Part shown: positions 1 through 64,000 of the stretch, one piece after another | Numbering within the stretch: the first letter of the stretch is position 1 | How the letters are laid out: every line of letters begins with the position of its first letter | Virus record (IMG/VR): IMGVR_UViG_3300035698_010612 | Coordinates: 3,252-67,251 of that record | Direction: 5' to 3' (one strand) | Source of the DNA: a virus | DNA: 64,000 bases | Notes under the pieces: generated by a model | Told to the model about the DNA's origin: nothing | Databases searched by the model: none | The model's input: only the letters and a program-made list of their open reading frames with translations | Program-made: the position numbers and the translations under genes

Positions 1-84
1 AAAAAAAGCAGGTTAAAGAAAATTGTGTCATTTACAGTCAATAAAATAAAAGGTTTGGAATCGCTGATTGAATAAAAAGAGGAG

Positions 85-861
85 TTGATGGTAGGGAAAA
101 ATCCGGCTTTCCAGTTTTATCCTTCTGATTGGTCAAACGATACAAGCATGGTTTCGCTTGAAATTAAGGGTGCCTGGATAGACATTCTATGTGCCATGTG
201 GTGGAACGGAAACAAAGGTGAGATCACCGGCTCAGACGATGATTTTTCCCGCCTCTTAAGAACGTCGGTTGATCATTCTAAAAACATAATCCAAACATTA
301 ATCGATAAAAAAATCTGTGATTGCGAAGTAAGCAATAACGGAATCCTTACCTTAACTAACCGCAGAATGAAAAGAGAGGAAGAAAAGCGTAAGTACAATG
401 CAGATAAAGTAAAAAAGCATTACCACAGCAAGAAAAGGAAGGAAGGAAAAGAAACCCTTACTAAAACCTTACCCAAAACTAATCTATATTCTTCATCTTC
501 TACTTCATCTTCTAATACTAAAGTAAAAAAACCTAGCAAAGCTGCCCCTGTGGATAACTCAAAAATAAATGAAAAAAATGACTACGATTATTACGCAGAG
601 CAGATCGATTTGTTGAGAGAAAAACTTTACAAAGTCTATTGGAAAAAAGTCCACGCTTGGGTGAACACCATGATAAAGAAAAAAACTAAACCGAAAGCCA
701 TTTACTACTGTTTGAAAAGAGTTGATGAAGTAAGACCGACCGACATGGATCCTTGGGCTTGGTGTGAAGGTATTTTAAAAACATTCAATGAATCTGAAAT
801 TTATAAGAAGGACAACCTTTTTCTGGATATAACAAACAAGCTAAAGGCAGTTACCACATGA
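85..861 (+). CDS. Phage replication initiator (DUF1376/YdaU-like N-terminal domain)
   Basis: N-terminal PAFQFYPSDW..D...SLE.KGAWIDILCAMW motif typical of phage replisome organisers; low-complexity central linker. Confidence 0.75.
   Translation: MMVGKNPAFQFYPSDWSNDTSMVSLEIKGAWIDILCAMWWNGNKGEITGSDDDFSRLLRTSVDHSKNIIQTLIDKKICDCEVSNNGILTLTNRRMKREEEKRKYNADKVKKHYHSKKRKEGKETLTKTLPKTNLYSSSSTSSSNTKVKKPSKAAPVDNSKINEKNDYDYYAEQIDLLREKLYKVYWKKVHAWVNTMIKKKTKPKAIYYCLKRVDEVRPTDMDPWAWCEGILKTFNESEIYKKDNLFLDITNKLKAVTT
452..557. promoter_or_regulatory. Putative replication origin inside rep gene: weak AAACCYTAC repeats plus consensus DnaA box
   Basis: TGTGGATAA (reverse complement TTATCCACA) at 549-557; imperfect short repeats at 452-484. 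Confidence 0.4.
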
Positions 862-1115
862 ACACCATCCACATAACAGAACCTATCTGGAAAGAACCAA
901 GATTTGTCGGCATAGCACATCACCGAATCTTTGATGATTTAAAGGTATACATTGACTGGATAGAAGAATCAGGAAAAAAAACCTATCCCCACCCATTTTA
1001 TATTTCCCTGGAAAGAGCCATAAAATATCCCGTACAGTTAAAACGGGTAAGCAAGAAAAAGGTGGTATTCCTTCACATAATCCCTATTCCCGCAATGGAG
1101 GAGATGAGAAATTAA
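858..1115 (+). CDS. Hypothetical protein
   Basis: ATGA overlap with rep gene; 85 aa. Confidence 0.7.
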   Translation: MNTIHITEPIWKEPRFVGIAHHRIFDDLKVYIDWIEESGKKTYPHPFYISLERAIKYPVQLKRVSKKKVVFLHIIPIPAMEEMRN

Positions 1116-1452
1116 CGACTCCGATAAGTTCCTCGAAGAAACTGAATCTTTCAAATGCCCCGATTACAGCAATAACCGGATTACGGAATACGGCTGCCGG
1201 ACTCGAAGGGTGAGGGCGATGAAAAATACTTCCGAGGATGTGTGTTCCGAGAACTGCCCCAGGTACCGGCCACCCACCCAGGAAGAGATTGAATCTGTTT
1301 TGGGAAAGAAAAAGACATTCAGGGTGAACTTAGTGAGAACCCGCAGCTTTACAGACAAGGAAAAGAAGGTATCGGCTAACAAGGTAAGAAACGCTTGTGC
1401 TAGAAGGCGGGTAAGAAGGGCGATGGAAAAGGAAACAACAAACAATATATAG
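1111..1452 (+). CDS. Hypothetical Cys-containing protein, probable ATT start
   Basis: Frame open from ATT 1111; SD GGAGGAG 7 nt upstream; extension adds two Cys. Confidence 0.55.
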   Translation: MNDSDKFLEETESFKCPDYSNNRITEYGCRTRRVRAMKNTSEDVCSENCPRYRPPTQEEIESVLGKKKTFRVNLVRTRSFTDKEKKVSANKVRNACARRRVRRAMEKETTNNI

Positions 1453-1468
1453 CAAAAGGAGGTAGGAA

Positions 1469-1660
1469 ATGAAATTGAAATCATTATTAAAAGAGGTAGA
1501 ACAGGAACTAAAAAAGGAAGAGGTAACAATGGCAAAGGAGGTAATAAAAACAAGATTGAGGGAAATTAAATCGGCAGAAAAAACGCTTCAAAACATGAGG
1601 AAGTCTCTGGAAAACTTACTTGATAAGGGGTTGGATGATATCTCACTCGATAACGACTAA
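1469..1660 (+). CDS. Hypothetical coiled-coil protein
   Basis: Strong SD AGGAGG; 63 aa. Confidence 0.7.
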   Translation: MKLKSLLKEVEQELKKEEVTMAKEVIKTRLREIKSAEKTLQNMRKSLENLLDKGLDDISLDND

Positions 1661-1982
1661 TGACTTTTTGTTGCTCGGAGATGGAAAAGACATTTGGTTG
1701 ATTTGTGGATGTGTCGCATATCACATGAAACAACCAATGATAAACGATGTGTCAATGGGGTGCAATAGGGATATTATTGATCTTGATCCTATGGGCGGAA
1801 GAAGATTTTCTGTGCCAGGATTTACTTCATATGAATCAACCATAAACATAAGGTCGAACGAAATAGCGATCATAGAAACCGGAAACCCACAACTTATTTC
1901 CGAACTGCTCTTCAAAAGATATAGCATTCAAGACCTTTTTAAAATCATAAACCAAAAGGTAGAAAAGAGAGACCAAAAATAA
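1635..1982 (+). CDS. Hypothetical protein
   Basis: ORF fills operon; start uncertain. Confidence 0.6.
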   Translation: MISHSITTNDFLLLGDGKDIWLICGCVAYHMKQPMINDVSMGCNRDIIDLDPMGGRRFSVPGFTSYESTINIRSNEIAIIETGNPQLISELLFKRYSIQDLFKIINQKVEKRDQK

Positions 1983-2005
1983 ACCGAAGCAAAAGGAGAG
2001 AGCAA

Positions 2006-2359
2006 ATGAGAGAGAAAAAGGCAAGAGAAATGGTGAAGTATTTTTTCACAGATGAAGAAAAGAAAGAGTTTGGTTCAAGCATAGCACAGGCAATTAAAAA
2101 CAAATCATCAAGGGAACTGGAACTAAAATCAGTATCAACACAAATCAAAAGTGACATTGCAAGAGAGGACGCAAACATAGATAGTCTTACCGAGAAAATT
2201 CAATCTGGCTATGAGTACAGGGGCGTTGAGTGCCGACTAAACTACAACGTGAAAAAGAAACTGGTTTATTATATTCGTATAGACGACGACGAAACCATTA
2301 TAAGAACAAGAGGCATGAGGGCGGAAGAAATTCAAGACGATTTACCAATCGAGGATTAG
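2006..2359 (+). CDS. Hypothetical phage protein
   Basis: SD AGGAG; coiled coil followed by GYEYRGVEC segment. Confidence 0.7.
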   Translation: MREKKAREMVKYFFTDEEKKEFGSSIAQAIKNKSSRELELKSVSTQIKSDIAREDANIDSLTEKIQSGYEYRGVECRLNYNVKKKLVYYIRIDDDETIIRTRGMRAEEIQDDLPIED

Positions 2360-2369
2360 GGGGGAAGAA

Positions 2370-2708
2370 ATGAAAAGAAGTTTTAGCAAGCTAGGTCACA
2401 AACCAAAAGGGGTGATGAACAAGACCGAGGCTTTGTATGCTGGTATCCTTGAAACAAAAAAAAGCATGGGTGCGATAAAAGAATACGGGTTTGAAAAGTT
2501 GAAATTTAATATAGGTCAAAAATGTTGGTACACACCGGACTTTATGGTTATTGAAAACAACGACCAACTAACAATGATTGAGGTCAAGGGCTGGATAACA
2601 GATGATGGCATGGTAAAGTTTAAGGCGGTCTGTACCCTTTATCCATTTATAAAATTCATAATGGTTAAATATGAAAACAAACAATGGAAGGTGATAAGGG
2701 AGAATTGA
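2370..2708 (+). CDS. PD-(D/E)xK endonuclease (DUF1064-like)
   Basis: MNKTEALY...YTPDF...IEVKG motifs. Confidence 0.75.
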   Translation: MKRSFSKLGHKPKGVMNKTEALYAGILETKKSMGAIKEYGFEKLKFNIGQKCWYTPDFMVIENNDQLTMIEVKGWITDDGMVKFKAVCTLYPFIKFIMVKYENKQWKVIREN

Positions 2709-2709
2709 C

Positions 2710-3018
2710 ATGAGTATATTTTATAAATGTGACATGTGTGGGGAAAACAATTTAAACGAAAAGGAAGTGCGTAGAGTCGTTATTAAAAGGAGGGAAAAAG
2801 TTGGTCTTGAAGAAGATAGAGTGTGGTGTGTGTTTGGAAGTGATATCTGCCCTAACTGTGAAGACAAAATAAGGAAGCTACTGAGTACGGGGGCTATGAG
2901 GTTCACCGCGAGCGAAATTAAATTTCAGTCGATCAATTCTATGGGAGATCAGGTTTGCGATGTAGTTATAAAAAAACTTGAGGAAGAGGTAAATGCAAAG
3001 GCTAGGGATCGACCGTGA
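2710..3018 (+). CDS. Zinc-ribbon hypothetical protein
   Basis: CDMC...ICPNC pairs. Confidence 0.65.
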   Translation: MSIFYKCDMCGENNLNEKEVRRVVIKRREKVGLEEDRVWCVFGSDICPNCEDKIRKLLSTGAMRFTASEIKFQSINSMGDQVCDVVIKKLEEEVNAKARDRP

Positions 3019-3032
3019 GATGTTTGATATGT

Positions 3033-3087
3033 GGCCAGGTAAGGCTTGGCGGGGCGGGGCGGGGCTGGGCGGGGCGGGGCACGGCAA
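3033..3087 (+). repeat. 11 x GG(C/T)NN pentamer repeat with G-quadruplex potential
   Basis: ggcca ggtaa ggctt ggcgg ggcgg ggcgg ggctg ggcgg ggcgg ggcac ggcaa. Confidence 0.9.
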
Positions 3088-3117
3088 ATTTATTTTTATT
3101 AGCAAAGGAGAACAGGC

Positions 3118-3489
3118 ATGGTGAAAAAATCTGCAACAGCTTGGATATTTTGGTATGTGGAAGCCCTAATTTGCTTATGCCACGCATCATCAGCCGATGT
3201 GTTCTGTGAAAAAATATTCAGTTTCACCAAGGGGAGGAAGGTAAACCTTCACCGGATAGACACGATGGCGACGGTGGGGTACTACATATCGAAGTTGTCA
3301 AAGACGTGTGTGTTTATTATCGGGTGCCATTACATGGAGAACATGGGAAACGTAGAGATAGCCAGGCGATTGAACAGGTTGCAGAACACAAGGAACTATA
3401 ACAGCTTTAGGGTAGATGATATACACAGAGAGAATTTAAAGAAGCTCTCGAAGAAACTGGACAAAGCGGGGTTAATAAGGAGGGATTGA
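3118..3489 (+). CDS. Putative late-transcription regulator (sigma region-4-like HTH)
   Basis: IIGCHYMENMGNVEIARRL resembles a sigma-4/Q/ArpU-type HTH; located just before late genes. Confidence 0.4.
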   Translation: MVKKSATAWIFWYVEALICLCHASSADVFCEKIFSFTKGRKVNLHRIDTMATVGYYISKLSKTCVFIIGCHYMENMGNVEIARRLNRLQNTRNYNSFRVDDIHRENLKKLSKKLDKAGLIRRD

Positions 3490-3740
3490 TGGCAGAAGAA
3501 AAAAACTATAATTTCACGTGGAGTACTGCGAGTGAAATAAACTATAATTTCACGTGGAGTACTGCGAGTGAAATAAACTTTATAAAGACGGTTGGTGTTC
3601 ATTGTGAGACCAGGAAATTGTCACACGCACAGCACGTAAGAAATTATGCCAAAGCAATAAAGTACAGAGTAAAATGGGACAACCTTGACAGGGTAGCCAT
3701 ATTGAATGCGTTGGAACTAGAGCTAACAAGAACCCAATGA
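3486..3740 (+). CDS. Hypothetical protein with 12-aa tandem duplication
   Basis: NYNFTWSTASEI x2. Confidence 0.6.
   Translation: MMAEEKNYNFTWSTASEINYNFTWSTASEINFIKTVGVHCETRKLSHAQHVRNYAKAIKYRVKWDNLDRVAILNALELELTRTQ
3503..3579. repeat. Perfect 36-bp tandem duplication, each unit with an inverted repeat
   Basis: AAACTATAATTTCACGTGGAGTACTGCGAGTGAAAT x2. Confidence 0.95.
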
Positions 3741-3754
3741 TAAGGGGGGAGAAA

Positions 3755-3952
3755 ATGGCGGGCAGTGGATATGTACGTTCTAAAAGAAAAATTGCTGAAT
3801 ATCTTGGTGTATCGAAAACGCAGGTAGCTATTTTTAAAAAGGAAGGTGCTCCAATCGCACAAACAACAAAGGGAACCTACTGGACGGTAAAAGAGGAGCT
3901 TGATAGTTGGTTTAAGAAAAAACTTCAAAAAGACATTAAAAAGGTTGATTGA
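3755..3952 (+). CDS. Small winged-HTH DNA-binding protein (Nu1/excisionase-like fold)
   Basis: KRKIAEYLGVSKTQV...GAPI....GTYW....LDSW. Confidence 0.7.
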   Translation: MAGSGYVRSKRKIAEYLGVSKTQVAIFKKEGAPIAQTTKGTYWTVKEELDSWFKKKLQKDIKKVD

Positions 3953-3992
3953 CTGTACCATGTAAAAAATCTCTTTTAAAAAGTCGCAAACA

Positions 3993-4079
3993 GATACCAA
4001 AACGACACCAACCGAACGCAACCTGATACCAAAACGACACCTGGAGCCCCTTGACACATATCCAACAACAGGTCAAAAT
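3993..4079 (+). promoter_or_regulatory. Putative late promoter with upstream 17-bp direct repeats
   Basis: GATACCAAAACGACACC at 3993 and 4025; TTGACA(4051)-N17-CAAAAT(4074). Confidence 0.6.
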
Positions 4080-4125
4080 ACCTATACTGCGGTAAATACC
4101 GCTCACAACTATCTCCTTTTGTTTA

Positions 4126-4168
4126 GACGCCCGGGGTTGCCTTGCCAGCTCCCTGGGCGTTTTTGTTT
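4126..4168 (+). terminator. Intrinsic terminator in late leader
   Basis: ACGCCCGGGG...CCCTGGGCGT stem followed by TTTTGTTT. Confidence 0.6.
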
Positions 4169-4181
4169 GGGGGTGATGACA

Positions 4182-4388
4182 ATGGATTTTAAAAAGAATG
4201 AAAGCCTCGAAGGTAAGGACCTTGAAGAAATCGGGTGTCATAGCTTGATGTGTAAGCTCTCAATGAAAGAACTTATCCATTTATTTAAACTGCTTGGCAT
4301 AAAGTATCGGGAAGAACATATCAGGAAGATCCAAGATTATAGGTTGTATTTGCAGAAGCATACCAGGAGCCCAGCGTTGGGCTTTTAG
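4182..4388 (+). CDS. Hypothetical protein
   Basis: ORF after leader with GGGGTGA SD. Confidence 0.5.
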   Translation: MDFKKNESLEGKDLEEIGCHSLMCKLSMKELIHLFKLLGIKYREEHIRKIQDYRLYLQKHTRSPALGF

Positions 4389-4402
4389 AGAGGAGGAAGA
4401 AA

Positions 4403-4669
4403 ATGGCAAGCCCAAACGGTAACGGAACCAGATTGTGGATATACGACAATGCTTTGAAAATAATCGGTGCTTTGATAGTAGCGGTTTTTTTGCTTTTTAC
4501 ATACGAGGTCAGGTGTGGGATTGACGAAAACAAAAAAGCGATTCAGGGGAAAGTGGATAGCGACATTTATGAACGAGACAGGGTAGAGCTTTTGGGATCG
4601 CTTTACAGGGTAGAGGGAAAGGTTGATGAGATAATTATGTTGTTTGCGGGGAATCCACCGAGCAAATGA
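4403..4669 (+). CDS. Membrane protein, putative holin/lysis accessory
   Basis: One TM helix plus coiled coil; upstream of endolysin; SD GGAGG. Confidence 0.5.
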   Translation: MASPNGNGTRLWIYDNALKIIGALIVAVFLLFTYEVRCGIDENKKAIQGKVDSDIYERDRVELLGSLYRVEGKVDEIIMLFAGNPPSK

Positions 4670-5118
4670 AAGAATCCGAAAGAGCACTAACAGAACGGAT
4701 GGTTGGTCAGATAAGCGGGGAAGTGCACGCAATCCGAGCAGCCTATCTCGGAGATACGACCCTTGAAGGATATCTCGCAGCCATAGAGGGTTATGTTGAC
4801 ATTGCCCTTGGGTGTTTGGAATTAGACGAGCCAAGCGACGAAGAGTGCAGGGAAATGTATAAACGAAGCATTGCCAAAATAGAGGGGAACACCATGAACC
4901 CAGAAGCGATTATAGCAGCAATAAAGATTTTCCGTGAGGTATTAGATGGTTTGCCCGAAGAAACGAAACGGGAAATCGACAAAAGAATCGACAAAATTGA
5001 GGACAGGTTTAAGCAGGGCAGCACATTAGACCTAATAATGGAAAGAGCCATGAAGATTGTTAGGGGAGATGAACTTCCTGACTACCCGGATGTGATTGAT
5101 GAAAAGCCTGAAGCCTAA
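4666..5118 (+). CDS. Hypothetical protein (possible internal start at 4894)
   Basis: ATGA coupling; internal GAGGGG SD before MNPEAII. Confidence 0.6.
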   Translation: MKESERALTERMVGQISGEVHAIRAAYLGDTTLEGYLAAIEGYVDIALGCLELDEPSDEECREMYKRSIAKIEGNTMNPEAIIAAIKIFREVLDGLPEETKREIDKRIDKIEDRFKQGSTLDLIMERAMKIVRGDELPDYPDVIDEKPEA

Positions 5119-5119
5119 G

Positions 5120-5416
5120 ATGAAATATCTATTAATTGCACTATTAATAATATCTTTGGATGTTCCTTATAAATTATCTGGCAACTACGAAGAACCACCG
5201 CAAAGGGTGGAATCAATAGAACCAATAAGTGAATATGCAAAAAAACACAACGTAAGATGTCAGGGTGGTATGGCTTCCTGTACTTGTATGGGTTGTGGTG
5301 GTGGTTACATTGACGAAGATGGTAATTATATACCGAAACAACAATGCAACACCTGTACACAAGAATATGTTTGTGATGATGGAAAGGTATTTATATGTTC
5401 ATCGAGGAGTTATTGA
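5120..5416 (+). CDS. Cys-rich protein with hydrophobic N-terminus (possibly exported)
   Basis: MKYLLIALLIIS; 8 Cys in the C-terminal half. Confidence 0.6.
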   Translation: MKYLLIALLIISLDVPYKLSGNYEEPPQRVESIEPISEYAKKHNVRCQGGMASCTCMGCGGGYIDEDGNYIPKQQCNTCTQEYVCDDGKVFICSSRSY

Positions 5417-5871
5417 AAAGTTTGATGAAATTACACATATCAAAAATCAGGGAATTTGACGTTCTGCTTTATCCTAAGAATATCTTTGGTAAGACACTCT
5501 TCTATCACTGTGCCTGGTATGTGGGGAGAGTATGGGGAATGCGGGTGAATTTTGAGAGTACATCTCGCGGCCCCGAATTTGAAGAGTGGGAGAATGGGGA
5601 AGTCCCGAAGTATGTTTGTCGATTGAAAGCATCTCTTACCCTGGCACAGAAGCAAAACATAAGGGAAGAGTGTGGGCTACTGAAAGACAGGGGATATGAT
5701 TGGCTCGGCTTTTTTGGCCACTACCTGGCACTAGACCACCCGAAGCTAATGAGATGTGACGAGCTTATTGAGATACCACTTATAGGGGCGGGGATAGACC
5801 CACAAAGACCAGAGAGACGACCAAGTGGATTTATGGAAAGTCCTGTTTTTGATGTTTATGAGGTTAAATGA
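5395..5871 (+). CDS. Permuted papain-like NlpC/P60 (YiiX-like) protein
   Basis: N-terminal His (FYHCAW), GYDW, C-terminal CDEL catalytic Cys. Confidence 0.6.
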   Translation: MFIEELLKSLMKLHISKIREFDVLLYPKNIFGKTLFYHCAWYVGRVWGMRVNFESTSRGPEFEEWENGEVPKYVCRLKASLTLAQKQNIREECGLLKDRGYDWLGFFGHYLALDHPKLMRCDELIEIPLIGAGIDPQRPERRPSGFMESPVFDVYEVK

Positions 5872-6068
5872 CCACAGAACAAGAAGCAAAAGCATTAGTA
5901 ATAGAGATAACCAAAATTCCAAATAATCTGGGCGGCGGATATAGTGCTTGTGTGCCAGATCTTGGAAGACTTGCTGCGGTAGGCGATGGAGAAACGCCGA
6001 AAGAGGCGGTGGAACATTTGTTTAGCAATTATGAAGATGATATCAATGGATTGGTGGTTTTAACATGA
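5868..6068 (+). CDS. HicB-like antitoxin domain protein (solo)
   Basis: GGYSACVPDL....VGDGETPKEAVEHL. Confidence 0.7.
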   Translation: MTTEQEAKALVIEITKIPNNLGGGYSACVPDLGRLAAVGDGETPKEAVEHLFSNYEDDINGLVVLT

Positions 6069-6526
6069 GATGGAAATATATCATCAATCATCATAGCCTA
6101 GGGAAAGATAGCAGGGTCTTGAACACGCAAGACATCAGGAACGATCACATTGTTAATAGAGAATGGGACGACATAGGTTATCATTTCTTGATTGAACTGG
6201 TTAGCAACTATTATGAAATTGTAGTAGGTAGGATGCTTGACACGAACGGAGCACACACTCTCGGACGCAACCCTGATTCAATCGGCATCTGTTGGGTGGG
6301 AAACTTTGACATAGCACCGCCAAGCAAAGAGCACTGGGCAAGAGGCGTTCAACTAAACAAGTCGCTCTGTTCCGAGTTTGACATACCTCTTAAAAACATA
6401 ATAGGGCATAGGGATTGCGTGGAAGACGATAGAAGCTGCCCGGGAAAATTATTTGACCTGCAGCAACTAAGAGACGATGTGGCAAAGCTGGTTATTGGCA
6501 GGGTTGTTAGATCGGATGGGTGGTAA
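6065..6526 (+). CDS. Endolysin, N-acetylmuramoyl-L-alanine amidase (Amidase_2, T7 lysozyme-like)
   Basis: HHS, DIGYHF, GAHT, SIGIC, GHRD, SCPG motifs. Confidence 0.9.
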   Translation: MRWKYIINHHSLGKDSRVLNTQDIRNDHIVNREWDDIGYHFLIELVSNYYEIVVGRMLDTNGAHTLGRNPDSIGICWVGNFDIAPPSKEHWARGVQLNKSLCSEFDIPLKNIIGHRDCVEDDRSCPGKLFDLQQLRDDVAKLVIGRVVRSDGW

Positions 6527-6529
6527 GCA

Positions 6530-6775
6530 ATGAAATGCAAACACGGGCTAACGACTGGAACTTGTTGGTTATGTTTAGGAAACAAACCAAAACCAGAGGG
6601 TCCCGGTAGTGAATCGCTACAAATGCAATTTTCACGAGGAGCAATGCTTTTTCCAGGAGTGGATTCTAGCCCACGCATTTATGTAGATGGTAGCGGAGAA
6701 ACAAACAAATACAATCCGGGAATGTGGGATAAAAGAGAAGCAAAAAAGACTGGGAAAAGTGGGACAAAATGTTGA
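6530..6775 (+). CDS. Hypothetical protein
   Basis: CKHG....CWLC N-terminal metal-binding motif. Confidence 0.55.
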   Translation: MKCKHGLTTGTCWLCLGNKPKPEGPGSESLQMQFSRGAMLFPGVDSSPRIYVDGSGETNKYNPGMWDKREAKKTGKSGTKC

Positions 6776-6786
6776 GGTGCATGTAA

Positions 6787-7020
6787 GTGGCTTACAAAAT
6801 TCCTAAACTTACCAACAAAGAAATAGAAACCCTGCAAGTCGATGCTGCCGTAAGGATGATGGGGAAGCTGACACATACCCTCATTCAAATCAACCAAGAA
6901 AGCAGAAGTGCAACATGCGATCTGGGGCAGGCAAGATTAAAAGTCGATCAACTGAAGAACGACAAAAGTACTGTTATAGAGCTTTTGCGGGCTATAAAGG
7001 TGATGATCCAAAGTGGCTAA
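6787..7020 (+). CDS. Hypothetical protein
   Basis: Coupled to terS; GTG start with GAGGTG SD. Confidence 0.55.
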   Translation: MAYKIPKLTNKEIETLQVDAAVRMMGKLTHTLIQINQESRSATCDLGQARLKVDQLKNDKSTVIELLRAIKVMIQSG

Positions 7021-7531
7021 GAAAGCAGTGAAGAAAAAAACAGTTAAGAAGAAGGTTGTAAAAAAGAAAGCCTCCAAAAAGAAAGTGGTGCCAGAGAAGG
7101 AATTGATACAACCCCAGCTTAACTATGACGAAATAGAGTACATAAAGGCATTATTGGCAGTTAACACATCAAAGCAAAGGGTAGCTGTTGAGGTAGGGCA
7201 TTCATGGGCTACAATTGACAGGATAAGTAAGCTAAACGATAAGGAGATTGAGGGATTCCGTGACATAAAAAGGAAAGAGTTTATTAAAAAAGCCTGGCAA
7301 AAGATAGAAATGCTTCTAAGACAGGTCACAGAGGGCAAATGTGCTTTTGCTACAATCAACCAAGTTACCACAGCAATGGGAACGATTTATGATAAAGCGG
7401 CCTTGGCAAGTGGGGAGGCCACAGAGAGGGTTGAGGTTAAAAAAGACGAATCGGAATTATCAAATCTTACCATTGAAGAACTCGAAACTATAAGAAAATT
7501 AAAGCATAAGGCAAGCAAAACAGATGCATGA
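7013..7531 (+). CDS. terS: Terminase small subunit
   Basis: Directly upstream of terL; HTH plus GTIYDK...GEATER and LSNLTIEEL C-terminus. Confidence 0.7.
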   Translation: MAKKAVKKKTVKKKVVKKKASKKKVVPEKELIQPQLNYDEIEYIKALLAVNTSKQRVAVEVGHSWATIDRISKLNDKEIEGFRDIKRKEFIKKAWQKIEMLLRQVTEGKCAFATINQVTTAMGTIYDKAALASGEATERVEVKKDESELSNLTIEELETIRKLKHKASKTDA

Positions 7532-8976
7532 GAAAACAGGAGTATGTTGATTATTTCAAAAACAATCCACTACCATCTGTTGAATTAATAGACAAGCTCC
7601 TTGCCGAAAAGTCTTTAAAACACTTTGTAGGGCAAGCGTGGCACGTTGTAGAACCCAGCACACCCTTTATTGATGGGTGGCATATTGATGTTATCTGTGA
7701 CCATCTGGAAGCGATCACCAGGGGAGAAATCAGATACCTCATTATCAATATTCCTCCCCGATATATGAAGTCGCTGCTTGTTTCGGTGTTTTGGCCGTGT
7801 TGGGAATGGATTGACGAGCCATCGTTAAGGTGGCTTTTTTCTTCCTATGCAGAGACGTTATCAAAACGAGACTCGCTAAAATGCAGAAGGATTATCCAAT
7901 CCCCCTGGTATCAGAGTAATTGGGGTGACACGGTAAAGATTACAAGCGATCAGAATGAAAAGCTACGGTTTGAAAACGATGCATCGGGTTGCAGGGTAGC
8001 GACATCCGTTGGCGGTGTGGGAACAGGTGAGGGTGGAAATCGTATAATAGTAGATGATCCAAACAATGTAAAAGAAGCCGAATCAGAGGTTAAACGAGAG
8101 ACAACAAATAGCTGGTGGGATGAAAGCATGTCCACCAGATTAAACAATCCGAAGAAAGATGCAAAAGTAATCATTCAGCAACGAACCCATTCAAGTGATC
8201 TGACCGGGCATGTCTTAGATAAACACGAAGACGACGAAAGCATTGTTCATCTGTGCTTGCCTGCAAGATACGAGGTTGACCATCCCCATAAATGTGATGC
8301 TGACACTAGAACCGAAGACGGGGAGCTGTTGTGGGAAGCGAGATACGGTGAAAAGGAATTGACAGAGCTAGAGAAAGATATGGGGAGTTATGCAATAGCT
8401 GGCCAGTTACAGCAACGACCATCACCAAGGGGCGGTGGGATGTTTATGATTGATCGGTTCAATATTATCAATGTTGTTCCGGGTGGCATAAAAAACACAG
8501 TCAGATATTGGGATAAGGCGGGCACCCTTGACGGTGGAGCTTATACGGCAGGTGTCAGGATGCACCGGATGGCTGACGGCACATATATAATTGATGATGT
8601 GGTCCGCGGTCAATGGTCTGCTGCAATAAGGGAAAAACGAATCAGACAAACGGCGGAGCTCGACGGCAAAGGCGTTAAGGTATGGCATGAGCAAGAGCCC
8701 GGAAGCGGTGGGAAAGAGAGTGCGGAAGCCACCATAAAAAATCTTGCCGGATTTGTTGTCAAAGCAGAACGGGTGACAGGTGCGAAAGAAGTGAGAGCAG
8801 AACCCTATTCCGTACAAGTTGAGGCTGGCAATGTAAGCGTTTTAAATAAACCCTGGGCGAAACCATTTATAGACGAACACGAAGATTTCCCAATGGGTAA
8901 ATTTAAAGACCAGGTGGATTCGGCATCAGGAGCATTCAATAAATTAGCGGTCACATCGAGGGCGGGCACATGGTAG
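7528..8976 (+). CDS. terL: Terminase large subunit
   Basis: INIPPRYMKS Walker A, IIVDDP Walker B, QQRP, DQVD nuclease motifs. Confidence 0.95.
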   Translation: MRKQEYVDYFKNNPLPSVELIDKLLAEKSLKHFVGQAWHVVEPSTPFIDGWHIDVICDHLEAITRGEIRYLIINIPPRYMKSLLVSVFWPCWEWIDEPSLRWLFSSYAETLSKRDSLKCRRIIQSPWYQSNWGDTVKITSDQNEKLRFENDASGCRVATSVGGVGTGEGGNRIIVDDPNNVKEAESEVKRETTNSWWDESMSTRLNNPKKDAKVIIQQRTHSSDLTGHVLDKHEDDESIVHLCLPARYEVDHPHKCDADTRTEDGELLWEARYGEKELTELEKDMGSYAIAGQLQQRPSPRGGGMFMIDRFNIINVVPGGIKNTVRYWDKAGTLDGGAYTAGVRMHRMADGTYIIDDVVRGQWSAAIREKRIRQTAELDGKGVKVWHEQEPGSGGKESAEATIKNLAGFVVKAERVTGAKEVRAEPYSVQVEAGNVSVLNKPWAKPFIDEHEDFPMGKFKDQVDSASGAFNKLAVTSRAGTW

Positions 8977-10361
8977 AGAAAAAGAAGAAACCATTAAAAC
9001 TTACAACCAACCAGAAAGAACACCTCTTCGCTCTGGCTTCAATTATGACACAAAGTGCTCTCTCCAGCAGGGCGGACTTGCAGGGGCGGATGGGGTATGC
9101 CTACGGCGGGGACAGGGATGTTTACACGGCGTTAGGATATAAAAAGGTACTTGATTTTCCTGACTTTGAAGCCAAGTACAAACGGCAAGACATAGCAAGC
9201 CGGATCATTGACCTCCCTGTTAAGGCGACATGGCGGTTAAGACCTGAAATAGTAGAAAAAGATGGTAAGGAAACCCCCTTTGAAAAAGGCTGGATGGCAT
9301 TGGTCAAAGAAAAAAAGGTATTCCATTATCTGCAACGGGTAGACAGGCTTTCAGGCATCGGGCAGTATGGTGTTTTGCTAATCGGGTATGATGACAGCAA
9401 AGAACTGTCAGAGCCGGTAGAAAAGGCAACAGACATTTTATTCCTAAGACCGTTTAAGCAATCCACCGCAGAGATATCTACATGGCAAAAAGACACCACA
9501 AAAAAACGGTATGGTTTGCCCGAAACCTATAAACTTACATTTACCAATGCCGAAGCACAGGGGACAGCATCAAAGGAAGTCCACCATAGCAGGGTGATTC
9601 ACATAGCAGAAGGGCTTGATGAAGACAATGTGTATGGGAAACCGCGGTTAGAGGTAGTTTACAACCGCTTGATGAACATGGAGCTTGTGGCTGGCGGTAG
9701 TGCTGAAATGTTCTGGCGTGGAGCATTCCCAGGCATGGGGTTTGGTATTGATAAAGATGTTGATGTCAATACGCTAGACCTGGATGACATGAAAGATGAG
9801 ATGGAAGATTATATCCACGGGTTTAAACGGACATTGAGAACACAGGGAGTTGACGTTCAGCAATTTGCCCCCCAGGTAGCCGATCCAAGCAATCACATTT
9901 CAGTTTTGTTAGACCTCATATCGGCAGCAACGGGGATCCCCAAACGTATCTTGATGGGAAGCGAGAGGGGGGAACTGGCAAGCTCACAGGATGAAACGAA
10001 CTGGAATAATACCATTGATGAACGACGGATGAACCATGCAGAGCCGATTATTCTAAGACCGTTCATAGATAGGAATATTGAGACAGGGGTATTGCCGAAA
10101 CCCGCAGATGAATACACGGTAAACTGGCCTGACTTGCAGATTAAATCAGAGAAGGAAGAAGCCGATGTCGCAAAGATCAAATCAGAAGCATTGAATAAAT
10201 ATCTGTCAACTCCTGGGGCCGACATGGTGATCCCGATTGAAACCTTCCTTGATAAGTTCATGGGATTCACAAAAGAGGAAATAGAGGACATTGTAAAGAA
10301 AATAGGGGAATACGAGAAAGAGGAAGTGGAGGAAATTGACGAGGGAGCAGAGGAAGAATAA
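8970..10361 (+). CDS. Portal protein (DUF1073 family)
   Basis: Follows terL; VHHSRVIH, GIPKRILMGSERGELASSQD. Confidence 0.9.
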   Translation: MVEKKKKPLKLTTNQKEHLFALASIMTQSALSSRADLQGRMGYAYGGDRDVYTALGYKKVLDFPDFEAKYKRQDIASRIIDLPVKATWRLRPEIVEKDGKETPFEKGWMALVKEKKVFHYLQRVDRLSGIGQYGVLLIGYDDSKELSEPVEKATDILFLRPFKQSTAEISTWQKDTTKKRYGLPETYKLTFTNAEAQGTASKEVHHSRVIHIAEGLDEDNVYGKPRLEVVYNRLMNMELVAGGSAEMFWRGAFPGMGFGIDKDVDVNTLDLDDMKDEMEDYIHGFKRTLRTQGVDVQQFAPQVADPSNHISVLLDLISAATGIPKRILMGSERGELASSQDETNWNNTIDERRMNHAEPIILRPFIDRNIETGVLPKPADEYTVNWPDLQIKSEKEEADVAKIKSEALNKYLSTPGADMVIPIETFLDKFMGFTKEEIEDIVKKIGEYEKEEVEEIDEGAEEE

Positions 10362-10504
10362 TGCCCAAAGAATGGTGGACAGATTGTCTTAACAGCTTGA
10401 AGGGAACCCCCTTTTATGGTAAGGTAACATTGCAGTACGAGAACGGCAAAGTAGTTTTAATCCGTAAGGAAGAAACGATTAAACCACCTAAACAGGACAA
10501 CTGA
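10361..10504 (+). CDS. Small DUF2292/YezD-like protein (not in ORF track)
   Basis: MPKEWWTDCLNSLKGTPFYGKVTLQYENGKVVLIRKEETIKPPKQDN; TAATG coupling to portal. Confidence 0.7.
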   Translation: MPKEWWTDCLNSLKGTPFYGKVTLQYENGKVVLIRKEETIKPPKQDN

Positions 10505-10523
10505 TAGGGAGGGAGTAAAAAAA

Positions 10524-11153
10524 ATGAGTAAATGTACTGATTGCGAAGCTATAGAATATGCAAAATTGATAATAGAAAATTATGAAATGGATATCAGAAA
10601 TAGCATGGGATTATTAGGAATAGACTTAGTTGAATTGGGTTTTTGTCAGGGTTCAGTTTATAAAAATGCCATCCAACACATTGATAGACTCTTTACCGAT
10701 ACGGGACAACCGAAAGAAGAGGGCGTGTTTAAAAAGCTAAGGAGAAAAAAGGAATATTATGATGAATATTTTTTAGATAATACCCCCCTTGATTGGAATG
10801 TTTGTTATGATGTAAAAACAAAAAAAGGAGAGGAGCATGAAGGCGTAAGTCTTATAAAAAAAGACGTTTTATACCGTGGCATAAGAGGGATGAGCGAAGA
10901 TACCACAGAAACTTATGGATATTTTATAACTTCTGGCGGATTAGAAGTATTAATGAGAGAAGGAGCAAAACTGAAATACAATAAAGAAGCTACTAATCTA
11001 CATTTAAAGAAGAGTGCCGAGAAACGCATGGAAGATAACTTGGAAAATTTAAGACGAAAGGCAAATAGATTGCGGGAAGAATTGCAATTAACAAAGAAGA
11101 AAATTGAACGCTTTGAAGGCAAAATAATAGCTTTGAAGGCAAAACAATACTAA
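10524..11153 (+). CDS. Hypothetical protein
   Basis: 209 aa, AT-rich, SD GGGAG. Confidence 0.65.
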   Translation: MSKCTDCEAIEYAKLIIENYEMDIRNSMGLLGIDLVELGFCQGSVYKNAIQHIDRLFTDTGQPKEEGVFKKLRRKKEYYDEYFLDNTPLDWNVCYDVKTKKGEEHEGVSLIKKDVLYRGIRGMSEDTTETYGYFITSGGLEVLMREGAKLKYNKEATNLHLKKSAEKRMEDNLENLRRKANRLREELQLTKKKIERFEGKIIALKAKQY

Positions 11154-11225
11154 TGTAATCAATGTGGCCGTAATTTGTAATTAAATACAACTTAATAAAA
11201 TATAGTATCAGGTATCAAAACACTT

Positions 11226-11263
11226 GGGCCTGTCATCCTTAACGGGGTGGCAGGCCCTTTTTT
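11226..11263 (+). terminator. Intrinsic terminator
   Basis: GGGCCTGTCA...TGGCAGGCCC followed by T6. Confidence 0.7.
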
Positions 11264-11323
11264 GCGTTTAATGGAGTATGGAAAACAAAGAATGAACAAC
11301 CTCGCTCATAAGCACGAGCATAA

Positions 11324-11584
11324 TTACCTAGACAACAACTTACCCTCATTGTTTTCAGACCATATTTTATATGGCCTATTTTTTGGTATAGAAGATTCAA
11401 ACACAGATTCAACAACCTTACGGCGGGAAACCTTGCGATGGAAGGGGTAGGCAATTCCATGTTTTGCAGCCACTTTAAGAGCCTCTTCTGGTGTAGGTGC
11501 TTCCACTAGATGTCCAGTTAGGTGGGAGCCATCTAACGCTCTTGGAGTAGTTTCGTAACGATTATGAATTTTGTAAATAGGCAT
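11324..11584 (-). CDS. Antisense hypothetical (moron-like) gene, probably leaderless
   Basis: TTGCTT-N17-TATATT promoter on - strand, 6 nt before ATG. Confidence 0.6.
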   Translation of the reverse strand: MPIYKIHNRYETTPRALDGSHLTGHLVEAPTPEEALKVAAKHGIAYPFHRKVSRRKVVESVFESSIPKNRPYKIWSENNEGKLLSR

Positions 11585-11627
11585 AAAGACAATATATCAC
11601 CTTTAACCATATAAAGCAAGCAAATAA

Positions 11628-13868
11628 ATGCTCAACTTGGCAGAAAAACATAATCATCCGGCACTAACCATCAACAATGTTTTCAGGACAGATCCCACAA
11701 GAACCCTGATGTTGAGGAAGCGGTTTGTGTCAGATATGAATAGCCGGTTCAGAAGGTTAAAGGGTGATATTAGAAGATCCATTGTTGATAATGATTGTTT
11801 TGGATTGAAGGCTAAGTTCCCCGGACTAAAGCTGATGACTCCGGTTGAAACAGAATATTTTAAGTTTGCAAAGGACAAAGATAAACTCGCGGGATTCATG
11901 TCTTGGCTCAAAGAAATGGAAAATACAATGGTGGATGGCAAGCCAATTCTTGAAATCATCCAACGTCCCGGTATGCACCCAGGGATTGAAGGGGCGTGGA
12001 CAGATACCTATATCCAGACTGCCTATCAGAAAGGCATATTAAGGGCAAGGCAGGAGCTAAGAAATCAGGGTGTTAATGTTCCTAATGTGGAGCACATGCC
12101 AGGTGGGATGAGTTCTGTTTTTAACGCTCCCATTCACGTTGATAGGGTGGCTCTCCTCTATGCCAGAACTTTTAATGAGCTAAAAGGCATCACCGAAGAA
12201 ATGAACCAGCAAATATCAAGGGTGTTGGCCCAGGGAATAGCCGAAGGGAAAAATCCGAGGCAGATAGCAAGCTGGCTGAATAGCCGCATTGAACTGCCAA
12301 GAGTAACGGTTAAGATTCCTGGTGTTGGGATAAGACGATTAACATCATTACAACGGGCTCGGACACTTGCCAGAACTGAAATTATAAGAGCACATCATCA
12401 AGCGACAATTGCTGAATACAAACAATTCGGGGTTGAGGGAGTAAAAGTAAAGGCCGAATTTTTGTCAGCGGGGTATGGAGTTTGTCTAGAGTGTCAGAAG
12501 CTAGAGGGCAAAATATTTACTTTAAAGGAAATCGATGGAATGATTCCGGTTCACCCCAACTGCCTGATAGACCCACAAGTTAAAATACATACATCAAAGG
12601 GATGGATAAAAATAAAAGATATCAAAATTGGAGATTTGGTTCTTACCCACAAGGGGCGATTCTGCAAAGTGACAAAAGACATTAGAGTTCCGAAGCAAGT
12701 TTCTAATGTGGTCAGAATAGAATTGAGAGGAGGTAGCCATAGACACTTAAAGCTAACTCTGACCGAAGATCATCCAGTGCTAACAAATAATGGGTGGATG
12801 TTGGCGAAAGATTTAAGACATGAACACACAATAAAATACTTAGCTAATCATTGTAAAGAATGTGGGGTAGAAATACCATATTTTAAAAGTGTGTGTTCCT
12901 TTAGGTGCAATGGTAAACACAATCTTAAAAATCCGCAGACTATCAAGAAGATGCAGAATGCAAACAATACCCCTGCGTTAAAAAAGAAACAGTCTGAGCG
13001 ATGGAGCAAAAACAATCCGTCGCAACTTGAAGAGCACAGAAAGCAGTCAAGTAAAAGAATGAAGACAAATAATCCCATGTTTATGCCAGGGATTAGAGAA
13101 AAGCTCCCCGAAATAATGAGGGAAAAATATAAATTAAATCCAGAGTTAGGCAAAAAACACTCAGAATTTTTAAAAAAATATTATTCAGAACATCCAGAAA
13201 AGCACATTAATGCGATAATGCGAAAGCGGGGGTTTATAAGTTCATTAGAGAAAAAGATGGAAAAGTTATTAATTAATGCTGACATCAATTATACACCACA
13301 ATGTCGCATTCTTAATTACTTTGTTGATTTTGCAATACCCGAATTGAATATAGCAATTGAATGTGATGGGGATTATTGGCACTCGCAAAGAAAAGAGCAG
13401 GACAAAAAAAGACAGGAGAAAATAGAAAAAGAAGGATGGTTTGTACTTCGCTATACAGAACAAGAAATAAAAGAACAAACCAAAGAAATAGAAAACGAAC
13501 TATTTAGAATAGCCTCCAATCACAACGGAGATTACCAATATACTCAATTACAGATTAAAAAAATAACTAAATGGCAAACAAAAAAACCAGTAACTCTTTA
13601 CAATCTTTCGGTTGAAGAAGATGAAAGTTATGTTGCAAATGGATTTGTGGTTCATAACTGCCGATGCGTAGCAATCCCGTACTTAGGGGGGAATGGCAAG
13701 ACAAAGGCAAACGAAGAAAAACCCGTTGTCATAATACCCAAACCAGAACCACAACCCATTCAGCTAAGAATAGTCGGCGGCAGCCTCTATGCAAATGATT
13801 CCGGTGACGGTATCTATCATCATATCGGATGGATAAAGAACATGCCGAACAAAGACGGTAAAACTTAA
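11628..13868 (+). CDS. Head morphogenesis protein (SPP1 gp7/MuF) containing an intein
   Basis: DPTRT, RARTLARTE and IPVHPN|CRC motif interrupted by intein. Confidence 0.9.
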   Translation: MLNLAEKHNHPALTINNVFRTDPTRTLMLRKRFVSDMNSRFRRLKGDIRRSIVDNDCFGLKAKFPGLKLMTPVETEYFKFAKDKDKLAGFMSWLKEMENTMVDGKPILEIIQRPGMHPGIEGAWTDTYIQTAYQKGILRARQELRNQGVNVPNVEHMPGGMSSVFNAPIHVDRVALLYARTFNELKGITEEMNQQISRVLAQGIAEGKNPRQIASWLNSRIELPRVTVKIPGVGIRRLTSLQRARTLARTEIIRAHHQATIAEYKQFGVEGVKVKAEFLSAGYGVCLECQKLEGKIFTLKEIDGMIPVHPNCLIDPQVKIHTSKGWIKIKDIKIGDLVLTHKGRFCKVTKDIRVPKQVSNVVRIELRGGSHRHLKLTLTEDHPVLTNNGWMLAKDLRHEHTIKYLANHCKECGVEIPYFKSVCSFRCNGKHNLKNPQTIKKMQNANNTPALKKKQSERWSKNNPSQLEEHRKQSSKRMKTNNPMFMPGIREKLPEIMREKYKLNPELGKKHSEFLKKYYSEHPEKHINAIMRKRGFISSLEKKMEKLLINADINYTPQCRILNYFVDFAIPELNIAIECDGDYWHSQRKEQDKKRQEKIEKEGWFVLRYTEQEIKEQTKEIENELFRIASNHNGDYQYTQLQIKKITKWQTKKPVTLYNLSVEEDESYVANGFVVHNCRCVAIPYLGGNGKTKANEEKPVVIIPKPEPQPIQLRIVGGSLYANDSGDGIYHHIGWIKNMPNKDGKT
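12561..13658 (+). mobile_element. Intein (366 aa) with DUF559/Vsr-like endonuclease
   Basis: Starts CLIDPQ, block B LTEDHPV, ends YVANGFVVHN|C; internal VDFAI...IECDGDYWH...DKKR...GWFVLRY. Confidence 0.92.
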
Positions 13869-13894
13869 CAAAGCCGTTGAACATCTTTCTTAGC

Positions 13895-13921
13895 CCTCCT
13901 GCAATCGCAAGGGGGTTTTTA
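13895..13921 (+). terminator. Terminator-like hairpin
   Basis: CCCTCCTGC-AATC-GCAAGGGGG then T-run. Confidence 0.5.
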
Positions 13922-13931
13922 TTGGAGAACT

Positions 13932-16900
13932 ATGAAAAAACTTATTTTTATTGTTATTTTAATGTTGTTTTATTGCCCAAATGCGTTTGCTGCAATTAGC
14001 GAGGATGCTGATTGTGTTGGAGGTGTATGTGAACTAAGTGCTGTTGGTGGGACTCAGGAGTGTACTGCGGAAGATACACCTTATGATTGTTGCACTGGTG
14101 CTGATGCTGGCTGTACTGGTGATTATAGGACATGGAAAGGTTTTTGGAATGACTTAACTACTCTTACCGCAGACATAACCCTTCTTGTTGAGCCACATGT
14201 TTTTGTCGAAACAGTCTATCCTGGACAAGTAACCGAAGATTTAAATGGGTTTACTATTCACGTCAAGCCAACAGAGACTTATTATTACCCAACCTCATCT
14301 GATATTACAACAGGCCCACGTTTCGACTTGCAGTACACAACGTCTGATGAATTTCTTAATTTAAACGCTGCTGATACAGGGCATATAATCATTGAGGGTC
14401 TGAGTATTTATTCAACAACAGCAGGGAAGACTGCACCAGCAGCTTTTTTTCTTATCTCCAGTGTTGGAACATATACTACTACCTTACGGCGACTTAGCAT
14501 AAAGGGGGATGGTACAACCAATGCACAATATGGTATCCAGGAAAATACTGCTGCTGTAAGTCCACTCAAGGTATATAATAACTTCATTTATGATGTTTAT
14601 GCTGGGATTTATTTAAGTACTGCCCTTGCAGCAGGAAGCTATATAATAAACAATACAATTTATGGTTGTGAGGGGGCTGGAATTGACTTCAATGGACTTG
14701 CTGCGATTGCTAACAATAATTATGTATATGACACGGTAGCTGCAAGTAGTGATTTTTTAGACCCCGATGGTGCAATTGGCTATAATAATGGATGTACTGA
14801 TGCAAGTTGTGCTGATGCCGAGTGGTCTACTGGAGCTGGTAATCAAGATAGTAAGACATTCGCATCTTTTACCCTTACTAGCTGGGCTAATGATGAGTAT
14901 TTTCTCAACGCCAGTGCCGTTACACAGGTTAATTTAGGTGTAGGAGACCACTCATCTACCGATGATGATTTGGTAGCCTATTATAAATTTGAAGATGGAG
15001 CTTTAAAGGTAGACTCGAGTACCAATTCTAATGCTCTAACTGATGACCTAGACGGAGCCCCATCTAGATATGTTGCCTCAGTGATAGTGGAGGATAGTTG
15101 TGCTTATTTTGAGGACGATGAAAGCTATTATAGAACATATGCTAATTTAACAACTGATTTTCCTGGTAAAAATGGCAACAAAGACTTAACAGCTTGTATG
15201 TGGTATATGCCTGGTGGTGATAGTGATGGTGATACTGCTGGATTGGTTGGTATTTATGCAGGTAATGTTGGGGAAATAATATGGCTTGTATGGAAAGATA
15301 CAAATGATAATATTGCATTTAAGAAAGGCTACAATGATGGGGCTAGCGAAGAGGAGATAAAGGAAACAGGTATTGCTTTACTTTGTGATTGGGCACATTG
15401 GTATCATGTATGTGTATCTTATGATGATTACGGTTCCGATTCTGCAAATACTGGTGATACAAAAATACAAGTTTATGACCTTACTGCAAATATTACTTAT
15501 ACTGAAGATGATTCTACGATGGATTATACTATGGATATTCATGTTGATGATACCCCGCTCTTTCAAATCAACAACCTCCTTTGGGATGGAACTGATTATG
15601 AAGAAGCAGGTCTTATAGATGACCTTCGTATTTACAACACTGCTTTATCCTTTGCTGAAATGGATGACATAAGACATCTTAGATTCTATGGTGATGCTTG
15701 TAACAGATCACGAATAGGTAATTATGACATAGGAGCAGACGAATATATTGTTGATGATATTTATTACATGTCAGATAGTGGCAGTGATGATGCCACTGGA
15801 CAGGATACATCTCATCCTTGGCTAACATTAGCCCATGCAACGGCATCTACTGATAGAGGTGATACCATAAGCCTTAACAAAGCGGATACATGGACAGGTG
15901 TTACATTCTATATCCCGTATCCAGGAATGACTATTAATGCTTATGGAGAAGGTGCTGACCCTATTATTGATTGCAACGATGCTGTTGATAATGGAATATG
16001 GGCTGGATATTTTGTGGATGATATTACCATTGATGGTATTGAAATAATAGATTGGAAGGATAGGGGCATATATGTTGCTTACAGTAAAGGTTTGGCAATT
16101 AAGAATTGTACCATTTCAAGTGCTGAAGTAGGAGATGCAAACGATGGTTGGCTTCAAGGAGACGGCATACTTGTTTACAATGATGGAGCTGGTCATGTCA
16201 ACAGCTCTGGTTCTGGTTTAACAATACAGGACAATGTGTTTGAAGGCGAATTTATGGGTGAGATTTATGAGGATTTTCTAAATCTTGCTTACAAGTGTAT
16301 TTTAGTGCAGGGGTGTAGTGATGTAACGATTACAGGGAATACAATGGATCCTGGTGCTTATACTGGAGGCATAGGAGTTCTGTGGAACTCCACAACAGAA
16401 GAAACCTGTGAGGCTGTAACCATAGATGATAATGTAATAAATTCTTCCTATGCTGCTATGTATTTTGTGGGGTGGAGTGGAACAAATTCTATATGCAATA
16501 ATATTATTAAGGAGTCTGACTTCTGGAGCATGGGCATCCACGATTTTAGTGGAACAACTTTAATAGGTTGGAATGATATGAGTGGGGGAACTGGGTGTGG
16601 TATTAATTTGAATCGTGCAGATAATGTAGCACTTGTTTTTAACTTAATTTACGATAAGGATTTTTTTGAGGGGGGGGTAACAGACCTTTATAATGGTATT
16701 GATATTAGTCGTTATTCTGATGATGGGTTGTTATACCACAACACTATTTATGATATATATCATGGTTGTATTACTTTAGAGGCTTATGACAATGAACCTT
16801 GTACTGGATGGACTATGATGAACAATGTTTTGGATGCTTCTGCTAATGACCTTCACGGAGGAAATGCAACGGCATTTTACTATGAATGGTATGAATCGGG

Positions 16901-17303
16901 AGACATGGATCTCAATTCAGATTGTAATATCTTTTTCCCCTATCCTGAAAAGGAAGGTATTAGGGTTCGTGTTTCTACAAAATTTGATTATGTAACATTA
17001 GCAGAATGGCGAATATTGCAGGGGACAACTTATAGCCAAACCTACTATGATGTTCATTCTTTTGATACCGACCCAATGTATCTTAGCCGAGTTAAAGATG
17101 CAGAAGATTTTCGGGTGGAAGGTACTTCCCCTGGTAGAAATTCTGGAGCTGATTTATCTGCTTATTTTGATGGAACTCCTGCTTATGTTGATTTGAATGA
17201 TACCGTAGTTCCAGGTGGTTCTGGACCTGATATGGGTGCGTATGAATTTCATGAGGTGATTAATATTTTAATGGAACATTATAGGAGGAGAAGGGTATGG
17301 TGA
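13932..17303 (+). CDS. 1123-aa signal-peptide protein with parallel beta-helix and LamG-like domains (putative fibre/adhesin)
   Basis: MKKLIFIVILMLFYCPNAFA; NNxIY beta-helix repeats; YYKFED...IDDLRIYN LamG; DIGADE/DMGAYE motifs. Confidence 0.75.
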   Translation: MKKLIFIVILMLFYCPNAFAAISEDADCVGGVCELSAVGGTQECTAEDTPYDCCTGADAGCTGDYRTWKGFWNDLTTLTADITLLVEPHVFVETVYPGQVTEDLNGFTIHVKPTETYYYPTSSDITTGPRFDLQYTTSDEFLNLNAADTGHIIIEGLSIYSTTAGKTAPAAFFLISSVGTYTTTLRRLSIKGDGTTNAQYGIQENTAAVSPLKVYNNFIYDVYAGIYLSTALAAGSYIINNTIYGCEGAGIDFNGLAAIANNNYVYDTVAASSDFLDPDGAIGYNNGCTDASCADAEWSTGAGNQDSKTFASFTLTSWANDEYFLNASAVTQVNLGVGDHSSTDDDLVAYYKFEDGALKVDSSTNSNALTDDLDGAPSRYVASVIVEDSCAYFEDDESYYRTYANLTTDFPGKNGNKDLTACMWYMPGGDSDGDTAGLVGIYAGNVGEIIWLVWKDTNDNIAFKKGYNDGASEEEIKETGIALLCDWAHWYHVCVSYDDYGSDSANTGDTKIQVYDLTANITYTEDDSTMDYTMDIHVDDTPLFQINNLLWDGTDYEEAGLIDDLRIYNTALSFAEMDDIRHLRFYGDACNRSRIGNYDIGADEYIVDDIYYMSDSGSDDATGQDTSHPWLTLAHATASTDRGDTISLNKADTWTGVTFYIPYPGMTINAYGEGADPIIDCNDAVDNGIWAGYFVDDITIDGIEIIDWKDRGIYVAYSKGLAIKNCTISSAEVGDANDGWLQGDGILVYNDGAGHVNSSGSGLTIQDNVFEGEFMGEIYEDFLNLAYKCILVQGCSDVTITGNTMDPGAYTGGIGVLWNSTTEETCEAVTIDDNVINSSYAAMYFVGWSGTNSICNNIIKESDFWSMGIHDFSGTTLIGWNDMSGGTGCGINLNRADNVALVFNLIYDKDFFEGGVTDLYNGIDISRYSDDGLLYHNTIYDIYHGCITLEAYDNEPCTGWTMMNNVLDASANDLHGGNATAFYYEWYESGDMDLNSDCNIFFPYPEKEGIRVRVSTKFDYVTLAEWRILQGTTYSQTYYDVHSFDTDPMYLSRVKDAEDFRVEGTSPGRNSGADLSAYFDGTPAYVDLNDTVVPGGSGPDMGAYEFHEVINILMEHYRRRRVW

Positions 17304-18742
17304 AGAAACTGTTTGTATTATTTCTCTTGTGTTGGTTTTGGACAGGTGGTGTCTGGGCGGGGAACTATCTTGAATACAATGCAGAGAATGTTATTCTCGT
17401 AGGCCCATTTCTTGATTATTTAGATGGGGTTACAGCTATTACTGATGTGGCTATATCATCGGGTGTTGGAGCGTGTTCATGGGAGGGTGTTGCCTGTACT
17501 GACATAGCAAATAATACCTGGAGTCATGTTGCTAATGGGTATTATTCACTCACGCTTGATGCAGGGGACGTTAATACTTACGGTCGCCTTCTTGTAAGTT
17601 TCTATGATGTGGATGATTTCGTTCCGGTATGGCATGAATTTACCGTTGTTACAACTAATGTATATGATTCGTTTGGTGGGGATGGGGCAGATAAACTACA
17701 GGTTGATGTAGTGCAGCTTGGGGACAGCACTCAATCGGGAACTGATTTAAAAGACTTCTCCGATGCTGGTTACAACCCTGCAACCGACAAAGTAACAGGT
17801 GTGCTATTAACGGATACTTGCACAGCCAATACAGACCTTGTTAGTGCAGCAGCAGTAGTGAATGAGTGGGAGTCTCAATCGCAAACAGACCCAACAGGAT
17901 TCTACGTTAATGTGCAAGAAGTGGATGATGTACCACAAACAGCTAACGACAACGGGGCTGATATAAACACCATTCTTACCAGTACGGCTGCAATAGATAC
18001 CAGCACTGAACTAAGAACACTACTTGCTGGGTCTGATACGGCATTAGCTACAGCAACGGCACTTGGTACAGCACAAACCGATTTAAATACCCTGACAGGC
18101 TCAGATGGTGCTACACTGGCAACTGCACAGGGGTTATATGCACCTGCGAAGGCTGGTGATGCCATGACACTCTCTGATGATGCAATAACTCTTAGCAAGT
18201 TTGATGAGTCAACAGCATTTCCTTTAGTTGCTTCTGATGCTGGTGCAGCACAAGTAGCAAGGGTGGGAGCTGACAGCGATACCCTTGAAGTCTTGAGTGA
18301 TGAGATAGCCGCACTTGTTGCTAGTCTTGCTACTGTAGATGATATTGCTGATGGCGTATGGGATGAAACAAGTACGGGGCATGTAACGGCTGGGTATGCA
18401 GGAGAGCAATTATGGACTGATGTGGATGCTATATTAGTTGACACAGCTGTTATTGGTGCTTTGGGTGTTGGCTTAACTGCTATTCCTTGGAATAGTGATT
18501 GGGACACAGAGGTTCAGTCTGAATGTGACGATGCTATAACAGCTAATACCTATATTGATATTATTAAACAGTTGGGTTTGGGACGAATGACAATCAACGA
18601 GACTGCCAACACGATGGTCATTTATGATGATGATGATACTGGTGAAGCTGCTCCCGATGGAACACCGTTAGTTACATTTGACCTTAAAGACATTGATGGT
18701 AATGCAGCACACTCAAGCATTTATGAAAGAATACCTGAATAA
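17297..18742 (+). CDS. Signal-peptide Ala/Asp/Thr-rich structural protein (putative fibre)
   Basis: MVKKLFVLFLLCWFWTGGVWA; IADGVWDE repeat; C-terminal TPLVTFDLKD. Confidence 0.65.
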   Translation: MVKKLFVLFLLCWFWTGGVWAGNYLEYNAENVILVGPFLDYLDGVTAITDVAISSGVGACSWEGVACTDIANNTWSHVANGYYSLTLDAGDVNTYGRLLVSFYDVDDFVPVWHEFTVVTTNVYDSFGGDGADKLQVDVVQLGDSTQSGTDLKDFSDAGYNPATDKVTGVLLTDTCTANTDLVSAAAVVNEWESQSQTDPTGFYVNVQEVDDVPQTANDNGADINTILTSTAAIDTSTELRTLLAGSDTALATATALGTAQTDLNTLTGSDGATLATAQGLYAPAKAGDAMTLSDDAITLSKFDESTAFPLVASDAGAAQVARVGADSDTLEVLSDEIAALVASLATVDDIADGVWDETSTGHVTAGYAGEQLWTDVDAILVDTAVIGALGVGLTAIPWNSDWDTEVQSECDDAITANTYIDIIKQLGLGRMTINETANTMVIYDDDDTGEAAPDGTPLVTFDLKDIDGNAAHSSIYERIPE

Positions 18743-18753
18743 AGGAATAGTGA

Positions 18754-19407
18754 ATGATAAAAAAAACAATATTGTTTCTGGCGATAACTCTTTTTCTGAC
18801 AGTGGGAGTGTGCGGAGCGGATACTCTTCTTGCGGGGATTGGCTCAGATACCAGCACATCAACAGGTAATTTCGGTATCTGGAAAGGCGTCCGATACCAG
18901 GCTGCGGCTTCGGGGGATGCCGCTTATTTTGGTATTTACTGCAAAACCTATGCGGGGGACAGGACGGATGATGACATAGGTTTTGCTGTTTATTCTGATG
19001 ATGGGGGGGATCCACCTTCTCCGAGTGCTTTAATGTTTCATGGATGTCTTGAAAATTATGACTGGACGGCTCAAGGGACAGGAGTGTTTCATGATATTAC
19101 TGTGGGGACTGTTGTAACAACTCGCACTATAACATCGGGTAGTTATTACTGGATATTTTATGGCGATTCTGTGGGAACTGATGGCGATGATTGTGTGTGG
19201 ACAGGGCGGTATAATGCGTCGAGCTGTTCTGATTTATCTTATAAGATGGGTTCTAATAATTGTGCTACCTTTTGCGTTCCCCCTACTGTTCTTCAAATGA
19301 CCACCAGATATAATGGTGATCCATTGTGCTGTGAGGGGTATGAGTGTAGTGGCAATTATACGTTCGGACTATGGAACACCAATGAAACAATCATGATTCT
19401 TAAATGA
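18754..19407 (+). CDS. Signal-peptide Cys-rich beta-sandwich protein
   Basis: MIKKTILFLAITLFLTVGVCGA; AVYSDDGG..P, ITSGSYYW. Confidence 0.65.
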   Translation: MIKKTILFLAITLFLTVGVCGADTLLAGIGSDTSTSTGNFGIWKGVRYQAAASGDAAYFGIYCKTYAGDRTDDDIGFAVYSDDGGDPPSPSALMFHGCLENYDWTAQGTGVFHDITVGTVVTTRTITSGSYYWIFYGDSVGTDGDDCVWTGRYNASSCSDLSYKMGSNNCATFCVPPTVLQMTTRYNGDPLCCEGYECSGNYTFGLWNTNETIMILK

Positions 19408-19414
19408 GGGATTT

Positions 19415-21208
19415 ATGAGTCCAGACATCCCAACCGGGGGCTACCCCGGAGGGAATATTCCAACAGGCGGATTTGGTGGGAAGGTAATTGAATTTTCGAC
19501 AACCATCAATATCCAAACAAGCACGTCCGATGTGCTGCTGGGTTTTATATTAGAGCTGTCTTCGGCTATTTCTGCCGTAACCGACGCATCAAATATTAAC
19601 CTTAATTCTCTAAGAGAAATATCGTCAACAATTAGCAATCAAACAGCCACATCGTCTTGCCAGCTTAATGTTTTACGGGAACTGTCGGCTGCTATCAGCA
19701 CTCAGACAAGCACAAGCGAAATAGAATTAGTCGGAGCGTGGCTTTTGGAATTTGCAACGACTATTAATGCTGCTACCTCAACAACTCCTGGGCTGTTAAG
19801 TGTCGTGCGGGAAATATCCTCTGCTCTGGCGGCTCAAGCTTCTGCATCATCAGCAAGCATTAACGTGGTTAGGTCGGTTGATTCTACTGCGTCGGTTGTT
19901 TCGAGTGCATCTTCGGTGGATGGGAACATTCTAAGAAACTTATCATCAAGTGCTTCTGTTGAAACATCCACCTCGATTGCTCAGATGCAGGCGTTACGAG
20001 GACTAACATCAACTGCCGATTGTTCAAGCAGCTTGTCATCACCACAGGTTGAGGTTTCAAGAGAGCTTTCTGCTACCGTTAGCACCCAGACAAGCACAAG
20101 CGAAATAGCAATAAACACAGCAGAACTTATAGATTTTGCAGCTACTATCAATGCCGCTATCTCAACATCGGCTGCGGCGTTGAGTGCAGTCCGGGAAATG
20201 TCAGCAACATTAAGTCCTGCAACAAATGCAGCGGGGAGCCTTAATGTCTTAAGGCCTTTGTCATCTACCATCAATGTTGCCTCCGACGCTGCGAGTATAG
20301 ACACAAGCATATTAAGGTTGATCTCGCTTACCTCTGCCTGGCAAACATCGACCTCGGACATCACGCTGACTATCGGGGCGGTGCCAATAGAATTGTCAGC
20401 TATTATTAATGCTGTAACTTCTTTATCTAACATTCAGTGTAATGTGGTGCGGGAAATATCCGGTATTGCCGCGATTCAATCATCCGTCAGCGATATCACA
20501 CTGGCACGGCTGCTACCGGTATCTGCAACAATAAACGGCCAGACCAGCACGGCCACAGCAGACATTTTAATTAGCAGATTACTTTCAGCAGCGATTAACG
20601 GGCAGGCATCAACTGCCAGTGTCCAGGCTAATATCTTAAGGGAATTATCAGCTACTTCGGCATGGTCAACTCTGACATCGGCAATAACTTTGCTAGTTGA
20701 AACTGCCGGAGTGATTGAGTTTTCAGCCCTGATTAATGCTGTTACTTCGACTTCAAGTATTAATGTTGCGGTGTTAAGAGAGCTATCCGCCACAATTGAC
20801 AATGTTATTAGTACCGCAAGCAGTGTTTTAGCTATATTGAGAGAGGTATCCGCCACAGCGGGTGTCCAAACCCTTACGTCTCAAATTGAATTATTAGTTT
20901 ATGACCTGATAAGTTTTTCTACTACCATTAATGCGGTTACAAGTACGACAAGCCCGGAGATGTTGGTAACAAGGCTGTTGTCTGCTACGGCTCCAATCGT
21001 AACCCAAACGGCTGATATTGATGTTCTGATTCTGAGACTATTGAGCTCAACCGTTGTGGCCAATTCTGCTCTTGCTGATATTGCTTTAAGCATCTTGGGG
21101 CTAGAGCCATGTTTTGTTAAAGACATTTCAAACACAGAGCTACATAGCATGGTTCTTAGGAATAGTGAACCTTACAGCATAACGATTAGCAATCAAGACA
21201 GTGGCTAA
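19415..21208 (+). CDS. Ser/Thr/Ala-rich repeat protein (~19-aa repeats), putative fibre shaft
   Basis: Recurrent (R)ELSA.I...TSTS units along ~560 aa. Confidence 0.7.
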   Translation: MSPDIPTGGYPGGNIPTGGFGGKVIEFSTTINIQTSTSDVLLGFILELSSAISAVTDASNINLNSLREISSTISNQTATSSCQLNVLRELSAAISTQTSTSEIELVGAWLLEFATTINAATSTTPGLLSVVREISSALAAQASASSASINVVRSVDSTASVVSSASSVDGNILRNLSSSASVETSTSIAQMQALRGLTSTADCSSSLSSPQVEVSRELSATVSTQTSTSEIAINTAELIDFAATINAAISTSAAALSAVREMSATLSPATNAAGSLNVLRPLSSTINVASDAASIDTSILRLISLTSAWQTSTSDITLTIGAVPIELSAIINAVTSLSNIQCNVVREISGIAAIQSSVSDITLARLLPVSATINGQTSTATADILISRLLSAAINGQASTASVQANILRELSATSAWSTLTSAITLLVETAGVIEFSALINAVTSTSSINVAVLRELSATIDNVISTASSVLAILREVSATAGVQTLTSQIELLVYDLISFSTTINAVTSTTSPEMLVTRLLSATAPIVTQTADIDVLILRLLSSTVVANSALADIALSILGLEPCFVKDISNTELHSMVLRNSEPYSITISNQDSG

Positions 21209-21235
21209 ATAAAAGACACCACAGACTTTTAACTA

Positions 21236-21270
21236 AGCCCTTCGAGACGAAACTCTCAGGGGTTTTTTTT
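21236..21270 (+). terminator. Terminator-like hairpin
   Basis: AGCCCTTCGAG-ACGAAA-CTCTCAGGGGT followed by T-run. Confidence 0.5.
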
Positions 21271-21286
21271 ATGGGAGGAACAGAAA

Positions 21287-22060
21287 ATGGGATCACTTAG
21301 CGATTTTTTAGAAAATGAATTGTTAGATCATGTGCTGCAAGTCGGGTCGTACTCACCACCCACGATTTATGTGGCATTGTCAACAGCCGACCCCACCGAT
21401 GATGCGTCTGGAATTGCCGAACCGTCTGGCAATGGATACGCCAGGAAAGCTCATTCTGCATGGGATGCGGCAGCAAGCAGACTTACCGAGAATACAGGAG
21501 TAGTAACGTTTGATGCAGCCAGTGGAGCGTGGGGGACAATTACCCATTATGCCATTTACGATGCTTCAACTGCTGGCAACATGCTTGCTCATGGATCGCT
21601 TTCGGTTGAAAAAGATATTGTTAATGGCAACACAGCAAGCATAGCCGACGGGGAAATTGAGATCTCCTTTAGTGCTGGAGCAATCTTTACCACCCTTGCT
21701 AATGCTTTGCTGGATCATGTATTTGGGAATGGTGCTTATAGTGTGCCGGACGTTCACGTTGCCCTTTCAACAACCATCCCAACAGACGGCGGGCCGAATA
21801 TAACCGAACCATCTGGTAGTAATTATGCGAGAGTTGATGTTTCGGCGTGGGATGCTGCGGCTGCTGGTGCAACTGAAAATACAGGAGCGGTCAATTTCCC
21901 CACTCCATCAGGATCTTGGGGAGCTTGTGTCTATGTTGTCATTTGTGATGCTCTTACCGGAACAGACTATCTTTTTTATGGGGATATAACCGACCAGACA
22001 CCGGATAACGGCGACACTGTAAGGTTTAATGCCGGGGAACTAGACATTACTCTTACTTAG
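21287..22060 (+). CDS. Virion structural protein with two tandem copies of a fibre-associated domain
   Basis: LENELLDHV..YVALST.DP...EPSG.GYAR...WGTITH repeated twice. Confidence 0.7.
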   Translation: MGSLSDFLENELLDHVLQVGSYSPPTIYVALSTADPTDDASGIAEPSGNGYARKAHSAWDAAASRLTENTGVVTFDAASGAWGTITHYAIYDASTAGNMLAHGSLSVEKDIVNGNTASIADGEIEISFSAGAIFTTLANALLDHVFGNGAYSVPDVHVALSTTIPTDGGPNITEPSGSNYARVDVSAWDAAAAGATENTGAVNFPTPSGSWGACVYVVICDALTGTDYLFYGDITDQTPDNGDTVRFNAGELDITLT

Positions 22061-22071
22061 GGGAATGCAAG

Positions 22072-22362
22072 ATGGACACATACAAAGCAGGAACAACCGT
22101 TAAAATAACAGCTACAATTAAAGATGCAGACGGAGAGCTTCTTGACCCTGATTCATTTGTCGTAACAGTCCAGGAAAATGATTCAGACACGCCAGTTGTT
22201 GATGAAGCAGCTATGATAAAGGATTCGACAGGTGTGTATTATTATAACTATCAGAGCTTAACGACTACTCCGGCTGGAAGATATAATGAAATAGTGAAAA
22301 TAGTTAAGGATGGCTATACGTCAATTAAAGAAGCAATCGGTGCGTTCAGCCTAAAAAGCTAA
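22072..22362 (+). CDS. Small Ig-like/BppU-like adaptor protein
   Basis: GTTVKITATIKDADG.L.DP...STGVYYY. Confidence 0.55.
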   Translation: MDTYKAGTTVKITATIKDADGELLDPDSFVVTVQENDSDTPVVDEAAMIKDSTGVYYYNYQSLTTTPAGRYNEIVKIVKDGYTSIKEAIGAFSLKS

Positions 22363-22376
22363 TGGGAGGACTTGCA

Positions 22377-23942
22377 ATGGGAAATAAATCTATTATCGGC
22401 ATGGTCAATGCCTGTATTGAGGCAAACGCAGAGCGAAGAAAATTTGAAGGCGATGATTATCAGGTAGTGCCCGCAATCGCCTTAAAAGAAGGGGTTCACA
22501 GCGGATCGGCGGGTGCTGCATATTATCCAGGGGCAGAGATAAGCAAATTTGCAGAAGCATGGAACGGTGTCCCATTGCCCGTTCTACATCCTATAGATGC
22601 TAATGGTAATTATGTATCCTGCAATACCCCGGAGACGATTGAAAAACAATCAGTAGGGCGTTTTTTTAATGTTCACTGTGAAGACGGTAAACTTAAAGGT
22701 GAACTCTGGATTAACATTGAAAAAGCGAAAAAGATATCCCCTGCTGTTCTTGATATTTTGAGCAGCGGTCAAATGCTTGAAGTATCGACATCGTTCTTCT
22801 CCGACCAGGACATGACAAGCGGTGATTGGAATGGTGAGAATTATGAAATGGTAATAAGGAACATCCGGCCCGATCACTTAGCTCTTTTGCCCGGAGGACA
22901 GGGTGCTTGCTCGGTGAAAGACGGATGTGGAGCTCCAAGAGTAAATGCGGAAGGAGGTGAACCAATGGAAGGGAAAGACAAGTCAGTCGGGAAAGTAAGA
23001 GCCCTGCTGACACAGTTTGTGAAAGGTCTTGGATTAACGGTTCAAGAAGTAAGTCACGAAGAAACTAGAGATCAAATCCAGAAAGTGCTTGATGGATATG
23101 ATACAAAAGAAACGGTTGATATGCCGATCTCTCATTTTGTGAGGGAAGTGTATGCCGACCATTTCATTTATGAACAATATGACCAAGAGGGCGGAAAGCT
23201 GTTTAAGCTCTCTTACACTACCAGCGGTGACGGCACCGTTAAACTAGGGAAGAAACCTGCCGAGGTCAGGCAAGAAACGGAATATGTAGCAGTTAAATCT
23301 AACACTTCTAAGGGAGGTGAAAGTAACATGGAGAAAATAAAAGAAATGGCAACAGCGTTAATTGCCAACGAGCAAAGCTCTCTTGTTGAAGTAGACAGGG
23401 AGTTTTTAGAAGGGTTGACCGAGGAACAACTCACTAAACTGGAGCCGAAGGTAAACGAAGTCAAACATCCCGACGAAAAGGATGTCGCGGCTTTGATTGC
23501 TTTGGAAACCTCACCGTTTGAGGATAAGGATAAAGGTCTGCTTTCTGGTTTGAACATCTGCCAGTTCACCGAATTGGTAGAAAAGTATCCGCCGGAAAAG
23601 AAGAAGGAGGAACCGAAGGTGAACGAGGAAGAAAAACCCGTCACCGTTGACTCATACATTGAGAAAGCACCTGCAGAGATTCAGGATGTGCTTGCCAATG
23701 GAGTGAAGATGCAGAACGAGCAGAAAGATGTGATCATCAAAGGCTTGCTTGCTAACAAGAGAAACACCTTCACCGAGGACCAGCTCAAAGCCAAGAAGAT
23801 TGATGAGCTTCAAGCACTGGCAAAACTCGCCCAAGTGGATGTGGATTACAGCGGGAACGGCGGAAGTGCAAACACGGTACTTGACAACGGAGAGCCTTTG
23901 GTAGCTCCCACCATGAACGAGTATCAGGAAGGCTTGAAGTAG
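22377..23942 (+). CDS. Prohead protease-scaffold (DUF2213-like)
   Basis: WNGVPLPVLHP, EVSTS, PDHLALLP..GACS..DGCG; acidic helical C-terminal region. Confidence 0.8.
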   Translation: MGNKSIIGMVNACIEANAERRKFEGDDYQVVPAIALKEGVHSGSAGAAYYPGAEISKFAEAWNGVPLPVLHPIDANGNYVSCNTPETIEKQSVGRFFNVHCEDGKLKGELWINIEKAKKISPAVLDILSSGQMLEVSTSFFSDQDMTSGDWNGENYEMVIRNIRPDHLALLPGGQGACSVKDGCGAPRVNAEGGEPMEGKDKSVGKVRALLTQFVKGLGLTVQEVSHEETRDQIQKVLDGYDTKETVDMPISHFVREVYADHFIYEQYDQEGGKLFKLSYTTSGDGTVKLGKKPAEVRQETEYVAVKSNTSKGGESNMEKIKEMATALIANEQSSLVEVDREFLEGLTEEQLTKLEPKVNEVKHPDEKDVAALIALETSPFEDKDKGLLSGLNICQFTELVEKYPPEKKKEEPKVNEEEKPVTVDSYIEKAPAEIQDVLANGVKMQNEQKDVIIKGLLANKRNTFTEDQLKAKKIDELQALAKLAQVDVDYSGNGGSANTVLDNGEPLVAPTMNEYQEGLK

Positions 23943-24036
23943 TTTTCAATAAGTAACAAACCTATCAACAAAACCTGCGGTCTTAAATGACTGTCAGGTT
24001 TTTTTATTTCCAATCATTTAAGGAGGTGAATGAACA

Positions 24037-24489
24037 ATGGGTGCAGAAAACACAATTGTAATTAAAGGAACAGGTTTAAGAAGGGAAAGAGTCGCAAACG
24101 CTGCAATCACTCCGGGGCATTTGGTGGAAGTTATGACATCGGGCAACCTTCGAGTCCATGCAACGGCAGGCGGGATTGCACAAGCCGCTTTCGCTATTGA
24201 GGATGAGTTGCAGGGAAACCCCATCTCAACTGATTATGCTACCGATGCGGTAGTGCAGTATAACATTTTTGAGAAAGGGGATGTAGTAAATGCCCTTATC
24301 GCCAACGGTGAGAACATTGCTATCGGGAACTATCTGGTGTCTGCTGGTGATGGGACGTTGGAGCTAATGAGAGTCGATAGTAGTGCAGAAATTACCGAGC
24401 AATACCCGGTAGCAATTGCACTTGAGGATTGTGACATGAGCGATTCATCGGCCGTCGATGATCCAAGATGCCACGCGGAAATACTGTAA
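24037..24489 (+). CDS. Capsid decoration/cement protein
   Basis: Between scaffold and MCP; ITPGHLV, LVSAGDGTL. Confidence 0.7.
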   Translation: MGAENTIVIKGTGLRRERVANAAITPGHLVEVMTSGNLRVHATAGGIAQAAFAIEDELQGNPISTDYATDAVVQYNIFEKGDVVNALIANGENIAIGNYLVSAGDGTLELMRVDSSAEITEQYPVAIALEDCDMSDSSAVDDPRCHAEIL

Positions 24490-24573
24490 CGTAAACCAAA
24501 ACTAAAAAACTTATTAACCAACCTGGGATCGTAATGATTGCCAGGTTTTTTATTTTAGGAGGTGAATCAAATC

Positions 24574-25644
24574 ATGAATATAGCACAAGTTGATGGAATA
24601 CACAGAGGACAGGCGTTTGGATCTGTTGCTGAAAGGCTGCTTGCTAACGGCATGGATACTAACGCTTTAAGACCTTGGGTTGAAGATGACCCGACCCGCT
24701 CTGATTTCGGTAAGTCATTTATTACTGCAAACGGGAAACGGGTTCCGATTGCCAACGACACGCTGCTGCGGAAGGACGAATGGAAGCAGTATGACACCGT
24801 GGCAATCAAAACAGCACAAAGCAGGCTTATCGGTATTAATGACCTGATTCAAAGGGGTTTAACCTACAACATCTCGAATGGTTTGGGAAAAACCGTTTTA
24901 GAATACGAGGACATTTCTGACATCACGGCAGCCGAAACTTCAATGGACGCTGTGGCCGACACCAAGAAAGACCGCCCGAAATACGGAATCAACTACTTGC
25001 CCTTACCGATCACGCACAAAGATTTTCAGATCAATTTAAGGGTACTTTCAGCATCCCGTACAACCGGAATGCCACTTGATACCACGCTTGTCGAGTTTGC
25101 ATCGAGGAAGGTAGCGGAACGGCTTGAAGCGATGCTGTTCACCGATATCACTTATACCTTTGGCGGAGGGACAATCTACAGTTACATCAATGCACCTGAC
25201 CGTAACACAGGAAATTTAACCGCTTGCTGGGATGATGAAAGCGATGCCGGTGGTGAACATATCCTGGAAGATGTCAGAGCCATGAAACAGGCTTCGATTG
25301 ATGCCATGCATTACGGGCCTTGGGTGCTTTATGTCGCAACCAATTTTGAGACGGCTCTTGACGCTGATTTCAAAGCCGCATCGGATAAAACCGTCCGGCA
25401 GAGAATCTTAGAAATCGGCGGGATTACCGATGTCAAAGTAGCGGATACCCTAACGGCTGATAATGTGGTTCTGGTTCAGATGACCGCAGATGTTGTCAGG
25501 TTAGTTGTGGGGATGCCTATTTCTACCGTTCAATGGGACGAAAAGGGTGGTCTTATCAGCAACTATAAGGTGATGACTATTCAGGTTCCACAGATCAGGC
25601 AAGATCAGGCTGGGAATAGTGGGATCACCCATTATTGTTGTTAA
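24574..25644 (+). CDS. Major capsid protein (HK97 fold, encapsulin/Linocin-related type)
   Basis: LRKDEWK, PLPITHKDF, YGPWVLY; position and strong AGGAGGTG SD. Confidence 0.85.
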   Translation: MNIAQVDGIHRGQAFGSVAERLLANGMDTNALRPWVEDDPTRSDFGKSFITANGKRVPIANDTLLRKDEWKQYDTVAIKTAQSRLIGINDLIQRGLTYNISNGLGKTVLEYEDISDITAAETSMDAVADTKKDRPKYGINYLPLPITHKDFQINLRVLSASRTTGMPLDTTLVEFASRKVAERLEAMLFTDITYTFGGGTIYSYINAPDRNTGNLTACWDDESDAGGEHILEDVRAMKQASIDAMHYGPWVLYVATNFETALDADFKAASDKTVRQRILEIGGITDVKVADTLTADNVVLVQMTADVVRLVVGMPISTVQWDEKGGLISNYKVMTIQVPQIRQDQAGNSGITHYCC

Positions 25645-25708
25645 ACCTTAACAGACAAACCTAAAGGGGAGTGAGTTTTTACTTGCTCCCCTATTTTATG
25701 GAGGATTT

Positions 25709-26068
25709 ATGGCTAAGTACATTATCACCGGAGGCCCTCATTACAAACGAGGCTTTGACGGTAAATGGAAACGATATGTCAAAGACGACACTATTGACCT
25801 GTCTGATTTACATGCACAGAGCATCATGGACAAACTGAAACGGGTAAGTCCAAAAGAACCGATCGAGCAAGACATACCGGAGAAGAAAGAGAAACAATAT
25901 GTATCTGACACCCAGGAATCGCCAGACAAACCGGAAGAAAATCGGGGGTTGAAAGCAGTTCATAAAGGTGCTGGTAGATACGATGTTGTAAACGAAAAAT
26001 CCGGCAAGAAACTAAACGAAAAATCCCTTTCGAAAGACGAAGCGAATGCCCTGCTGGACAATTCCTAA
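25709..26068 (+). CDS. Hypothetical head-associated protein
   Basis: After MCP; HKGAGRYDV...LSKDEA motif. Confidence 0.6.
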   Translation: MAKYIITGGPHYKRGFDGKWKRYVKDDTIDLSDLHAQSIMDKLKRVSPKEPIEQDIPEKKEKQYVSDTQESPDKPEENRGLKAVHKGAGRYDVVNEKSGKKLNEKSLSKDEANALLDNS

Positions 26069-26645
26069 GATTTGGGACGGTGACACCGCCTACATCCTTG
26101 GTGGTGGCCCTAGCCTTAACGATTGCAACCTTAACTTGATAAAAGATAAGCATGTGATCGGCGTGAACAATGCTTATCTCATGGGGCAATGGGTTGACAT
26201 CTGTTGGTTTGGTGATTGCCGTTGGTGGGATTGGCACAAGGACGAGTTAAGGAAATTCGGCGGGTTAGTTGCAACGTGCTGCGTCCGGTTACTGGATAAA
26301 GGCTTGCCGTTGAAAATATGTCAACGGGGCAAACCGCAAGGCATTGAGAAGAGACAAAACAGGATCGCATGGAACAGTAATTCGGGTGGGAGTGCTGTAA
26401 ACTTTGCTTACCACTTAGGAGCAAAGCGGGTTGTGCTTTTAGGATATGACATGAGGCGGGTTAATGACCAGGCTAACTGGCACAACAACCATCCGGCTCC
26501 ACAAAAGAATCCTTACTGACGCTTTATCAAGCGGTTCAGTCGAATCGCCAGAGATGCCCTTATCTTAAACTTGGAGATAATAAATGCAACGCCTGGTAGT
26601 GCATTGACCTTTTTCCCTATTCAAAAGTTGGAGGATTTAGTTTGA
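26046..26645 (+). CDS. DUF115/MptE-like (glycosyltransferase-related) protein with in-frame TGA at 26517-26519
   Basis: ILGGGPSL, NSG..A.N.AYHLGA..V.LLGYDM; frame continues 41 aa past TGA with IINATPGSAL motif to a TTGA overlap with the next gene. Confidence 0.7.
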
Positions 26646-27175
26646 ACACAGAACCGGAAGAATGGGTAATTTTAGACAAGCTAACCGACATTATCTTAAC
26701 ACATTGTAAGGGCTGTATTGTAGAGATCGGGATGGGAACATCAACTCCGATGTTTGTCAAACACGCCAAGCATTTCGGGGTTGTTCTTTACAGTTGCGAC
26801 ATAGATGAAGAGAAACTGCGGATAGCCCTGAGAAGTGCAAGAAAAATACGGCACAATGTTTTTCATGGGACATCAATAGACTTCATGGAACAGCTTGACG
26901 TTAATCCCGCCGTTGTTTTCATTGACGGCTTACATGAAAGCCATACTGTTTTCAAAGAAGTCGATTTCTTTTTACCAAGGCTTTTACCGGGCGGGGTTAT
27001 CTTTTTACATGATACGTTACCGCCCTGTACTTTATATAAAGACCCTGATTATTGCGGGGATGTGTATAAGGTTCGCAGACATTTTGAAGGGAGTAAGGAC
27101 ATTCAATGTTTTACTTTCCCTTATACCGCAAAAAATTGCGGGCTCACCATGTTAATGAAAAATAATGGATATTAA
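26642..27175 (+). CDS. Class I SAM methyltransferase (Methyltransf_24-like)
   Basis: IVEIG, FIDGLH, LPGGVIFLHD. Confidence 0.85.
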   Translation: MNTEPEEWVILDKLTDIILTHCKGCIVEIGMGTSTPMFVKHAKHFGVVLYSCDIDEEKLRIALRSARKIRHNVFHGTSIDFMEQLDVNPAVVFIDGLHESHTVFKEVDFFLPRLLPGGVIFLHDTLPPCTLYKDPDYCGDVYKVRRHFEGSKDIQCFTFPYTAKNCGLTMLMKNNGY

Positions 27176-28139
27176 AAACTCATACACGGCAGCGGATAGC
27201 TTGCCAGCTAAATTAGTCAGGGATTACCGGCTAGTTGAAATAATCGCTAACCGAAAAGTGATCCCCCCCGTTCATGTTCAGTTTATTCCTACCAACAAGT
27301 GTAATATGAATTGTGAGTTTTGCAGTTGTGCGGAAGATGACCGCAAGACAGAAATGAGCATTGACGATGCGGGGGCTATTATCGCACAGTTGCGGGAACT
27401 TGGAACAAAAGCGGTTACTGTCACAGGTGGCGGGGAACCTTTATTATACCCCTACATACAAAGACTTTTATGGTCATTTGCCCTTGCGGGGATCCAGATA
27501 GGGCTAGTCACCAACGGACTGTTATTAAAACAACAGTCTGAGGCTTTGAAATGCGTTGTGTGGTGCAGGATATCGAATGATGACAAACGATCTTTGACAG
27601 GTAAATACAGGGATGATTTAAGCGAAGTTGTCAATCAGCGACCTAACGTAGATTGGGCTTTTTCTCATGTGATATCAGCAAATCCTAATATTGACGAGAT
27701 TCAGAGGGTAATTGAGTTCGCCAATAAGCACGAATTTACCCATGTAAGATTAGTTGCCGACATATTGCACCCTGATGCTGTCGATATGGGGTCTGTAAGG
27801 CACGATATACTCCAAAGAGGGGTAGATGATAGGCTGGTTATTTATCAGCCGAGAAACGAGCCTAAAAAGGGTGGTGATTGCTACATCTGTTACTTGAAGC
27901 CAATCATCGGGGCTGACTGTAAGGTTTATACCTGTTGCGGGGTCCAATATGCTTTAGATCCTCCATCAAAGAAAATGCCAAAGGAGCTATGCCTGGGGAG
28001 TGCTTTTAAGTTTCACAATATCATCGAAAGAAGCCATATCCCGTTTAAAGGGCAAATCTGCAAGAAGTGTTATTACACGAATTATAATATCGCATTAAAA
28101 GCAATGTTGACGGATGTTGACCATGAATGTTTCCTCTAA
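27165..28139 (+). CDS. Radical SAM protein with C-terminal SPASM/Twitch-like Cys
   Basis: CNMNCEFC, TGGGEP, TNG; C-terminal Cys cluster. Confidence 0.9.
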   Translation: MDIKNSYTAADSLPAKLVRDYRLVEIIANRKVIPPVHVQFIPTNKCNMNCEFCSCAEDDRKTEMSIDDAGAIIAQLRELGTKAVTVTGGGEPLLYPYIQRLLWSFALAGIQIGLVTNGLLLKQQSEALKCVVWCRISNDDKRSLTGKYRDDLSEVVNQRPNVDWAFSHVISANPNIDEIQRVIEFANKHEFTHVRLVADILHPDAVDMGSVRHDILQRGVDDRLVIYQPRNEPKKGGDCYICYLKPIIGADCKVYTCCGVQYALDPPSKKMPKELCLGSAFKFHNIIERSHIPFKGQICKKCYYTNYNIALKAMLTDVDHECFL

Positions 28140-28749
28140 ACGCAAAGCCGAACTGGTTTTCTGGGAGAAAGAAAAAGAGCAGTATGCCGAATGGTTTGCT
28201 GGCCAAAGGTGGCTCCACGGAGTTCCCCCGCTTAATGGCAAATGCAACGATTATCAATCCCCGGAGCATGCTTGGATAAAACTATATCAGGAGCCTCATT
28301 ATTTGAAGTCGCTTGGCATACCGAAAAATGCATTTGAGGGAAAGACCGTTTTGGAAATCGGATGTGGTCCCGTATCAGGGGCAAGCGTTTTTATAGGTGC
28401 AACTATTTTCAAGCTCGACCCTTTGATATGCGAATATCAAAAGTTGGGGTTCGATGTATATGGAGCATCCGAATGTATCCACGAAACATCATATTCTAAA
28501 CTTTGCTTTGATGCGGTGATAGCGGTTAATAGCATAGACCATGTTGACCGTTTTCGAGACAGTGCGTTTGAGATAATACGAGTTTTGAAAGATGGTGGGC
28601 TGTTTGCTATGAATGTCCACTATCACAAGCCGACTGTATGCGAGCCGGTTGAGCTAAACGACAAGATATTTTTTAATGCCTTCCGGTGGATTAAGGGACT
28701 GGAGAAGAAAAAACAAATCGGGGACAAAGCTATATGGAGGAACTTTTGA
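28123..28749 (+). CDS. Class I SAM methyltransferase
   Basis: VLEIGCGP, NSIDHV, RVLKDGG. Confidence 0.85.
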   Translation: MNVSSKRKAELVFWEKEKEQYAEWFAGQRWLHGVPPLNGKCNDYQSPEHAWIKLYQEPHYLKSLGIPKNAFEGKTVLEIGCGPVSGASVFIGATIFKLDPLICEYQKLGFDVYGASECIHETSYSKLCFDAVIAVNSIDHVDRFRDSAFEIIRVLKDGGLFAMNVHYHKPTVCEPVELNDKIFFNAFRWIKGLEKKKQIGDKAIWRNF

Positions 28750-29462
28750 AAACACTTGAGATCACCACAAAGATTGGCTGTTTTAACTGTAAGTATTGCC
28801 CGCAGGATAAGTTGTTAAAAGCATACAAGAGCGGCATTAAAGATTTATCTTTTTATCTATTCCAGGTTGCCCTTGCAACCGTTCCAAAAGATATCAGGAT
28901 TGATTTCTCCGGTATGGGTGAGCCGTTTCTAAATCCCGAAACGATTGATATGATTTTAAATACTCATCTCAGGGGATATAAGATCGCGGTGTTTACAACT
29001 TGTGTCGGGCTGACCAAAAAGCACGTTCAAAAAATCCAGCATATTCCATTTGAGACATTTGAGATCCACACAAGAGACCAGGCTAAGTTATCACCGATTC
29101 CACAATCACCGGACTTGCAAAATGTGATTAAAGTTGCAAAACGACGGCTTTCAAATGTTGTTATTAGTAATCATTTAAAAATAAAGTTAATCAGCAGGGC
29201 GGGAAATGTTGGTGGTATTAAAGCACCTGACCACAAAGGCAAGATAAAATGCTCAAGAGGACTTGAACGGTTTGTCTTGTTACCGAATGGGGATTTAATA
29301 TTGTGTTGCATGGATTACAGTATGAGGCATGTTATGGGGAACCTATTAAACCAAAGCTATATAAGCGTAGTTGGTGGCAAAGAATTTCAATCGGTTAAAG
29401 ACGCTATGTTATCAGGTGATGATGTATTGTGTCGAAAATGCGAAATGGCTAGAGCAATCTGA
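28734..29462 (+). CDS. Radical SAM/SPASM protein with CxxCxxC motif
   Basis: GCFNCKYCPQ, FSGMGEP, LPNGDLILCCMD, LCRKC. Confidence 0.8.
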   Translation: MEELLKTLEITTKIGCFNCKYCPQDKLLKAYKSGIKDLSFYLFQVALATVPKDIRIDFSGMGEPFLNPETIDMILNTHLRGYKIAVFTTCVGLTKKHVQKIQHIPFETFEIHTRDQAKLSPIPQSPDLQNVIKVAKRRLSNVVISNHLKIKLISRAGNVGGIKAPDHKGKIKCSRGLERFVLLPNGDLILCCMDYSMRHVMGNLLNQSYISVVGGKEFQSVKDAMLSGDDVLCRKCEMARAI

Positions 29463-29474
29463 CCTTTTGTCGTT

Positions 29475-29882
29475 TCAATCTGTTTCGGCTTTAACTGTGC
29501 TGACAGTCATGTGTTTCATGATTACGTCGTAATAATTTTTTTTCTTACTTATCTTCAATGCACAAAAGATAGATTTATACTTTAAAGTAAGAGGCGTTTT
29601 CCTGCTGACACTTTTAATGGTCTGTTGGTGGGCAAGCTCTAGGGTAGGAAACTGCAAACGATAATGGTTTTGCAAAAGAAGCGTTTCCTGGGGGGTACAT
29701 TGCAAACAACATTCTGTAATATATGAGTGATTGTATCCATCCAAATCATCAAAAAACTGCCTTTTGGTTTGTTTGGGGTCAGATATATCAATATGCTCCC
29801 GATTATAAGCTACGCCATCTATTTTTATAATAGTACCCACGCAGATATCTTCGATAAACAATTTCGGGGGTTGTTTAGACAT
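29475..29882 (-). CDS. Hypothetical protein (antisense moron)
   Basis: SD AGGAGG before ATG 29882. Confidence 0.65.
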   Translation of the reverse strand: MSKQPPKLFIEDICVGTIIKIDGVAYNREHIDISDPKQTKRQFFDDLDGYNHSYITECCLQCTPQETLLLQNHYRLQFPTLELAHQQTIKSVSRKTPLTLKYKSIFCALKISKKKNYYDVIMKHMTVSTVKAETD

Positions 29883-29883
29883 C

Positions 29884-30033
29884 TCAATCCTCCTTGTTGG
29901 GGTTAAAATCTTTGACATACTCTTCCATGCAGGAAATAAAAAACTCCTTCATGGATATGCCGTTTAGCTTTAGTTTTGATGCACAGCGTTTCATAAGGTC
30001 TTCAGGGATGTCTCTGATTAGAAATGTTTTCAT
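29884..30033 (-). CDS. Ribbon-helix-helix (Arc/FitA-like) regulator (not in ORF track)
   Basis: MKTFLIRDIPEDLMKRCASKLKLNGISMKEFFISCMEEYV; SD AGGAG. Confidence 0.7.
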   Translation of the reverse strand: MKTFLIRDIPEDLMKRCASKLKLNGISMKEFFISCMEEYVKDFNPNKED

Positions 30034-30069
30034 TGTTCTCCTTCCCCTTGCGGGTGTTAAATTAATTAT

Positions 30070-30279
30070 TTACAGAGCCGTTGCTAAACAAAACAATAGC
30101 ATTTCAGTAATTTTACTTTTATTTGCATTATAATCTGAAGAAACCGTAGTGGGGTAGTTTCCGGTATCAATGCCATATTCAACTTTGAAGTTCATATATG
30201 TTTTGCCATCGATAGCAGTGATTATTTTTTCAACCTGTTCTTTACTCCCGATGTTTCCTAGATCGATTATTTTGCTCAT
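30070..30279 (-). CDS. Hypothetical protein (antisense moron)
   Basis: SD AGGAG; own promoter upstream. Confidence 0.65.
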   Translation of the reverse strand: MSKIIDLGNIGSKEQVEKIITAIDGKTYMNFKVEYGIDTGNYPTTVSSDYNANKSKITEMLLFCLATAL

Positions 30280-30319
30280 AATGTTCTCCTTTTTAAATGG
30301 TTTGTGTTGAGTTGCCCTT

Positions 30320-30357
30320 ATAATAGCATGATAATAATGGTTGTCAAGATAATAATG
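30320..30357 (-). promoter_or_regulatory. Sigma70 promoter of moron with putative operators
   Basis: TTGACA-N16-TATTAT with extended TG; GATAATAATG repeats at 30330 and 30348. Confidence 0.6.
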
Positions 30358-30410
30358 ATAAGCAACGGTGCAAGTGTATGAAACATAAAGGAATAATAAT
30401 TATCTGAAAC

Positions 30411-30439
30411 TTGACACGAAAAACAGCAATGGTCATAGT
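30411..30439 (+). promoter_or_regulatory. Internal promoter resembling the 4051 late promoter
   Basis: TTGACAC-N13-GGTCATAGT. Confidence 0.5.
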
Positions 30440-30513
30440 TTTGTTAAGTAGCTGAATTATAAAAGAAAAACAGAGACAAAAGAGATAAGTGGTTGAAATT
30501 AAAGGGATTTACC

Positions 30514-31272
30514 ATGCCAGAACAGAGAATAGTAATCATAAGTGCGGGCTGGAACTGCGGCGGTTATGTTGACGAATGGTATCAAAGCATCGCATCCCAG
30601 AAATATAATAATTTTGTATGCCTGGCGATTGATGACAACAGCGATGATGATACTTTTTTAAGGCTGCTCAAATGTGCAAAAGAGGACAAGCGGTTTATTG
30701 TTATAAAAAACACAGAAAGGAAATGGGGATTATATAACAAGTCGGTTGGCCTCATAGAGAATGGGCTTGTTGATGACAATGACATTATTGTAAGTGTTGA
30801 TATAGACGACTATTTGGTTGGCGATATGGCGTTGTGGACGGTCAACAAAATATTCAGCAATGATAACGTATGGTTTTCTTACGGGAACATGAAGCCACAT
30901 ATGAATGTATGCAAGCCGATAGACTGGCCGGTATCTATTAGAAAGCAAACGTGGAAAACGTCTTGCTTAAGAGCTTGCCGCTGGTTCCTGTTGAAGAATA
31001 TTTTAAAAAAAGATTTACAAGATGCAAGCGGTAACTGGCATAAGTTTCCAGAAGACAGAATCGTGTGTTACCCGATGGTTGAAATGGCTGGGCGGGATCA
31101 TGTGTGGTGCAACCAGGTAATCTTATATCATCACCGGGACGATAACCCCCGCTGCGATTTCAAGGTTAACCAAAAGCAGATTGACGACACCTTGAACGAT
31201 CTATTACAGCAACCGCCTTATAAAGAAAAGACTTACGAAGAACTCATGGAGCATAGAAACGATTGGCTGTAA
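30514..31272 (+). CDS. Glycosyltransferase family 2
   Basis: SIASQKY, IDDNSDD, VDIDD. Confidence 0.85.
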   Translation: MPEQRIVIISAGWNCGGYVDEWYQSIASQKYNNFVCLAIDDNSDDDTFLRLLKCAKEDKRFIVIKNTERKWGLYNKSVGLIENGLVDDNDIIVSVDIDDYLVGDMALWTVNKIFSNDNVWFSYGNMKPHMNVCKPIDWPVSIRKQTWKTSCLRACRWFLLKNILKKDLQDASGNWHKFPEDRIVCYPMVEMAGRDHVWCNQVILYHHRDDNPRCDFKVNQKQIDDTLNDLLQQPPYKEKTYEELMEHRNDWL

Positions 31273-32102
31273 AACTACCGAAGCAGATATGGTTCTTTTG
31301 GGGCAACGAGAAGATGAGTTTCCTCCGATACATGACGCTCAAATCATTTGCTCATTATAACCCTGATTGGCAAATCAATTTAATTGTGCCAGAGGACCCG
31401 ATTAGCCAAAAAGAATCAAAGAAGATTTGGGACGAGGAACAGGATTATACTTATTACGATGGTGCGGATTACACCGAGCAAGCACATGAAATAGTCAAGG
31501 TCATCAAGCTCAAAGACTTTGCTCCTGATTATGTAAAGCATCCCCCTAATATTATCGGGGATTTACTCAAATGGCTTGTGCTTGGATTTGGCGGTGGTGT
31601 GTTTTCTGACATGGACATTTTGTTTGTCAAGCCGTTCCCTTACATAAAATATAATGACATCCAAACTGGAATATACAAATATTTATCGGGTGCTTATCCG
31701 GCTGGTTTTCTGATTGGGAATCGAAGTCCGTTATTCCAAACCGCTTACTTTCTTTCGGTAAAACGATTAAAAAAACAATTAAACAATTACCAGGACATGG
31801 GGCCGCTATTATTGAGGGATGCATATTGGTCTGTTAGTAATCAATCCAACATTACATTTATACCCAATGAGACGGTTTACCCATTTATAAATGGACGAGG
31901 AAACGGGGAAAAATGGCAAGACCATTTAGCGATTCCCTTCTTGCCAAAAAGCGAGGACATTAAATTGCCCGATGAATGTTTCGGCATCCATTGGTACGGT
32001 GGGTGTCAGGCAGCCAAGCAGTATAATGCAATAGCCGATCACAACACATATAAAAATATGGAGTGTCTAATAACCAGAGAGATCAAGCGGGTTATAACAT
32101 GA
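31263..32102 (+). CDS. DxD glycosyltransferase (GT32-like)
   Basis: LPKQIWFFW, DLLKW...GGGVFSDMD, IHWYG. Confidence 0.8.
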   Translation: MAVKLPKQIWFFWGNEKMSFLRYMTLKSFAHYNPDWQINLIVPEDPISQKESKKIWDEEQDYTYYDGADYTEQAHEIVKVIKLKDFAPDYVKHPPNIIGDLLKWLVLGFGGGVFSDMDILFVKPFPYIKYNDIQTGIYKYLSGAYPAGFLIGNRSPLFQTAYFLSVKRLKKQLNNYQDMGPLLLRDAYWSVSNQSNITFIPNETVYPFINGRGNGEKWQDHLAIPFLPKSEDIKLPDECFGIHWYGGCQAAKQYNAIADHNTYKNMECLITREIKRVIT

Positions 32103-32707
32103 ACGATGACAACCTATGTATAGACAACTGGAGAACACTTCACGACAACGGATATTTCGAGAACCATCCTCATTACCGGAACTGGAAACTGGATGCATCC
32201 GCTGTTGCTTTTCAAATCATGAAGTATGCCGGATTATATAGCACAGATGATGTGCTGGAAATCGGGTGTGGCTATGGGCGGATTATGTATGCTGTTTCGG
32301 ATCATGTCAACACAGTCAAGGGAATCGATCTTCACGAAGCTCCACTTAAAAAAGCAATAGAGATATTAAGGGTCAAACCAAATACAGAAGTTATCATGTG
32401 TACCGGGCAGACTATCCCGTTACCTGATAATTCGGTTGATTTAGTCTATTCGTTTTCAGCAATGCAGCACATGCCAAGAAGCATTGTCGAGAAATATCTT
32501 GTTGAAATTATTCGAGTGTTAAAACCGGGAGGCAGGTTTTGTTTGCAGTTTCTATCTGCTCCGATGGGGCTGGAAGATATTAATCCACAAAAAGCACAAG
32601 AGCAATCAGTAGGGTGGGAACGGAACGACTTGATAAACCTGGCAAGCCGACATTTCAAAGAATTTACAGTTTATGCTTATCCACTTATCTTGAAAGGAGA
32701 GGTATGA
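32099..32707 (+). CDS. Class I SAM methyltransferase (Methyltransf_11-like)
   Basis: VLEIGCGYGR, DNSVDLV, RVLKPGG. Confidence 0.9.
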   Translation: MNDDNLCIDNWRTLHDNGYFENHPHYRNWKLDASAVAFQIMKYAGLYSTDDVLEIGCGYGRIMYAVSDHVNTVKGIDLHEAPLKKAIEILRVKPNTEVIMCTGQTIPLPDNSVDLVYSFSAMQHMPRSIVEKYLVEIIRVLKPGGRFCLQFLSAPMGLEDINPQKAQEQSVGWERNDLINLASRHFKEFTVYAYPLILKGEV

Positions 32708-33450
32708 AATATAGTATTTTGATGCCGTACTTAAGGCGGGCAGGGCAGTTGCACAATACCTTGATATCTTTTGAACAGCATTACTTTTTACGGAAGCAAG
32801 ATTTTGAGGTAATTATAATTGAAGATGAGAAAAACTCTTTAGACCAAAGACAACACAATGCATTAGTGGCTGTCTTGGATCACTTTTTTCCCCGGATGAA
32901 CATAAAACATTTGCACACAAACAACAAGGATCAGTTTAACCCTGCTCCGCTTTTTAACTTAGCAGGCAAAAAAGCAAGCGGTGAATTTCTAATTGTTACA
33001 AATCCAGAGTGCTTTCATTCTAGCGATATCTTAGACGGGCTGGATTGGGAGTTTAAGCAAAACCCAGATGTCTATGTAGTGTGTGCCTGTAAAAGCTGGA
33101 AAGAATGCGATCTTTACATTCCTTGTTTTGATGCTATGTGTGGCAGACACCACGCATGGTATCAGCACTCTATAAATCGGAATGCTCAATATCATTTCTG
33201 CTCTGCTATTTCAAAAAAGAATTGGGATAAGCTCGGCGGCTTTGATGAACGATTCGGGGATGGAATCGGCTATGATGACGATGATTTCAGGGATAGAGTA
33301 AAACATGCGGGCATCCCATTTGTTACAAGAGATGACCTTCTAACAATACATATTCAACACGAAAAAAGCGATAGACCCAAAGGATTTAGAACGCTATTAA
33401 AGAAAAACGAGAAGCTGTATAAAACAAACTGTGTGGAGAGAGGATGCTAA
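32704..33450 (+). CDS. Glycosyltransferase family 2 with GT7C-like C-terminus
   Basis: SILMPY, FEVIIIED, LGGFDERF..G.GYDDDDF. Confidence 0.85.
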   Translation: MKYSILMPYLRRAGQLHNTLISFEQHYFLRKQDFEVIIIEDEKNSLDQRQHNALVAVLDHFFPRMNIKHLHTNNKDQFNPAPLFNLAGKKASGEFLIVTNPECFHSSDILDGLDWEFKQNPDVYVVCACKSWKECDLYIPCFDAMCGRHHAWYQHSINRNAQYHFCSAISKKNWDKLGGFDERFGDGIGYDDDDFRDRVKHAGIPFVTRDDLLTIHIQHEKSDRPKGFRTLLKKNEKLYKTNCVERGC

Positions 33451-34067
33451 AAGTTGTTTGTGTTTTAAAATCAGGCGGTGATTATGATGAGACTTACGTT
33501 CTGGCTTTGTATTACGCTGTTTTACGGAATCTTACTATACCTTTTGAGTTCGTATGTTTATCGGATGTACCGGTTATTTGCGGATGTGTACCTCTGACAA
33601 ATAATTGGGAAGGCTGGTGGTCAAAGATAGAGATGTTTAAATTAACAGGCCCCGTCCTGTATCTCGATCTTGACACCGTTGTCGTAGGGAGCCTTAACCC
33701 ATTGGCAGAGTCTATTTTAAATCTGCCTGTAGACCAGTTTCTAATGTTGCGGGCACTCCACAAAAGGCGGCAATGGGCTTCCGGTATAATGGGATGGAAT
33801 GGTGACTTCTCATTTATTTACGATAGCTTTAATTACGATAGATGCCCCAAACACTTCCCCTGGGATCAGCAGTATATTATTAACAGGCTATTGGGGAAAA
33901 GCATTTCAATAAAGTATGTCCAGGATTATCAATCGGGTATGTATAGTTACAAGAAATACTGTAGGCAAACTGGCTGCCCTCCGGATGATGCAACCGTCGT
34001 TTATTTTCATGGGAAGCCACGGCCTCATCAATGCATAGAAACTTGGATAAAGGAGAACTGGGCATGA
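33444..34067 (+). CDS. GT8-like glycosyltransferase
   Basis: WWSKIEMF, VLYLDLD, WDQQYI, FHGKPRP. Confidence 0.8.
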   Translation: MLKVVCVLKSGGDYDETYVLALYYAVLRNLTIPFEFVCLSDVPVICGCVPLTNNWEGWWSKIEMFKLTGPVLYLDLDTVVVGSLNPLAESILNLPVDQFLMLRALHKRRQWASGIMGWNGDFSFIYDSFNYDRCPKHFPWDQQYIINRLLGKSISIKYVQDYQSGMYSYKKYCRQTGCPPDDATVVYFHGKPRPHQCIETWIKENWA

Positions 34068-34546
34068 ATCCGTTTACAATTATTATCAAGAACGACACAG
34101 GTATTGGACTTGGCACAAAAGTATATAATGAAAAAGGAGTGGAATTAGAAGGTGTCGCTGGCATCCATTTAGATGTTGTCTTTGACGATGCCAATTTTGC
34201 AGACCTACGGTTTACTCATGTTAAGCTAGACGTTAAAGCTACGACAAGAGACTACATCATTTCTTGTTCAATATGCGGAGGCGATGTTGATTTGAGCAAG
34301 CCGGTTAAACTATTTGAAGGTTCTATGGATAAAGATGGTTTGTTCCCTGTTATGTGCCACAAGTGTTTAGAGAAAGAAGGGGGGGCGAAAGAAAAGAAAG
34401 AAGCGAAGAACGGCTATGGGAAAACGGTGATTTGCAAGTGTTGCGGAAGACCCTTTGAGTCTATTGATGCCCGTGAAATAGTTATAGATAATTGGGTACT
34501 GAAACCTGTATGCAGAAGATGCTTTATACAAGAGAACAATAAATGA
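34064..34546 (+). CDS. Hypothetical zinc-finger protein
   Basis: Four CxxC pairs. Confidence 0.6.
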   Translation: MNPFTIIIKNDTGIGLGTKVYNEKGVELEGVAGIHLDVVFDDANFADLRFTHVKLDVKATTRDYIISCSICGGDVDLSKPVKLFEGSMDKDGLFPVMCHKCLEKEGGAKEKKEAKNGYGKTVICKCCGRPFESIDAREIVIDNWVLKPVCRRCFIQENNK

Positions 34547-35226
34547 CCAGCGAAAAACCTATCTTAACAGTCGCTTGCGTGCTGCGGTCTGGCAAAGAGT
34601 TTACTCCTCATTATGTAAATGTTATGGAGCATCATATTGAGAAGAACTTAACCGTACCGCACCGATTTGTTTGTCTTTCCGATGTTAAAGTCAGATCAGA
34701 CCGGATTCCCCTGGAACATAACTGGCGGAGATGGTGGCCTAAAATCGAACTGTTTAAATTGCCAAGCCCTGTTCTCTATTTCGATCTTGACGTATTGGTT
34801 GTTAATAATATTGACAGCCTGGCGAACTATGTTTTGTCAATGGGCTCCGATGAGTTCCTTTGTTTTAAGCCTATCAAATTCAGGGATGTTAATCAGGTAG
34901 GATCAACAGTTTTGGCCTGGACGGGTGATTTTTCGTTTGTCTACAATGAGTTTGTCCCCACAGCAAATAAGTTGATGCTAAAGTACGGAGGGGATCAGAG
35001 ATGGGTTTGGAAGTCGATTAGAAGGAGAGAAGGGCTGAAACTTACTTACATAAAAACGGTGCAAAGCGGTGTCTATTTCTATTCTATTGATTGCCGCGAT
35101 TATGACCAGCAGCCGGACGATGCGACGATAATTATTTTCTGCGGTCATCCACGGCCACCCAGGATAGATAAACCGTGGGTGAGGCAACATTACCAGAACT
35201 TTTTCCCAGAGAGGCTAATGAAATGA
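34543..35226 (+). CDS. GT8-like glycosyltransferase (paralog of 33444)
   Basis: WWPKIELF, VLYFDLD, GDQRWV, FCGHPRP. Confidence 0.8.
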   Translation: MTSEKPILTVACVLRSGKEFTPHYVNVMEHHIEKNLTVPHRFVCLSDVKVRSDRIPLEHNWRRWWPKIELFKLPSPVLYFDLDVLVVNNIDSLANYVLSMGSDEFLCFKPIKFRDVNQVGSTVLAWTGDFSFVYNEFVPTANKLMLKYGGDQRWVWKSIRRREGLKLTYIKTVQSGVYFYSIDCRDYDQQPDDATIIIFCGHPRPPRIDKPWVRQHYQNFFPERLMK

Positions 35227-35912
35227 TTGTTTACCCTATTTTTAATGAACCCGTACTCGTTACTGGCTGTGCAAGAAGTGGAACATCTTTAGTCGCCGGA
35301 ATCCTTAATCTATGCGGTGCATACATAGGAGGAACATCGGGGCCGACGAGATACAACAAAAAGGGGCAGTTTGAAAACGGGGAAATCCGGAAGAACATAG
35401 TCAAGCCATATATCAAAGGCATGGGGTATGATCCGATGTGTCAGAACCCATTACCGGACATCAATAAACTGGCTCTATTCGATATGCGGTCAAGGGTGTT
35501 GGATGCAATGGTCAATCAGGAGTACGAAGGTGGTCATTGGATGTATAAGTGCCCCGAAATGTGCCTGATATTGCCCGTGTGCAATGACGCCTTCCCTGGT
35601 GCTAAATGGATAATTGTCCGACGTGACACAGACGATATCATTGACTCTTGTTTAAATACGCAATTTATGCGGGCTTATAGAGATAGAAAAGGATGGAGAA
35701 AATGGGTAGATGTTCACGTCGAACGATTCCACGAAATGAAAAACGTGGGGCTGGATGTCCACGAAATATGGTCATGGAAAGTAGTTGCAGGAGATTATAG
35801 AGAAATAAGGGAAGCAGTTATAGATTGCGGATTAGAATGGAATGAATCCGCAGTCAGAGATTTTGTGTCACCTGAACTTTATCACAGCAAGCGAGAGGTA
35901 AATCATGGCTAA
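35223..35912 (+). CDS. Sulfotransferase family protein
   Basis: VTGCARSGTS PAPS-binding loop; KCP; FPGAKWIIVRRD..D...S. Confidence 0.8.
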   Translation: MIVYPIFNEPVLVTGCARSGTSLVAGILNLCGAYIGGTSGPTRYNKKGQFENGEIRKNIVKPYIKGMGYDPMCQNPLPDINKLALFDMRSRVLDAMVNQEYEGGHWMYKCPEMCLILPVCNDAFPGAKWIIVRRDTDDIIDSCLNTQFMRAYRDRKGWRKWVDVHVERFHEMKNVGLDVHEIWSWKVVAGDYREIREAVIDCGLEWNESAVRDFVSPELYHSKREVNHG

Positions 35913-36258
35913 CAGAGTTACACATGCAGATTTAATATTAGTCTTTGATACGGACATAGCAGATACGACCCCGTTTATCACAACGGCAAATCTTATCGTG
36001 ACAGACAAATTAGACGGTGAAGGTTTATCGGCTGCTCAATTAAAAGAGATTGAACAATATCTAAGTGCTCACATGGCATCCCTTATGGATCAACGGATTG
36101 CACAGGAGAAAATCGGGGAGGTAGCCGTAACCTATCAGGGGAAAACAGGGCTTGGATTGGACGGTACAAAGTACGGGCAGACGGTTAAGATGCTGGACAC
36201 AACGGGCATCCTTGCCAGCATGGGAAAAGGGAAAATAACCTTTGACGCATTGGTGTAG
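35905..36258 (+). CDS. Head-tail adaptor protein
   Basis: IEQYLSAH, TKYGQ....LD.TG.L motif; position. Confidence 0.75.
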   Translation: MANRVTHADLILVFDTDIADTTPFITTANLIVTDKLDGEGLSAAQLKEIEQYLSAHMASLMDQRIAQEKIGEVAVTYQGKTGLGLDGTKYGQTVKMLDTTGILASMGKGKITFDALV

Positions 36259-36265
36259 ATATATA

Positions 36266-36616
36266 ATGGAAATACGTTTTAAAATATGGGACAAGAAAAA
36301 CAAAAAGATGTCTAAGCCAGTTACCCCATTAGACATAGCACTAAACAAAGAATTGGTTTTGGAATCCCGCTCTGTCTGTCCACAAATTGATCCGTGCTAT
36401 GAACCGAGAGATGTTGTGTTTTTGCTATATGCAAATCTTGTGGATAAAAAGGGTGAGGATATTTACGCGGAGGATATCCTCAAAGATAAAGATGGTTTGG
36501 TAACAATCAAATGGTCTGATGGTGCATTCATAGAAAGAGATTGTGCAAGGCTAACCCAAGCGGATGCAAACAATTTTGAAAAAGTTGGGAACAGTTATGA
36601 GCAGACTATTAACTAA
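36266..36616 (+). CDS. YopX family protein
   Basis: EIRFKIWDK, DKKGEDIYAEDI, VGNSYE. Confidence 0.8.
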   Translation: MEIRFKIWDKKNKKMSKPVTPLDIALNKELVLESRSVCPQIDPCYEPRDVVFLLYANLVDKKGEDIYAEDILKDKDGLVTIKWSDGAFIERDCARLTQADANNFEKVGNSYEQTIN

Positions 36617-36947
36617 ATCCTTAAAACAGACTTGCGTTTATTGGGGGTCGCCTTCTGCAGATGGCACAGGCGGTTATTCTTTTTCCGAACCTGTTGAGTT
36701 GTCTTGTAGGTGGGAAGACCGCCAGGAATTGTTTATCAATGCACAGGGCAAAGAAGAACGGTCGCAGGCGGTTGTATATCTAAGTCAAGATGTTGACCTG
36801 GGGGGCTATCTTTACCTGGGGGAAATAGACGACTTTGATTCCTCTGCTCCCGATCCGCAAGATGTGGATGGTGTGAAAGAAATTAAATCATTAAAGAAAA
36901 TCCCTAACATGAAGGCGACTGCTTTTCTAAGAAAGGTGTGGTTGTAA
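36597..36947 (+). CDS. Head closure protein
   Basis: QTCVYW...DG.G...PVE..CRWE; position. Confidence 0.7.
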   Translation: MSRLLTKSLKQTCVYWGSPSADGTGGYSFSEPVELSCRWEDRQELFINAQGKEERSQAVVYLSQDVDLGGYLYLGEIDDFDSSAPDPQDVDGVKEIKSLKKIPNMKATAFLRKVWL

Positions 36948-37384
36948 TGGCGAAACAAGTTGTAGGGCTTACATCGGTACTTAAAAACTTAAATTGTGAA
37001 ATCGAAGGTATTAAAAACAGGTCAAAAAAAGGGCTTGTGAAAGCAGGGGCATTGGTAAGACGAGAGGGGGAAATAATTACTCCGGTTGACACAGGAAATC
37101 TTATCAATAGCTGGTACGGCCCCACCGTCACAGAAAAATGGTCTGGAGAGATATACGCCGAAATAGGACTGACTGCTGCCTATGCTCCTATTGTTCACGA
37201 GATGATAGATGCAGAACAAGCCTTATATGATATGTATTATGGGGAACAGGGCAGTGTATATCAAAAGGGTGGTGTTGTCTTCAAAAAACCTGAGGCACAA
37301 CCCAAGTTTTTAGAAACACCGCTCAAAGAAAATGCAGGCAAGATACTTCAAATCATTAGGCGTAACGCAAAGGTAAAAAGATGA
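36947..37384 (+). CDS. HK97 gp10-like tail completion protein
   Basis: PVDTGNL..S, YA..VHE, KFLE.P. Confidence 0.8.
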   Translation: MAKQVVGLTSVLKNLNCEIEGIKNRSKKGLVKAGALVRREGEIITPVDTGNLINSWYGPTVTEKWSGEIYAEIGLTAAYAPIVHEMIDAEQALYDMYYGEQGSVYQKGGVVFKKPEAQPKFLETPLKENAGKILQIIRRNAKVKR

Positions 37385-37782
37385 ACTCACCAGCCATTGA
37401 TATAGCGGGTATATTAGCAACTGCGGGGGTCGGTACTATTAGTACTGACCTTTTTGTTTCTGAACAACCGGATTCGCCGGATAAATGCGTGACCGTATTT
37501 GACACCGGAGGATTCCCGCCAGAATCAAATTATGTTTATGACAAGCCTACCATAAACATAAGGGTGCGTGGGAAAAGGGGTGGGTATGCAAATGCTTACG
37601 CTGTAGCACAGTCGGTTAAAGATGCGTTAAAAGATTTAACAAACGAGGATTTAGGAAGTTCAGGCGATACAGATAGGATTATATCTGTATGGTGCATGGG
37701 GGATGTCATCGCTTTAGGCAAAGACGAACAGGGACGGCCGATGTTATCCCTCAATTTCAGGATTCACAGAACCGGAGATTAA
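37381..37782 (+). CDS. Tail terminator protein
   Basis: PD.PD.C.TVFDTGG, IRVRG, LG.DE.GR. Confidence 0.75.
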   Translation: MNSPAIDIAGILATAGVGTISTDLFVSEQPDSPDKCVTVFDTGGFPPESNYVYDKPTINIRVRGKRGGYANAYAVAQSVKDALKDLTNEDLGSSGDTDRIISVWCMGDVIALGKDEQGRPMLSLNFRIHRTGD

Positions 37783-37882
37783 CAAGAACCAAACAAACAG
37801 AATGAAAGGCGAGCTCCACTTTTTTAAGTGGGGCTTTTTTATTGCCTGAAATCTTAACAATCTAACCAGGGAGGATAAGACA

Positions 37883-38305
37883 ATGGCTAGCAATGCATTT
37901 AGTGGTGTAGGAACTGCTTTTAATAGAGGCGATGGTTCAAGTGCGGAAGCCTTTGTGGCTATCGCAGAGATAAATTCTATCGGTGGCCCCAACTTGAGCC
38001 GTGACGTGATTGATGTGACAAGCCTTGATTCAACGGGCGGGTACAGGGAATTCATCGCGGGTTTCCGTGATGGCGGAGAGGTAACTCTCAACATGAATTT
38101 CACGCTTGACGGGTACGATGACCTGAAAGCCGACTTCGATAGCGACGACACGGTAAACTATCAAATCGTGCTGGCTGACACCGGAGCCACAACCTTTGAT
38201 TTTGCTGCTCTTGTAACAGCACTAGGGGTGTCAGTACCGATGGATGACAAAGTTACTTGTGATGTCACGCTGAAAATAAGCGGTGCGGTAACACCATCAA
38301 CCTAA
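37883..38305 (+). CDS. Major tail tube protein
   Basis: IDVTSLDS.GGYREFIAG..DGGEV, LKISG. Confidence 0.88.
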   Translation: MASNAFSGVGTAFNRGDGSSAEAFVAIAEINSIGGPNLSRDVIDVTSLDSTGGYREFIAGFRDGGEVTLNMNFTLDGYDDLKADFDSDDTVNYQIVLADTGATTFDFAALVTALGVSVPMDDKVTCDVTLKISGAVTPST

Positions 38306-38319
38306 CGTAGCAATGTATT

Positions 38320-38356
38320 GAGCGAGCCTCTTAACCGGGGCTCGCTTTGTTTTTTT
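38320..38356 (+). terminator. Intrinsic terminator after tail tube gene
   Basis: AGCGAGCC...GGCTCGCT followed by T-rich run. Confidence 0.65.
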
Positions 38357-38379
38357 AATCTCATTTTATGAGGTGCTTT

Positions 38380-38775
38380 ATGACTATTTTGACCAGAGAT
38401 CAGATTTTAGAAGCACAGGATTTAACAACCGAGAAAGTAGAAATTAGCGAATGGGACGGGGAAGTTAACGTTAAATCCCTTACCGGAAAGGAAAGAGATC
38501 AATTTGAGGAATCCATCTTTCAGCAAAAAGGGAAGAAGATGGAAAGGAATTTCAAAAATCTGAGGGCTAAACTCGTTGCACTAACCGTTATTGACGACAA
38601 CGGTGATCTGATCTTTGCTCAAAAAGACATCGAGGCACTGGGAGCGAAAAATGCTTCTGCTCTCGATAAAGTGTTTTCCGTTGCTCAGAGATTATCGGGG
38701 CTGACCAAAGAAGACATTGACGATATGACCTCAACTTTAGAAGACGGCCAGAGCGAAGATTCGCTTTCCGATTAG
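38380..38775 (+). CDS. Tail assembly chaperone (lambda G-like)
   Basis: ILTRDQIL, EW.GEV, NLRAKLV, RLSG. Confidence 0.8.
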   Translation: MTILTRDQILEAQDLTTEKVEISEWDGEVNVKSLTGKERDQFEESIFQQKGKKMERNFKNLRAKLVALTVIDDNGDLIFAQKDIEALGAKNASALDKVFSVAQRLSGLTKEDIDDMTSTLEDGQSEDSLSD

Positions 38776-39119
38776 CTCTGGCTTTGGGGTATCCCCACCC
38801 GGACTTTCTTTTGTCTGTTCTGTCAAGCCGGCAACTCTCCGAGTGGATGGCGTATGATCGTTTAGAACCATTCGGGGAGGAACGGGCGGACTTAAGGGCT
38901 GGCGTAGTGGCAAGCGTAATCGCAAATGTCAACAGGGGAAAGAAGGGGAAGGCATACTCTCCCCAGGACTTTACGCTAAAATTCGGGGAACAGGAAGCAG
39001 AAGAACCTTACAAACAATCAACAGAAGAAATGAAAAAGATTATGATGGGAATGGCGGAAGCTACGAAACCTAAAAAGAAGAAAGATTTAAAATCCTTCAA
39101 GAAAAAAGAGGGCAAGTAA
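38721..39119 (+). CDS. Tail assembly chaperone -1 frame extension (lambda T-like)
   Basis: -1 frame RRRPERRFAFRLALALG...EWMAY..LEPFGEERADLRAG. Confidence 0.75.
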   Translation, partial: RYDLNFRRRPERRFAFRLALALGYPHPDFLLSVLSSRQLSEWMAYDRLEPFGEERADLRAGVVASVIANVNRGKKGKAYSPQDFTLKFGEQEAEEPYKQSTEEMKKIMMGMAEATKPKKKKDLKSFKKKEGK

Positions 39120-42100
39120 GTGGCTAATATAGGGACACTTTATGCGAAAATCGGGGCGGATACACGTGGACTGCGGACATCTCTCACTAAAGCAGAACGT
39201 CGCTTTAGACGCTTTAGTACCACCATGACAAAAGGACTGGCAGCCGTACAGAAGCATTGGATTGCTCTTGCTGCGACTGCTGCTGCGGTTACGCTGACGC
39301 TGAAAAAATCCTACAACGAGGCTAAACATTTTGAAACCGCCCTTGTTGACATGGGGAAAGTTACAGATAGAAGCCTTGGAGTGATGAAGAAAGAGGTAAT
39401 GGAGTTGCCCGCCGTCCTGGGAAGTGCCACCGATTTAATGCGTGGCTATTACCAGGTCATTTCTGCGGGTGTGACGGAGCCAGTTGCAGCCATAAAACTT
39501 CTGGTTACCGCAGCTCAAACAGCAAATGCCGCACATATTACCCAGGCAGAAGTCATAAAGGGTTTAACTAAAGTAATGAGAGGTTATGGTGGAGAACTAA
39601 ATGCGGTTAGTGATGCTGCCGATCTTTTGTTTTCTATGGAAAAAGCAGGGCAAACAGAAGTACGGGAATTAGTTCCCGTTATCGGTGGTTTGGCAAAAAT
39701 GTCTCACGAGACAGGTGTAAGCATTAATGAGATGGGTGCTGCATTATCACTTATGACACAGACCGCAGGAGATACAGCAGAAGCATCAACGCAATACAGA
39801 ATGATATTAATGGCTCTGTTAAAACCGATGGGGGCACTAAAAACAGCATTAAAAGACCTTCACTATACATCGGGCGTTGCGATGGTAAAGGAACTTGGGC
39901 TAGCCAATACGTTTAAAACGCTAACAGCCTATATGAGGGAAAACAATATTGCAATGGGTGATATGTTTGAATCTCAAAGGGGTTTGCTTGGCTTGCTTTC
40001 TCTCATGGAAAACAACTTTGGAGAATTTGAAAATAAAATTGAAGAATTATCAAAGAAAACTGGCATGGCAGACAAAGCCTTTAAGGATTGGTCTAAGACT
40101 ATGGCTGCAACAGGGCAGATATTCTGGAATACAATTGGCAAATTACTGATAAGGTTTGGCACTTACATAGCCCCAGCGGTACAAAGTGCGATGCTTGCTA
40201 TTGTAGATGCCATAGAATCAAATTTGGATGGCATCGTTCGTTTTTCAAAAGGTGCTTTATCTGCTTTCGGGGCGTTGTGGAAAGTGATGAGTGCCATGCC
40301 TGTTGGATTGATAAGTTACTTTGATAACGTGCAAAAGGAACTCGCTGAAACAGCGGAGGAAGCAGATAAGTTAAAAGAATCTTTTACCCCACCCGACATG
40401 ACTACTTGGGATGTAGTTTTCACCGACATAAAAAATGCTGTTAGGGGATTGGTACTTATGGCTAAAGGGGTGGGTGCTATTTTTGGCTTAATGGTTGGTG
40501 ATGTGATGGAAGTGTTTAAGTTATTGGCAAGGGAATTGTGGGCGGTAGCAGGAATGATTGAGGGAGTATTAACCCTTGATGTCAGCAAGGTTAAAAAAAG
40601 TTGGAATGAAGTTGGGGCTGTATGGGATGACTATGGCAAAAGAACATCTGCCAACTGGGAAGCATTTGCAAAAACCACAGAAAACAATTGGGATACAATG
40701 ATTGAGGGGATGCGGTCAGAAGTTGATAGTATAGAATTGATTGAACCCATTATTAAAAAAGCAAAAGCAGCACAGAAGCCAGCAGAAGCAGCCGGAGCAG
40801 AAGTTGGAAAAGCGTTTGCCAAAGCGATGACCGACGAAATGATAAAAGCCGAGAGCATGGCAACTGATTGGTATTTAGCTGTCATGGATTTAGAAAAAGA
40901 ACTTACTCGATCTTTGTTGTCTGAGAAAGATCAAAGAATTGCTGCGATTCAAGACGAATACGATGCAAAAATGCAGATTGTAGAGGCATCGTTTCAAAAA
41001 GCTGAATGGATTGACAAGCAGCTTTTAAAGTTAGAGGAGTGGAAAATACAAGAAATTAAAAACGTTAACGAGGATGCTGCAAAAGACACCTCGGACATAT
41101 GGAAAGACTTATTCCTTTCTGCTTCCGAAGATAATTTCGATGGATTCTTAAATTCTATCGAGAACAAATTGAAAAACTTTGCTGCCAATGTAGCTGCCGG
41201 AATATTTGCAGATATGGCAAGCAATCTATTCAGCGGGAAAGATATTACCGGAGTTCTTGGGGAAGTAACAGGCGAAGCTAGTACTGCAGGAACAATCGGT
41301 AAAATGGCTGCATCAAAATCTACAGGTATGTTTAGTTCGGCTGTTGGTGCATTTAAGGGAGCAGTTTCTAAATTTGGTGCTTCTACCGTGACCTTGGGGG
41401 CAGTAGGGATTGCCTTGGCTGGAATAGGTGCGGGTTTAAATCGTACGGAGTATGGGGGCCCAGGAGGAGGTAGTGGCTGGCTGGGAGGATTAAAAGAAGG
41501 AAATGAAAACATGAAAGGTACTGGCCCGATAGGTCAATGGCTGGGAGCAGGAACAGGTGCGTTTCTTGGTTTGTTTGGTATACACCCATTTGGTGCAGGT
41601 GAAAGAAAACGAATGGACGAAAACATTAAACAGGTGGAGGAATATTGGGATGAATACGAAAAAATAATGAAAAAAGGCTATTCGTCGATCGCTGCTTTAG
41701 CCTCTGATTTTGATGCCATGATTTCCCATGACCATATTAGAGCATTACATGCACTGGGAGAGGTGGATGAGAATACGGCAGCCACCCTATATGTATTTGC
41801 AGATGCTTTGAGGGCTTTAAAAGATGAAGCTGAGGGAGCTTTTGCTGTAAGCGTCGATAGTATGAGACGGATGAATACAGCCGGTGGGTTGCTGCTCAAA
41901 ACCCTGTCTGGCGAGCAAGTAGAGAGAGCCACTAATCTAATCAAGAAAATGAATGAGCAGTTCAAAGCTGATTTCATGGAGGATTTCGCAAAAGGGCTTT
42001 ATTCTGCCAGTGATGCCATTCAGCAATTAATGAGAATGGGCATGGATCAACTTGATGCACAGACTGAATTATTCGGTGAAGATTATGCAGAAATGATGTT

Positions 42101-43973
42101 AATGCTCCGGGGTGGTATCCCTGTTATCGATGCTACTTCTGAAAAGTTTAACGAGCTATATGAGACCCTTGATGACCTCGATGCTCTAGTAGCCGATATC
42201 CCCGATAAATATGAGGATCTCAAAAAGTCCCTCACAGAAGTTGCTTATGCGATTCGATACCTCACAAATATGAGCCAGAGCCTTATCAATATGTTTGAGG
42301 ACTTAGATAAGTTGCCCGATATTATTGACTCACTAAACAATGCCATTAAACAGGGGGATTGGGATCAAGCCGCACAAGATTTGCAGTCTTTATCTAACCA
42401 GGCTATCAATGCAGCTTCGGCGTTTACTCAATTAGCAGAAGCAGCCAATTATTTAGGGCTGGCTCAATTAGGAAACGTGGCTGGCTGGTTAGGGCAATTA
42501 CTTACTGGATTAGCTGCGTTGATTGCTATTGGTAAATTTATCGGACAGGTGCTAAAAGCGATCGGGGAATTTTTAGGAATCATCCAAAAAGAATCCGATC
42601 TGGTTATAGACGAATTTGAGTTATGGCAAAAGCAGCTTGAAGATATGGAAGATTCAGGAGTGATTTCCTATGTAACGGATGGGCTTAGAGAGTGGCAGAG
42701 AATTATAGACGAGTTCAATCTCGGTACAGTCAGATCCGACATGAACGCTCTACTGACTGATTTTGTGAAGCAGAAAATGGCTCTCGACGAACTTCTTGAG
42801 CGTGAATTGATTACTCCAAAAGAGTACGGAGCTGCGTGGATGGACTTGATGGCTGCGATGAGAATTTCAATCAATGAATATTTCGACGACTTGCTTGAAG
42901 GCTTCCAGGATTTCAGAGATACCCTTAAACGTGATATGCAGGGGCTCACCAAAGAAGGCCGGACGGCTGCCGATGTAACGGCAGATATATTCAAAGTCTT
43001 TAAAGAAATGGGTGGGCTAAGAGGTTATGACATAAGCATGGATCCCGACGAATACCTGGCTAATGCCGAAGAAATGCGGTCATTAATCCTTGAACGGTAT
43101 GAGATTGAGAAGAAGGGAATAGAAGAAAGCATTGCAAAGCTGACGGAATACCGGGATGCCTGGGAAGCAGCAGCGAAGTCAATCAAAGACATCCTGTTGA
43201 GCATTACCACAGGTGGCCTTAATCCGGCAGCGGGTGTCGACAGTATCGGCGGGATGTTAGATAATGTCAATAGGTTAAGGGCATTATACGAGGGGGAATC
43301 TGGTGTAGAAAAGGCGGGCTATGCTGCCGAGCTTGCCGCTGCCTTGCAGGATTATTTGACAATGGCGGAAGATACCTATTCAAGACCATCGACAGCTTAC
43401 AAGCAAATTTACGATGCTGTTGTAACAGAATTGAAAGAACTACAAAACATCGCAGAAAACAAAGTAAGTTTTGCCGACGCTCTACTGATAAAGCTTGAAG
43501 AAAGGCTGGTTAAATTACAGGAAGACACAATAAAAGAGCTGCAATGGCTGGATAATAATATCGCAACTGCAATGGGTGTTATAAATGAAGCGAGAGACCT
43601 TGCTCTTGGTTCGATTTCTGGCGACATAGAAGCCATCAAAGAGGATATGTTCAATACAAGGTTAAATACAGCAACCACAGGACAGCAATTAGTAACAGCA
43701 AACGAATATTTGTACGATATTGTCACCAATGGGATAAAGATAAAAGGTGGTGGATTAGAAACAAACAATAACCCGACTGCCATACCTGTTCCAAATATCG
43801 GTCCCTACGGAGGGAGCAATGTTTCTTTTTCCGTTGGTGACATTATTATCCAAGCAGGAGAAGGAGCAAACGGAGAAGAAATTGCAAATTCAGTTATGAG
43901 CAAAATTGAAGATGAAGTCAACTATGGCAGGTTTGGCAAAGTGATTATCGAAAAGGTAAAGAGTGCCGCATAG
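39120..43973 (+). CDS. Tape measure protein (1617 aa)
   Basis: MANIGTLYAKIGAD start, TP901-type core, long helical protein after chaperones. Confidence 0.92.
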   Translation: MANIGTLYAKIGADTRGLRTSLTKAERRFRRFSTTMTKGLAAVQKHWIALAATAAAVTLTLKKSYNEAKHFETALVDMGKVTDRSLGVMKKEVMELPAVLGSATDLMRGYYQVISAGVTEPVAAIKLLVTAAQTANAAHITQAEVIKGLTKVMRGYGGELNAVSDAADLLFSMEKAGQTEVRELVPVIGGLAKMSHETGVSINEMGAALSLMTQTAGDTAEASTQYRMILMALLKPMGALKTALKDLHYTSGVAMVKELGLANTFKTLTAYMRENNIAMGDMFESQRGLLGLLSLMENNFGEFENKIEELSKKTGMADKAFKDWSKTMAATGQIFWNTIGKLLIRFGTYIAPAVQSAMLAIVDAIESNLDGIVRFSKGALSAFGALWKVMSAMPVGLISYFDNVQKELAETAEEADKLKESFTPPDMTTWDVVFTDIKNAVRGLVLMAKGVGAIFGLMVGDVMEVFKLLARELWAVAGMIEGVLTLDVSKVKKSWNEVGAVWDDYGKRTSANWEAFAKTTENNWDTMIEGMRSEVDSIELIEPIIKKAKAAQKPAEAAGAEVGKAFAKAMTDEMIKAESMATDWYLAVMDLEKELTRSLLSEKDQRIAAIQDEYDAKMQIVEASFQKAEWIDKQLLKLEEWKIQEIKNVNEDAAKDTSDIWKDLFLSASEDNFDGFLNSIENKLKNFAANVAAGIFADMASNLFSGKDITGVLGEVTGEASTAGTIGKMAASKSTGMFSSAVGAFKGAVSKFGASTVTLGAVGIALAGIGAGLNRTEYGGPGGGSGWLGGLKEGNENMKGTGPIGQWLGAGTGAFLGLFGIHPFGAGERKRMDENIKQVEEYWDEYEKIMKKGYSSIAALASDFDAMISHDHIRALHALGEVDENTAATLYVFADALRALKDEAEGAFAVSVDSMRRMNTAGGLLLKTLSGEQVERATNLIKKMNEQFKADFMEDFAKGLYSASDAIQQLMRMGMDQLDAQTELFGEDYAEMMLMLRGGIPVIDATSEKFNELYETLDDLDALVADIPDKYEDLKKSLTEVAYAIRYLTNMSQSLINMFEDLDKLPDIIDSLNNAIKQGDWDQAAQDLQSLSNQAINAASAFTQLAEAANYLGLAQLGNVAGWLGQLLTGLAALIAIGKFIGQVLKAIGEFLGIIQKESDLVIDEFELWQKQLEDMEDSGVISYVTDGLREWQRIIDEFNLGTVRSDMNALLTDFVKQKMALDELLERELITPKEYGAAWMDLMAAMRISINEYFDDLLEGFQDFRDTLKRDMQGLTKEGRTAADVTADIFKVFKEMGGLRGYDISMDPDEYLANAEEMRSLILERYEIEKKGIEESIAKLTEYRDAWEAAAKSIKDILLSITTGGLNPAAGVDSIGGMLDNVNRLRALYEGESGVEKAGYAAELAAALQDYLTMAEDTYSRPSTAYKQIYDAVVTELKELQNIAENKVSFADALLIKLEERLVKLQEDTIKELQWLDNNIATAMGVINEARDLALGSISGDIEAIKEDMFNTRLNTATTGQQLVTANEYLYDIVTNGIKIKGGGLETNNNPTAIPVPNIGPYGGSNVSFSVGDIIIQAGEGANGEEIANSVMSKIEDEVNYGRFGKVIIEKVKSAA

Positions 43974-43974
43974 C

Positions 43975-44562
43975 ATGGAGAAAACAATCAAAGGATTATT
44001 GAAAGCACTTCTTGCGGTGCTTTTTTTATTTTGTGCATCACCTTGTGGAGCTGATAAGTTCTGCGACTTTATAGACAGGGTACAGGGAACCCATTGCCCC
44101 ACCACAAGTATTACAAGCACAACTACTTCTATCTGTGTTTGCCCGACCACTACCACAACATCTCTACCTGTGCCCGAATTTTGCGGTGAAACCACCAGGG
44201 ATGAGATTGATGATTTAATTACTGCTACCCATGAAACCTTTTGGGATTATCCCTACAGGTTAATATCTGTTGATAGCTTAAAAGAGTTTTTGCGGTTTAC
44301 CGTAATAGAGGACATCCCTACCGGAGATTACAACTGGCATGACTGCGATGATTATGCCAAGCGGCTATTAGGAAAAGTAATGGAATGGGCTCCAGGTATA
44401 GCCTTTGGAATTGCCTGGGTTACAAATGAAGATCGAACGAGTTCACACGCTGTTAATGTGATGATCGACTGTAATTTAGACGTTTGGAGAATAGAGCCAC
44501 AGTGGAACAGAATAGATTTATGGGATGAAACCTCTCATGTAATTTTATTGGGTGAACAATAA
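43975..44562 (+). CDS. Signal-peptide protein with Thr-rich linker and papain/transglutaminase-like domain
   Basis: LLAVLFLFCASPCGA; DCDDYA, SHAVN, IEPQ (Cys-His-Glu). Confidence 0.65.
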   Translation: MEKTIKGLLKALLAVLFLFCASPCGADKFCDFIDRVQGTHCPTTSITSTTTSICVCPTTTTTSLPVPEFCGETTRDEIDDLITATHETFWDYPYRLISVDSLKEFLRFTVIEDIPTGDYNWHDCDDYAKRLLGKVMEWAPGIAFGIAWVTNEDRTSSHAVNVMIDCNLDVWRIEPQWNRIDLWDETSHVILLGEQ

Positions 44563-46035
44563 ATGGCAAATGTTGTTACAAATGACCCGAACTGCAAAGC
44601 TCTATACAGGTTTGAATCAGGGGCATTAACTGTAGATTCAAAAGGGAGCAATACGCTTACCAATGTTGGTTCTGTTGCCGAAGATACTGATTCAGCCGAT
44701 GTCGTGGAAGGTGATTGTGCAGCCTACTTTGATGATACTGTTAATCAGTATTTGTACAGAACCGATGCAAATTTAGATTCGGGCTTCCCTTGCAAAAGCG
44801 GAGAAAGCAATCGAAGTTTCTCGTTCTCGTCTTGGTTTAAGCCCGATGCTGTAGGGATTCCCGCATTACAAGTATTGTTTGGGAAACTTTACGGTGGTTC
44901 TTTACAAAATTCTTTTTATGCTAATATGAGCAACAGTTCCAAAAAGATTTCACTTGGTATGTATCGGGACGGAACCGACACGGTAGATTTTTTGACCCAC
45001 GATTCCGTTTTGACCGATGATGGGAACACTTGGTATCACATAACCTTTACATTTGATTCAGTCACGAAAGCACGACGAATACGAATACAGGATGCGGTGG
45101 GGGCTACCGTAGGAACTGACAAAACCGATACCTGGGGGTATCAGATTAATATCGGCAATGCATGGTTTTACATTTCTTCGGCTACGGTTCAGAATGTTGG
45201 TGGCAACATAGATGAGTTCGTAGTTTTTAATGATGTTCTTACTGTTGACGAAACAGATGCTATCAGGGCTGGCACTTATGTTTATATTGAATTTATAACC
45301 GCTAATGCCATTGGCTTCCTTTGTGACCTTGTTGATCTCGATTCAACCGCAGCTTGCGATAACGAAGACAGTAGCTTCCTTCTGGAAAATGCCACCGAAG
45401 ATTATGACCGACCATTCAAACGGCTCCACGCACAAGACACAACCGAGACCACAATAGATTTAGGGTATCAATCAGCTATTGATTCCCTATTCATTGGTAA
45501 CTGCAATTTCGATAGTTTTAAAATAGAAGTTAGTAGCATTCAATATGATTTCACAACAGTTATGGATAAAGATACCGGTTGTTACAATGCACTCGTCCGC
45601 ATAGAAGATTCGATAACCAGCTTAAAATTAATCATACCCTCGCAAACACCAAACAACGGCGAATCGTTTTTTGCTATCGGTGTGCTTGTCGCTGCCGTCC
45701 GGGCAGACTTTACTAAAAACCCACAATACCCATTAGATAAAAAGCTGGAAGAACCCACTTTTAAAATGCGGTTTGACGGCCAGAATACCGAAGTTCAGAA
45801 CATCGGCAGACCCTACCACCTCATCAAATACAACTGGAATGCGATAAACGATGTTGATATCGAAGAGCTCCAGGATATTGTCAGGGAACTTGGACAGGCG
45901 GGGATCGGGGTATTGTATGAAAAACGGGATGATTACGAAGCAGCTTATCTATGCCAGCTTTTGGGCGGGTTCTCACATCCAAGAATATTAAATGAACACT
46001 ATCAGTCATCGTTAGAGTTCAGAGAGGTCGTATGA
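44563..46035 (+). CDS. Tail tip protein with N-terminal LamG-like domain
   Basis: LYRFE...WYHITFT...IDEFVVFN; position after TMP. Confidence 0.65.
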   Translation: MANVVTNDPNCKALYRFESGALTVDSKGSNTLTNVGSVAEDTDSADVVEGDCAAYFDDTVNQYLYRTDANLDSGFPCKSGESNRSFSFSSWFKPDAVGIPALQVLFGKLYGGSLQNSFYANMSNSSKKISLGMYRDGTDTVDFLTHDSVLTDDGNTWYHITFTFDSVTKARRIRIQDAVGATVGTDKTDTWGYQINIGNAWFYISSATVQNVGGNIDEFVVFNDVLTVDETDAIRAGTYVYIEFITANAIGFLCDLVDLDSTAACDNEDSSFLLENATEDYDRPFKRLHAQDTTETTIDLGYQSAIDSLFIGNCNFDSFKIEVSSIQYDFTTVMDKDTGCYNALVRIEDSITSLKLIIPSQTPNNGESFFAIGVLVAAVRADFTKNPQYPLDKKLEEPTFKMRFDGQNTEVQNIGRPYHLIKYNWNAINDVDIEELQDIVRELGQAGIGVLYEKRDDYEAAYLCQLLGGFSHPRILNEHYQSSLEFREVV

Positions 46036-46802
46036 TTCTTTTATCAAGCATTACCGACTTTGATTCCGGCTGTACCGCTACGAGTGAGGAAACGGATTAT
46101 GATTTAGACAATGTCCTTGACTATGAAAAGCCGTGGTTGAAGTGGCGATCAACAAATACAGATGCACAGACCCTTACTCTGAATTATACGGGTGCGATAG
46201 ATTGCATTGCTATTTTTGGGGCGAACTTTGACGACATTACAATAGGGGCGGGGGCTGGTTTTGGTGCTGAACCTTTTGGGGCATTCCCCTTTGGTGGCGG
46301 GGGTGGCGGGGGATCAGACGAAACGCTTGGTTATCTAAGGGCTCTCGGTGAATATCGAGGGTTTTTTTCTTTTGCAAATATATCAGATTCCATTCAATTA
46401 ATAATCCCCAGTCAAAGTGTTGATGAAGATTATTATACTATATCCGCTATAGTGATCGGGGTTAAAACTACACTTACAGACAAGCCATTAAGTCCCCTCG
46501 AAAAAGAACTAATCCTTCCGGTAAATGAAGTTATGCTGGAAAGCAAAGTTCCCAAAAAATCAGCATTGGGAAGTGGCTATCATATTCTCAAAGCAAACCG
46601 CAGGGGGCTTGACATATCGGGGCTTGATGAACTAAGGGCAATCAAAAGAGCAAAAGGCAAAGCGAGTATTTTTGTTGTATATGAGAACCTTGGGAAAACA
46701 CAGGATGTCTTTTTGGTGAGACGGACAGAAAATTTCGCATACAAAGAGGCGGGGTATCACGACTATCAAGATAATTTAATTTTGGAAGAAATAGCCGGAT
46801 GA
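46032..46802 (+). CDS. Distal tail-like protein with Gly-rich insertion
   Basis: Resembles C-terminal half of previous gene; GFGAEPFGAFPFGGGGGG. Confidence 0.55.
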   Translation: MILLSSITDFDSGCTATSEETDYDLDNVLDYEKPWLKWRSTNTDAQTLTLNYTGAIDCIAIFGANFDDITIGAGAGFGAEPFGAFPFGGGGGGGSDETLGYLRALGEYRGFFSFANISDSIQLIIPSQSVDEDYYTISAIVIGVKTTLTDKPLSPLEKELILPVNEVMLESKVPKKSALGSGYHILKANRRGLDISGLDELRAIKRAKGKASIFVVYENLGKTQDVFLVRRTENFAYKEAGYHDYQDNLILEEIAG

Positions 46803-49012
46803 ACATTAGAAATTTAGTTGATATAAATTTAGGTGATGGTGACATCAAACATTATGCCACCGAAGACAGAGAGTTTCCTGTTTCAAGTCCCGTTTCTTAT
46901 GAGGGACGGCTAATCAGTTCTGGAACAATCGGTGTTTCATTGTCAGATATTTATTTCGGATCCAGGGTATTTGCAAATGCTACTATAACCCTCGATGACA
47001 CAGACGGAGGGATCAGGGCTATATGGAATGCTAATGAGATGCGGGGTAAAGCGGTAACGGTAAAAAGAGTTGATATTGATGCGGACTCGGTACTGGAATC
47101 ACATTATTTTACTATTAATACAGTTAAGTTTGCAGGTGTAAACAATAAAGTCAACATCGGATTAATGCCAGAGAATTTAGAACTGTTCAAACAGTTAATA
47201 CCCAAAGATAAAATTACAATTGACGATTACCCCAATGCCCTCGAAGCATCCCTGGGCTTACCGATCCCTATTGTTTTCGGTGCGGGTCATGAAAAGATAC
47301 CATGCCCTAATATCAATTATGATGATAGTGCCAGCGAGTGGGATTACCTTATCGGATATGGGATCATAAGCGACGTATCAAGCGTTTACAGATATCTTGG
47401 TGATAGAGAATGGCTTGTCGCTGAAAGTGAATATGACTTTTATGATGGCAGTCAGTCCGCACCCTATCCGGGGTTTGCTTTTATAAGATTCGACTCGCAG
47501 CAAGAAGATGCAAACGGTACTCGGTATAATATTTATTGTGATTGTGATGGCATAGAAAATGAGGGCTCATCCAGTTCCGGCAGCATGGACGGTGCATTAA
47601 AACAGTTACAACGGTTATTGACCGACGCTGAATTTGGGCTTGAACTTACCTGCAACAATACATCTTTCAATACCGCCCAGGCTATATTGGACGGATGGGG
47701 ATTGACAAGCAGGGCCTATATCGGGGAGCAGAAAAGTGCTAGTGAATGGATTGACCAGTTTTTAATGGTGGCTCGAATGGCACAGCTAAAGCAGGGATCA
47801 TCCGGTTATGAGGTAGAGATTGAAGCTTACAATGGAACGCCCGTTGCAACCTTTGATGAACATAATTTAAAGATTATATCAGACACCAAAAGACCTTATG
47901 TGGAGTACATATCAGCAGTTCATTTTAATTATGACCGGTCTGAATTTTTTAGAAAGTTTAATAAATTACTAAAGAAATATGTGGCTGCTACAACGAATAT
48001 ATTTAGCAACGACCCTCATTGTGTTGCTTTATACAGATTTGAAGAAGATGCGATTGGAATAGATTCTAAGCAAGGGAACAACCTTACTAATAGTGGTGCA
48101 ACGGTAGATACTGATTCCAGCGACGTAATGGAAGGCGAAGCATCAGCTTATTTCGCTGAATACGGCGATTATTTATATATATTACCTGCAAAACAAAGTT
48201 CTAATTTTCCATTCAAGGGGGGAACGACTAACACAAAGATGAGCCTTGCAGGATGGATTAAGCCTTACAATACAGGCGTGTTTGCAGGCTTGTCAGGCAA
48301 GGCTGGGATCTATAACAACTATATGTCATTCGGGATATACAAAGACACGGACGACAAATTAGTAGTAGAAGTGGGCGACGAAGACGGGGAGAGTGCCGAT
48401 GCTGTTTTTGGAGTAGCTTTCAACTGTGATGGAAATCATTGGTATCATATTGGAGTTACTATTGATGGAGTGACGGGTGCGTACCTAGTAAGGATATGGG
48501 ATGAAACAGCACAAGACTTTTTAGACACCGATGAAACGGGGACTTTTAGTGCATCTGCTTTTGTCTTACCTGTCAGAATGTCATACAGAACTTTTACGAT
48601 TGGGACTAACTACGCAGGCAATGCTGCCAACTGGCTCACTAGCTGGGCTGATGAACTTGCTTTGTTCAACGACATTTTAACCACCGCCGAAATAAATGAT
48701 ATACGTCAGGCTCAATACGGTTGGGATGATGTAGCAGGTATCATAAAAGAATACAATAGTTATTTTTGCTCCGACAGCACAACCGCTGCAAGGATCGCTG
48801 AATTTATTAGGAATAAATTTAAATATCAAGACAGGCAAATCAAGGGACTGGCCGGGATTGATGCAGCAAGTCTATTGAATGGAAACGTGCTTAGTCTTAC
48901 CAATAGTGCGTTGGGGTTATCATCGTCATTATATCAAATTCTCAACATATTAAAGAAGGCAAACGATTATGAAATTTTAGCGGGTGCGTATTCTCAAGAT
49001 ATATTTCTATAA
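46799..49012 (+). CDS. Baseplate hub/tail tip protein with inserted LamG-like domain
   Basis: GLPIPIVFG; internal LYRFE...WYHIGVT...DELALFN. Confidence 0.65.
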   Translation: MNIRNLVDINLGDGDIKHYATEDREFPVSSPVSYEGRLISSGTIGVSLSDIYFGSRVFANATITLDDTDGGIRAIWNANEMRGKAVTVKRVDIDADSVLESHYFTINTVKFAGVNNKVNIGLMPENLELFKQLIPKDKITIDDYPNALEASLGLPIPIVFGAGHEKIPCPNINYDDSASEWDYLIGYGIISDVSSVYRYLGDREWLVAESEYDFYDGSQSAPYPGFAFIRFDSQQEDANGTRYNIYCDCDGIENEGSSSSGSMDGALKQLQRLLTDAEFGLELTCNNTSFNTAQAILDGWGLTSRAYIGEQKSASEWIDQFLMVARMAQLKQGSSGYEVEIEAYNGTPVATFDEHNLKIISDTKRPYVEYISAVHFNYDRSEFFRKFNKLLKKYVAATTNIFSNDPHCVALYRFEEDAIGIDSKQGNNLTNSGATVDTDSSDVMEGEASAYFAEYGDYLYILPAKQSSNFPFKGGTTNTKMSLAGWIKPYNTGVFAGLSGKAGIYNNYMSFGIYKDTDDKLVVEVGDEDGESADAVFGVAFNCDGNHWYHIGVTIDGVTGAYLVRIWDETAQDFLDTDETGTFSASAFVLPVRMSYRTFTIGTNYAGNAANWLTSWADELALFNDILTTAEINDIRQAQYGWDDVAGIIKEYNSYFCSDSTTAARIAEFIRNKFKYQDRQIKGLAGIDAASLLNGNVLSLTNSALGLSSSLYQILNILKKANDYEILAGAYSQDIFL

Positions 49013-49027
49013 AACCAGGAGATCATC

Positions 49028-49567
49028 ATGAAAAAGACAGCTTTAATTACCATCCTTATCGGGATGGTTTTTGTTTGGGTGCTGTGTGCTTATGCACAGC
49101 TTGATACAGGAAGCTATACAACCAATAGTTATTTTTACCAACCTAGCTATGGTGATTATGGCAGTACCCATTATACAAAAAGAATGGCTGCTCTTGACGT
49201 GGCAGACAGGGGAATTAACGTCGGCAATTCGCTTTACTGGTCATTGGAATATCCGGTATCGGGTGATAATTTCGGGGCTAAACGAGTTCCAACGGCAGTA
49301 ACCATTACAAAGGTTATTGCCGTTTTGCAAGAAGATGCAAGTGCAACGGTTGACATTAATTTCAAGCATGGAACCGACAGAAGCGGAGCCGGTGAAGTCG
49401 ATTTATTTAGTGCCGACGAGGAAATCTCATCAAAGACAACGGGTGATGATTTTGATTCGTTTAACGATGCTACCCTGGCAGCCAATGAGTGGATATGGCT
49501 TGAAGTGACAGCAAATAGCGGAACGGTAGAAGCACTAGACGTAACCATTGAAGTGTCGGTTGATTAG
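49028..49567 (+). CDS. Signal-peptide tail-associated protein
   Basis: MKKTALITILIGMVFVWVLCAYA; beta-sandwich C-terminus. Confidence 0.65.
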   Translation: MKKTALITILIGMVFVWVLCAYAQLDTGSYTTNSYFYQPSYGDYGSTHYTKRMAALDVADRGINVGNSLYWSLEYPVSGDNFGAKRVPTAVTITKVIAVLQEDASATVDINFKHGTDRSGAGEVDLFSADEEISSKTTGDDFDSFNDATLAANEWIWLEVTANSGTVEALDVTIEVSVD

Positions 49568-49643
49568 GGAAATCAACATTTTTATTAACCATGTGTATTT
49601 AAAAGGCTCTGATTATTCAGGGTCTTTTTTTATGGGAGATGAA

Positions 49644-51623
49644 ATGAAAACCAAGATAATATTATTTACAGTGTTTGTGTGGTTGTTTGCAACAACGGGG
49701 TATTGCACCACTTATTATATGCAGGAAAGTGGCACAAATGCCGACCCTGATTGTTCTGAAAGTTCTGCTTGTTGTGCAAGTGCAATGGATATGCCAGACT
49801 TTAACGCTGCTACATTTGCTGGTGATGACATTATCTATGTTTGCGACGATGATGGAGTTTACCGTAGCCAGATGATTCCCCCCGACAGTGGTACGAGCGG
49901 GCATCAAATAACTGTCAAAAATGCTCCTGGGGACAGCCCCATTATAAATGGTGCTGATGATGTTACTGGTGTTAGTGGTAATTGGGCTGAACAAGGGGAC
50001 GGTATTTGGAGAAAGGATATTGGTTCCGTAGAACCATTTGCAGTTTTCTTTGATTCAACCCATGTCGGAGTTGAAGATGCTACACCCGACACAGAATATG
50101 AGTGGACGTATTCTGACCCTAATTTAGATGTTTACACATCGGCTGGGGACGATAACCCCGTAGACCATTATACTCTAATAGAAGCGACACAAAGAAATGT
50201 TGGGATTAGGTTAGATGATGATATAGATTTTATCACTTTTGATGGGCTTGAGATAGCGAACCACGGTGCAACTGATGTTGCTACGGGTGTCCCTGGTGCA
50301 ATTACTGATGCTTATGCCGAGACAACATTTGCCACTGATATTACCATTCAGAATTGTACGTTTACAAACAACATGGCTTCTATAACCATAAGGGAAGATA
50401 CCGCTGGCACGGGTAGCGATAGATGGTTAATCGACAACAATACTTTTACTGCTTGGGATGGTGCGGTAGGAATTTCTGTTGCTGGGCCGAGCAATATAAC
50501 TATTTCTAACAATACATTATCCGATTTTAAAAAGGGCATGTTCCTTACGGGGGTTGGTAGTAACATTACCATAGATACTAATACGGTGACTAGATATGCT
50601 CATTTTGGAATTGATTTTGAGCCTACTGGTGGTGACCACTTTACTGTTACTGATAATATAGTAAGGGAGCCAACCGGAAATTATGACGCATATGAATTAG
50701 CATTTTTATGTAGCCCTACGGATGTAACGATTACTGGCAATAGTTTTTACCAAGATGGAAGTGCTTATGGTGATAGTGGGATTATAGTTGATATGTATGA
50801 CGGTGGTCAAGCGACTATAACTGACAACTATGTTGAGGGTGCAAAATGTATGGGGATGTATATCCTTGGTGGTGATGGGCATACTATAAGCAATAATCAT
50901 TTTAAAGATTGTGGTGATGGTTGTCATAGTGGTACAGCGGGGCAACATGGACTAAGCGTTGCAAGTGCTAGTTGGCAAGCCGCAGACCGCACAGCAGAAA
51001 ATCATGTTGTATCCTATAACATATTTGATAATTGCTATAGTTCTATTTATTTAGTTGAAACCATAGTGGCTGCATCATCTGGTCATAAAGTTTATAATAA
51101 CACGATTGCTAATGCAATAGGGCAATATGGATTTAGAGCCTTTGGGGAGATTACGGGGGTTGAGTTTAAAAATAATATTATTACTGGCACCTCAGATAAA
51201 CTGATATGGATTGACCAATTTTTCATTGGTTCCATTACCTTGAACAATAACTGTTATGATGGTACTGGAACCTACAGGTGGGATCTTACATCTCATGCAA
51301 CCCTGGCACTTTATCAGACAGCTTCTAGTAAAGATGCAAACTCCAAAGAAGCAGACCCCCTCTTTGTTGATGCTGCTGGTGGGAATTTTGGGTTAAAATT
51401 TGGAAGTCCCTGTATAAATGCAGGAACGAATTTAGGGCCTCCATACAACGATGCTCTGGATCCCCGCGATTTGACTTTCCCTTATGATACCTTCGATCAA
51501 GATTTCTATGCTCCATGGGAAATTGGGGCGAAAGCATACATAAGAAGATATGACATTGGATTTGTTAAAGATGTTTTGCAGAACCTTACATTTTATAAAA
51601 CAGATGAAATCGTAAAAGAATAG
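49644..51623 (+). CDS. Signal-peptide parallel beta-helix protein (putative tailspike/receptor binding)
   Basis: MKTKIILFTVFVWLFATTGYC; PbH repeats; ADPLFVD...SPCINAG...EIGA. Confidence 0.75.
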   Translation: MKTKIILFTVFVWLFATTGYCTTYYMQESGTNADPDCSESSACCASAMDMPDFNAATFAGDDIIYVCDDDGVYRSQMIPPDSGTSGHQITVKNAPGDSPIINGADDVTGVSGNWAEQGDGIWRKDIGSVEPFAVFFDSTHVGVEDATPDTEYEWTYSDPNLDVYTSAGDDNPVDHYTLIEATQRNVGIRLDDDIDFITFDGLEIANHGATDVATGVPGAITDAYAETTFATDITIQNCTFTNNMASITIREDTAGTGSDRWLIDNNTFTAWDGAVGISVAGPSNITISNNTLSDFKKGMFLTGVGSNITIDTNTVTRYAHFGIDFEPTGGDHFTVTDNIVREPTGNYDAYELAFLCSPTDVTITGNSFYQDGSAYGDSGIIVDMYDGGQATITDNYVEGAKCMGMYILGGDGHTISNNHFKDCGDGCHSGTAGQHGLSVASASWQAADRTAENHVVSYNIFDNCYSSIYLVETIVAASSGHKVYNNTIANAIGQYGFRAFGEITGVEFKNNIITGTSDKLIWIDQFFIGSITLNNNCYDGTGTYRWDLTSHATLALYQTASSKDANSKEADPLFVDAAGGNFGLKFGSPCINAGTNLGPPYNDALDPRDLTFPYDTFDQDFYAPWEIGAKAYIRRYDIGFVKDVLQNLTFYKTDEIVKE

Positions 51624-51634
51624 GAGGTATAGTT

Positions 51635-52018
51635 ATGAAAAAAGCAATTGCCATAATTGCCATTGTTTTGTTTTTGTTGGTTCCTGCAGCAGCCTTCTCA
51701 GGTGTAAGCGTAACACAAACGATTGACGGGGCCCCCGGTGAAAGTGGAACATGGACTGATGCGATAACCACAGTGTTTAATAATACCGGTGCTTATGTTC
51801 CTGGCTATATTAATGTCAGTGTTTACGGTGCGACTTGGAGTGCAACGGTTACGCTGCAAAGGAAATTCAAAGCTGATGCGACCTGGTATGATGTGGATTC
51901 ATGGACTTCTAATGCACAGGCAGCACTTACCGATACCGAAAAGGGCGTGACTTATAGAATCGGTGTGAAATACGAGGAGTTTACCTCCGGCTCGGTTGCC
52001 GTGAGGTTAAGTAAATAA
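51635..52018 (+). CDS. Signal-peptide beta-sandwich protein
   Basis: MKKAIAIIAIVLFLLVPAAAFS; ATVTLQR, YRIGVK. Confidence 0.7.
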   Translation: MKKAIAIIAIVLFLLVPAAAFSGVSVTQTIDGAPGESGTWTDAITTVFNNTGAYVPGYINVSVYGATWSATVTLQRKFKADATWYDVDSWTSNAQAALTDTEKGVTYRIGVKYEEFTSGSVAVRLSK

Positions 52019-52040
52019 ACCTTTTTATGTGGAGGATGCT

Positions 52041-52427
52041 ATGAAAAAGATAGTTTTTTTATTATTTTTAATGCTGTTCTACGCCACTACTGCTATGGCA
52101 GGTGAAAAGACATTGCAATTCACCTGGGATCAAGATGTTCCGTCTGATATGGGCGGGTGGAAACTATATCAATCAATATCCCCGATGACAGACTGTAAAA
52201 TTGATGGCACAGAGGTAATGAACATTGTTTATACCGGGCAAACAGAATATCAGGCCACTCATCAGCTTACATCACCCGATGGACAGACAGCAACCTATTA
52301 CTGGCGGTTGACCGCTTATGATACATCTGCGAATGAGAGTGATTGTTCAAACGAAGTATCAAAGGCCATTGACTTTGAAACACCTGGAATACCGTTTAGT
52401 TTGGATGTGGTTATTATCGCTCAGTAG
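52041..52427 (+). CDS. Signal-peptide fibronectin type III protein
   Basis: MKKIVFLLFLMLFYATTAMA; TWD, GWKLY, YYWRLTAYD..NES..SNEV. Confidence 0.8.
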   Translation: MKKIVFLLFLMLFYATTAMAGEKTLQFTWDQDVPSDMGGWKLYQSISPMTDCKIDGTEVMNIVYTGQTEYQATHQLTSPDGQTATYYWRLTAYDTSANESDCSNEVSKAIDFETPGIPFSLDVVIIAQ

Positions 52428-52442
52428 GTTTTGTAGGACATA

Positions 52443-52482
52443 CCCCCCCTTAAATCGTTAGGGGGGGGGGCAAATCTGCCCC
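52443..52482. terminator. C7/G10 hairpin at the convergence of late and early operons
   Basis: CCCCCCC-TTAAATCGTTA-GGGGGGGGGG; alternative GGGGCA/TGCCCC stem. Confidence 0.5.
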
Positions 52483-52550
52483 AGGGGAGGACTTTATCTG
52501 CCAGGGCATACAATGTATTGAGGAAAGGCTTAAATCGAGGGGTTAGGGTG

Positions 52551-52766
52551 TTAAATTAACTTAGATTCTATTCTTTCTAGTTCGGTTCTGGCTTTTGCCT
52601 CAATTAGAAGAAGTACCTCAGAATAAGTACATATTCCATAGGGTGATTCTTGATCTTCGTGCAAAAAAGTTTCGAGTGCTTCAATTATTTTATTTCTGCG
52701 TTTTCCCCGCAATTGTCTTTCCCCTTCACTCATCGTTTTACTTTCCTTTTTTGGGAACCCGAACAT
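52551..52766 (-). CDS. Hypothetical protein
   Basis: ORF preceded by GGGGTGAG. Confidence 0.55.
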   Translation of the reverse strand: MFGFPKKESKTMSEGERQLRGKRRNKIIEALETFLHEDQESPYGICTYSEVLLLIEAKARTELERIESKLI

Positions 52767-52940
52767 ATTTCTCACCCCTAATTTGAAGGTTTATCAACCA
52801 GCCCCCGCCCCATTTCATCCTTTAATTTGTTACACCTTTTAATGGCGTTTTCTCTTATAATTTTTTCCCAGGTTGTCATCCCCAACTTAACAGCCATTTT
52901 ATACTTTAGATACTCCCACTCATATTTTTCTAATTGAAAT

Positions 52941-53261
52941 CTAAGTCTCATTTCCATCCTCTATACATCTAATAGCTACATTTGCGTCCTCATCTCCATC
53001 CTCCCCAACAGGATCCCGCACAACCCACTTTTCAACATCCCATTCAAAAAGGCGACCAACCGCTTTTAGTGCCATCTCGTTGGCATACTCTGTTTTGTTT
53101 TTGCCCTTTGGTACTTTTCCCATAGCATCAAAATAAGCATTAACATAAATGTGTTTTAACTCCTGTGGCATTGCCCTGATTTTGTGGGGTTTTGGTTCTT
53201 TGTGAGGAAACTTACTGTCTAAAGTAGCATCCTTTGATTTAAAATATTCTTCTTTCATCAA
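52941..53261 (-). CDS. ChaB-like protein
   Basis: MPQELKHIYVNAYFDA...ANEMALKAV resembles ChaB LP..A..IY..AFN.A...A...AW.AV. Confidence 0.45.
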   Translation of the reverse strand: MMKEEYFKSKDATLDSKFPHKEPKPHKIRAMPQELKHIYVNAYFDAMGKVPKGKNKTEYANEMALKAVGRLFEWDVEKWVVRDPVGEDGDEDANVAIRCIEDGNET

Positions 53262-53455
53262 CCAACCTCCGGTTTATTGTCAACGGGGTTAATGATTCAA
53301 CGACAATTAATAAATCTTTCTCTTACCCACTTATGATTGCACTCAGTACACCAAAATCGAAAGAATGGTTCTTCTAAATCGGTAATATCTAATATCCTAG
53401 TGCTTCCACATTTAGGGCATTCATCCATTGTCAACCTCTGTTGGGTAGATCATAA

Positions 53456-53662
53456 CTAACCCTTCAGTATTGTCAAAAAATATCCACAATTTATATCATA
53501 TCCACAATTTAATGCTTTCAGTTCGCCGTTGCAAAAAGCGTTATGCAATTCTTGATATGTTTGCTTGAACTTATCCTCATCTTCTCTGCCAAAGTATGCG
53601 GTTAAATATCCACCCTCGGAAAAAACCCATCTCATTCTCTCGTGTTTTTTGTTTGTTTCCAT
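53456..53662 (-). CDS. Hypothetical protein
   Basis: Small early gene. Confidence 0.55.
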   Translation of the reverse strand: METNKKHERMRWVFSEGGYLTAYFGREDEDKFKQTYQELHNAFCNGELKALNCGYDINCGYFLTILKG

Positions 53663-53689
53663 AACTATACATCTCACCCCTAATTCACC

Positions 53690-53905
53690 CTATAGTTTAT
53701 TAATTTTCTTAAAAGAATAGCCAAGCTCAAAATGCATTGCAGACTGATTGCTTATGGTTAGTTGATTCAAAATGTGAGCGATTCTCGCCCCCCGTTCAGG
53801 AGATGATGGAGTTTTCATTTCCCTATCAATTAATTTCTCGCATCGGAGAACTGCTTCGGTCAAAATCTTTAATGCTTTTTTGTATTCAGTTGCAGTTTTG
53901 CTCAT
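53690..53905 (-). CDS. Hypothetical protein
   Basis: Small early gene flanked by repeats. Confidence 0.55.
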   Translation of the reverse strand: MSKTATEYKKALKILTEAVLRCEKLIDREMKTPSSPERGARIAHILNQLTISNQSAMHFELGYSFKKINKL

Positions 53906-53978
53906 ACCAAATTCTTTTTTATTGTTCTCACCCCTAATTCGCCCCCCTGCAACGAAGTTATTGTATCCGCATATCTTT

Positions 53979-54149
53979 TTAATATTTATAAGGTATCTCA
54001 TAGTGATCAATCCTTACAACCTTCTTGTCATTGATAGCAGAAGCAATAGCCAATAGAGCATAGGCTATCTTTGAAACATCAGACCTTGACACGTTATCTA
54101 TTGCCTTTTTTGCGTCGTCTATTATCTCGCATGTCTTGTTTGTTTCCAT
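53979..54149 (-). CDS. Hypothetical protein
   Basis: Small early gene. Confidence 0.5.
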   Translation of the reverse strand: METNKTCEIIDDAKKAIDNVSRSDVSKIAYALLAIASAINDKKVVRIDHYEIPYKY

Positions 54150-54190
54150 ACCCTTTCCTCCCCCGCACACAACCTGCACACAACTAGATA

Positions 54191-54493
54191 TTATTTGGCA
54201 CTTCTTTCTTTGGTAGTGAACCAATGGCATCTTTCCCATTTTTCATCGTTTTCGTCTTTTCCCCACAAGAAACAACGAGACAGCTTAGCGGTCAATTCTT
54301 TCCCCGCGTCAATCTCTCTGTGTTGCTGTTCACAGGAAATTACTTTTGCTTTTACAACGCCCCGAAGGCATGAAACAAATTCACAGAAATAAAAGAAAGT
54401 AAAATTGTTTATGAGTTTCCTTATATAAATTGTGTCCCCTTTTTCAAACTCCGCTATTAACTTGTTTGTTAAATTAACCTTCCTCATAAACAC
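54191..54493 (-). CDS. Hypothetical protein
   Basis: 100-aa ORF. Confidence 0.6.
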   Translation of the reverse strand: MFMRKVNLTNKLIAEFEKGDTIYIRKLINNFTFFYFCEFVSCLRGVVKAKVISCEQQHREIDAGKELTAKLSRCFLWGKDENDEKWERCHWFTTKERSAK

Positions 54494-54835
54494 CTACCTT
54501 TTTATGTGCCTCATTTTGTAAACCTGTTTATACCGATTGGCTGTCTCGTAATTGTGCCAACCCCCCTTTTGTACCATCTTCCTCTTGCCACTTTTTAAAA
54601 GCTATCTGCTTATCAACTGTAGAAATATCAATGGAAGCAATTAGTTTATAAAATTCTTTTTCATTCTCAAACCCACATTCCTTAACGAGCTGCTCTAACA
54701 TAATTATTCCCTCCTCGATGTATTCCCCGGAACCTAGATATACTTCTCACCCCTAATTCACCCCTAGTTTTGTAGTTCATAAAATCAACACAATGTTGTT
54801 TGTGGCTCACAAATCACTATATGTTGTGCTTGGGG

Positions 54836-54866
54836 TGGTGGAGGCGGCGGGAGTCGAACCCGCGTC
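54836..54866 (-). other. attP core: 3' end of tmRNA (ssrA)
   Basis: Minus strand GACGCGGGTTCGACTCCCGCCGCCTCCACCA (T-arm plus CTCCACCA acceptor end); no 5' part; near integrase. Confidence 0.85.
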
Positions 54867-54954
54867 TTTATGGTCTAAGTCTTTGATTTTTCGACACCTG
54901 TTTTGAGACTCACCCCTAACTCACCCCTAAATTACCTAAACATGCTGCGAACAA

Positions 54955-55248
54955 CTAGGATTCCATCTTTGATATATCAACCCACTTGCCATTTATTAAA
55001 CGATGGTCTCCAAACACTTCCAACAGGCGATCTAACTTATTATCTATACTCTCAAGCATTTCATGGTTAAGTTTTTGCTCAACAGGTTTCTTCTTAACAA
55101 AGGGTTCTTTTGCCTCAGTCATAAAAGGGTTTCTCTCATCTGTGGCATGGAGATCATCAATAGAATCCTTAATCCCATCAATAAAATCTTTAATCCCCTC
55201 CCCTTGGTCATCTTCTACTAATGGTATTATTCTTCCGTCAGCGTCCAT
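54955..55248 (-). CDS. Hypothetical protein between int and attP
   Basis: SD AGGAGG. Confidence 0.6.
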   Translation of the reverse strand: MDADGRIIPLVEDDQGEGIKDFIDGIKDSIDDLHATDERNPFMTEAKEPFVKKKPVEQKLNHEMLESIDNKLDRLLEVFGDHRLINGKWVDISKMES

Positions 55249-55249
55249 C

Positions 55250-56383
55250 TCATACCTCCTTATTATTTGGTTTAACCTGAATTACTTTCCCACTCGGTTC
55301 AATGATCGACTGTGTTTCCTCGCTATGCGTATATTTAAGCGTGGTTCTGATGTCCTCATGTCTTAAGGCCTTCTTGACCGCATAGATATCTTTTGAATAT
55401 GCATAACCCTCAGTAGCCGAACTGTGCCTTGTCGCACCGTACAGACAAAGTTCCTTGCTATATCCTACCTTATCTCTCGCCTCATTAAACCGTTTTCTTA
55501 GCCAGGACTCACTTAACGGTCTACCCCTGTGGGTGAACACAAATGCTTTCGGGTGTCCTCTGCGTGGCCACAACATATCTTTGACAGTCGAATGCAGATG
55601 TATTGTAGCCTGGTTCCCTGTCTTAGTGGTTTCCCTAAACTCATTACCGGAGAAAGAGTTTTTTATGACAAGCTGGTTGCTGTCAAATAGTACGGTTTCC
55701 CATATCAAACCCCTGACCTCCCCCGTTCTTAGCCATTGTAACCGCATGGTGATGATGGCTTCCCTTGTGAGCTCGTCGGGGATCTTACTGATAATATTCT
55801 CAAAGACTTCCCATGAGCAAACCTTGCGGTATTTATAGCTAACCCGTTCCCACTTTGGCATAGTAGGCAATTGCTTAATCAATTCAATCCGGTGGAGATG
55901 TTTGATAAAACTCTTTAGCATAGACATGATGTTATTCCGGGTCTTGGGAGATCGGTCTTTTAAGCTGTTATGAAAATCATTAAGGCGGGATGCTGTTAAA
56001 TCCCTGACATCGATATTGTCAAATGTTGGAATAAAAAGCCTGGTTATTTTATTGTTATATTCTTTCCTGGTAGTGGGTGAAAGTCGATCTGAAATTTCAC
56101 TATACCATTTTAAAATAGCCTGATTAAATGTTAAATCCTGCAGCTTGATAGGATTATAATTGTTGGGGTCAAAAGTCCTGTTGGCAATCTGCGTTAAGGC
56201 ATTTGCCCTGACCCTGATAGCTTCACGTTCTGACTGTATTCTGAATCCACGTTCATTCCAGTTGATACAAAAAGAGTGTTTATGTGGACGAGAATAGACC
56301 TTGATCTCATATCCATCTTTAGTGTTTTTTCTGATCCCTCTCATGAGGGCAGTCATAGCACTTTGCATCGGTTCAGTCAACAT
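55250..56383 (-). CDS. int: Tyrosine integrase
   Basis: LRTGE, TKT, YGATRHS, LRH.DIRTT.KY catalytic motifs. Confidence 0.92.
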   Translation of the reverse strand: MLTEPMQSAMTALMRGIRKNTKDGYEIKVYSRPHKHSFCINWNERGFRIQSEREAIRVRANALTQIANRTFDPNNYNPIKLQDLTFNQAILKWYSEISDRLSPTTRKEYNNKITRLFIPTFDNIDVRDLTASRLNDFHNSLKDRSPKTRNNIMSMLKSFIKHLHRIELIKQLPTMPKWERVSYKYRKVCSWEVFENIISKIPDELTREAIITMRLQWLRTGEVRGLIWETVLFDSNQLVIKNSFSGNEFRETTKTGNQATIHLHSTVKDMLWPRRGHPKAFVFTHRGRPLSESWLRKRFNEARDKVGYSKELCLYGATRHSSATEGYAYSKDIYAVKKALRHEDIRTTLKYTHSEETQSIIEPSGKVIQVKPNNKEV

Positions 56384-56703
56384 TATTTATCCACCCATTG
56401 ATAATTATTAGCGTAGGTTGATACTCTCAGTACACCATTCTCTTTTGGATCAAGCAGTATATATCTGTATGGATCTACACCATCAAAAACCATCGGGAAC
56501 ATTCCACCCATTCCACCCTCTCCCGAATATAGCAGTTTACCATTATGATAAATTTCTACCCTGACGATAGGTGCTATTGTTTCTATCCCTTCTTGGTATC
56601 CTGTATTATAACCCTCTATGTATCTTGTATTACAACCACCCGAAAAGTAAGCGATACCAATTGCCAATAAAATAATTATTGCAATTATTGTTTTGCCCAT
56701 CAC
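56383..56703 (-). CDS. Hypothetical membrane-anchored protein
   Basis: N-terminal hydrophobic helix; GY..GY..G repeats. Confidence 0.6.
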   Translation of the reverse strand: MMGKTIIAIIILLAIGIAYFSGGCNTRYIEGYNTGYQEGIETIAPIVRVEIYHNGKLLYSGEGGMGGMFPMVFDGVDPYRYILLDPKENGVLRVSTYANNYQWVDK

Positions 56704-56810
56704 GTCCTCAGTTCCCTGTTGTCAAACGTAGCTGTAAGCCCAGCAATGGTTACGGTCATGGTTGGTGCTTTTGGTTTAGGCATCTTTCTTCTCCTTAAAA
56801 TCTCATATTT

Positions 56811-57065
56811 TCAATGTGCTGGTGGTTTCTTCAACTCCTTAATCTCCTTCTCCAACTTCTTAACAATATCTTGGTAAATCAATTGTTCTGTCCTATATTT
56901 ACCTATTCTTCTCTCCAACTTAGTAATCCTGGCATCCTGCTTCACAATGGGACAGTCATCAGGGCAATCATTCATTCTTTCTTCTACGACCAAGTTAAGT
57001 CCCGCTGGACAACCCTGTGTCATTAACCCTGTGGCTTGGAAAAATTCACAATACTCTGGTTTCAT
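56811..57065 (-). CDS. Hypothetical protein
   Basis: Cys motif plus coiled coil; SD GGGAGG. Confidence 0.6.
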   Translation of the reverse strand: MKPEYCEFFQATGLMTQGCPAGLNLVVEERMNDCPDDCPIVKQDARITKLERRIGKYRTEQLIYQDIVKKLEKEIKELKKPPAH

Positions 57066-57075
57066 ATCTCCCTCC

Positions 57076-57270
57076 CTAAAAACAGTTTCCTTGTTCGAAT
57101 AGATAAAATGCTGTTCCACAAACACCTATTGCTATAGTAACACCTATAAGTATTTCTAACATACTCTGCAAGAAACTCTTCCAACTTCCTAGCAATAGTC
57201 TCAATGACACTAATGCACCACCAAATACACTTCCAAGAATCAAATACCCTACAATACATTGCCAGTTCAT
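57076..57270 (-). CDS. Small two-TM membrane protein
   Basis: Two hydrophobic segments; ATGA overlap. Confidence 0.55.
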   Translation of the reverse strand: MNWQCIVGYLILGSVFGGALVSLRLLLGSWKSFLQSMLEILIGVTIAIGVCGTAFYLFEQGNCF

Positions 57271-57497
57271 TTTTGTTCCTCCCCTATTATTCCATTTTCT
57301 GTTAATCCCCTATAACAGCCATCAAGTTCTTTTACCCAATCGGCATGAGGGTTCTTACACTCCCCCCTAGCAATATGAGCAAACTTATATATCATGGATA
57401 GCTTCTTCTCTGGTGGCGTTGTTATGTCCTCAAAGGTCAATCCTTCTATTGTTAAGAGTGCTTTATTTTTTATGTTCATCTCACTCCTTTCTAACAC
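57267..57497 (-). CDS. Hypothetical protein
   Basis: Small early gene. Confidence 0.55.
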   Translation of the reverse strand: MLERSEMNIKNKALLTIEGLTFEDITTPPEKKLSMIYKFAHIARGECKNPHADWVKELDGCYRGLTENGIIGEEQK

Positions 57498-57509
57498 CGT
57501 CTTTCCTCC

Positions 57510-57704
57510 CTAAATATCCTTTAAGTTTAGTTTGATGCGTTGCTTCTGTCCTTCTTTCAGGTTAGCTACAATGTAGCAATGCCTGGGGCTGCTTATCCAC
57601 TCCCCACCCTTATCTAACTTTGGTTCTTTGGTGTGTATCCACAAAGATTCATCATTCTTATCTCTTGCTATCCATATCGTTAGCATCTTTATCCTCCTTC
57701 TCAC
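57510..57704 (-). CDS. Hypothetical protein
   Basis: WIARDK motif. Confidence 0.55.
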   Translation of the reverse strand: MRRRIKMLTIWIARDKNDESLWIHTKEPKLDKGGEWISSPRHCYIVANLKEGQKQRIKLNLKDI

Positions 57705-57892
57705 CCTTGTCTGTCATCGGCTTTCCTTTGTTCCTCTGGGCTATCAATAGTCATGGTATATCCGCAGCATTTAGGCCATCCATTTCCAAGACATTGTTCA
57801 GAATCAATTTTAATGGTACGCCCACAGGTTCTACACCATACCCTGTCACGACTAAGACTTGGATGACTATTTGCTATTTTGTTATACATCAC
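57701..57892 (-). CDS. Small zinc-binding hypothetical protein
   Basis: CRTC...WPKCCG. Confidence 0.6.
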   Translation of the reverse strand: MMYNKIANSHPSLSRDRVWCRTCGRTIKIDSEQCLGNGWPKCCGYTMTIDSPEEQRKADDRQG

Positions 57893-57920
57893 TCCCCCAT
57901 CGGTAGGTGTAGGTTATGCC

Positions 57921-58088
57921 TCATGGATTAACCAGTTTCCCCTCTTCTATTGTCCAAGTATCTGTCTTGGAGTCATAGGTAACACCCTTGCATCGGTATA
58001 TGTCTTCTGCAATGCGGACTATAACATATTCATCCTTTTCAACAGAAGAAACGATTGCTAAATTTCTATACCCTTTTGCTACTGCCAT
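57921..58088 (-). CDS. Hypothetical 55-aa protein (not in ORF track)
   Basis: MAVAKGYRNLAIVSS...KLVNP; starts inside the 24-bp repeat. Confidence 0.55.
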   Translation of the reverse strand: MAVAKGYRNLAIVSSVEKDEYVIVRIAEDIYRCKGVTYDSKTDTWTIEEGKLVNP

Positions 58089-58103
58089 TTCACCACCCCA
58101 CTA

Positions 58104-58310
58104 TCAATCTGTTATCAATTCTCCTGTATGGATATCCAACCCTTTAGGCCACTTACAATGACGATGCCAATGTGAGAATACCCTTTTACACTTAGTACAC
58201 CATACCTCTTCATAATAATGCTGCAACCCGAATGGTAAAACCTCATCACAATAAGGACACCAATAATCTCTGTGTTCGTCTGCGTGTCTGTGGTTGATGT
58301 GTAGCATCAC
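58104..58310 (-). CDS. Small zinc-ribbon protein
   Basis: CPYC...CTKC. Confidence 0.6.
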   Translation of the reverse strand: MMLHINHRHADEHRDYWCPYCDEVLPFGLQHYYEEVWCTKCKRVFSHWHRHCKWPKGLDIHTGELITD

Positions 58311-58338
58311 TCCCCCATCGGTAGGTGTAGGTGGTTAT

Positions 58339-58554
58339 TTATCGCTTAAAAAAGGTGCGTCTTAACGTAGGGTCTATGGACAACTTTTCTTCAATGACAT
58401 CTATAGAGTCTCTTTTAAAATCTATAATACATTTACCACACTGCATTTCACCATCATCACCGTATAACGATGAAATAGGACAACCATGATGAAGCCACAA
58501 TAGATACCTCAATCTCATATTTCTTTTGTTTAGTTCTTCAATCCCTTTATCCAT
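58339..58554 (-). CDS. Hypothetical protein
   Basis: HGC...LYGDDGEMQC..C..DF motif. Confidence 0.6.
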   Translation of the reverse strand: MDKGIEELNKRNMRLRYLLWLHHGCPISSLYGDDGEMQCGKCIIDFKRDSIDVIEEKLSIDPTLRRTFFKR

Positions 58555-58594
58555 TTCACCACCCCACTATCAATGTTATCGGTTGTACCCGAAA

Positions 58595-59014
58595 CTACTC
58601 TTTTGCATTTATATAGAAACTAATATTTTGCGAAAAGGTTCCAAGTTTTTCTATGAGTCTTTTTTCAAACTCCTTATTGTCAACTACTTCTGTTTTAAAC
58701 GCCTTCGCAATAATCGCAGTTAGCTTCCCCTTCTTCTTTTCTGCTTCTTTTGTAATTGCTTCTTTAAGCATTGGTTTTAATGCTGCATCTACAGCCGACT
58801 CAAAAAAGGTTGGTTTCTCGCTGTCGTATGAATGTTGCTTGGGTGGTCGCAAAAACAATACCGCCTCTATAATGCCATTGAGAACATCCGGTTCTTTGAG
58901 CATTACTTTCGCAACTTCTGCTGTTAGAATATCTCTGACGCTTTTTTCACCTAGCTTAACCTCTGTTGTTACTACACTACTGCTATTAACTACATTATCC
59001 TCTTTTTTGTCCAT
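58595..59014 (-). CDS. Hypothetical protein
   Basis: SD AGGAGG. Confidence 0.65.
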   Translation of the reverse strand: MDKKEDNVVNSSSVVTTEVKLGEKSVRDILTAEVAKVMLKEPDVLNGIIEAVLFLRPPKQHSYDSEKPTFFESAVDAALKPMLKEAITKEAEKKKGKLTAIIAKAFKTEVVDNKEFEKRLIEKLGTFSQNISFYINAKE

Positions 59015-59141
59015 TTTTCTCCTCCTTTGATTAGAATAATAAATAGAACAAGCACATCGGTTGTACCCATACCCCCAAGGCAACTACATCTCACTTGCCT
59101 TATTTACACCAGCCATGTTTAGTTCTCCTTGTTTAATTGGT

Positions 59142-59825
59142 TTATGCTGCCCTGCTAGAAACCGTTCTGTTGTTTACTACTTTCACCCCAGGTATGTCTA
59201 TCCCCCCATCGTTTGCCTTGACAGCGGCATCAAGCAGTTTCTGGCTTGGGATAAGGTACGGTCTTGGAACTTTGCTCGCATCTATAACTACCGCTGTAAA
59301 ATTGTCGATATATGATATGCCCTTCGGGGTTTCCTGTTTGGAGAGAACGGGAACCGGATCGGGGATTACCTCGTCTTTCCGTTCCCTGATTTCTTCTGCC
59401 TTCTCTGCCTTGCCTTTGGCTTCCCACTTCTCCGCCTGTTTCTCTAACCGTTCTCTTTCCCGCCTTGCCTTGTTGTCTGCTTCCCTTTGCAACCTGTCTT
59501 GTGCATCCTTTCTTATTTTCTCTTGCCTTATGTCAAATTCATTCATTAATGATTTAAGGAACTTCTCTGCTTTGGTCAGGCTATCGGTGGCGGGTCTTAG
59601 CGAATCCATAATCCGTTTTTTGCTTAAGTCTAACGGATCGGTCAGGGACTTTCTGAACTCGGTAACGGTTTTTAATTTTTTCTTGATTGCCTTCGTCTGT
59701 TCGGAAGCGATCTCACATTGCTCAAAGGTTTTAACAACGAGGGAGTTTGCAGTCGATACCATAATGGCAACATCGGTTTCCACTTCTTGAATTTTGCTTG
59801 TGTCTATTGTTAAATTTTCACTCAT
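59142..59825 (-). CDS. Coiled-coil recombination-module protein (Gp157/Gam-like C-terminus)
   Basis: KVPRPYL.P...IPGVKV; adjacent to exonuclease. Confidence 0.55.
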   Translation of the reverse strand: MSENLTIDTSKIQEVETDVAIMVSTANSLVVKTFEQCEIASEQTKAIKKKLKTVTEFRKSLTDPLDLSKKRIMDSLRPATDSLTKAEKFLKSLMNEFDIRQEKIRKDAQDRLQREADNKARRERERLEKQAEKWEAKGKAEKAEEIRERKDEVIPDPVPVLSKQETPKGISYIDNFTAVVIDASKVPRPYLIPSQKLLDAAVKANDGGIDIPGVKVVNNRTVSSRAA

Positions 59826-60406
59826 GATATATCCTCCATAATGTTAGCAACGGTTATGCAAGCTATGAACTTTGAAATGTCAGTCTTGCCTTTGTAGGTT
59901 ACTTTTTTATAAGTGCCGTTCTCAAACAACCAAACGGCTACCCTCTGTTTAATCTTTTCCTTGGATGCCAATTCGTAACCCCCAAGCTGTATGCCTGTTT
60001 TATATTCTGTCTTTTTATTTTTCACCCCCGTCTTAAGATCAAGCAATGTTGACATATCTTCTAATAGCCCAAACCGATCACGTCTTCCGGCATACATATA
60101 TTTTTTTGAGGCTACTATCTGTTCAATGTCAATTATTTGAAAATTGGTTTCCCGCAGGAACTTTTGCCAAGCAGCCAGATGGGGCAGTAAGGCGGGGTCA
60201 AGGCTGTCCATATTAAGATCATCCCGGTCATACAGTGCGGTCATATCATGGACGGCTGTACCGAAAGCACTCGCCCTTTTCCATACATCGTCTGAACAAT
60301 AATGTTGTTCAGTTCCCAGTGCTTCATCAATGATCTGAGTAACTCCCTTAACCTTGATGCCGTCCAGGAAATATTCGTGATCTTTGTCGAAATACTCTAC
60401 TTTCAT
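59822..60406 (-). CDS. PD-(D/E)xK exonuclease
   Basis: HEY, GVTQI, GTAVH, YAGRRD, LDLKTG, QL..Y. Confidence 0.8.
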   Translation of the reverse strand: MKVEYFDKDHEYFLDGIKVKGVTQIIDEALGTEQHYCSDDVWKRASAFGTAVHDMTALYDRDDLNMDSLDPALLPHLAAWQKFLRETNFQIIDIEQIVASKKYMYAGRRDRFGLLEDMSTLLDLKTGVKNKKTEYKTGIQLGGYELASKEKIKQRVAVWLFENGTYKKVTYKGKTDISKFIACITVANIMEDIS

Positions 60407-61344
60407 TGTGGTATTTCCTCGTCAGTCCATTCCGGGATATCATCGAGCGGGTCTTTCTTTGGCTGGTTGAACCCTGCCGCTTCCCAAGCCTCTTTAGCTT
60501 TGCCGTAGGTGGATTTCAGCCACTTGCCATTTAGCTTGTCTATTGAATCCCTTCCTGGAATCTCTTTCTTTTCTTTGTTGGTGAAAGAGGAATACTTGTA
60601 AACAAGGTCGCTGATACTTTCTCCATCACTTTTCAAGTCGTTCAGTATTCCTTCAAGTTTTGCCCTAAGTGCAACATCTTCATCACCATCGGCAGTGTTA
60701 GCTGATTTTGACTCCGGTGGTTTGACTTCCGGCTTCCCGGCAGCAGGTTTATTCCCACCATTCACGATCTCGGTTGGCATATCATCAAGATCTTGTGTAA
60801 AGATATCACTTGCAGCAGTAGCGGTAAGAACAGCGTCCACCAATGCCCTCTTTTTTGCCATTTTCAAAACGGTGTTAGCAACATCGGCAATGTTAGTTCT
60901 GATTTGTTTGACTTGATAGTCTGGCTTGTTATACTTCCCCTTTTTCCACTTCTCCCGCCGCCTATCTTCTAGCGTAGATTCAAATTCTTTGTTGTTAAAT
61001 GCTTTTCTCCACTTGTATTTATCTTCATCTGACGAACATTCACCGATGCCAGAACCAACAAATACCCCCTGGTAATTGAGCAGATTGACAATAATGCTAT
61101 ACCGCCTTTCATCAGAAGACGATAAATCCTCTTTGTGGATCTCCGGCACAAGCCTAAACGTACTCATTATCTTCTCTGCCCCAGGCTTTAATAGCGAGGG
61201 TTTATCCCCACACCCAGGGACAATTCCATAGTGTGTATCTTTTATCATTACTTCCTTCATTACCTGTTGGATCAAGTTGACCTGTGCCTTAACATCAGCA
61301 ACGGTCAACTGCCCTTCTTCTCTTAATTCTAATGCTTGTTCCAT
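60403..61344 (-). CDS. Putative single-strand annealing recombinase
   Basis: KPSLLKPGAEKI, NTVLKMAKKRALVDA, SDIFTQD; next to exonuclease. Confidence 0.6.
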   Translation of the reverse strand: MEQALELREEGQLTVADVKAQVNLIQQVMKEVMIKDTHYGIVPGCGDKPSLLKPGAEKIMSTFRLVPEIHKEDLSSSDERRYSIIVNLLNYQGVFVGSGIGECSSDEDKYKWRKAFNNKEFESTLEDRRREKWKKGKYNKPDYQVKQIRTNIADVANTVLKMAKKRALVDAVLTATAASDIFTQDLDDMPTEIVNGGNKPAAGKPEVKPPESKSANTADGDEDVALRAKLEGILNDLKSDGESISDLVYKYSSFTNKEKKEIPGRDSIDKLNGKWLKSTYGKAKEAWEAAGFNQPKKDPLDDIPEWTDEEIPQ

Positions 61345-61491
61345 AATGCTACCCCCTTTCTATTATCTTTTTAATAAATTCCAACGCAGCCTCTCTTCCA
61401 TTCACAGCCAGTAATATAGCTGCCATTCTGACCTGAATCGGTGTTGCGTTTGCTTCCCTCAGTGCTTTTTTGAGTTTTTTCTTGTCCATTC

Positions 61492-61689
61492 CTATCCCCA
61501 CCCCATATATCCCCACCATTGCCTGGTGAACAACAAAAAGGCGAGGAAGGTTACGATTATTATTGTGAGTACATAAACAACCTGGTAAGTCCTGTCTATG
61601 TCACTTTCCGGCTGTTCCAAAACTACCGAGTGCCGGACTTCCCTAACTGGCATCAGCTTTGACATGAGTTTCATGATTGCGTCTTTCAT
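61492..61689 (-). CDS. Small membrane protein
   Basis: C-terminal TM helix. Confidence 0.55.
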   Translation of the reverse strand: MKDAIMKLMSKLMPVREVRHSVVLEQPESDIDRTYQVVYVLTIIIVTFLAFLLFTRQWWGYMGWG

Positions 61690-61925
61690 TTCTTGCCCCC
61701 CGTATCAGTTGGATATTGCTAATATACTTTCTCATATCCCTGCCCCTTCGATATTCCCGCAACTGTTTGTCTAACACCTTTGTTAATTTTCCAATTTGAT
61801 CCGCTGTTGCAAATATATTATTTCCCAAAATATCACCCCCTTTACCAGATGCCACCCATACCCGCTCTGGATTTTTCGTTGCGGGTTCCACCCTTAGTCC
61901 CTGGCAATGCCAGAAAGCCTTTTTG

Positions 61926-62126
61926 TTAAAATTCATCAAGCAAGTCATTTTTGTGTAGTGCTTCTTCAAAGCTTTGCATTACTTTTAAAGCATCATTTAG
62001 TGCGTTTAGCTGGAATTTATCTTCAAGCACTTCTTCTGGTTTAATATAACCCTCATTAATGTCATACCAAAACCCAGCACTACTACCCTGTGAATCTGCC
62101 TCTGGTTTAAATTTCCAATCAATCAT
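61926..62126 (-). CDS. Hypothetical protein
   Basis: FWYDI.EGYIKPE. Confidence 0.6.
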   Translation of the reverse strand: MIDWKFKPEADSQGSSAGFWYDINEGYIKPEEVLEDKFQLNALNDALKVMQSFEEALHKNDLLDEF

Positions 62127-62202
62127 CTCTATCCCCTTTTGGCAGGGAGAATGCTTTGGTTAGAAAGGGCATTAATAACCTGACATCCCCCCTGCCGTTG
62201 GT

Positions 62203-62421
62203 TTAACCGAAGTCATTAATAAACTCTCTCATTTCCGATACTGGTTTTAACTTGCCCGCCAGAAGTAACCCCATGCCTAATTCTATGGCTGGATGATTCC
62301 TTGTTTCGTCATGTTTCCCCATATCAGATGCCATAGAAGCCCATGCTTGATTCGCGTCACCCATATCACAATATTCTAATGCTCTTTTTTTACACCACCC
62401 TAAATGTTCTTCCCTTGTCAT
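62203..62421 (-). CDS. Hypothetical protein
   Basis: MTREEHL.WCKKRALEY; SD GGAGG. Confidence 0.65.
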   Translation of the reverse strand: MTREEHLGWCKKRALEYCDMGDANQAWASMASDMGKHDETRNHPAIELGMGLLLAGKLKPVSEMREFINDFG

Positions 62422-62436
62422 AGCTACCTCCCTGGT

Positions 62437-62652
62437 TTATGGCCCTTGTTCTGATACTACCTTTCTACCGTTTGCCAGCAACTCAAAACACTGTTCCCAT
62501 GTGCCGGCCTTGATGATCCCCACCTTTGACACATATAGTTCACAATATTCTTCCTCCCTACCCTCGGACGTAGTTGTAATGCCATATGTTACCGTTTGAT
62601 GTTCCCCTGGACGCTCTTTTTGCAATTTTGCCTTTGCTTCTTCCCATGTCAT
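62437..62652 (-). CDS. Hypothetical protein
   Basis: SD AGGAGG. Confidence 0.6.
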   Translation of the reverse strand: MTWEEAKAKLQKERPGEHQTVTYGITTTSEGREEEYCELYVSKVGIIKAGTWEQCFELLANGRKVVSEQGP

Positions 62653-63172
62653 AAGTTCCTCCTTTTAATGTTGAGGAAGAAGGTAGCCCCTCCTTAGGCT
62701 CTACCAAACCGTAAGCTACCGAGACTCCCCCATAATATTTCTTCACAAACTCCCTCCTTAACCTCTGGATGAGGGATAAGCTGTTGTCTTTAGGATGATG
62801 GGCATATTCCACACAACAATTTCCATCACCACTACCCCCTAACACACACCTTTCACCATCCTTTTCACATTTCATATTTGCTGTGATTACACCATCGTTG
62901 TAGTATAAGCAAAGTCCACAACATTCGGCAGGACAATCATATTTGGCATCACCACAGGTTAGCTCAATCCCACTCTCGTGCTGGTATTCATGCCTTGCAA
63001 TGGATAGGAGATGACAATCTTGTAGCAACCTTTCTTTTTCTTGCTCCACGCCCAACCTCACGTTAAACCAATTCTTTATGTATCCATAACCATCTTTCTT
63101 TATCCAATCCTTAAATACTTCTTTTAATGATTCATCACCACTTTTTAACTCAACACCATACTCTTTATTCAT
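62558..63172 (-). CDS. Cys-rich hypothetical protein
   Basis: SD AGGAG; Cys-rich core; 3' end overlaps next gene. Confidence 0.55.
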   Translation of the reverse strand: MNKEYGVELKSGDESLKEVFKDWIKKDGYGYIKNWFNVRLGVEQEKERLLQDCHLLSIARHEYQHESGIELTCGDAKYDCPAECCGLCLYYNDGVITANMKCEKDGERCVLGGSGDGNCCVEYAHHPKDNSLSLIQRLRREFVKKYYGGVSVAYGLVEPKEGLPSSSTLKGGTYDMGRSKGKIAKRASRGTSNGNIWHYNYVRG

Positions 63173-63203
63173 TTCATCTCCTTTTAAGCGTAAAATTCCT
63201 GTT

Positions 63204-63350
63204 ATGGGGTGGGAAGGATTCTACGTTAGGCTTAGCGGACTGTCTCACCGATTTATGATCTTTCGACCAGAAAGTGATCTTTCGATCTCTTTACCTTGGT
63301 AGAAAAACAACCCACCCCCATTTTGGGCAACAACCTGCTACAGATTGCCC
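63204..63350 (-). ncRNA. Candidate structured RNA with two GAAA-tetraloop hairpins
   Basis: Nested GGGGUGGG/CCCACCCC and UUCUAC/GUAGAA stems enclosing GAUC-GAAA-GAUC and GGUC-GAAA-GAUC. Confidence 0.5.
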
Positions 63351-63477
63351 GCCCGCTTCAATCACCTGCTCTATACTCATCCGCGAAGGCCGCTACCCCT
63401 GGCTTGCTTTATGCCCGTCCGGAGACTGTCAGCTTGTGCAATGCTAGAAATTGACGCACCCAGCAGAAATTACAGGT

Positions 63478-64000
63478 TTATGTTTTCAAAGAGCCTGTAT
63501 TCAAAAAGTTTTGCAATTCTTCCTTTGTTAGCTTTCTGATAACCTTAATTTTAACAACCCTGAATTTTCCGTCTGAATTAAATGGCACAATTACATTACC
63601 CGCTTCAAATTCACATTCTATGTAGGTTTTACCAAGATCGTTGTTTGTATCTTTTAAACACCATTCCAACGTAGCTACGTTAATTCCAGCACCACATGAT
63701 TGCGTTTCGTCTGTGTTGGGTTCGTGGCACTCGTAAGTTTCACCCACTTCGTATTTGCAGTTTTGATAAGGGGAAGTGTTGCCGTTAAGATATTTGTATG
63801 CTCTTAACTTCGTTCCCTTGGGTTGATGTTTTAATATGGCAAGGTTGTCTCGGTATAATTTGGGATAGCAGTTTTTAGCCCCATAGAGATTAGCCCTAGA
63901 GAGATTAGCCCCAGAGAGATTAGCCTCAGAGAGATTAGCCCCATAGAGATTAGCCCTAGAGAGATTAGCCCCAGAGAGATTAGCCTCAGAGAGATTAGCC
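63478..64000 (-). CDS. Pentapeptide-repeat protein (5' end beyond window)
   Basis: ANL(S/Y)(E/G/R) repeats in frame with the 63478-63747 ORF. Confidence 0.85.
63876..64000. repeat. 15-bp tandem repeat with 60-bp higher-order period
   Basis: GAGATTAGCC-containing units. Confidence 0.95.

What the first reader, a model, noticed from the sequence alone, without database searches (positions are those of the whole stretch)
13932..52427. At least eight genes in the virion operon encode Sec-type signal peptides: possible exported, disulfide-bonded virion appendages
Seen: basic-hydrophobic-small-residue N-termini at 13932, 17297, 18754 (head module) and 43975, 49028, 49644, 51635, 52041 (tail module). 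Several mature regions are Cys-clustered (e.g. ECTAEDTPYDCCTGADAGC, DCSESSACC), acidic, and built from beta-helix, LamG and FN3 folds. They are co-oriented and closely packed with structural genes, and occupy the positions of head and tail fibres. The capsid, tail tube, tape measure and hub proteins lack such peptides. Established: tailed virions assemble in the cytoplasm, and structural disulfides form in the periplasm. Inference: fibres or spikes are exported, folded oxidatively and joined to particles at or after lysis (two-compartment assembly). Alternatively they remodel the host surface.
Basis: partly seen in the sequence, partly recalled or inferred. Interest (0 to 1): 0.85.

Follow-up and report, generated by a model that had tools for sequence, protein, structure and literature searches.

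The report
Phage fibre and enzyme genes with export signals
A tailed, integrase-carrying phage from salt-lake metagenomes puts classical export signals on eight of its outermost, host-surface-directed proteins but on none of its core particle proteins, which implies that these proteins leave the cytoplasm where phage particles are normally built.

Summary
All eight N-termini (13932, 17297, 18754, 43975, 49028, 49644, 51635, 52041) have the basic, hydrophobic and small-residue (-3/-1) layout of Sec/signal-peptidase-I signals. Seven follow a Shine-Dalgarno site. None has a lipobox or twin arginines. Core proteins (terminase, portal, capsid, tube, tape measure, tail tip) lack them.

The density is unusual: 8 of 40 late-operon ORFs, against 106 of 2901 (3.7%) in 159 related viral loci (p about 1e-4).

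The signal is a modular add-on. 17297 belongs to a very large phage fibre family whose members normally start exactly where its mature part starts; 11 of 120 homologs carry a signal, gained at least 4-5 times on a tree. SP-less relatives of 49644 begin at the residue that follows its signal.

43975 is a MOA-type papain-like Cys-His protease. 13932 and 49644 are beta-helix proteins.

Export is therefore well supported. Joining to virions after lysis is neither shown nor excluded. I favour envelope-directed accessory roles (receptor or glycan cutting and masking) for most of the set, with 17297 the best candidate for attachment after lysis.

The disulfide rationale is only half supported. Host unknown; a Planctomycetota lead is weak. 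No SignalP was available.

The parts
13932..17303 (+). 1123-aa exported protein: signal peptide (1-20), Cys-rich stretch (7 Cys in residues 28-61), first beta-helix-like region, LamG (about 342-585), second beta-helix (about 635-1000), short hydrophobic plus RRRR C-tail
   Evidence: signal, Cys. (Pfam Beta_helix 1.6e-14, Laminin_G_3 3e-6). (LamG paralogous to 44563 and 46799); 4 of 4 homologs of the N-region also start with SP-like N-termini.
17297..18742 (+). 481-aa exported member of a large phage fibre family: signal (1-21), Ig-like N-domain (22-130), helical fibre-like rest
   Evidence: 777 homologs at E<=1e-3. (the signal is an extension in front of the family's usual first residue). (at least 4-5 gains or losses). 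(AF2, N-domain pLDDT 83-96). (BFVD tail protein, minor tail, tail fibre, BppU hits).
18754..19407 (+). 217-aa exported Cys-rich (9 mature Cys) beta-sandwich, lectin-like protein
   Evidence: (Atlas: unnamed clusters at 0.93; nearest named cluster DUF4082, mostly viral, at 0.89, a lead only).
19415..21208 (+). 597-aa SP-less protein in the same terminator-flanked block; its relatives lie next to Gp80-like fibre genes in other phages
   Evidence: (hits in L001, L002, L003 beside the 21287 homolog).
21287..22060 (+). SP-less tandem Gp80-type fibre building block
   Evidence: Pfam PF23140 Gp80, 9.5e-68, 2 stretches. (passages of PMC13730344 on chain-like fibres).
43975..44562 (+). 195-aa exported protein: signal (1-26), Cys/Thr-rich linker, papain-like Cys-His protease-like domain (about 65-195; C124, H158)
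   Evidence: 215 homologs. (C124 and H158 invariant in 118 sequences). (Agglutinin_C above cut-off in homologs). (AF2 pLDDT 82; MOA/PSL1a protease domain E 4e-5, TMq 0.49-0.51).
44563..49012 (+). SP-less tail-tip genes: 44563 (LamG plus a domain shared with 46032), 46032, 46799 (737 aa with LamG)
   Evidence: No SP-like N-terminus. The roles as distal tail and hub proteins are inferred from position; no family hit.
49028..49567 (+). 179-aa exported protein with a C-terminal jelly-roll / carbohydrate-binding-like domain of a phage-typical kind
   Evidence: (Atlas: nearest clusters 88-100% viral, score 0.90; structure TM 0.61 to a viral 135-aa cluster).
49644..51623 (+). 659-aa exported beta-helix protein: signal (about 1-21), Cys motif (37-44), Beta_helix/NosD, DUF5123
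   Evidence: Beta_helix 5e-20, DUF5123 1.9e-8. (phrog_2234 tail spike 1.7e-14). (SP-less homologs start directly at the residue that follows the signal here).
51635..52018 (+). 127-aa exported protein, no Cys, no family
52041..52427 (+). 128-aa exported small beta-rich protein; its signal resembles that of 13932
   Evidence: (phrog_31834 tail protein, E 0.0077, weak). (signals 55% identical over 20 aa; 40 of 66 nt).
13885..13925 (+). Terminator-like hairpin with a T-run in front of the first SP block; similar ones lie at about 21236-21272 and 49605-49632, and a G/C hairpin at about 52443-52470 after the last SP gene
   Evidence: ViennaRNA folds of the intergenic stretches. The consensus scans did not list them, and totals there were not above shuffles.
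55250..56383 (-). Tyrosine integrase; marks the phage as temperate
   Evidence: Phage_integrase 6e-13, SAM-like N-domain 5.8e-7.

Best explanation
The eight genes encode genuine Sec / signal-peptidase-I preproteins.

Together they are the phage's outermost, host-surface-directed tool set:
- two large beta-helix (glycan-enzyme-like) proteins;
- one protein of a widespread tail-fibre family;
- one papain-like Cys-His protease;
- four small beta-sandwich binding modules.

The signal is a detachable N-terminal add-on that phage families normally made in the cytoplasm have acquired repeatedly.

Shown: the sequence features, their enrichment, and their add-on nature.

Inferred: during late expression, and possibly also from the prophage, these proteins cross the inner membrane and lose the signal. 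They then fold in the envelope compartment of a diderm-type host.

My preferred reading of what they do there is that most act on the producing cell's own envelope. They would cut or mask surface glycans and proteins that serve as receptors or hold cells in a matrix. That would limit superinfection and the loss of progeny on debris, and would ease release. They would not be built into the particle in the cytoplasm.

17297 keeps the family's N-terminal domain and is the member most likely to be picked up by particles once lysis mixes the compartments.
For: Signals:
- Canonical n/h/c layout at all eight starts.
- Shine-Dalgarno support at 7 of 8.
- No lipobox, no RR motif, no extra membrane segments.
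- 8 of 40 late ORFs against 3.7% in 159 related loci.

Add-on nature:
- In the fibre family 11 of 120 listed homologs carry a signal by my script, always in front of the family's usual first residues.
- Only 1 of 73 identified homologs in IMG/VR loci carries one.
- The label needs 5 changes on a 98-row tree, 4 of them forced by well-supported branches.
- SP-less relatives of 49644 start at the residue that follows its signal.
- The 72%-identical relative of 43975 has a diverged signal but a conserved mature part.

Enzyme and accessory character:
- 43975 has invariant Cys and His and a MOA-type protease fold. A close homolog sits in a non-tail context (L168).
- The beta-helix proteins run from the signal straight into a Cys motif and helix, with no separate N-domain.
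- Terminator-like hairpins flank the blocks 13932-21208 and 49644-52427.
- An integrase lies 3 kb beyond the last block.
- A further SP protein lies in the early region at contig 900-1658, minus strand.

Precedent, recalled or seen as abstracts only: lambda Lom and Bor (recalled); T5 Llp (PMC9586334, listing and abstract); the bacterial exported tailspike-like enzyme WceF (PMC7949094, listing and abstract).
Against: - 17297 retains the conserved N-terminal Ig-like domain of its SP-less relatives. In fibres this is usually the particle-docking end, and a mere soluble decoy would not need it.
- 13932 shares its LamG module with the SP-less tail-tip proteins 44563 and 46799.
- 49028 looks like phage-typical binding domains.
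- The genes are translationally packed among virion genes.
- Promoter-like sites are not above shuffles, so independent moron-type expression is unsupported.
- A soluble protein exported by Sec in a diderm reaches only the periplasm. Action on the outer surface would need a further step that I cannot see.
- No PADLOC family matches.
- No expression or proteome data exist. The host is unknown.
Confidence: 0.45

Rival explanations
1. Two-compartment assembly. Core particles form in the cytoplasm. The fibres, spikes and binding modules are exported, fold (partly with disulfides) in the periplasm, and dock onto particles when holin and endolysin action merges the compartments.
For: - 17297 is an in-register member of a tail-fibre family with its N-terminal Ig-like domain intact. 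Its BFVD matches are tail, minor-tail, tail-fibre and BppU proteins.
- The LamG module is shared between 13932 and the tail-tip proteins.
- 49028 resembles viral binding domains.
- 49644 hits a tail-spike PHROG.
- The genes are tightly coupled to virion genes.
- The mature parts are as acidic as the exposed SP-less virion proteins and richer in Cys than the SP-less structural set.
- Signals were gained repeatedly in the fibre family, so the exported form is viable and selected.
Against: - No tailed phage is known to me to assemble this way, and nine literature searches found no report.
- No docking partner was identified.
- The beta-helix proteins show no adaptor domain.
- 43975 is an enzyme whose relatives occur outside tail modules.
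- Within families, SP-bearing members are not richer in Cys.
- Rapid dilution at lysis would make docking inefficient (inference).
Confidence: 0.3
2. Lysogenic-conversion cargo. The SP genes are expressed mainly from the prophage and give the host new surface or matrix properties (adhesion, matrix turnover, exclusion of other phages). They have no role in the lytic cycle.
For: - Integrase present.
- The last SP block lies at the end of the tail module next to the integrase region, and the blocks are flanked by hairpins.
- Another SP protein lies in the early region.
- In other phages (L025, L030, L054, L059), blocks of five SP genes sit inside structural modules.
Against: - No promoter signal above chance.
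- The genes are co-oriented and overlap with late genes.
- 17297, 49028 and the LamG module are phage-type parts, not host-type cargo.
- No RNA data are available.
Confidence: 0.15
3. The N-termini are not cleaved export signals but uncleaved membrane anchors or timing devices. They would hold the proteins at the cytoplasmic membrane until lysis. Alternatively, they are chance hydrophobic starts.
For: Cleavage cannot be tested here. 49644 and 18754 have less clear cleavage sites. A 19-residue hydrophobicity window over the N-terminus scores 1.8-2.7 in 6 of the 8, not in 17297 or 49644.
Against: - Six of eight have textbook A/V-x-A type sites 20-26 residues in.
- Eight by chance is unlikely.
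- Independent homologs have the extension at the same register with unrelated sequence, as expected of working signals.
Confidence: 0.08

Closest known systems
Accessory genes with export signals inside phage late operons (lambda lom and bor; T5 llp next to the receptor-binding gene; cor of phi80/N15). Recalled, except T5 Llp (PMC9586334, listing and abstract only).
   Same: Co-oriented genes among or just after tail genes. Their products carry export signals, act in the envelope of the producing cell, and are not particle parts. The phage here is temperate.
   Different: The known ones are single small outer-membrane proteins or lipoproteins unrelated to virion parts. Here there are eight. 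None is a lipoprotein. Several are built from fibre, tailspike-like and tail-tip modules, up to 1123 aa.
Phage tail fibres and tailspike depolymerases (right-handed beta-helix; TP901-1 BppU-type N-terminal anchor domains).
   Same: Beta_helix domains and a tail-spike PHROG hit. 17297 has strong family membership and an Ig-like N-domain. That domain is compatible with BppU-type anchors but not distinguished from generic Ig folds (BFVD E 8.8e-4 and 2.1e-3; TP901-1 ORF48 N-domain Z 5.8).
   Different: Known fibres and spikes are made and attached in the cytoplasm and have no signal peptide. No adaptor domain was found on the two beta-helix proteins.
Pantoea stewartii WceF, a bacterial exported glycan-modifying enzyme with a tailspike-like fold (PMC7949094, listing and abstract only).
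   Same: A tailspike-type beta-helix protein that carries an export signal and works on envelope or matrix glycans as a free enzyme.
   Different: WceF is a chromosomal bacterial gene in an exopolysaccharide cluster. Here the genes lie inside a phage virion operon.
MOA / PSL1a papain-like cysteine protease domains (Pfam Agglutinin_C). More loosely, periplasmic LapG-type proteases that cut surface adhesins.
   Same: 43975: the fold matches MOA and PSL1a (E 4e-5 to 1.3e-4, 138-145 aligned columns, rmsd 2.9-4.6). Cys and His are invariant. It is exported, like LapG.
   Different: MOA is a fungal lectin-protease. The LapG match is weak (E 0.17-0.49). The window protein itself scores below Pfam's cut-off (20.4 against 26.8). 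No substrate is known.
Filamentous phages (Inoviridae), whose coat proteins are all exported and assembled at the membrane (recalled; PMC4823517 seen as listing only).
   Same: Virion-type proteins with Sec signals; disulfides formed in the periplasm.
   Different: Here the core particle (HK97-type capsid module, tube, tape measure) has no signals and is of the cytoplasmic tailed-phage kind.

Membership tests
Sec / signal peptidase I signal peptide | Positively charged n-region directly after the start codon | tested here: met
   All eight have a net +2 before the hydrophobic run. Starts are supported by Shine-Dalgarno sites in 7 of 8.
Sec / signal peptidase I signal peptide | Uncharged hydrophobic h-region of about 10-20 residues | tested here: met
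   Best 8-residue Kyte-Doolittle mean is 3.0-3.8 in all eight.
Sec / signal peptidase I signal peptide | Small residues at -3 and -1 of a site 15-30 residues in | tested here: met
   AFA, VWA, CGA, AYA, AMA and AAA/AFS sites are clear. 18754 and 49644 are less clear. Home-made script, not SignalP.
Sec / signal peptidase I signal peptide | Actual export and cleavage | not testable with these tools
   No proteome or fusion data; no RNA run listed.
Lipoprotein (SPase II) exclusion proteins of the Llp/Cor type | Lipobox L-[ASTVI]-[GAS]-C with Cys at +1 | tested here: not met
   Cys residues near the cut in 18754, 43975 and 49644 are preceded by V, F/P and Y.
Tat signal | Twin-arginine motif in the n-region | tested here: not met
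   The n-regions carry K, not RR.
Phage fibre family of 17297 (no Pfam or PHROG name) | Significant full-family sequence similarity including the N-terminal domain | tested here: met
   777 hits at E<=1e-3, best 2.9e-73. Invariant G36, G81, G96 and near-invariant P37, D43, G44, T46 are kept.
Phage fibre family of 17297 | Family members are particle-attached tail or head fibres | tested here: inconclusive
   Context: the end of the tail module in Microcystis phage Mvi-Yong1342-1 and the head-to-neck region in L162. BFVD names are tail, minor tail and tail fibre. PDB matches are only generic Ig folds, Z at most 7.2. No virion proteomics seen.
Tailspike / depolymerase | Right-handed parallel beta-helix | tested here: met
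   Pfam Beta_helix: 13932 1.6e-14, 49644 5.1e-20. phrog_2234 1.7e-14.
Tailspike / depolymerase | N-terminal particle-binding (adaptor) domain | tested here: inconclusive
   None recognised. The mature N-termini go into a Cys motif and the helix, and SP-less homologs start at the same point. No structure of these two was predicted.
Moron (independently expressed accessory cassette) | Own terminator and promoter flanking the gene(s) | tested here: inconclusive
   Terminator-like hairpins lie before 13932, 21287 and 49644 and after 52427. Promoter-like sites are not above shuffles: 42 against 38.4, and 32 against 43.7.
Moron | Expression from the prophage | not testable with these tools
   Only DNA runs are listed.
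Papain-like cysteine protease, MOA type (Pfam Agglutinin_C PF18021), for 43975 | Fold and catalytic Cys/His | tested here: met
   AF2 pLDDT 82.2. MOA/PSL1a E 4.2e-5 to 1.3e-4, TMq 0.47-0.51. C124 and H158 are invariant in 118 sequences.
Papain-like cysteine protease, MOA type (Pfam Agglutinin_C PF18021), for 43975 | Score above Pfam's gathering cut-off | tested here: not met
   The window protein scores 20.4 bits against 26.8. Homologs P0180, P0179 and P0148 pass at 31.2, 30.5 and 27.2.
Membrane-assembled phages (inovirus type) | Major particle proteins themselves exported | tested here: not met
   Capsid, decoration, tube, tape measure and tail-tip proteins have no signal.

The most novel reading that the evidence does not exclude
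A tailed phage splits its morphogenesis between two compartments. The DNA-filled core is built in the cytoplasm. The receptor-binding periphery (at least the 17297 fibre, possibly the beta-helix enzymes and small binding modules) is exported by Sec, matures in the envelope, and docks only when lysis merges the compartments. Because signals were gained at least 4-5 times in one fibre family, this would be a recurrent strategy of uncultivated phages rather than a one-off.
Probability: 0.27. Interest if true: 0.9.

Novelty: new variant of a known kind. Interest (0 to 1): 0.6.

Why it matters
Textbook tailed-phage assembly is wholly cytoplasmic. Export signals in late operons are known only for lysis proteins and a few small accessory proteins.

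Here a whole peripheral tool set, including a bona fide fibre-family protein, carries them. The same add-on recurs independently in roughly a tenth of one very large fibre family.

Whichever reading is right, there is something to learn:
- If exported receptor-cutting or masking proteins are built from the phage's own binding modules, that is a new kind of accessory set.
- If fibres dock after lysis, that is a new assembly route.

Either way it adds a rule for annotating metagenomic phages: a signal peptide does not exclude a fibre. It also offers a source of secretion-competent, salt-adapted glycan enzymes. And it gives a directly testable question about where phage adsorption organs fold.

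Tried and rejected
**Hypotheses tested and dropped**
- Dual isoforms from an internal start at the end of the signal. There is no in-frame start near the cut in 17297. The Met at residue 26 of 49644 is a conserved fold residue in homologs. Rejected.
- 'Signal gained for disulfides'. Within families there is no Cys excess in SP-bearing members. Not supported as a general rule.
- Lipoprotein or Tat signals. Rejected.

**Host search**
- The fibre alignment found 7 genome loci. Five are labelled Planctomycetota, one Zixibacteria, and one 'uncultured archaeon' that is the same contig as one of the five.
- The capsid protein gave 0 of 5 matches in those genomes. In 401 genomes of that phylum it gave only 11 weak matches, best 28% identity.
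- One homolog of 13932 is labelled Deltaproteobacteria DG_8 and one fibre homolog Kariarchaeaceae.
- The host is therefore not established.

**Searches for closer relatives that found nothing**
- Viral scans found nothing for 46799, 49644 (23), P0007 (25), 43975 (58), 13932 (96) and 49028 (127).
- The first metagenome scan found nothing. The second gave one 3.4-kb contig.

**Family and structure searches without a result**
- PDB sequence searches: none for 43975, and only E>=0.25 for 17297.
- PHROGs, NCBIfam and PADLOC gave nothing useful for the small proteins.
- The blocks of five SP genes in L054 have no Pfam family.
- No tRNA found.

**Sequencing runs**
- No RNA holder is listed. Five DNA runs labelled salt lake metagenome hold part of the stretch.
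- Laid contigs were identical to the window, so they gave no variants and no expression data.

**Not used**
- Complex prediction: I have no specific partner to claim.
- SignalP is not available; supplements are closed and were not consulted.

**Literature**
Nine searches gave no report of Sec signals on tailed-phage fibres. This covers only the held open-access library. One search was badly worded and returned unrelated papers. PMC3338817 and PMC8143477 mention SignalP only in their methods.

Full report
**What the record is**

The window is bases 3252-67251 of a single 67,251-bp virus contig with an exact 53-bp terminal repeat, so it is probably a complete genome.

PHROG and Pfam hits give a siphovirus-type late operon on the plus strand:
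- large terminase 7528, portal 8970;
- MuF-like head protein 11628, which also carries an intein with a homing-endonuclease domain;
- protease/scaffold 22362, decoration protein 24037, capsid 24562;
- a 10-kb island of methyltransferases, two radical-SAM proteins, glycosyltransferases and a sulfotransferase (26-36 kb);
- neck genes, tail tube 37883, chaperones, tape measure 39120-43973;
- three tail-tip genes without a family name.

An Amidase_2 endolysin lies at 6065. A tyrosine integrase lies at 55250-56383 on the minus strand, so the phage is temperate.

Five DNA runs labelled salt lake metagenome hold part of the tail region. Their contigs are identical to the window. No RNA run is listed.

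**The observation**

Translating from the eight claimed starts gives textbook tripartite N-termini:
- two net positive charges;
- an uncharged run with a best 8-residue Kyte-Doolittle mean of 3.0-3.8;
- small residues at -3/-1 some 20-26 residues in. These are AFA, VWA, CGA, AYA, AMA and AAA/AFS; the sites are less clear in 18754 and 49644.

Seven of the eight ATGs follow a GGAG-type ribosome site. None has a lipobox or a twin arginine. None has a second membrane-like segment apart from a mildly hydrophobic, family-conserved stretch at 17297 residues 378-397.

The predictor is my own crude script; SignalP was not available.

At its stricter setting the script flags exactly these 8 of 40 plus-strand ORFs between 13900 and 52450. 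It flags 106 of 2901 ORFs (3.7%) in 159 IMG/VR loci of related phages (Fisher one-sided p=1.1e-4).

Terminase, portal, capsid, tube, tape measure and tail-tip proteins have no such start.

The quoted Cys clusters exist. Beta_helix and Laminin_G_3 are confirmed. FN3 is not confirmed by any search.

**What the eight proteins are**

13932 (1123 aa) has a Cys-rich stretch, two beta-helix regions and a LamG module. The LamG module is paralogous to those of the SP-less tail-tip proteins 44563 and 46799. All 4 homologs found for its N-region also begin with SP-like N-termini.

49644 (659 aa) is Beta_helix/NosD plus DUF5123, with a tail-spike PHROG hit.

17297 (481 aa) has 777 homologs at E<=1e-3, many on phage-sized contigs.
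- The AF2 model has a helical residue 1-16, then a confident Ig-like sandwich at 22-130 (pLDDT 83-96), then low-confidence helices.
- BFVD matches are named tail protein, minor tail protein, L-shaped tail fibre and BppU (30 hits at E<=1e-3).
- PDB matches are only generic Ig folds. Phage baseplate chains and the TP901-1 BppU N-domain are tied among them at Z 5.8-6.5, which is inconclusive.

43975 (195 aa) has a signal, a Cys/Thr-rich linker and a domain with 215 homologs.
- C124 and H158 are invariant in 118 aligned sequences.
- Its AF2 model (pLDDT 82.2) matches the papain-like protease domain of the fungal lectins MOA and PSL1a. The values are E 4.2e-5 to 1.3e-4, TMq 0.47-0.51 and 138-145 aligned columns.
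- Homologs pass Pfam's Agglutinin_C cut-off, though the window protein itself does not.

49028 resembles phage-typical jelly-roll binding domains, and 18754 resembles lectin-like sandwiches. Both are Atlas leads only.

51635 and 52041 have no family. 52041 has a weak tail-protein PHROG hit.

**The signal is an add-on**

This is the strongest new result.
- In the fibre family the usual protein begins directly with the conserved N-domain. The window protein, and 11 of 120 listed homologs by my script (one more by eye), carry a signal in front of it, in the same register.
- Among 79 IMG/VR loci, an ORF homologous to 17297 could be identified in 73, and only one has a signal.
- On a quick maximum-likelihood tree of 98 N-domains the SP label (8 rows) needs 5 changes, 4 of them forced by well-supported branches. 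So signals were gained or lost several times.
- In the 49644 family, 10 of 17 homologs are flagged. Four SP-less ones begin at the very residue that follows the signal in the others.
- The closest relative of 43975 (72% identity) has a conserved mature part and a diverged but still hydrophobic signal. That is the pattern expected of a working signal.
- The signals of 13932 and 52041 resemble each other (55% over 20 residues; 40 of 66 nt).

**Context**
- Terminator-like hairpins with T-runs lie just upstream of 13932, 21287 and 49644, and a G/C hairpin follows 52427. The blocks 13932-21208 and 49644-52427 therefore look like cassettes.
- The consensus scans do not show promoters or terminators above shuffles.
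- The first block also holds the SP-less 19415. Its relatives lie beside Gp80-type fibre genes in other phages. It is followed by 21287, a tandem Gp80 fibre unit (passages of PMC13730344).
- In relatives these Gp80-type genes follow the tape measure. The fibre cluster here therefore sits unusually, inside the head module.

**Disulfides**

Mature SP proteins hold 1.98% Cys, against 0.78% in 20 SP-less structural proteins (odds ratio 2.6, p=7e-7). This fits oxidative folding.

Within each family, however, SP-bearing members are not richer in Cys than SP-less ones:

| Family | SP-bearing | SP-less | Note |
|---|---|---|---|
| fibre (17297) | 0.40% | 0.48% | |
| beta-helix (49644) | 1.45% | 1.54% | |
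| protease (43975) | 1.98% | 1.53% | p=0.07 |

The Cys richness therefore belongs to the families, not to the signal.

Acidity is shared with the exposed SP-less virion proteins.

**Weighing the readings**

Export itself I rate at about 0.85.

For what follows export, several points favour envelope-directed accessory roles for most of the set:
- 43975 is an enzyme.
- No adaptor domain is recognisable on the beta-helix proteins.
- The blocks have a cassette-like layout.
- The phage is temperate.
- There are known precedents of exported accessory proteins in late operons.

Other points keep post-lysis docking alive, above all for 17297:
- the retained N-domain of 17297;
- the LamG module shared with the tail tip;
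- the phage-type binding domains;
- the tight coupling to virion genes.

I could not name a docking partner, so I did not spend the complex prediction.

**Host**

A scan of species genomes with the fibre alignment gave 7 loci, 5 of them in MAGs labelled Planctomycetota. Some of these have SP-bearing proteins in their phage regions.

The capsid protein finds only weak matches in 401 genomes of that phylum, and other homologs carry other labels. The host is open.

The short (20-26 residue) signals and the amidase endolysin suggest a diderm bacterium with peptidoglycan. This is an inference.

**Comparison and novelty**

Exported proteins encoded in late operons are known: Lom, Bor, Llp, Cor, secreted endolysins and spanins.

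In nine searches of the held literature I found no report of Sec signals on members of tail-fibre families, or of a whole peripheral set carrying them. This covers the open-access library only.

I therefore class it as a new variant of a known kind, with a bolder reading (two-compartment assembly) at about 0.27.

Noticed in passing
window 11628-13868: The MuF-like head morphogenesis protein (746 aa) carries an intein. Pfam Intein_splicing and Hint-type hits flank a DUF559 / MTES_1575 endonuclease domain between residues about 320 and 680.
   Followed up: no
window 26046-35912: A 10-kb island lies between the capsid gene and the neck genes. It holds two methyltransferases, a radical-SAM protein, a radical-SAM/SPASM protein, GT2-type glycosyltransferases, two paralogous unnamed genes (33444 and 34543, 39% identical) and a sulfotransferase. 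It may modify virion or envelope glycans; the Thr-rich linker of 43975 could be a target.
   Followed up: partly
L025 3465-6118; L030 4959-7621; L054 13767-16429; L059 8881-11543: Four related IMG/VR contigs (GC 0.43-0.46) have Gp80-type fibre genes. Each holds five consecutive signal-peptide genes (about 175, 289, 165, 123 and 133 aa) inside the structural module. None has a Pfam family. This is a second, unrelated case of an SP block among virion genes.
   Followed up: partly
contig 900-1658, minus strand (outside the window, upstream of window base 1): A 252-aa protein with a clear signal peptide (cut VFA/ERH) lies in the early/regulatory region.
   Followed up: no
window 4403-6775: Probable lysis region: an 88-aa protein with one membrane segment (4403); a 106-aa protein with a signal-anchor and 8 Cys (5096); the Amidase_2 endolysin (6065); and an 81-aa Cys-rich protein (6530). 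No clear spanin pair was seen.
   Followed up: no
window 13932-13997 and 52041-52106; window 52038-52071: The signal-coding starts of 13932 and 52041 share 40 of 66 nt. In runs X3 and X4 a contig matches only bases 52038-52071 and continues with unrelated sequence on both sides (table 7). The same signal-coding start may therefore head another gene in that community, or it may be a low-complexity match.
   Followed up: no
window 13932-17303 C-terminus; P0292, P0005: After the final conserved G-A-Y-E/D motif, several beta-helix proteins end in a short hydrophobic stretch followed by 3-5 arginines. The function is unknown; a sorting or docking tail is conceivable.
   Followed up: no
L162 and L163: Two records, one labelled Planctomycetota and one uncultured archaeon, hold near-identical contigs of about 111 kb (111,222 and 111,280 bp). 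Each has a phage structural region and an SP-less 937-aa fibre homolog. The binning of one of the two is probably wrong.
   Followed up: no
window 52440-52475: A long G/C hairpin (runs of C and G around a 4-nt loop) lies right after the last late gene, between the tail module and the integrase side. It may be a terminator or part of the attachment region.
   Followed up: no
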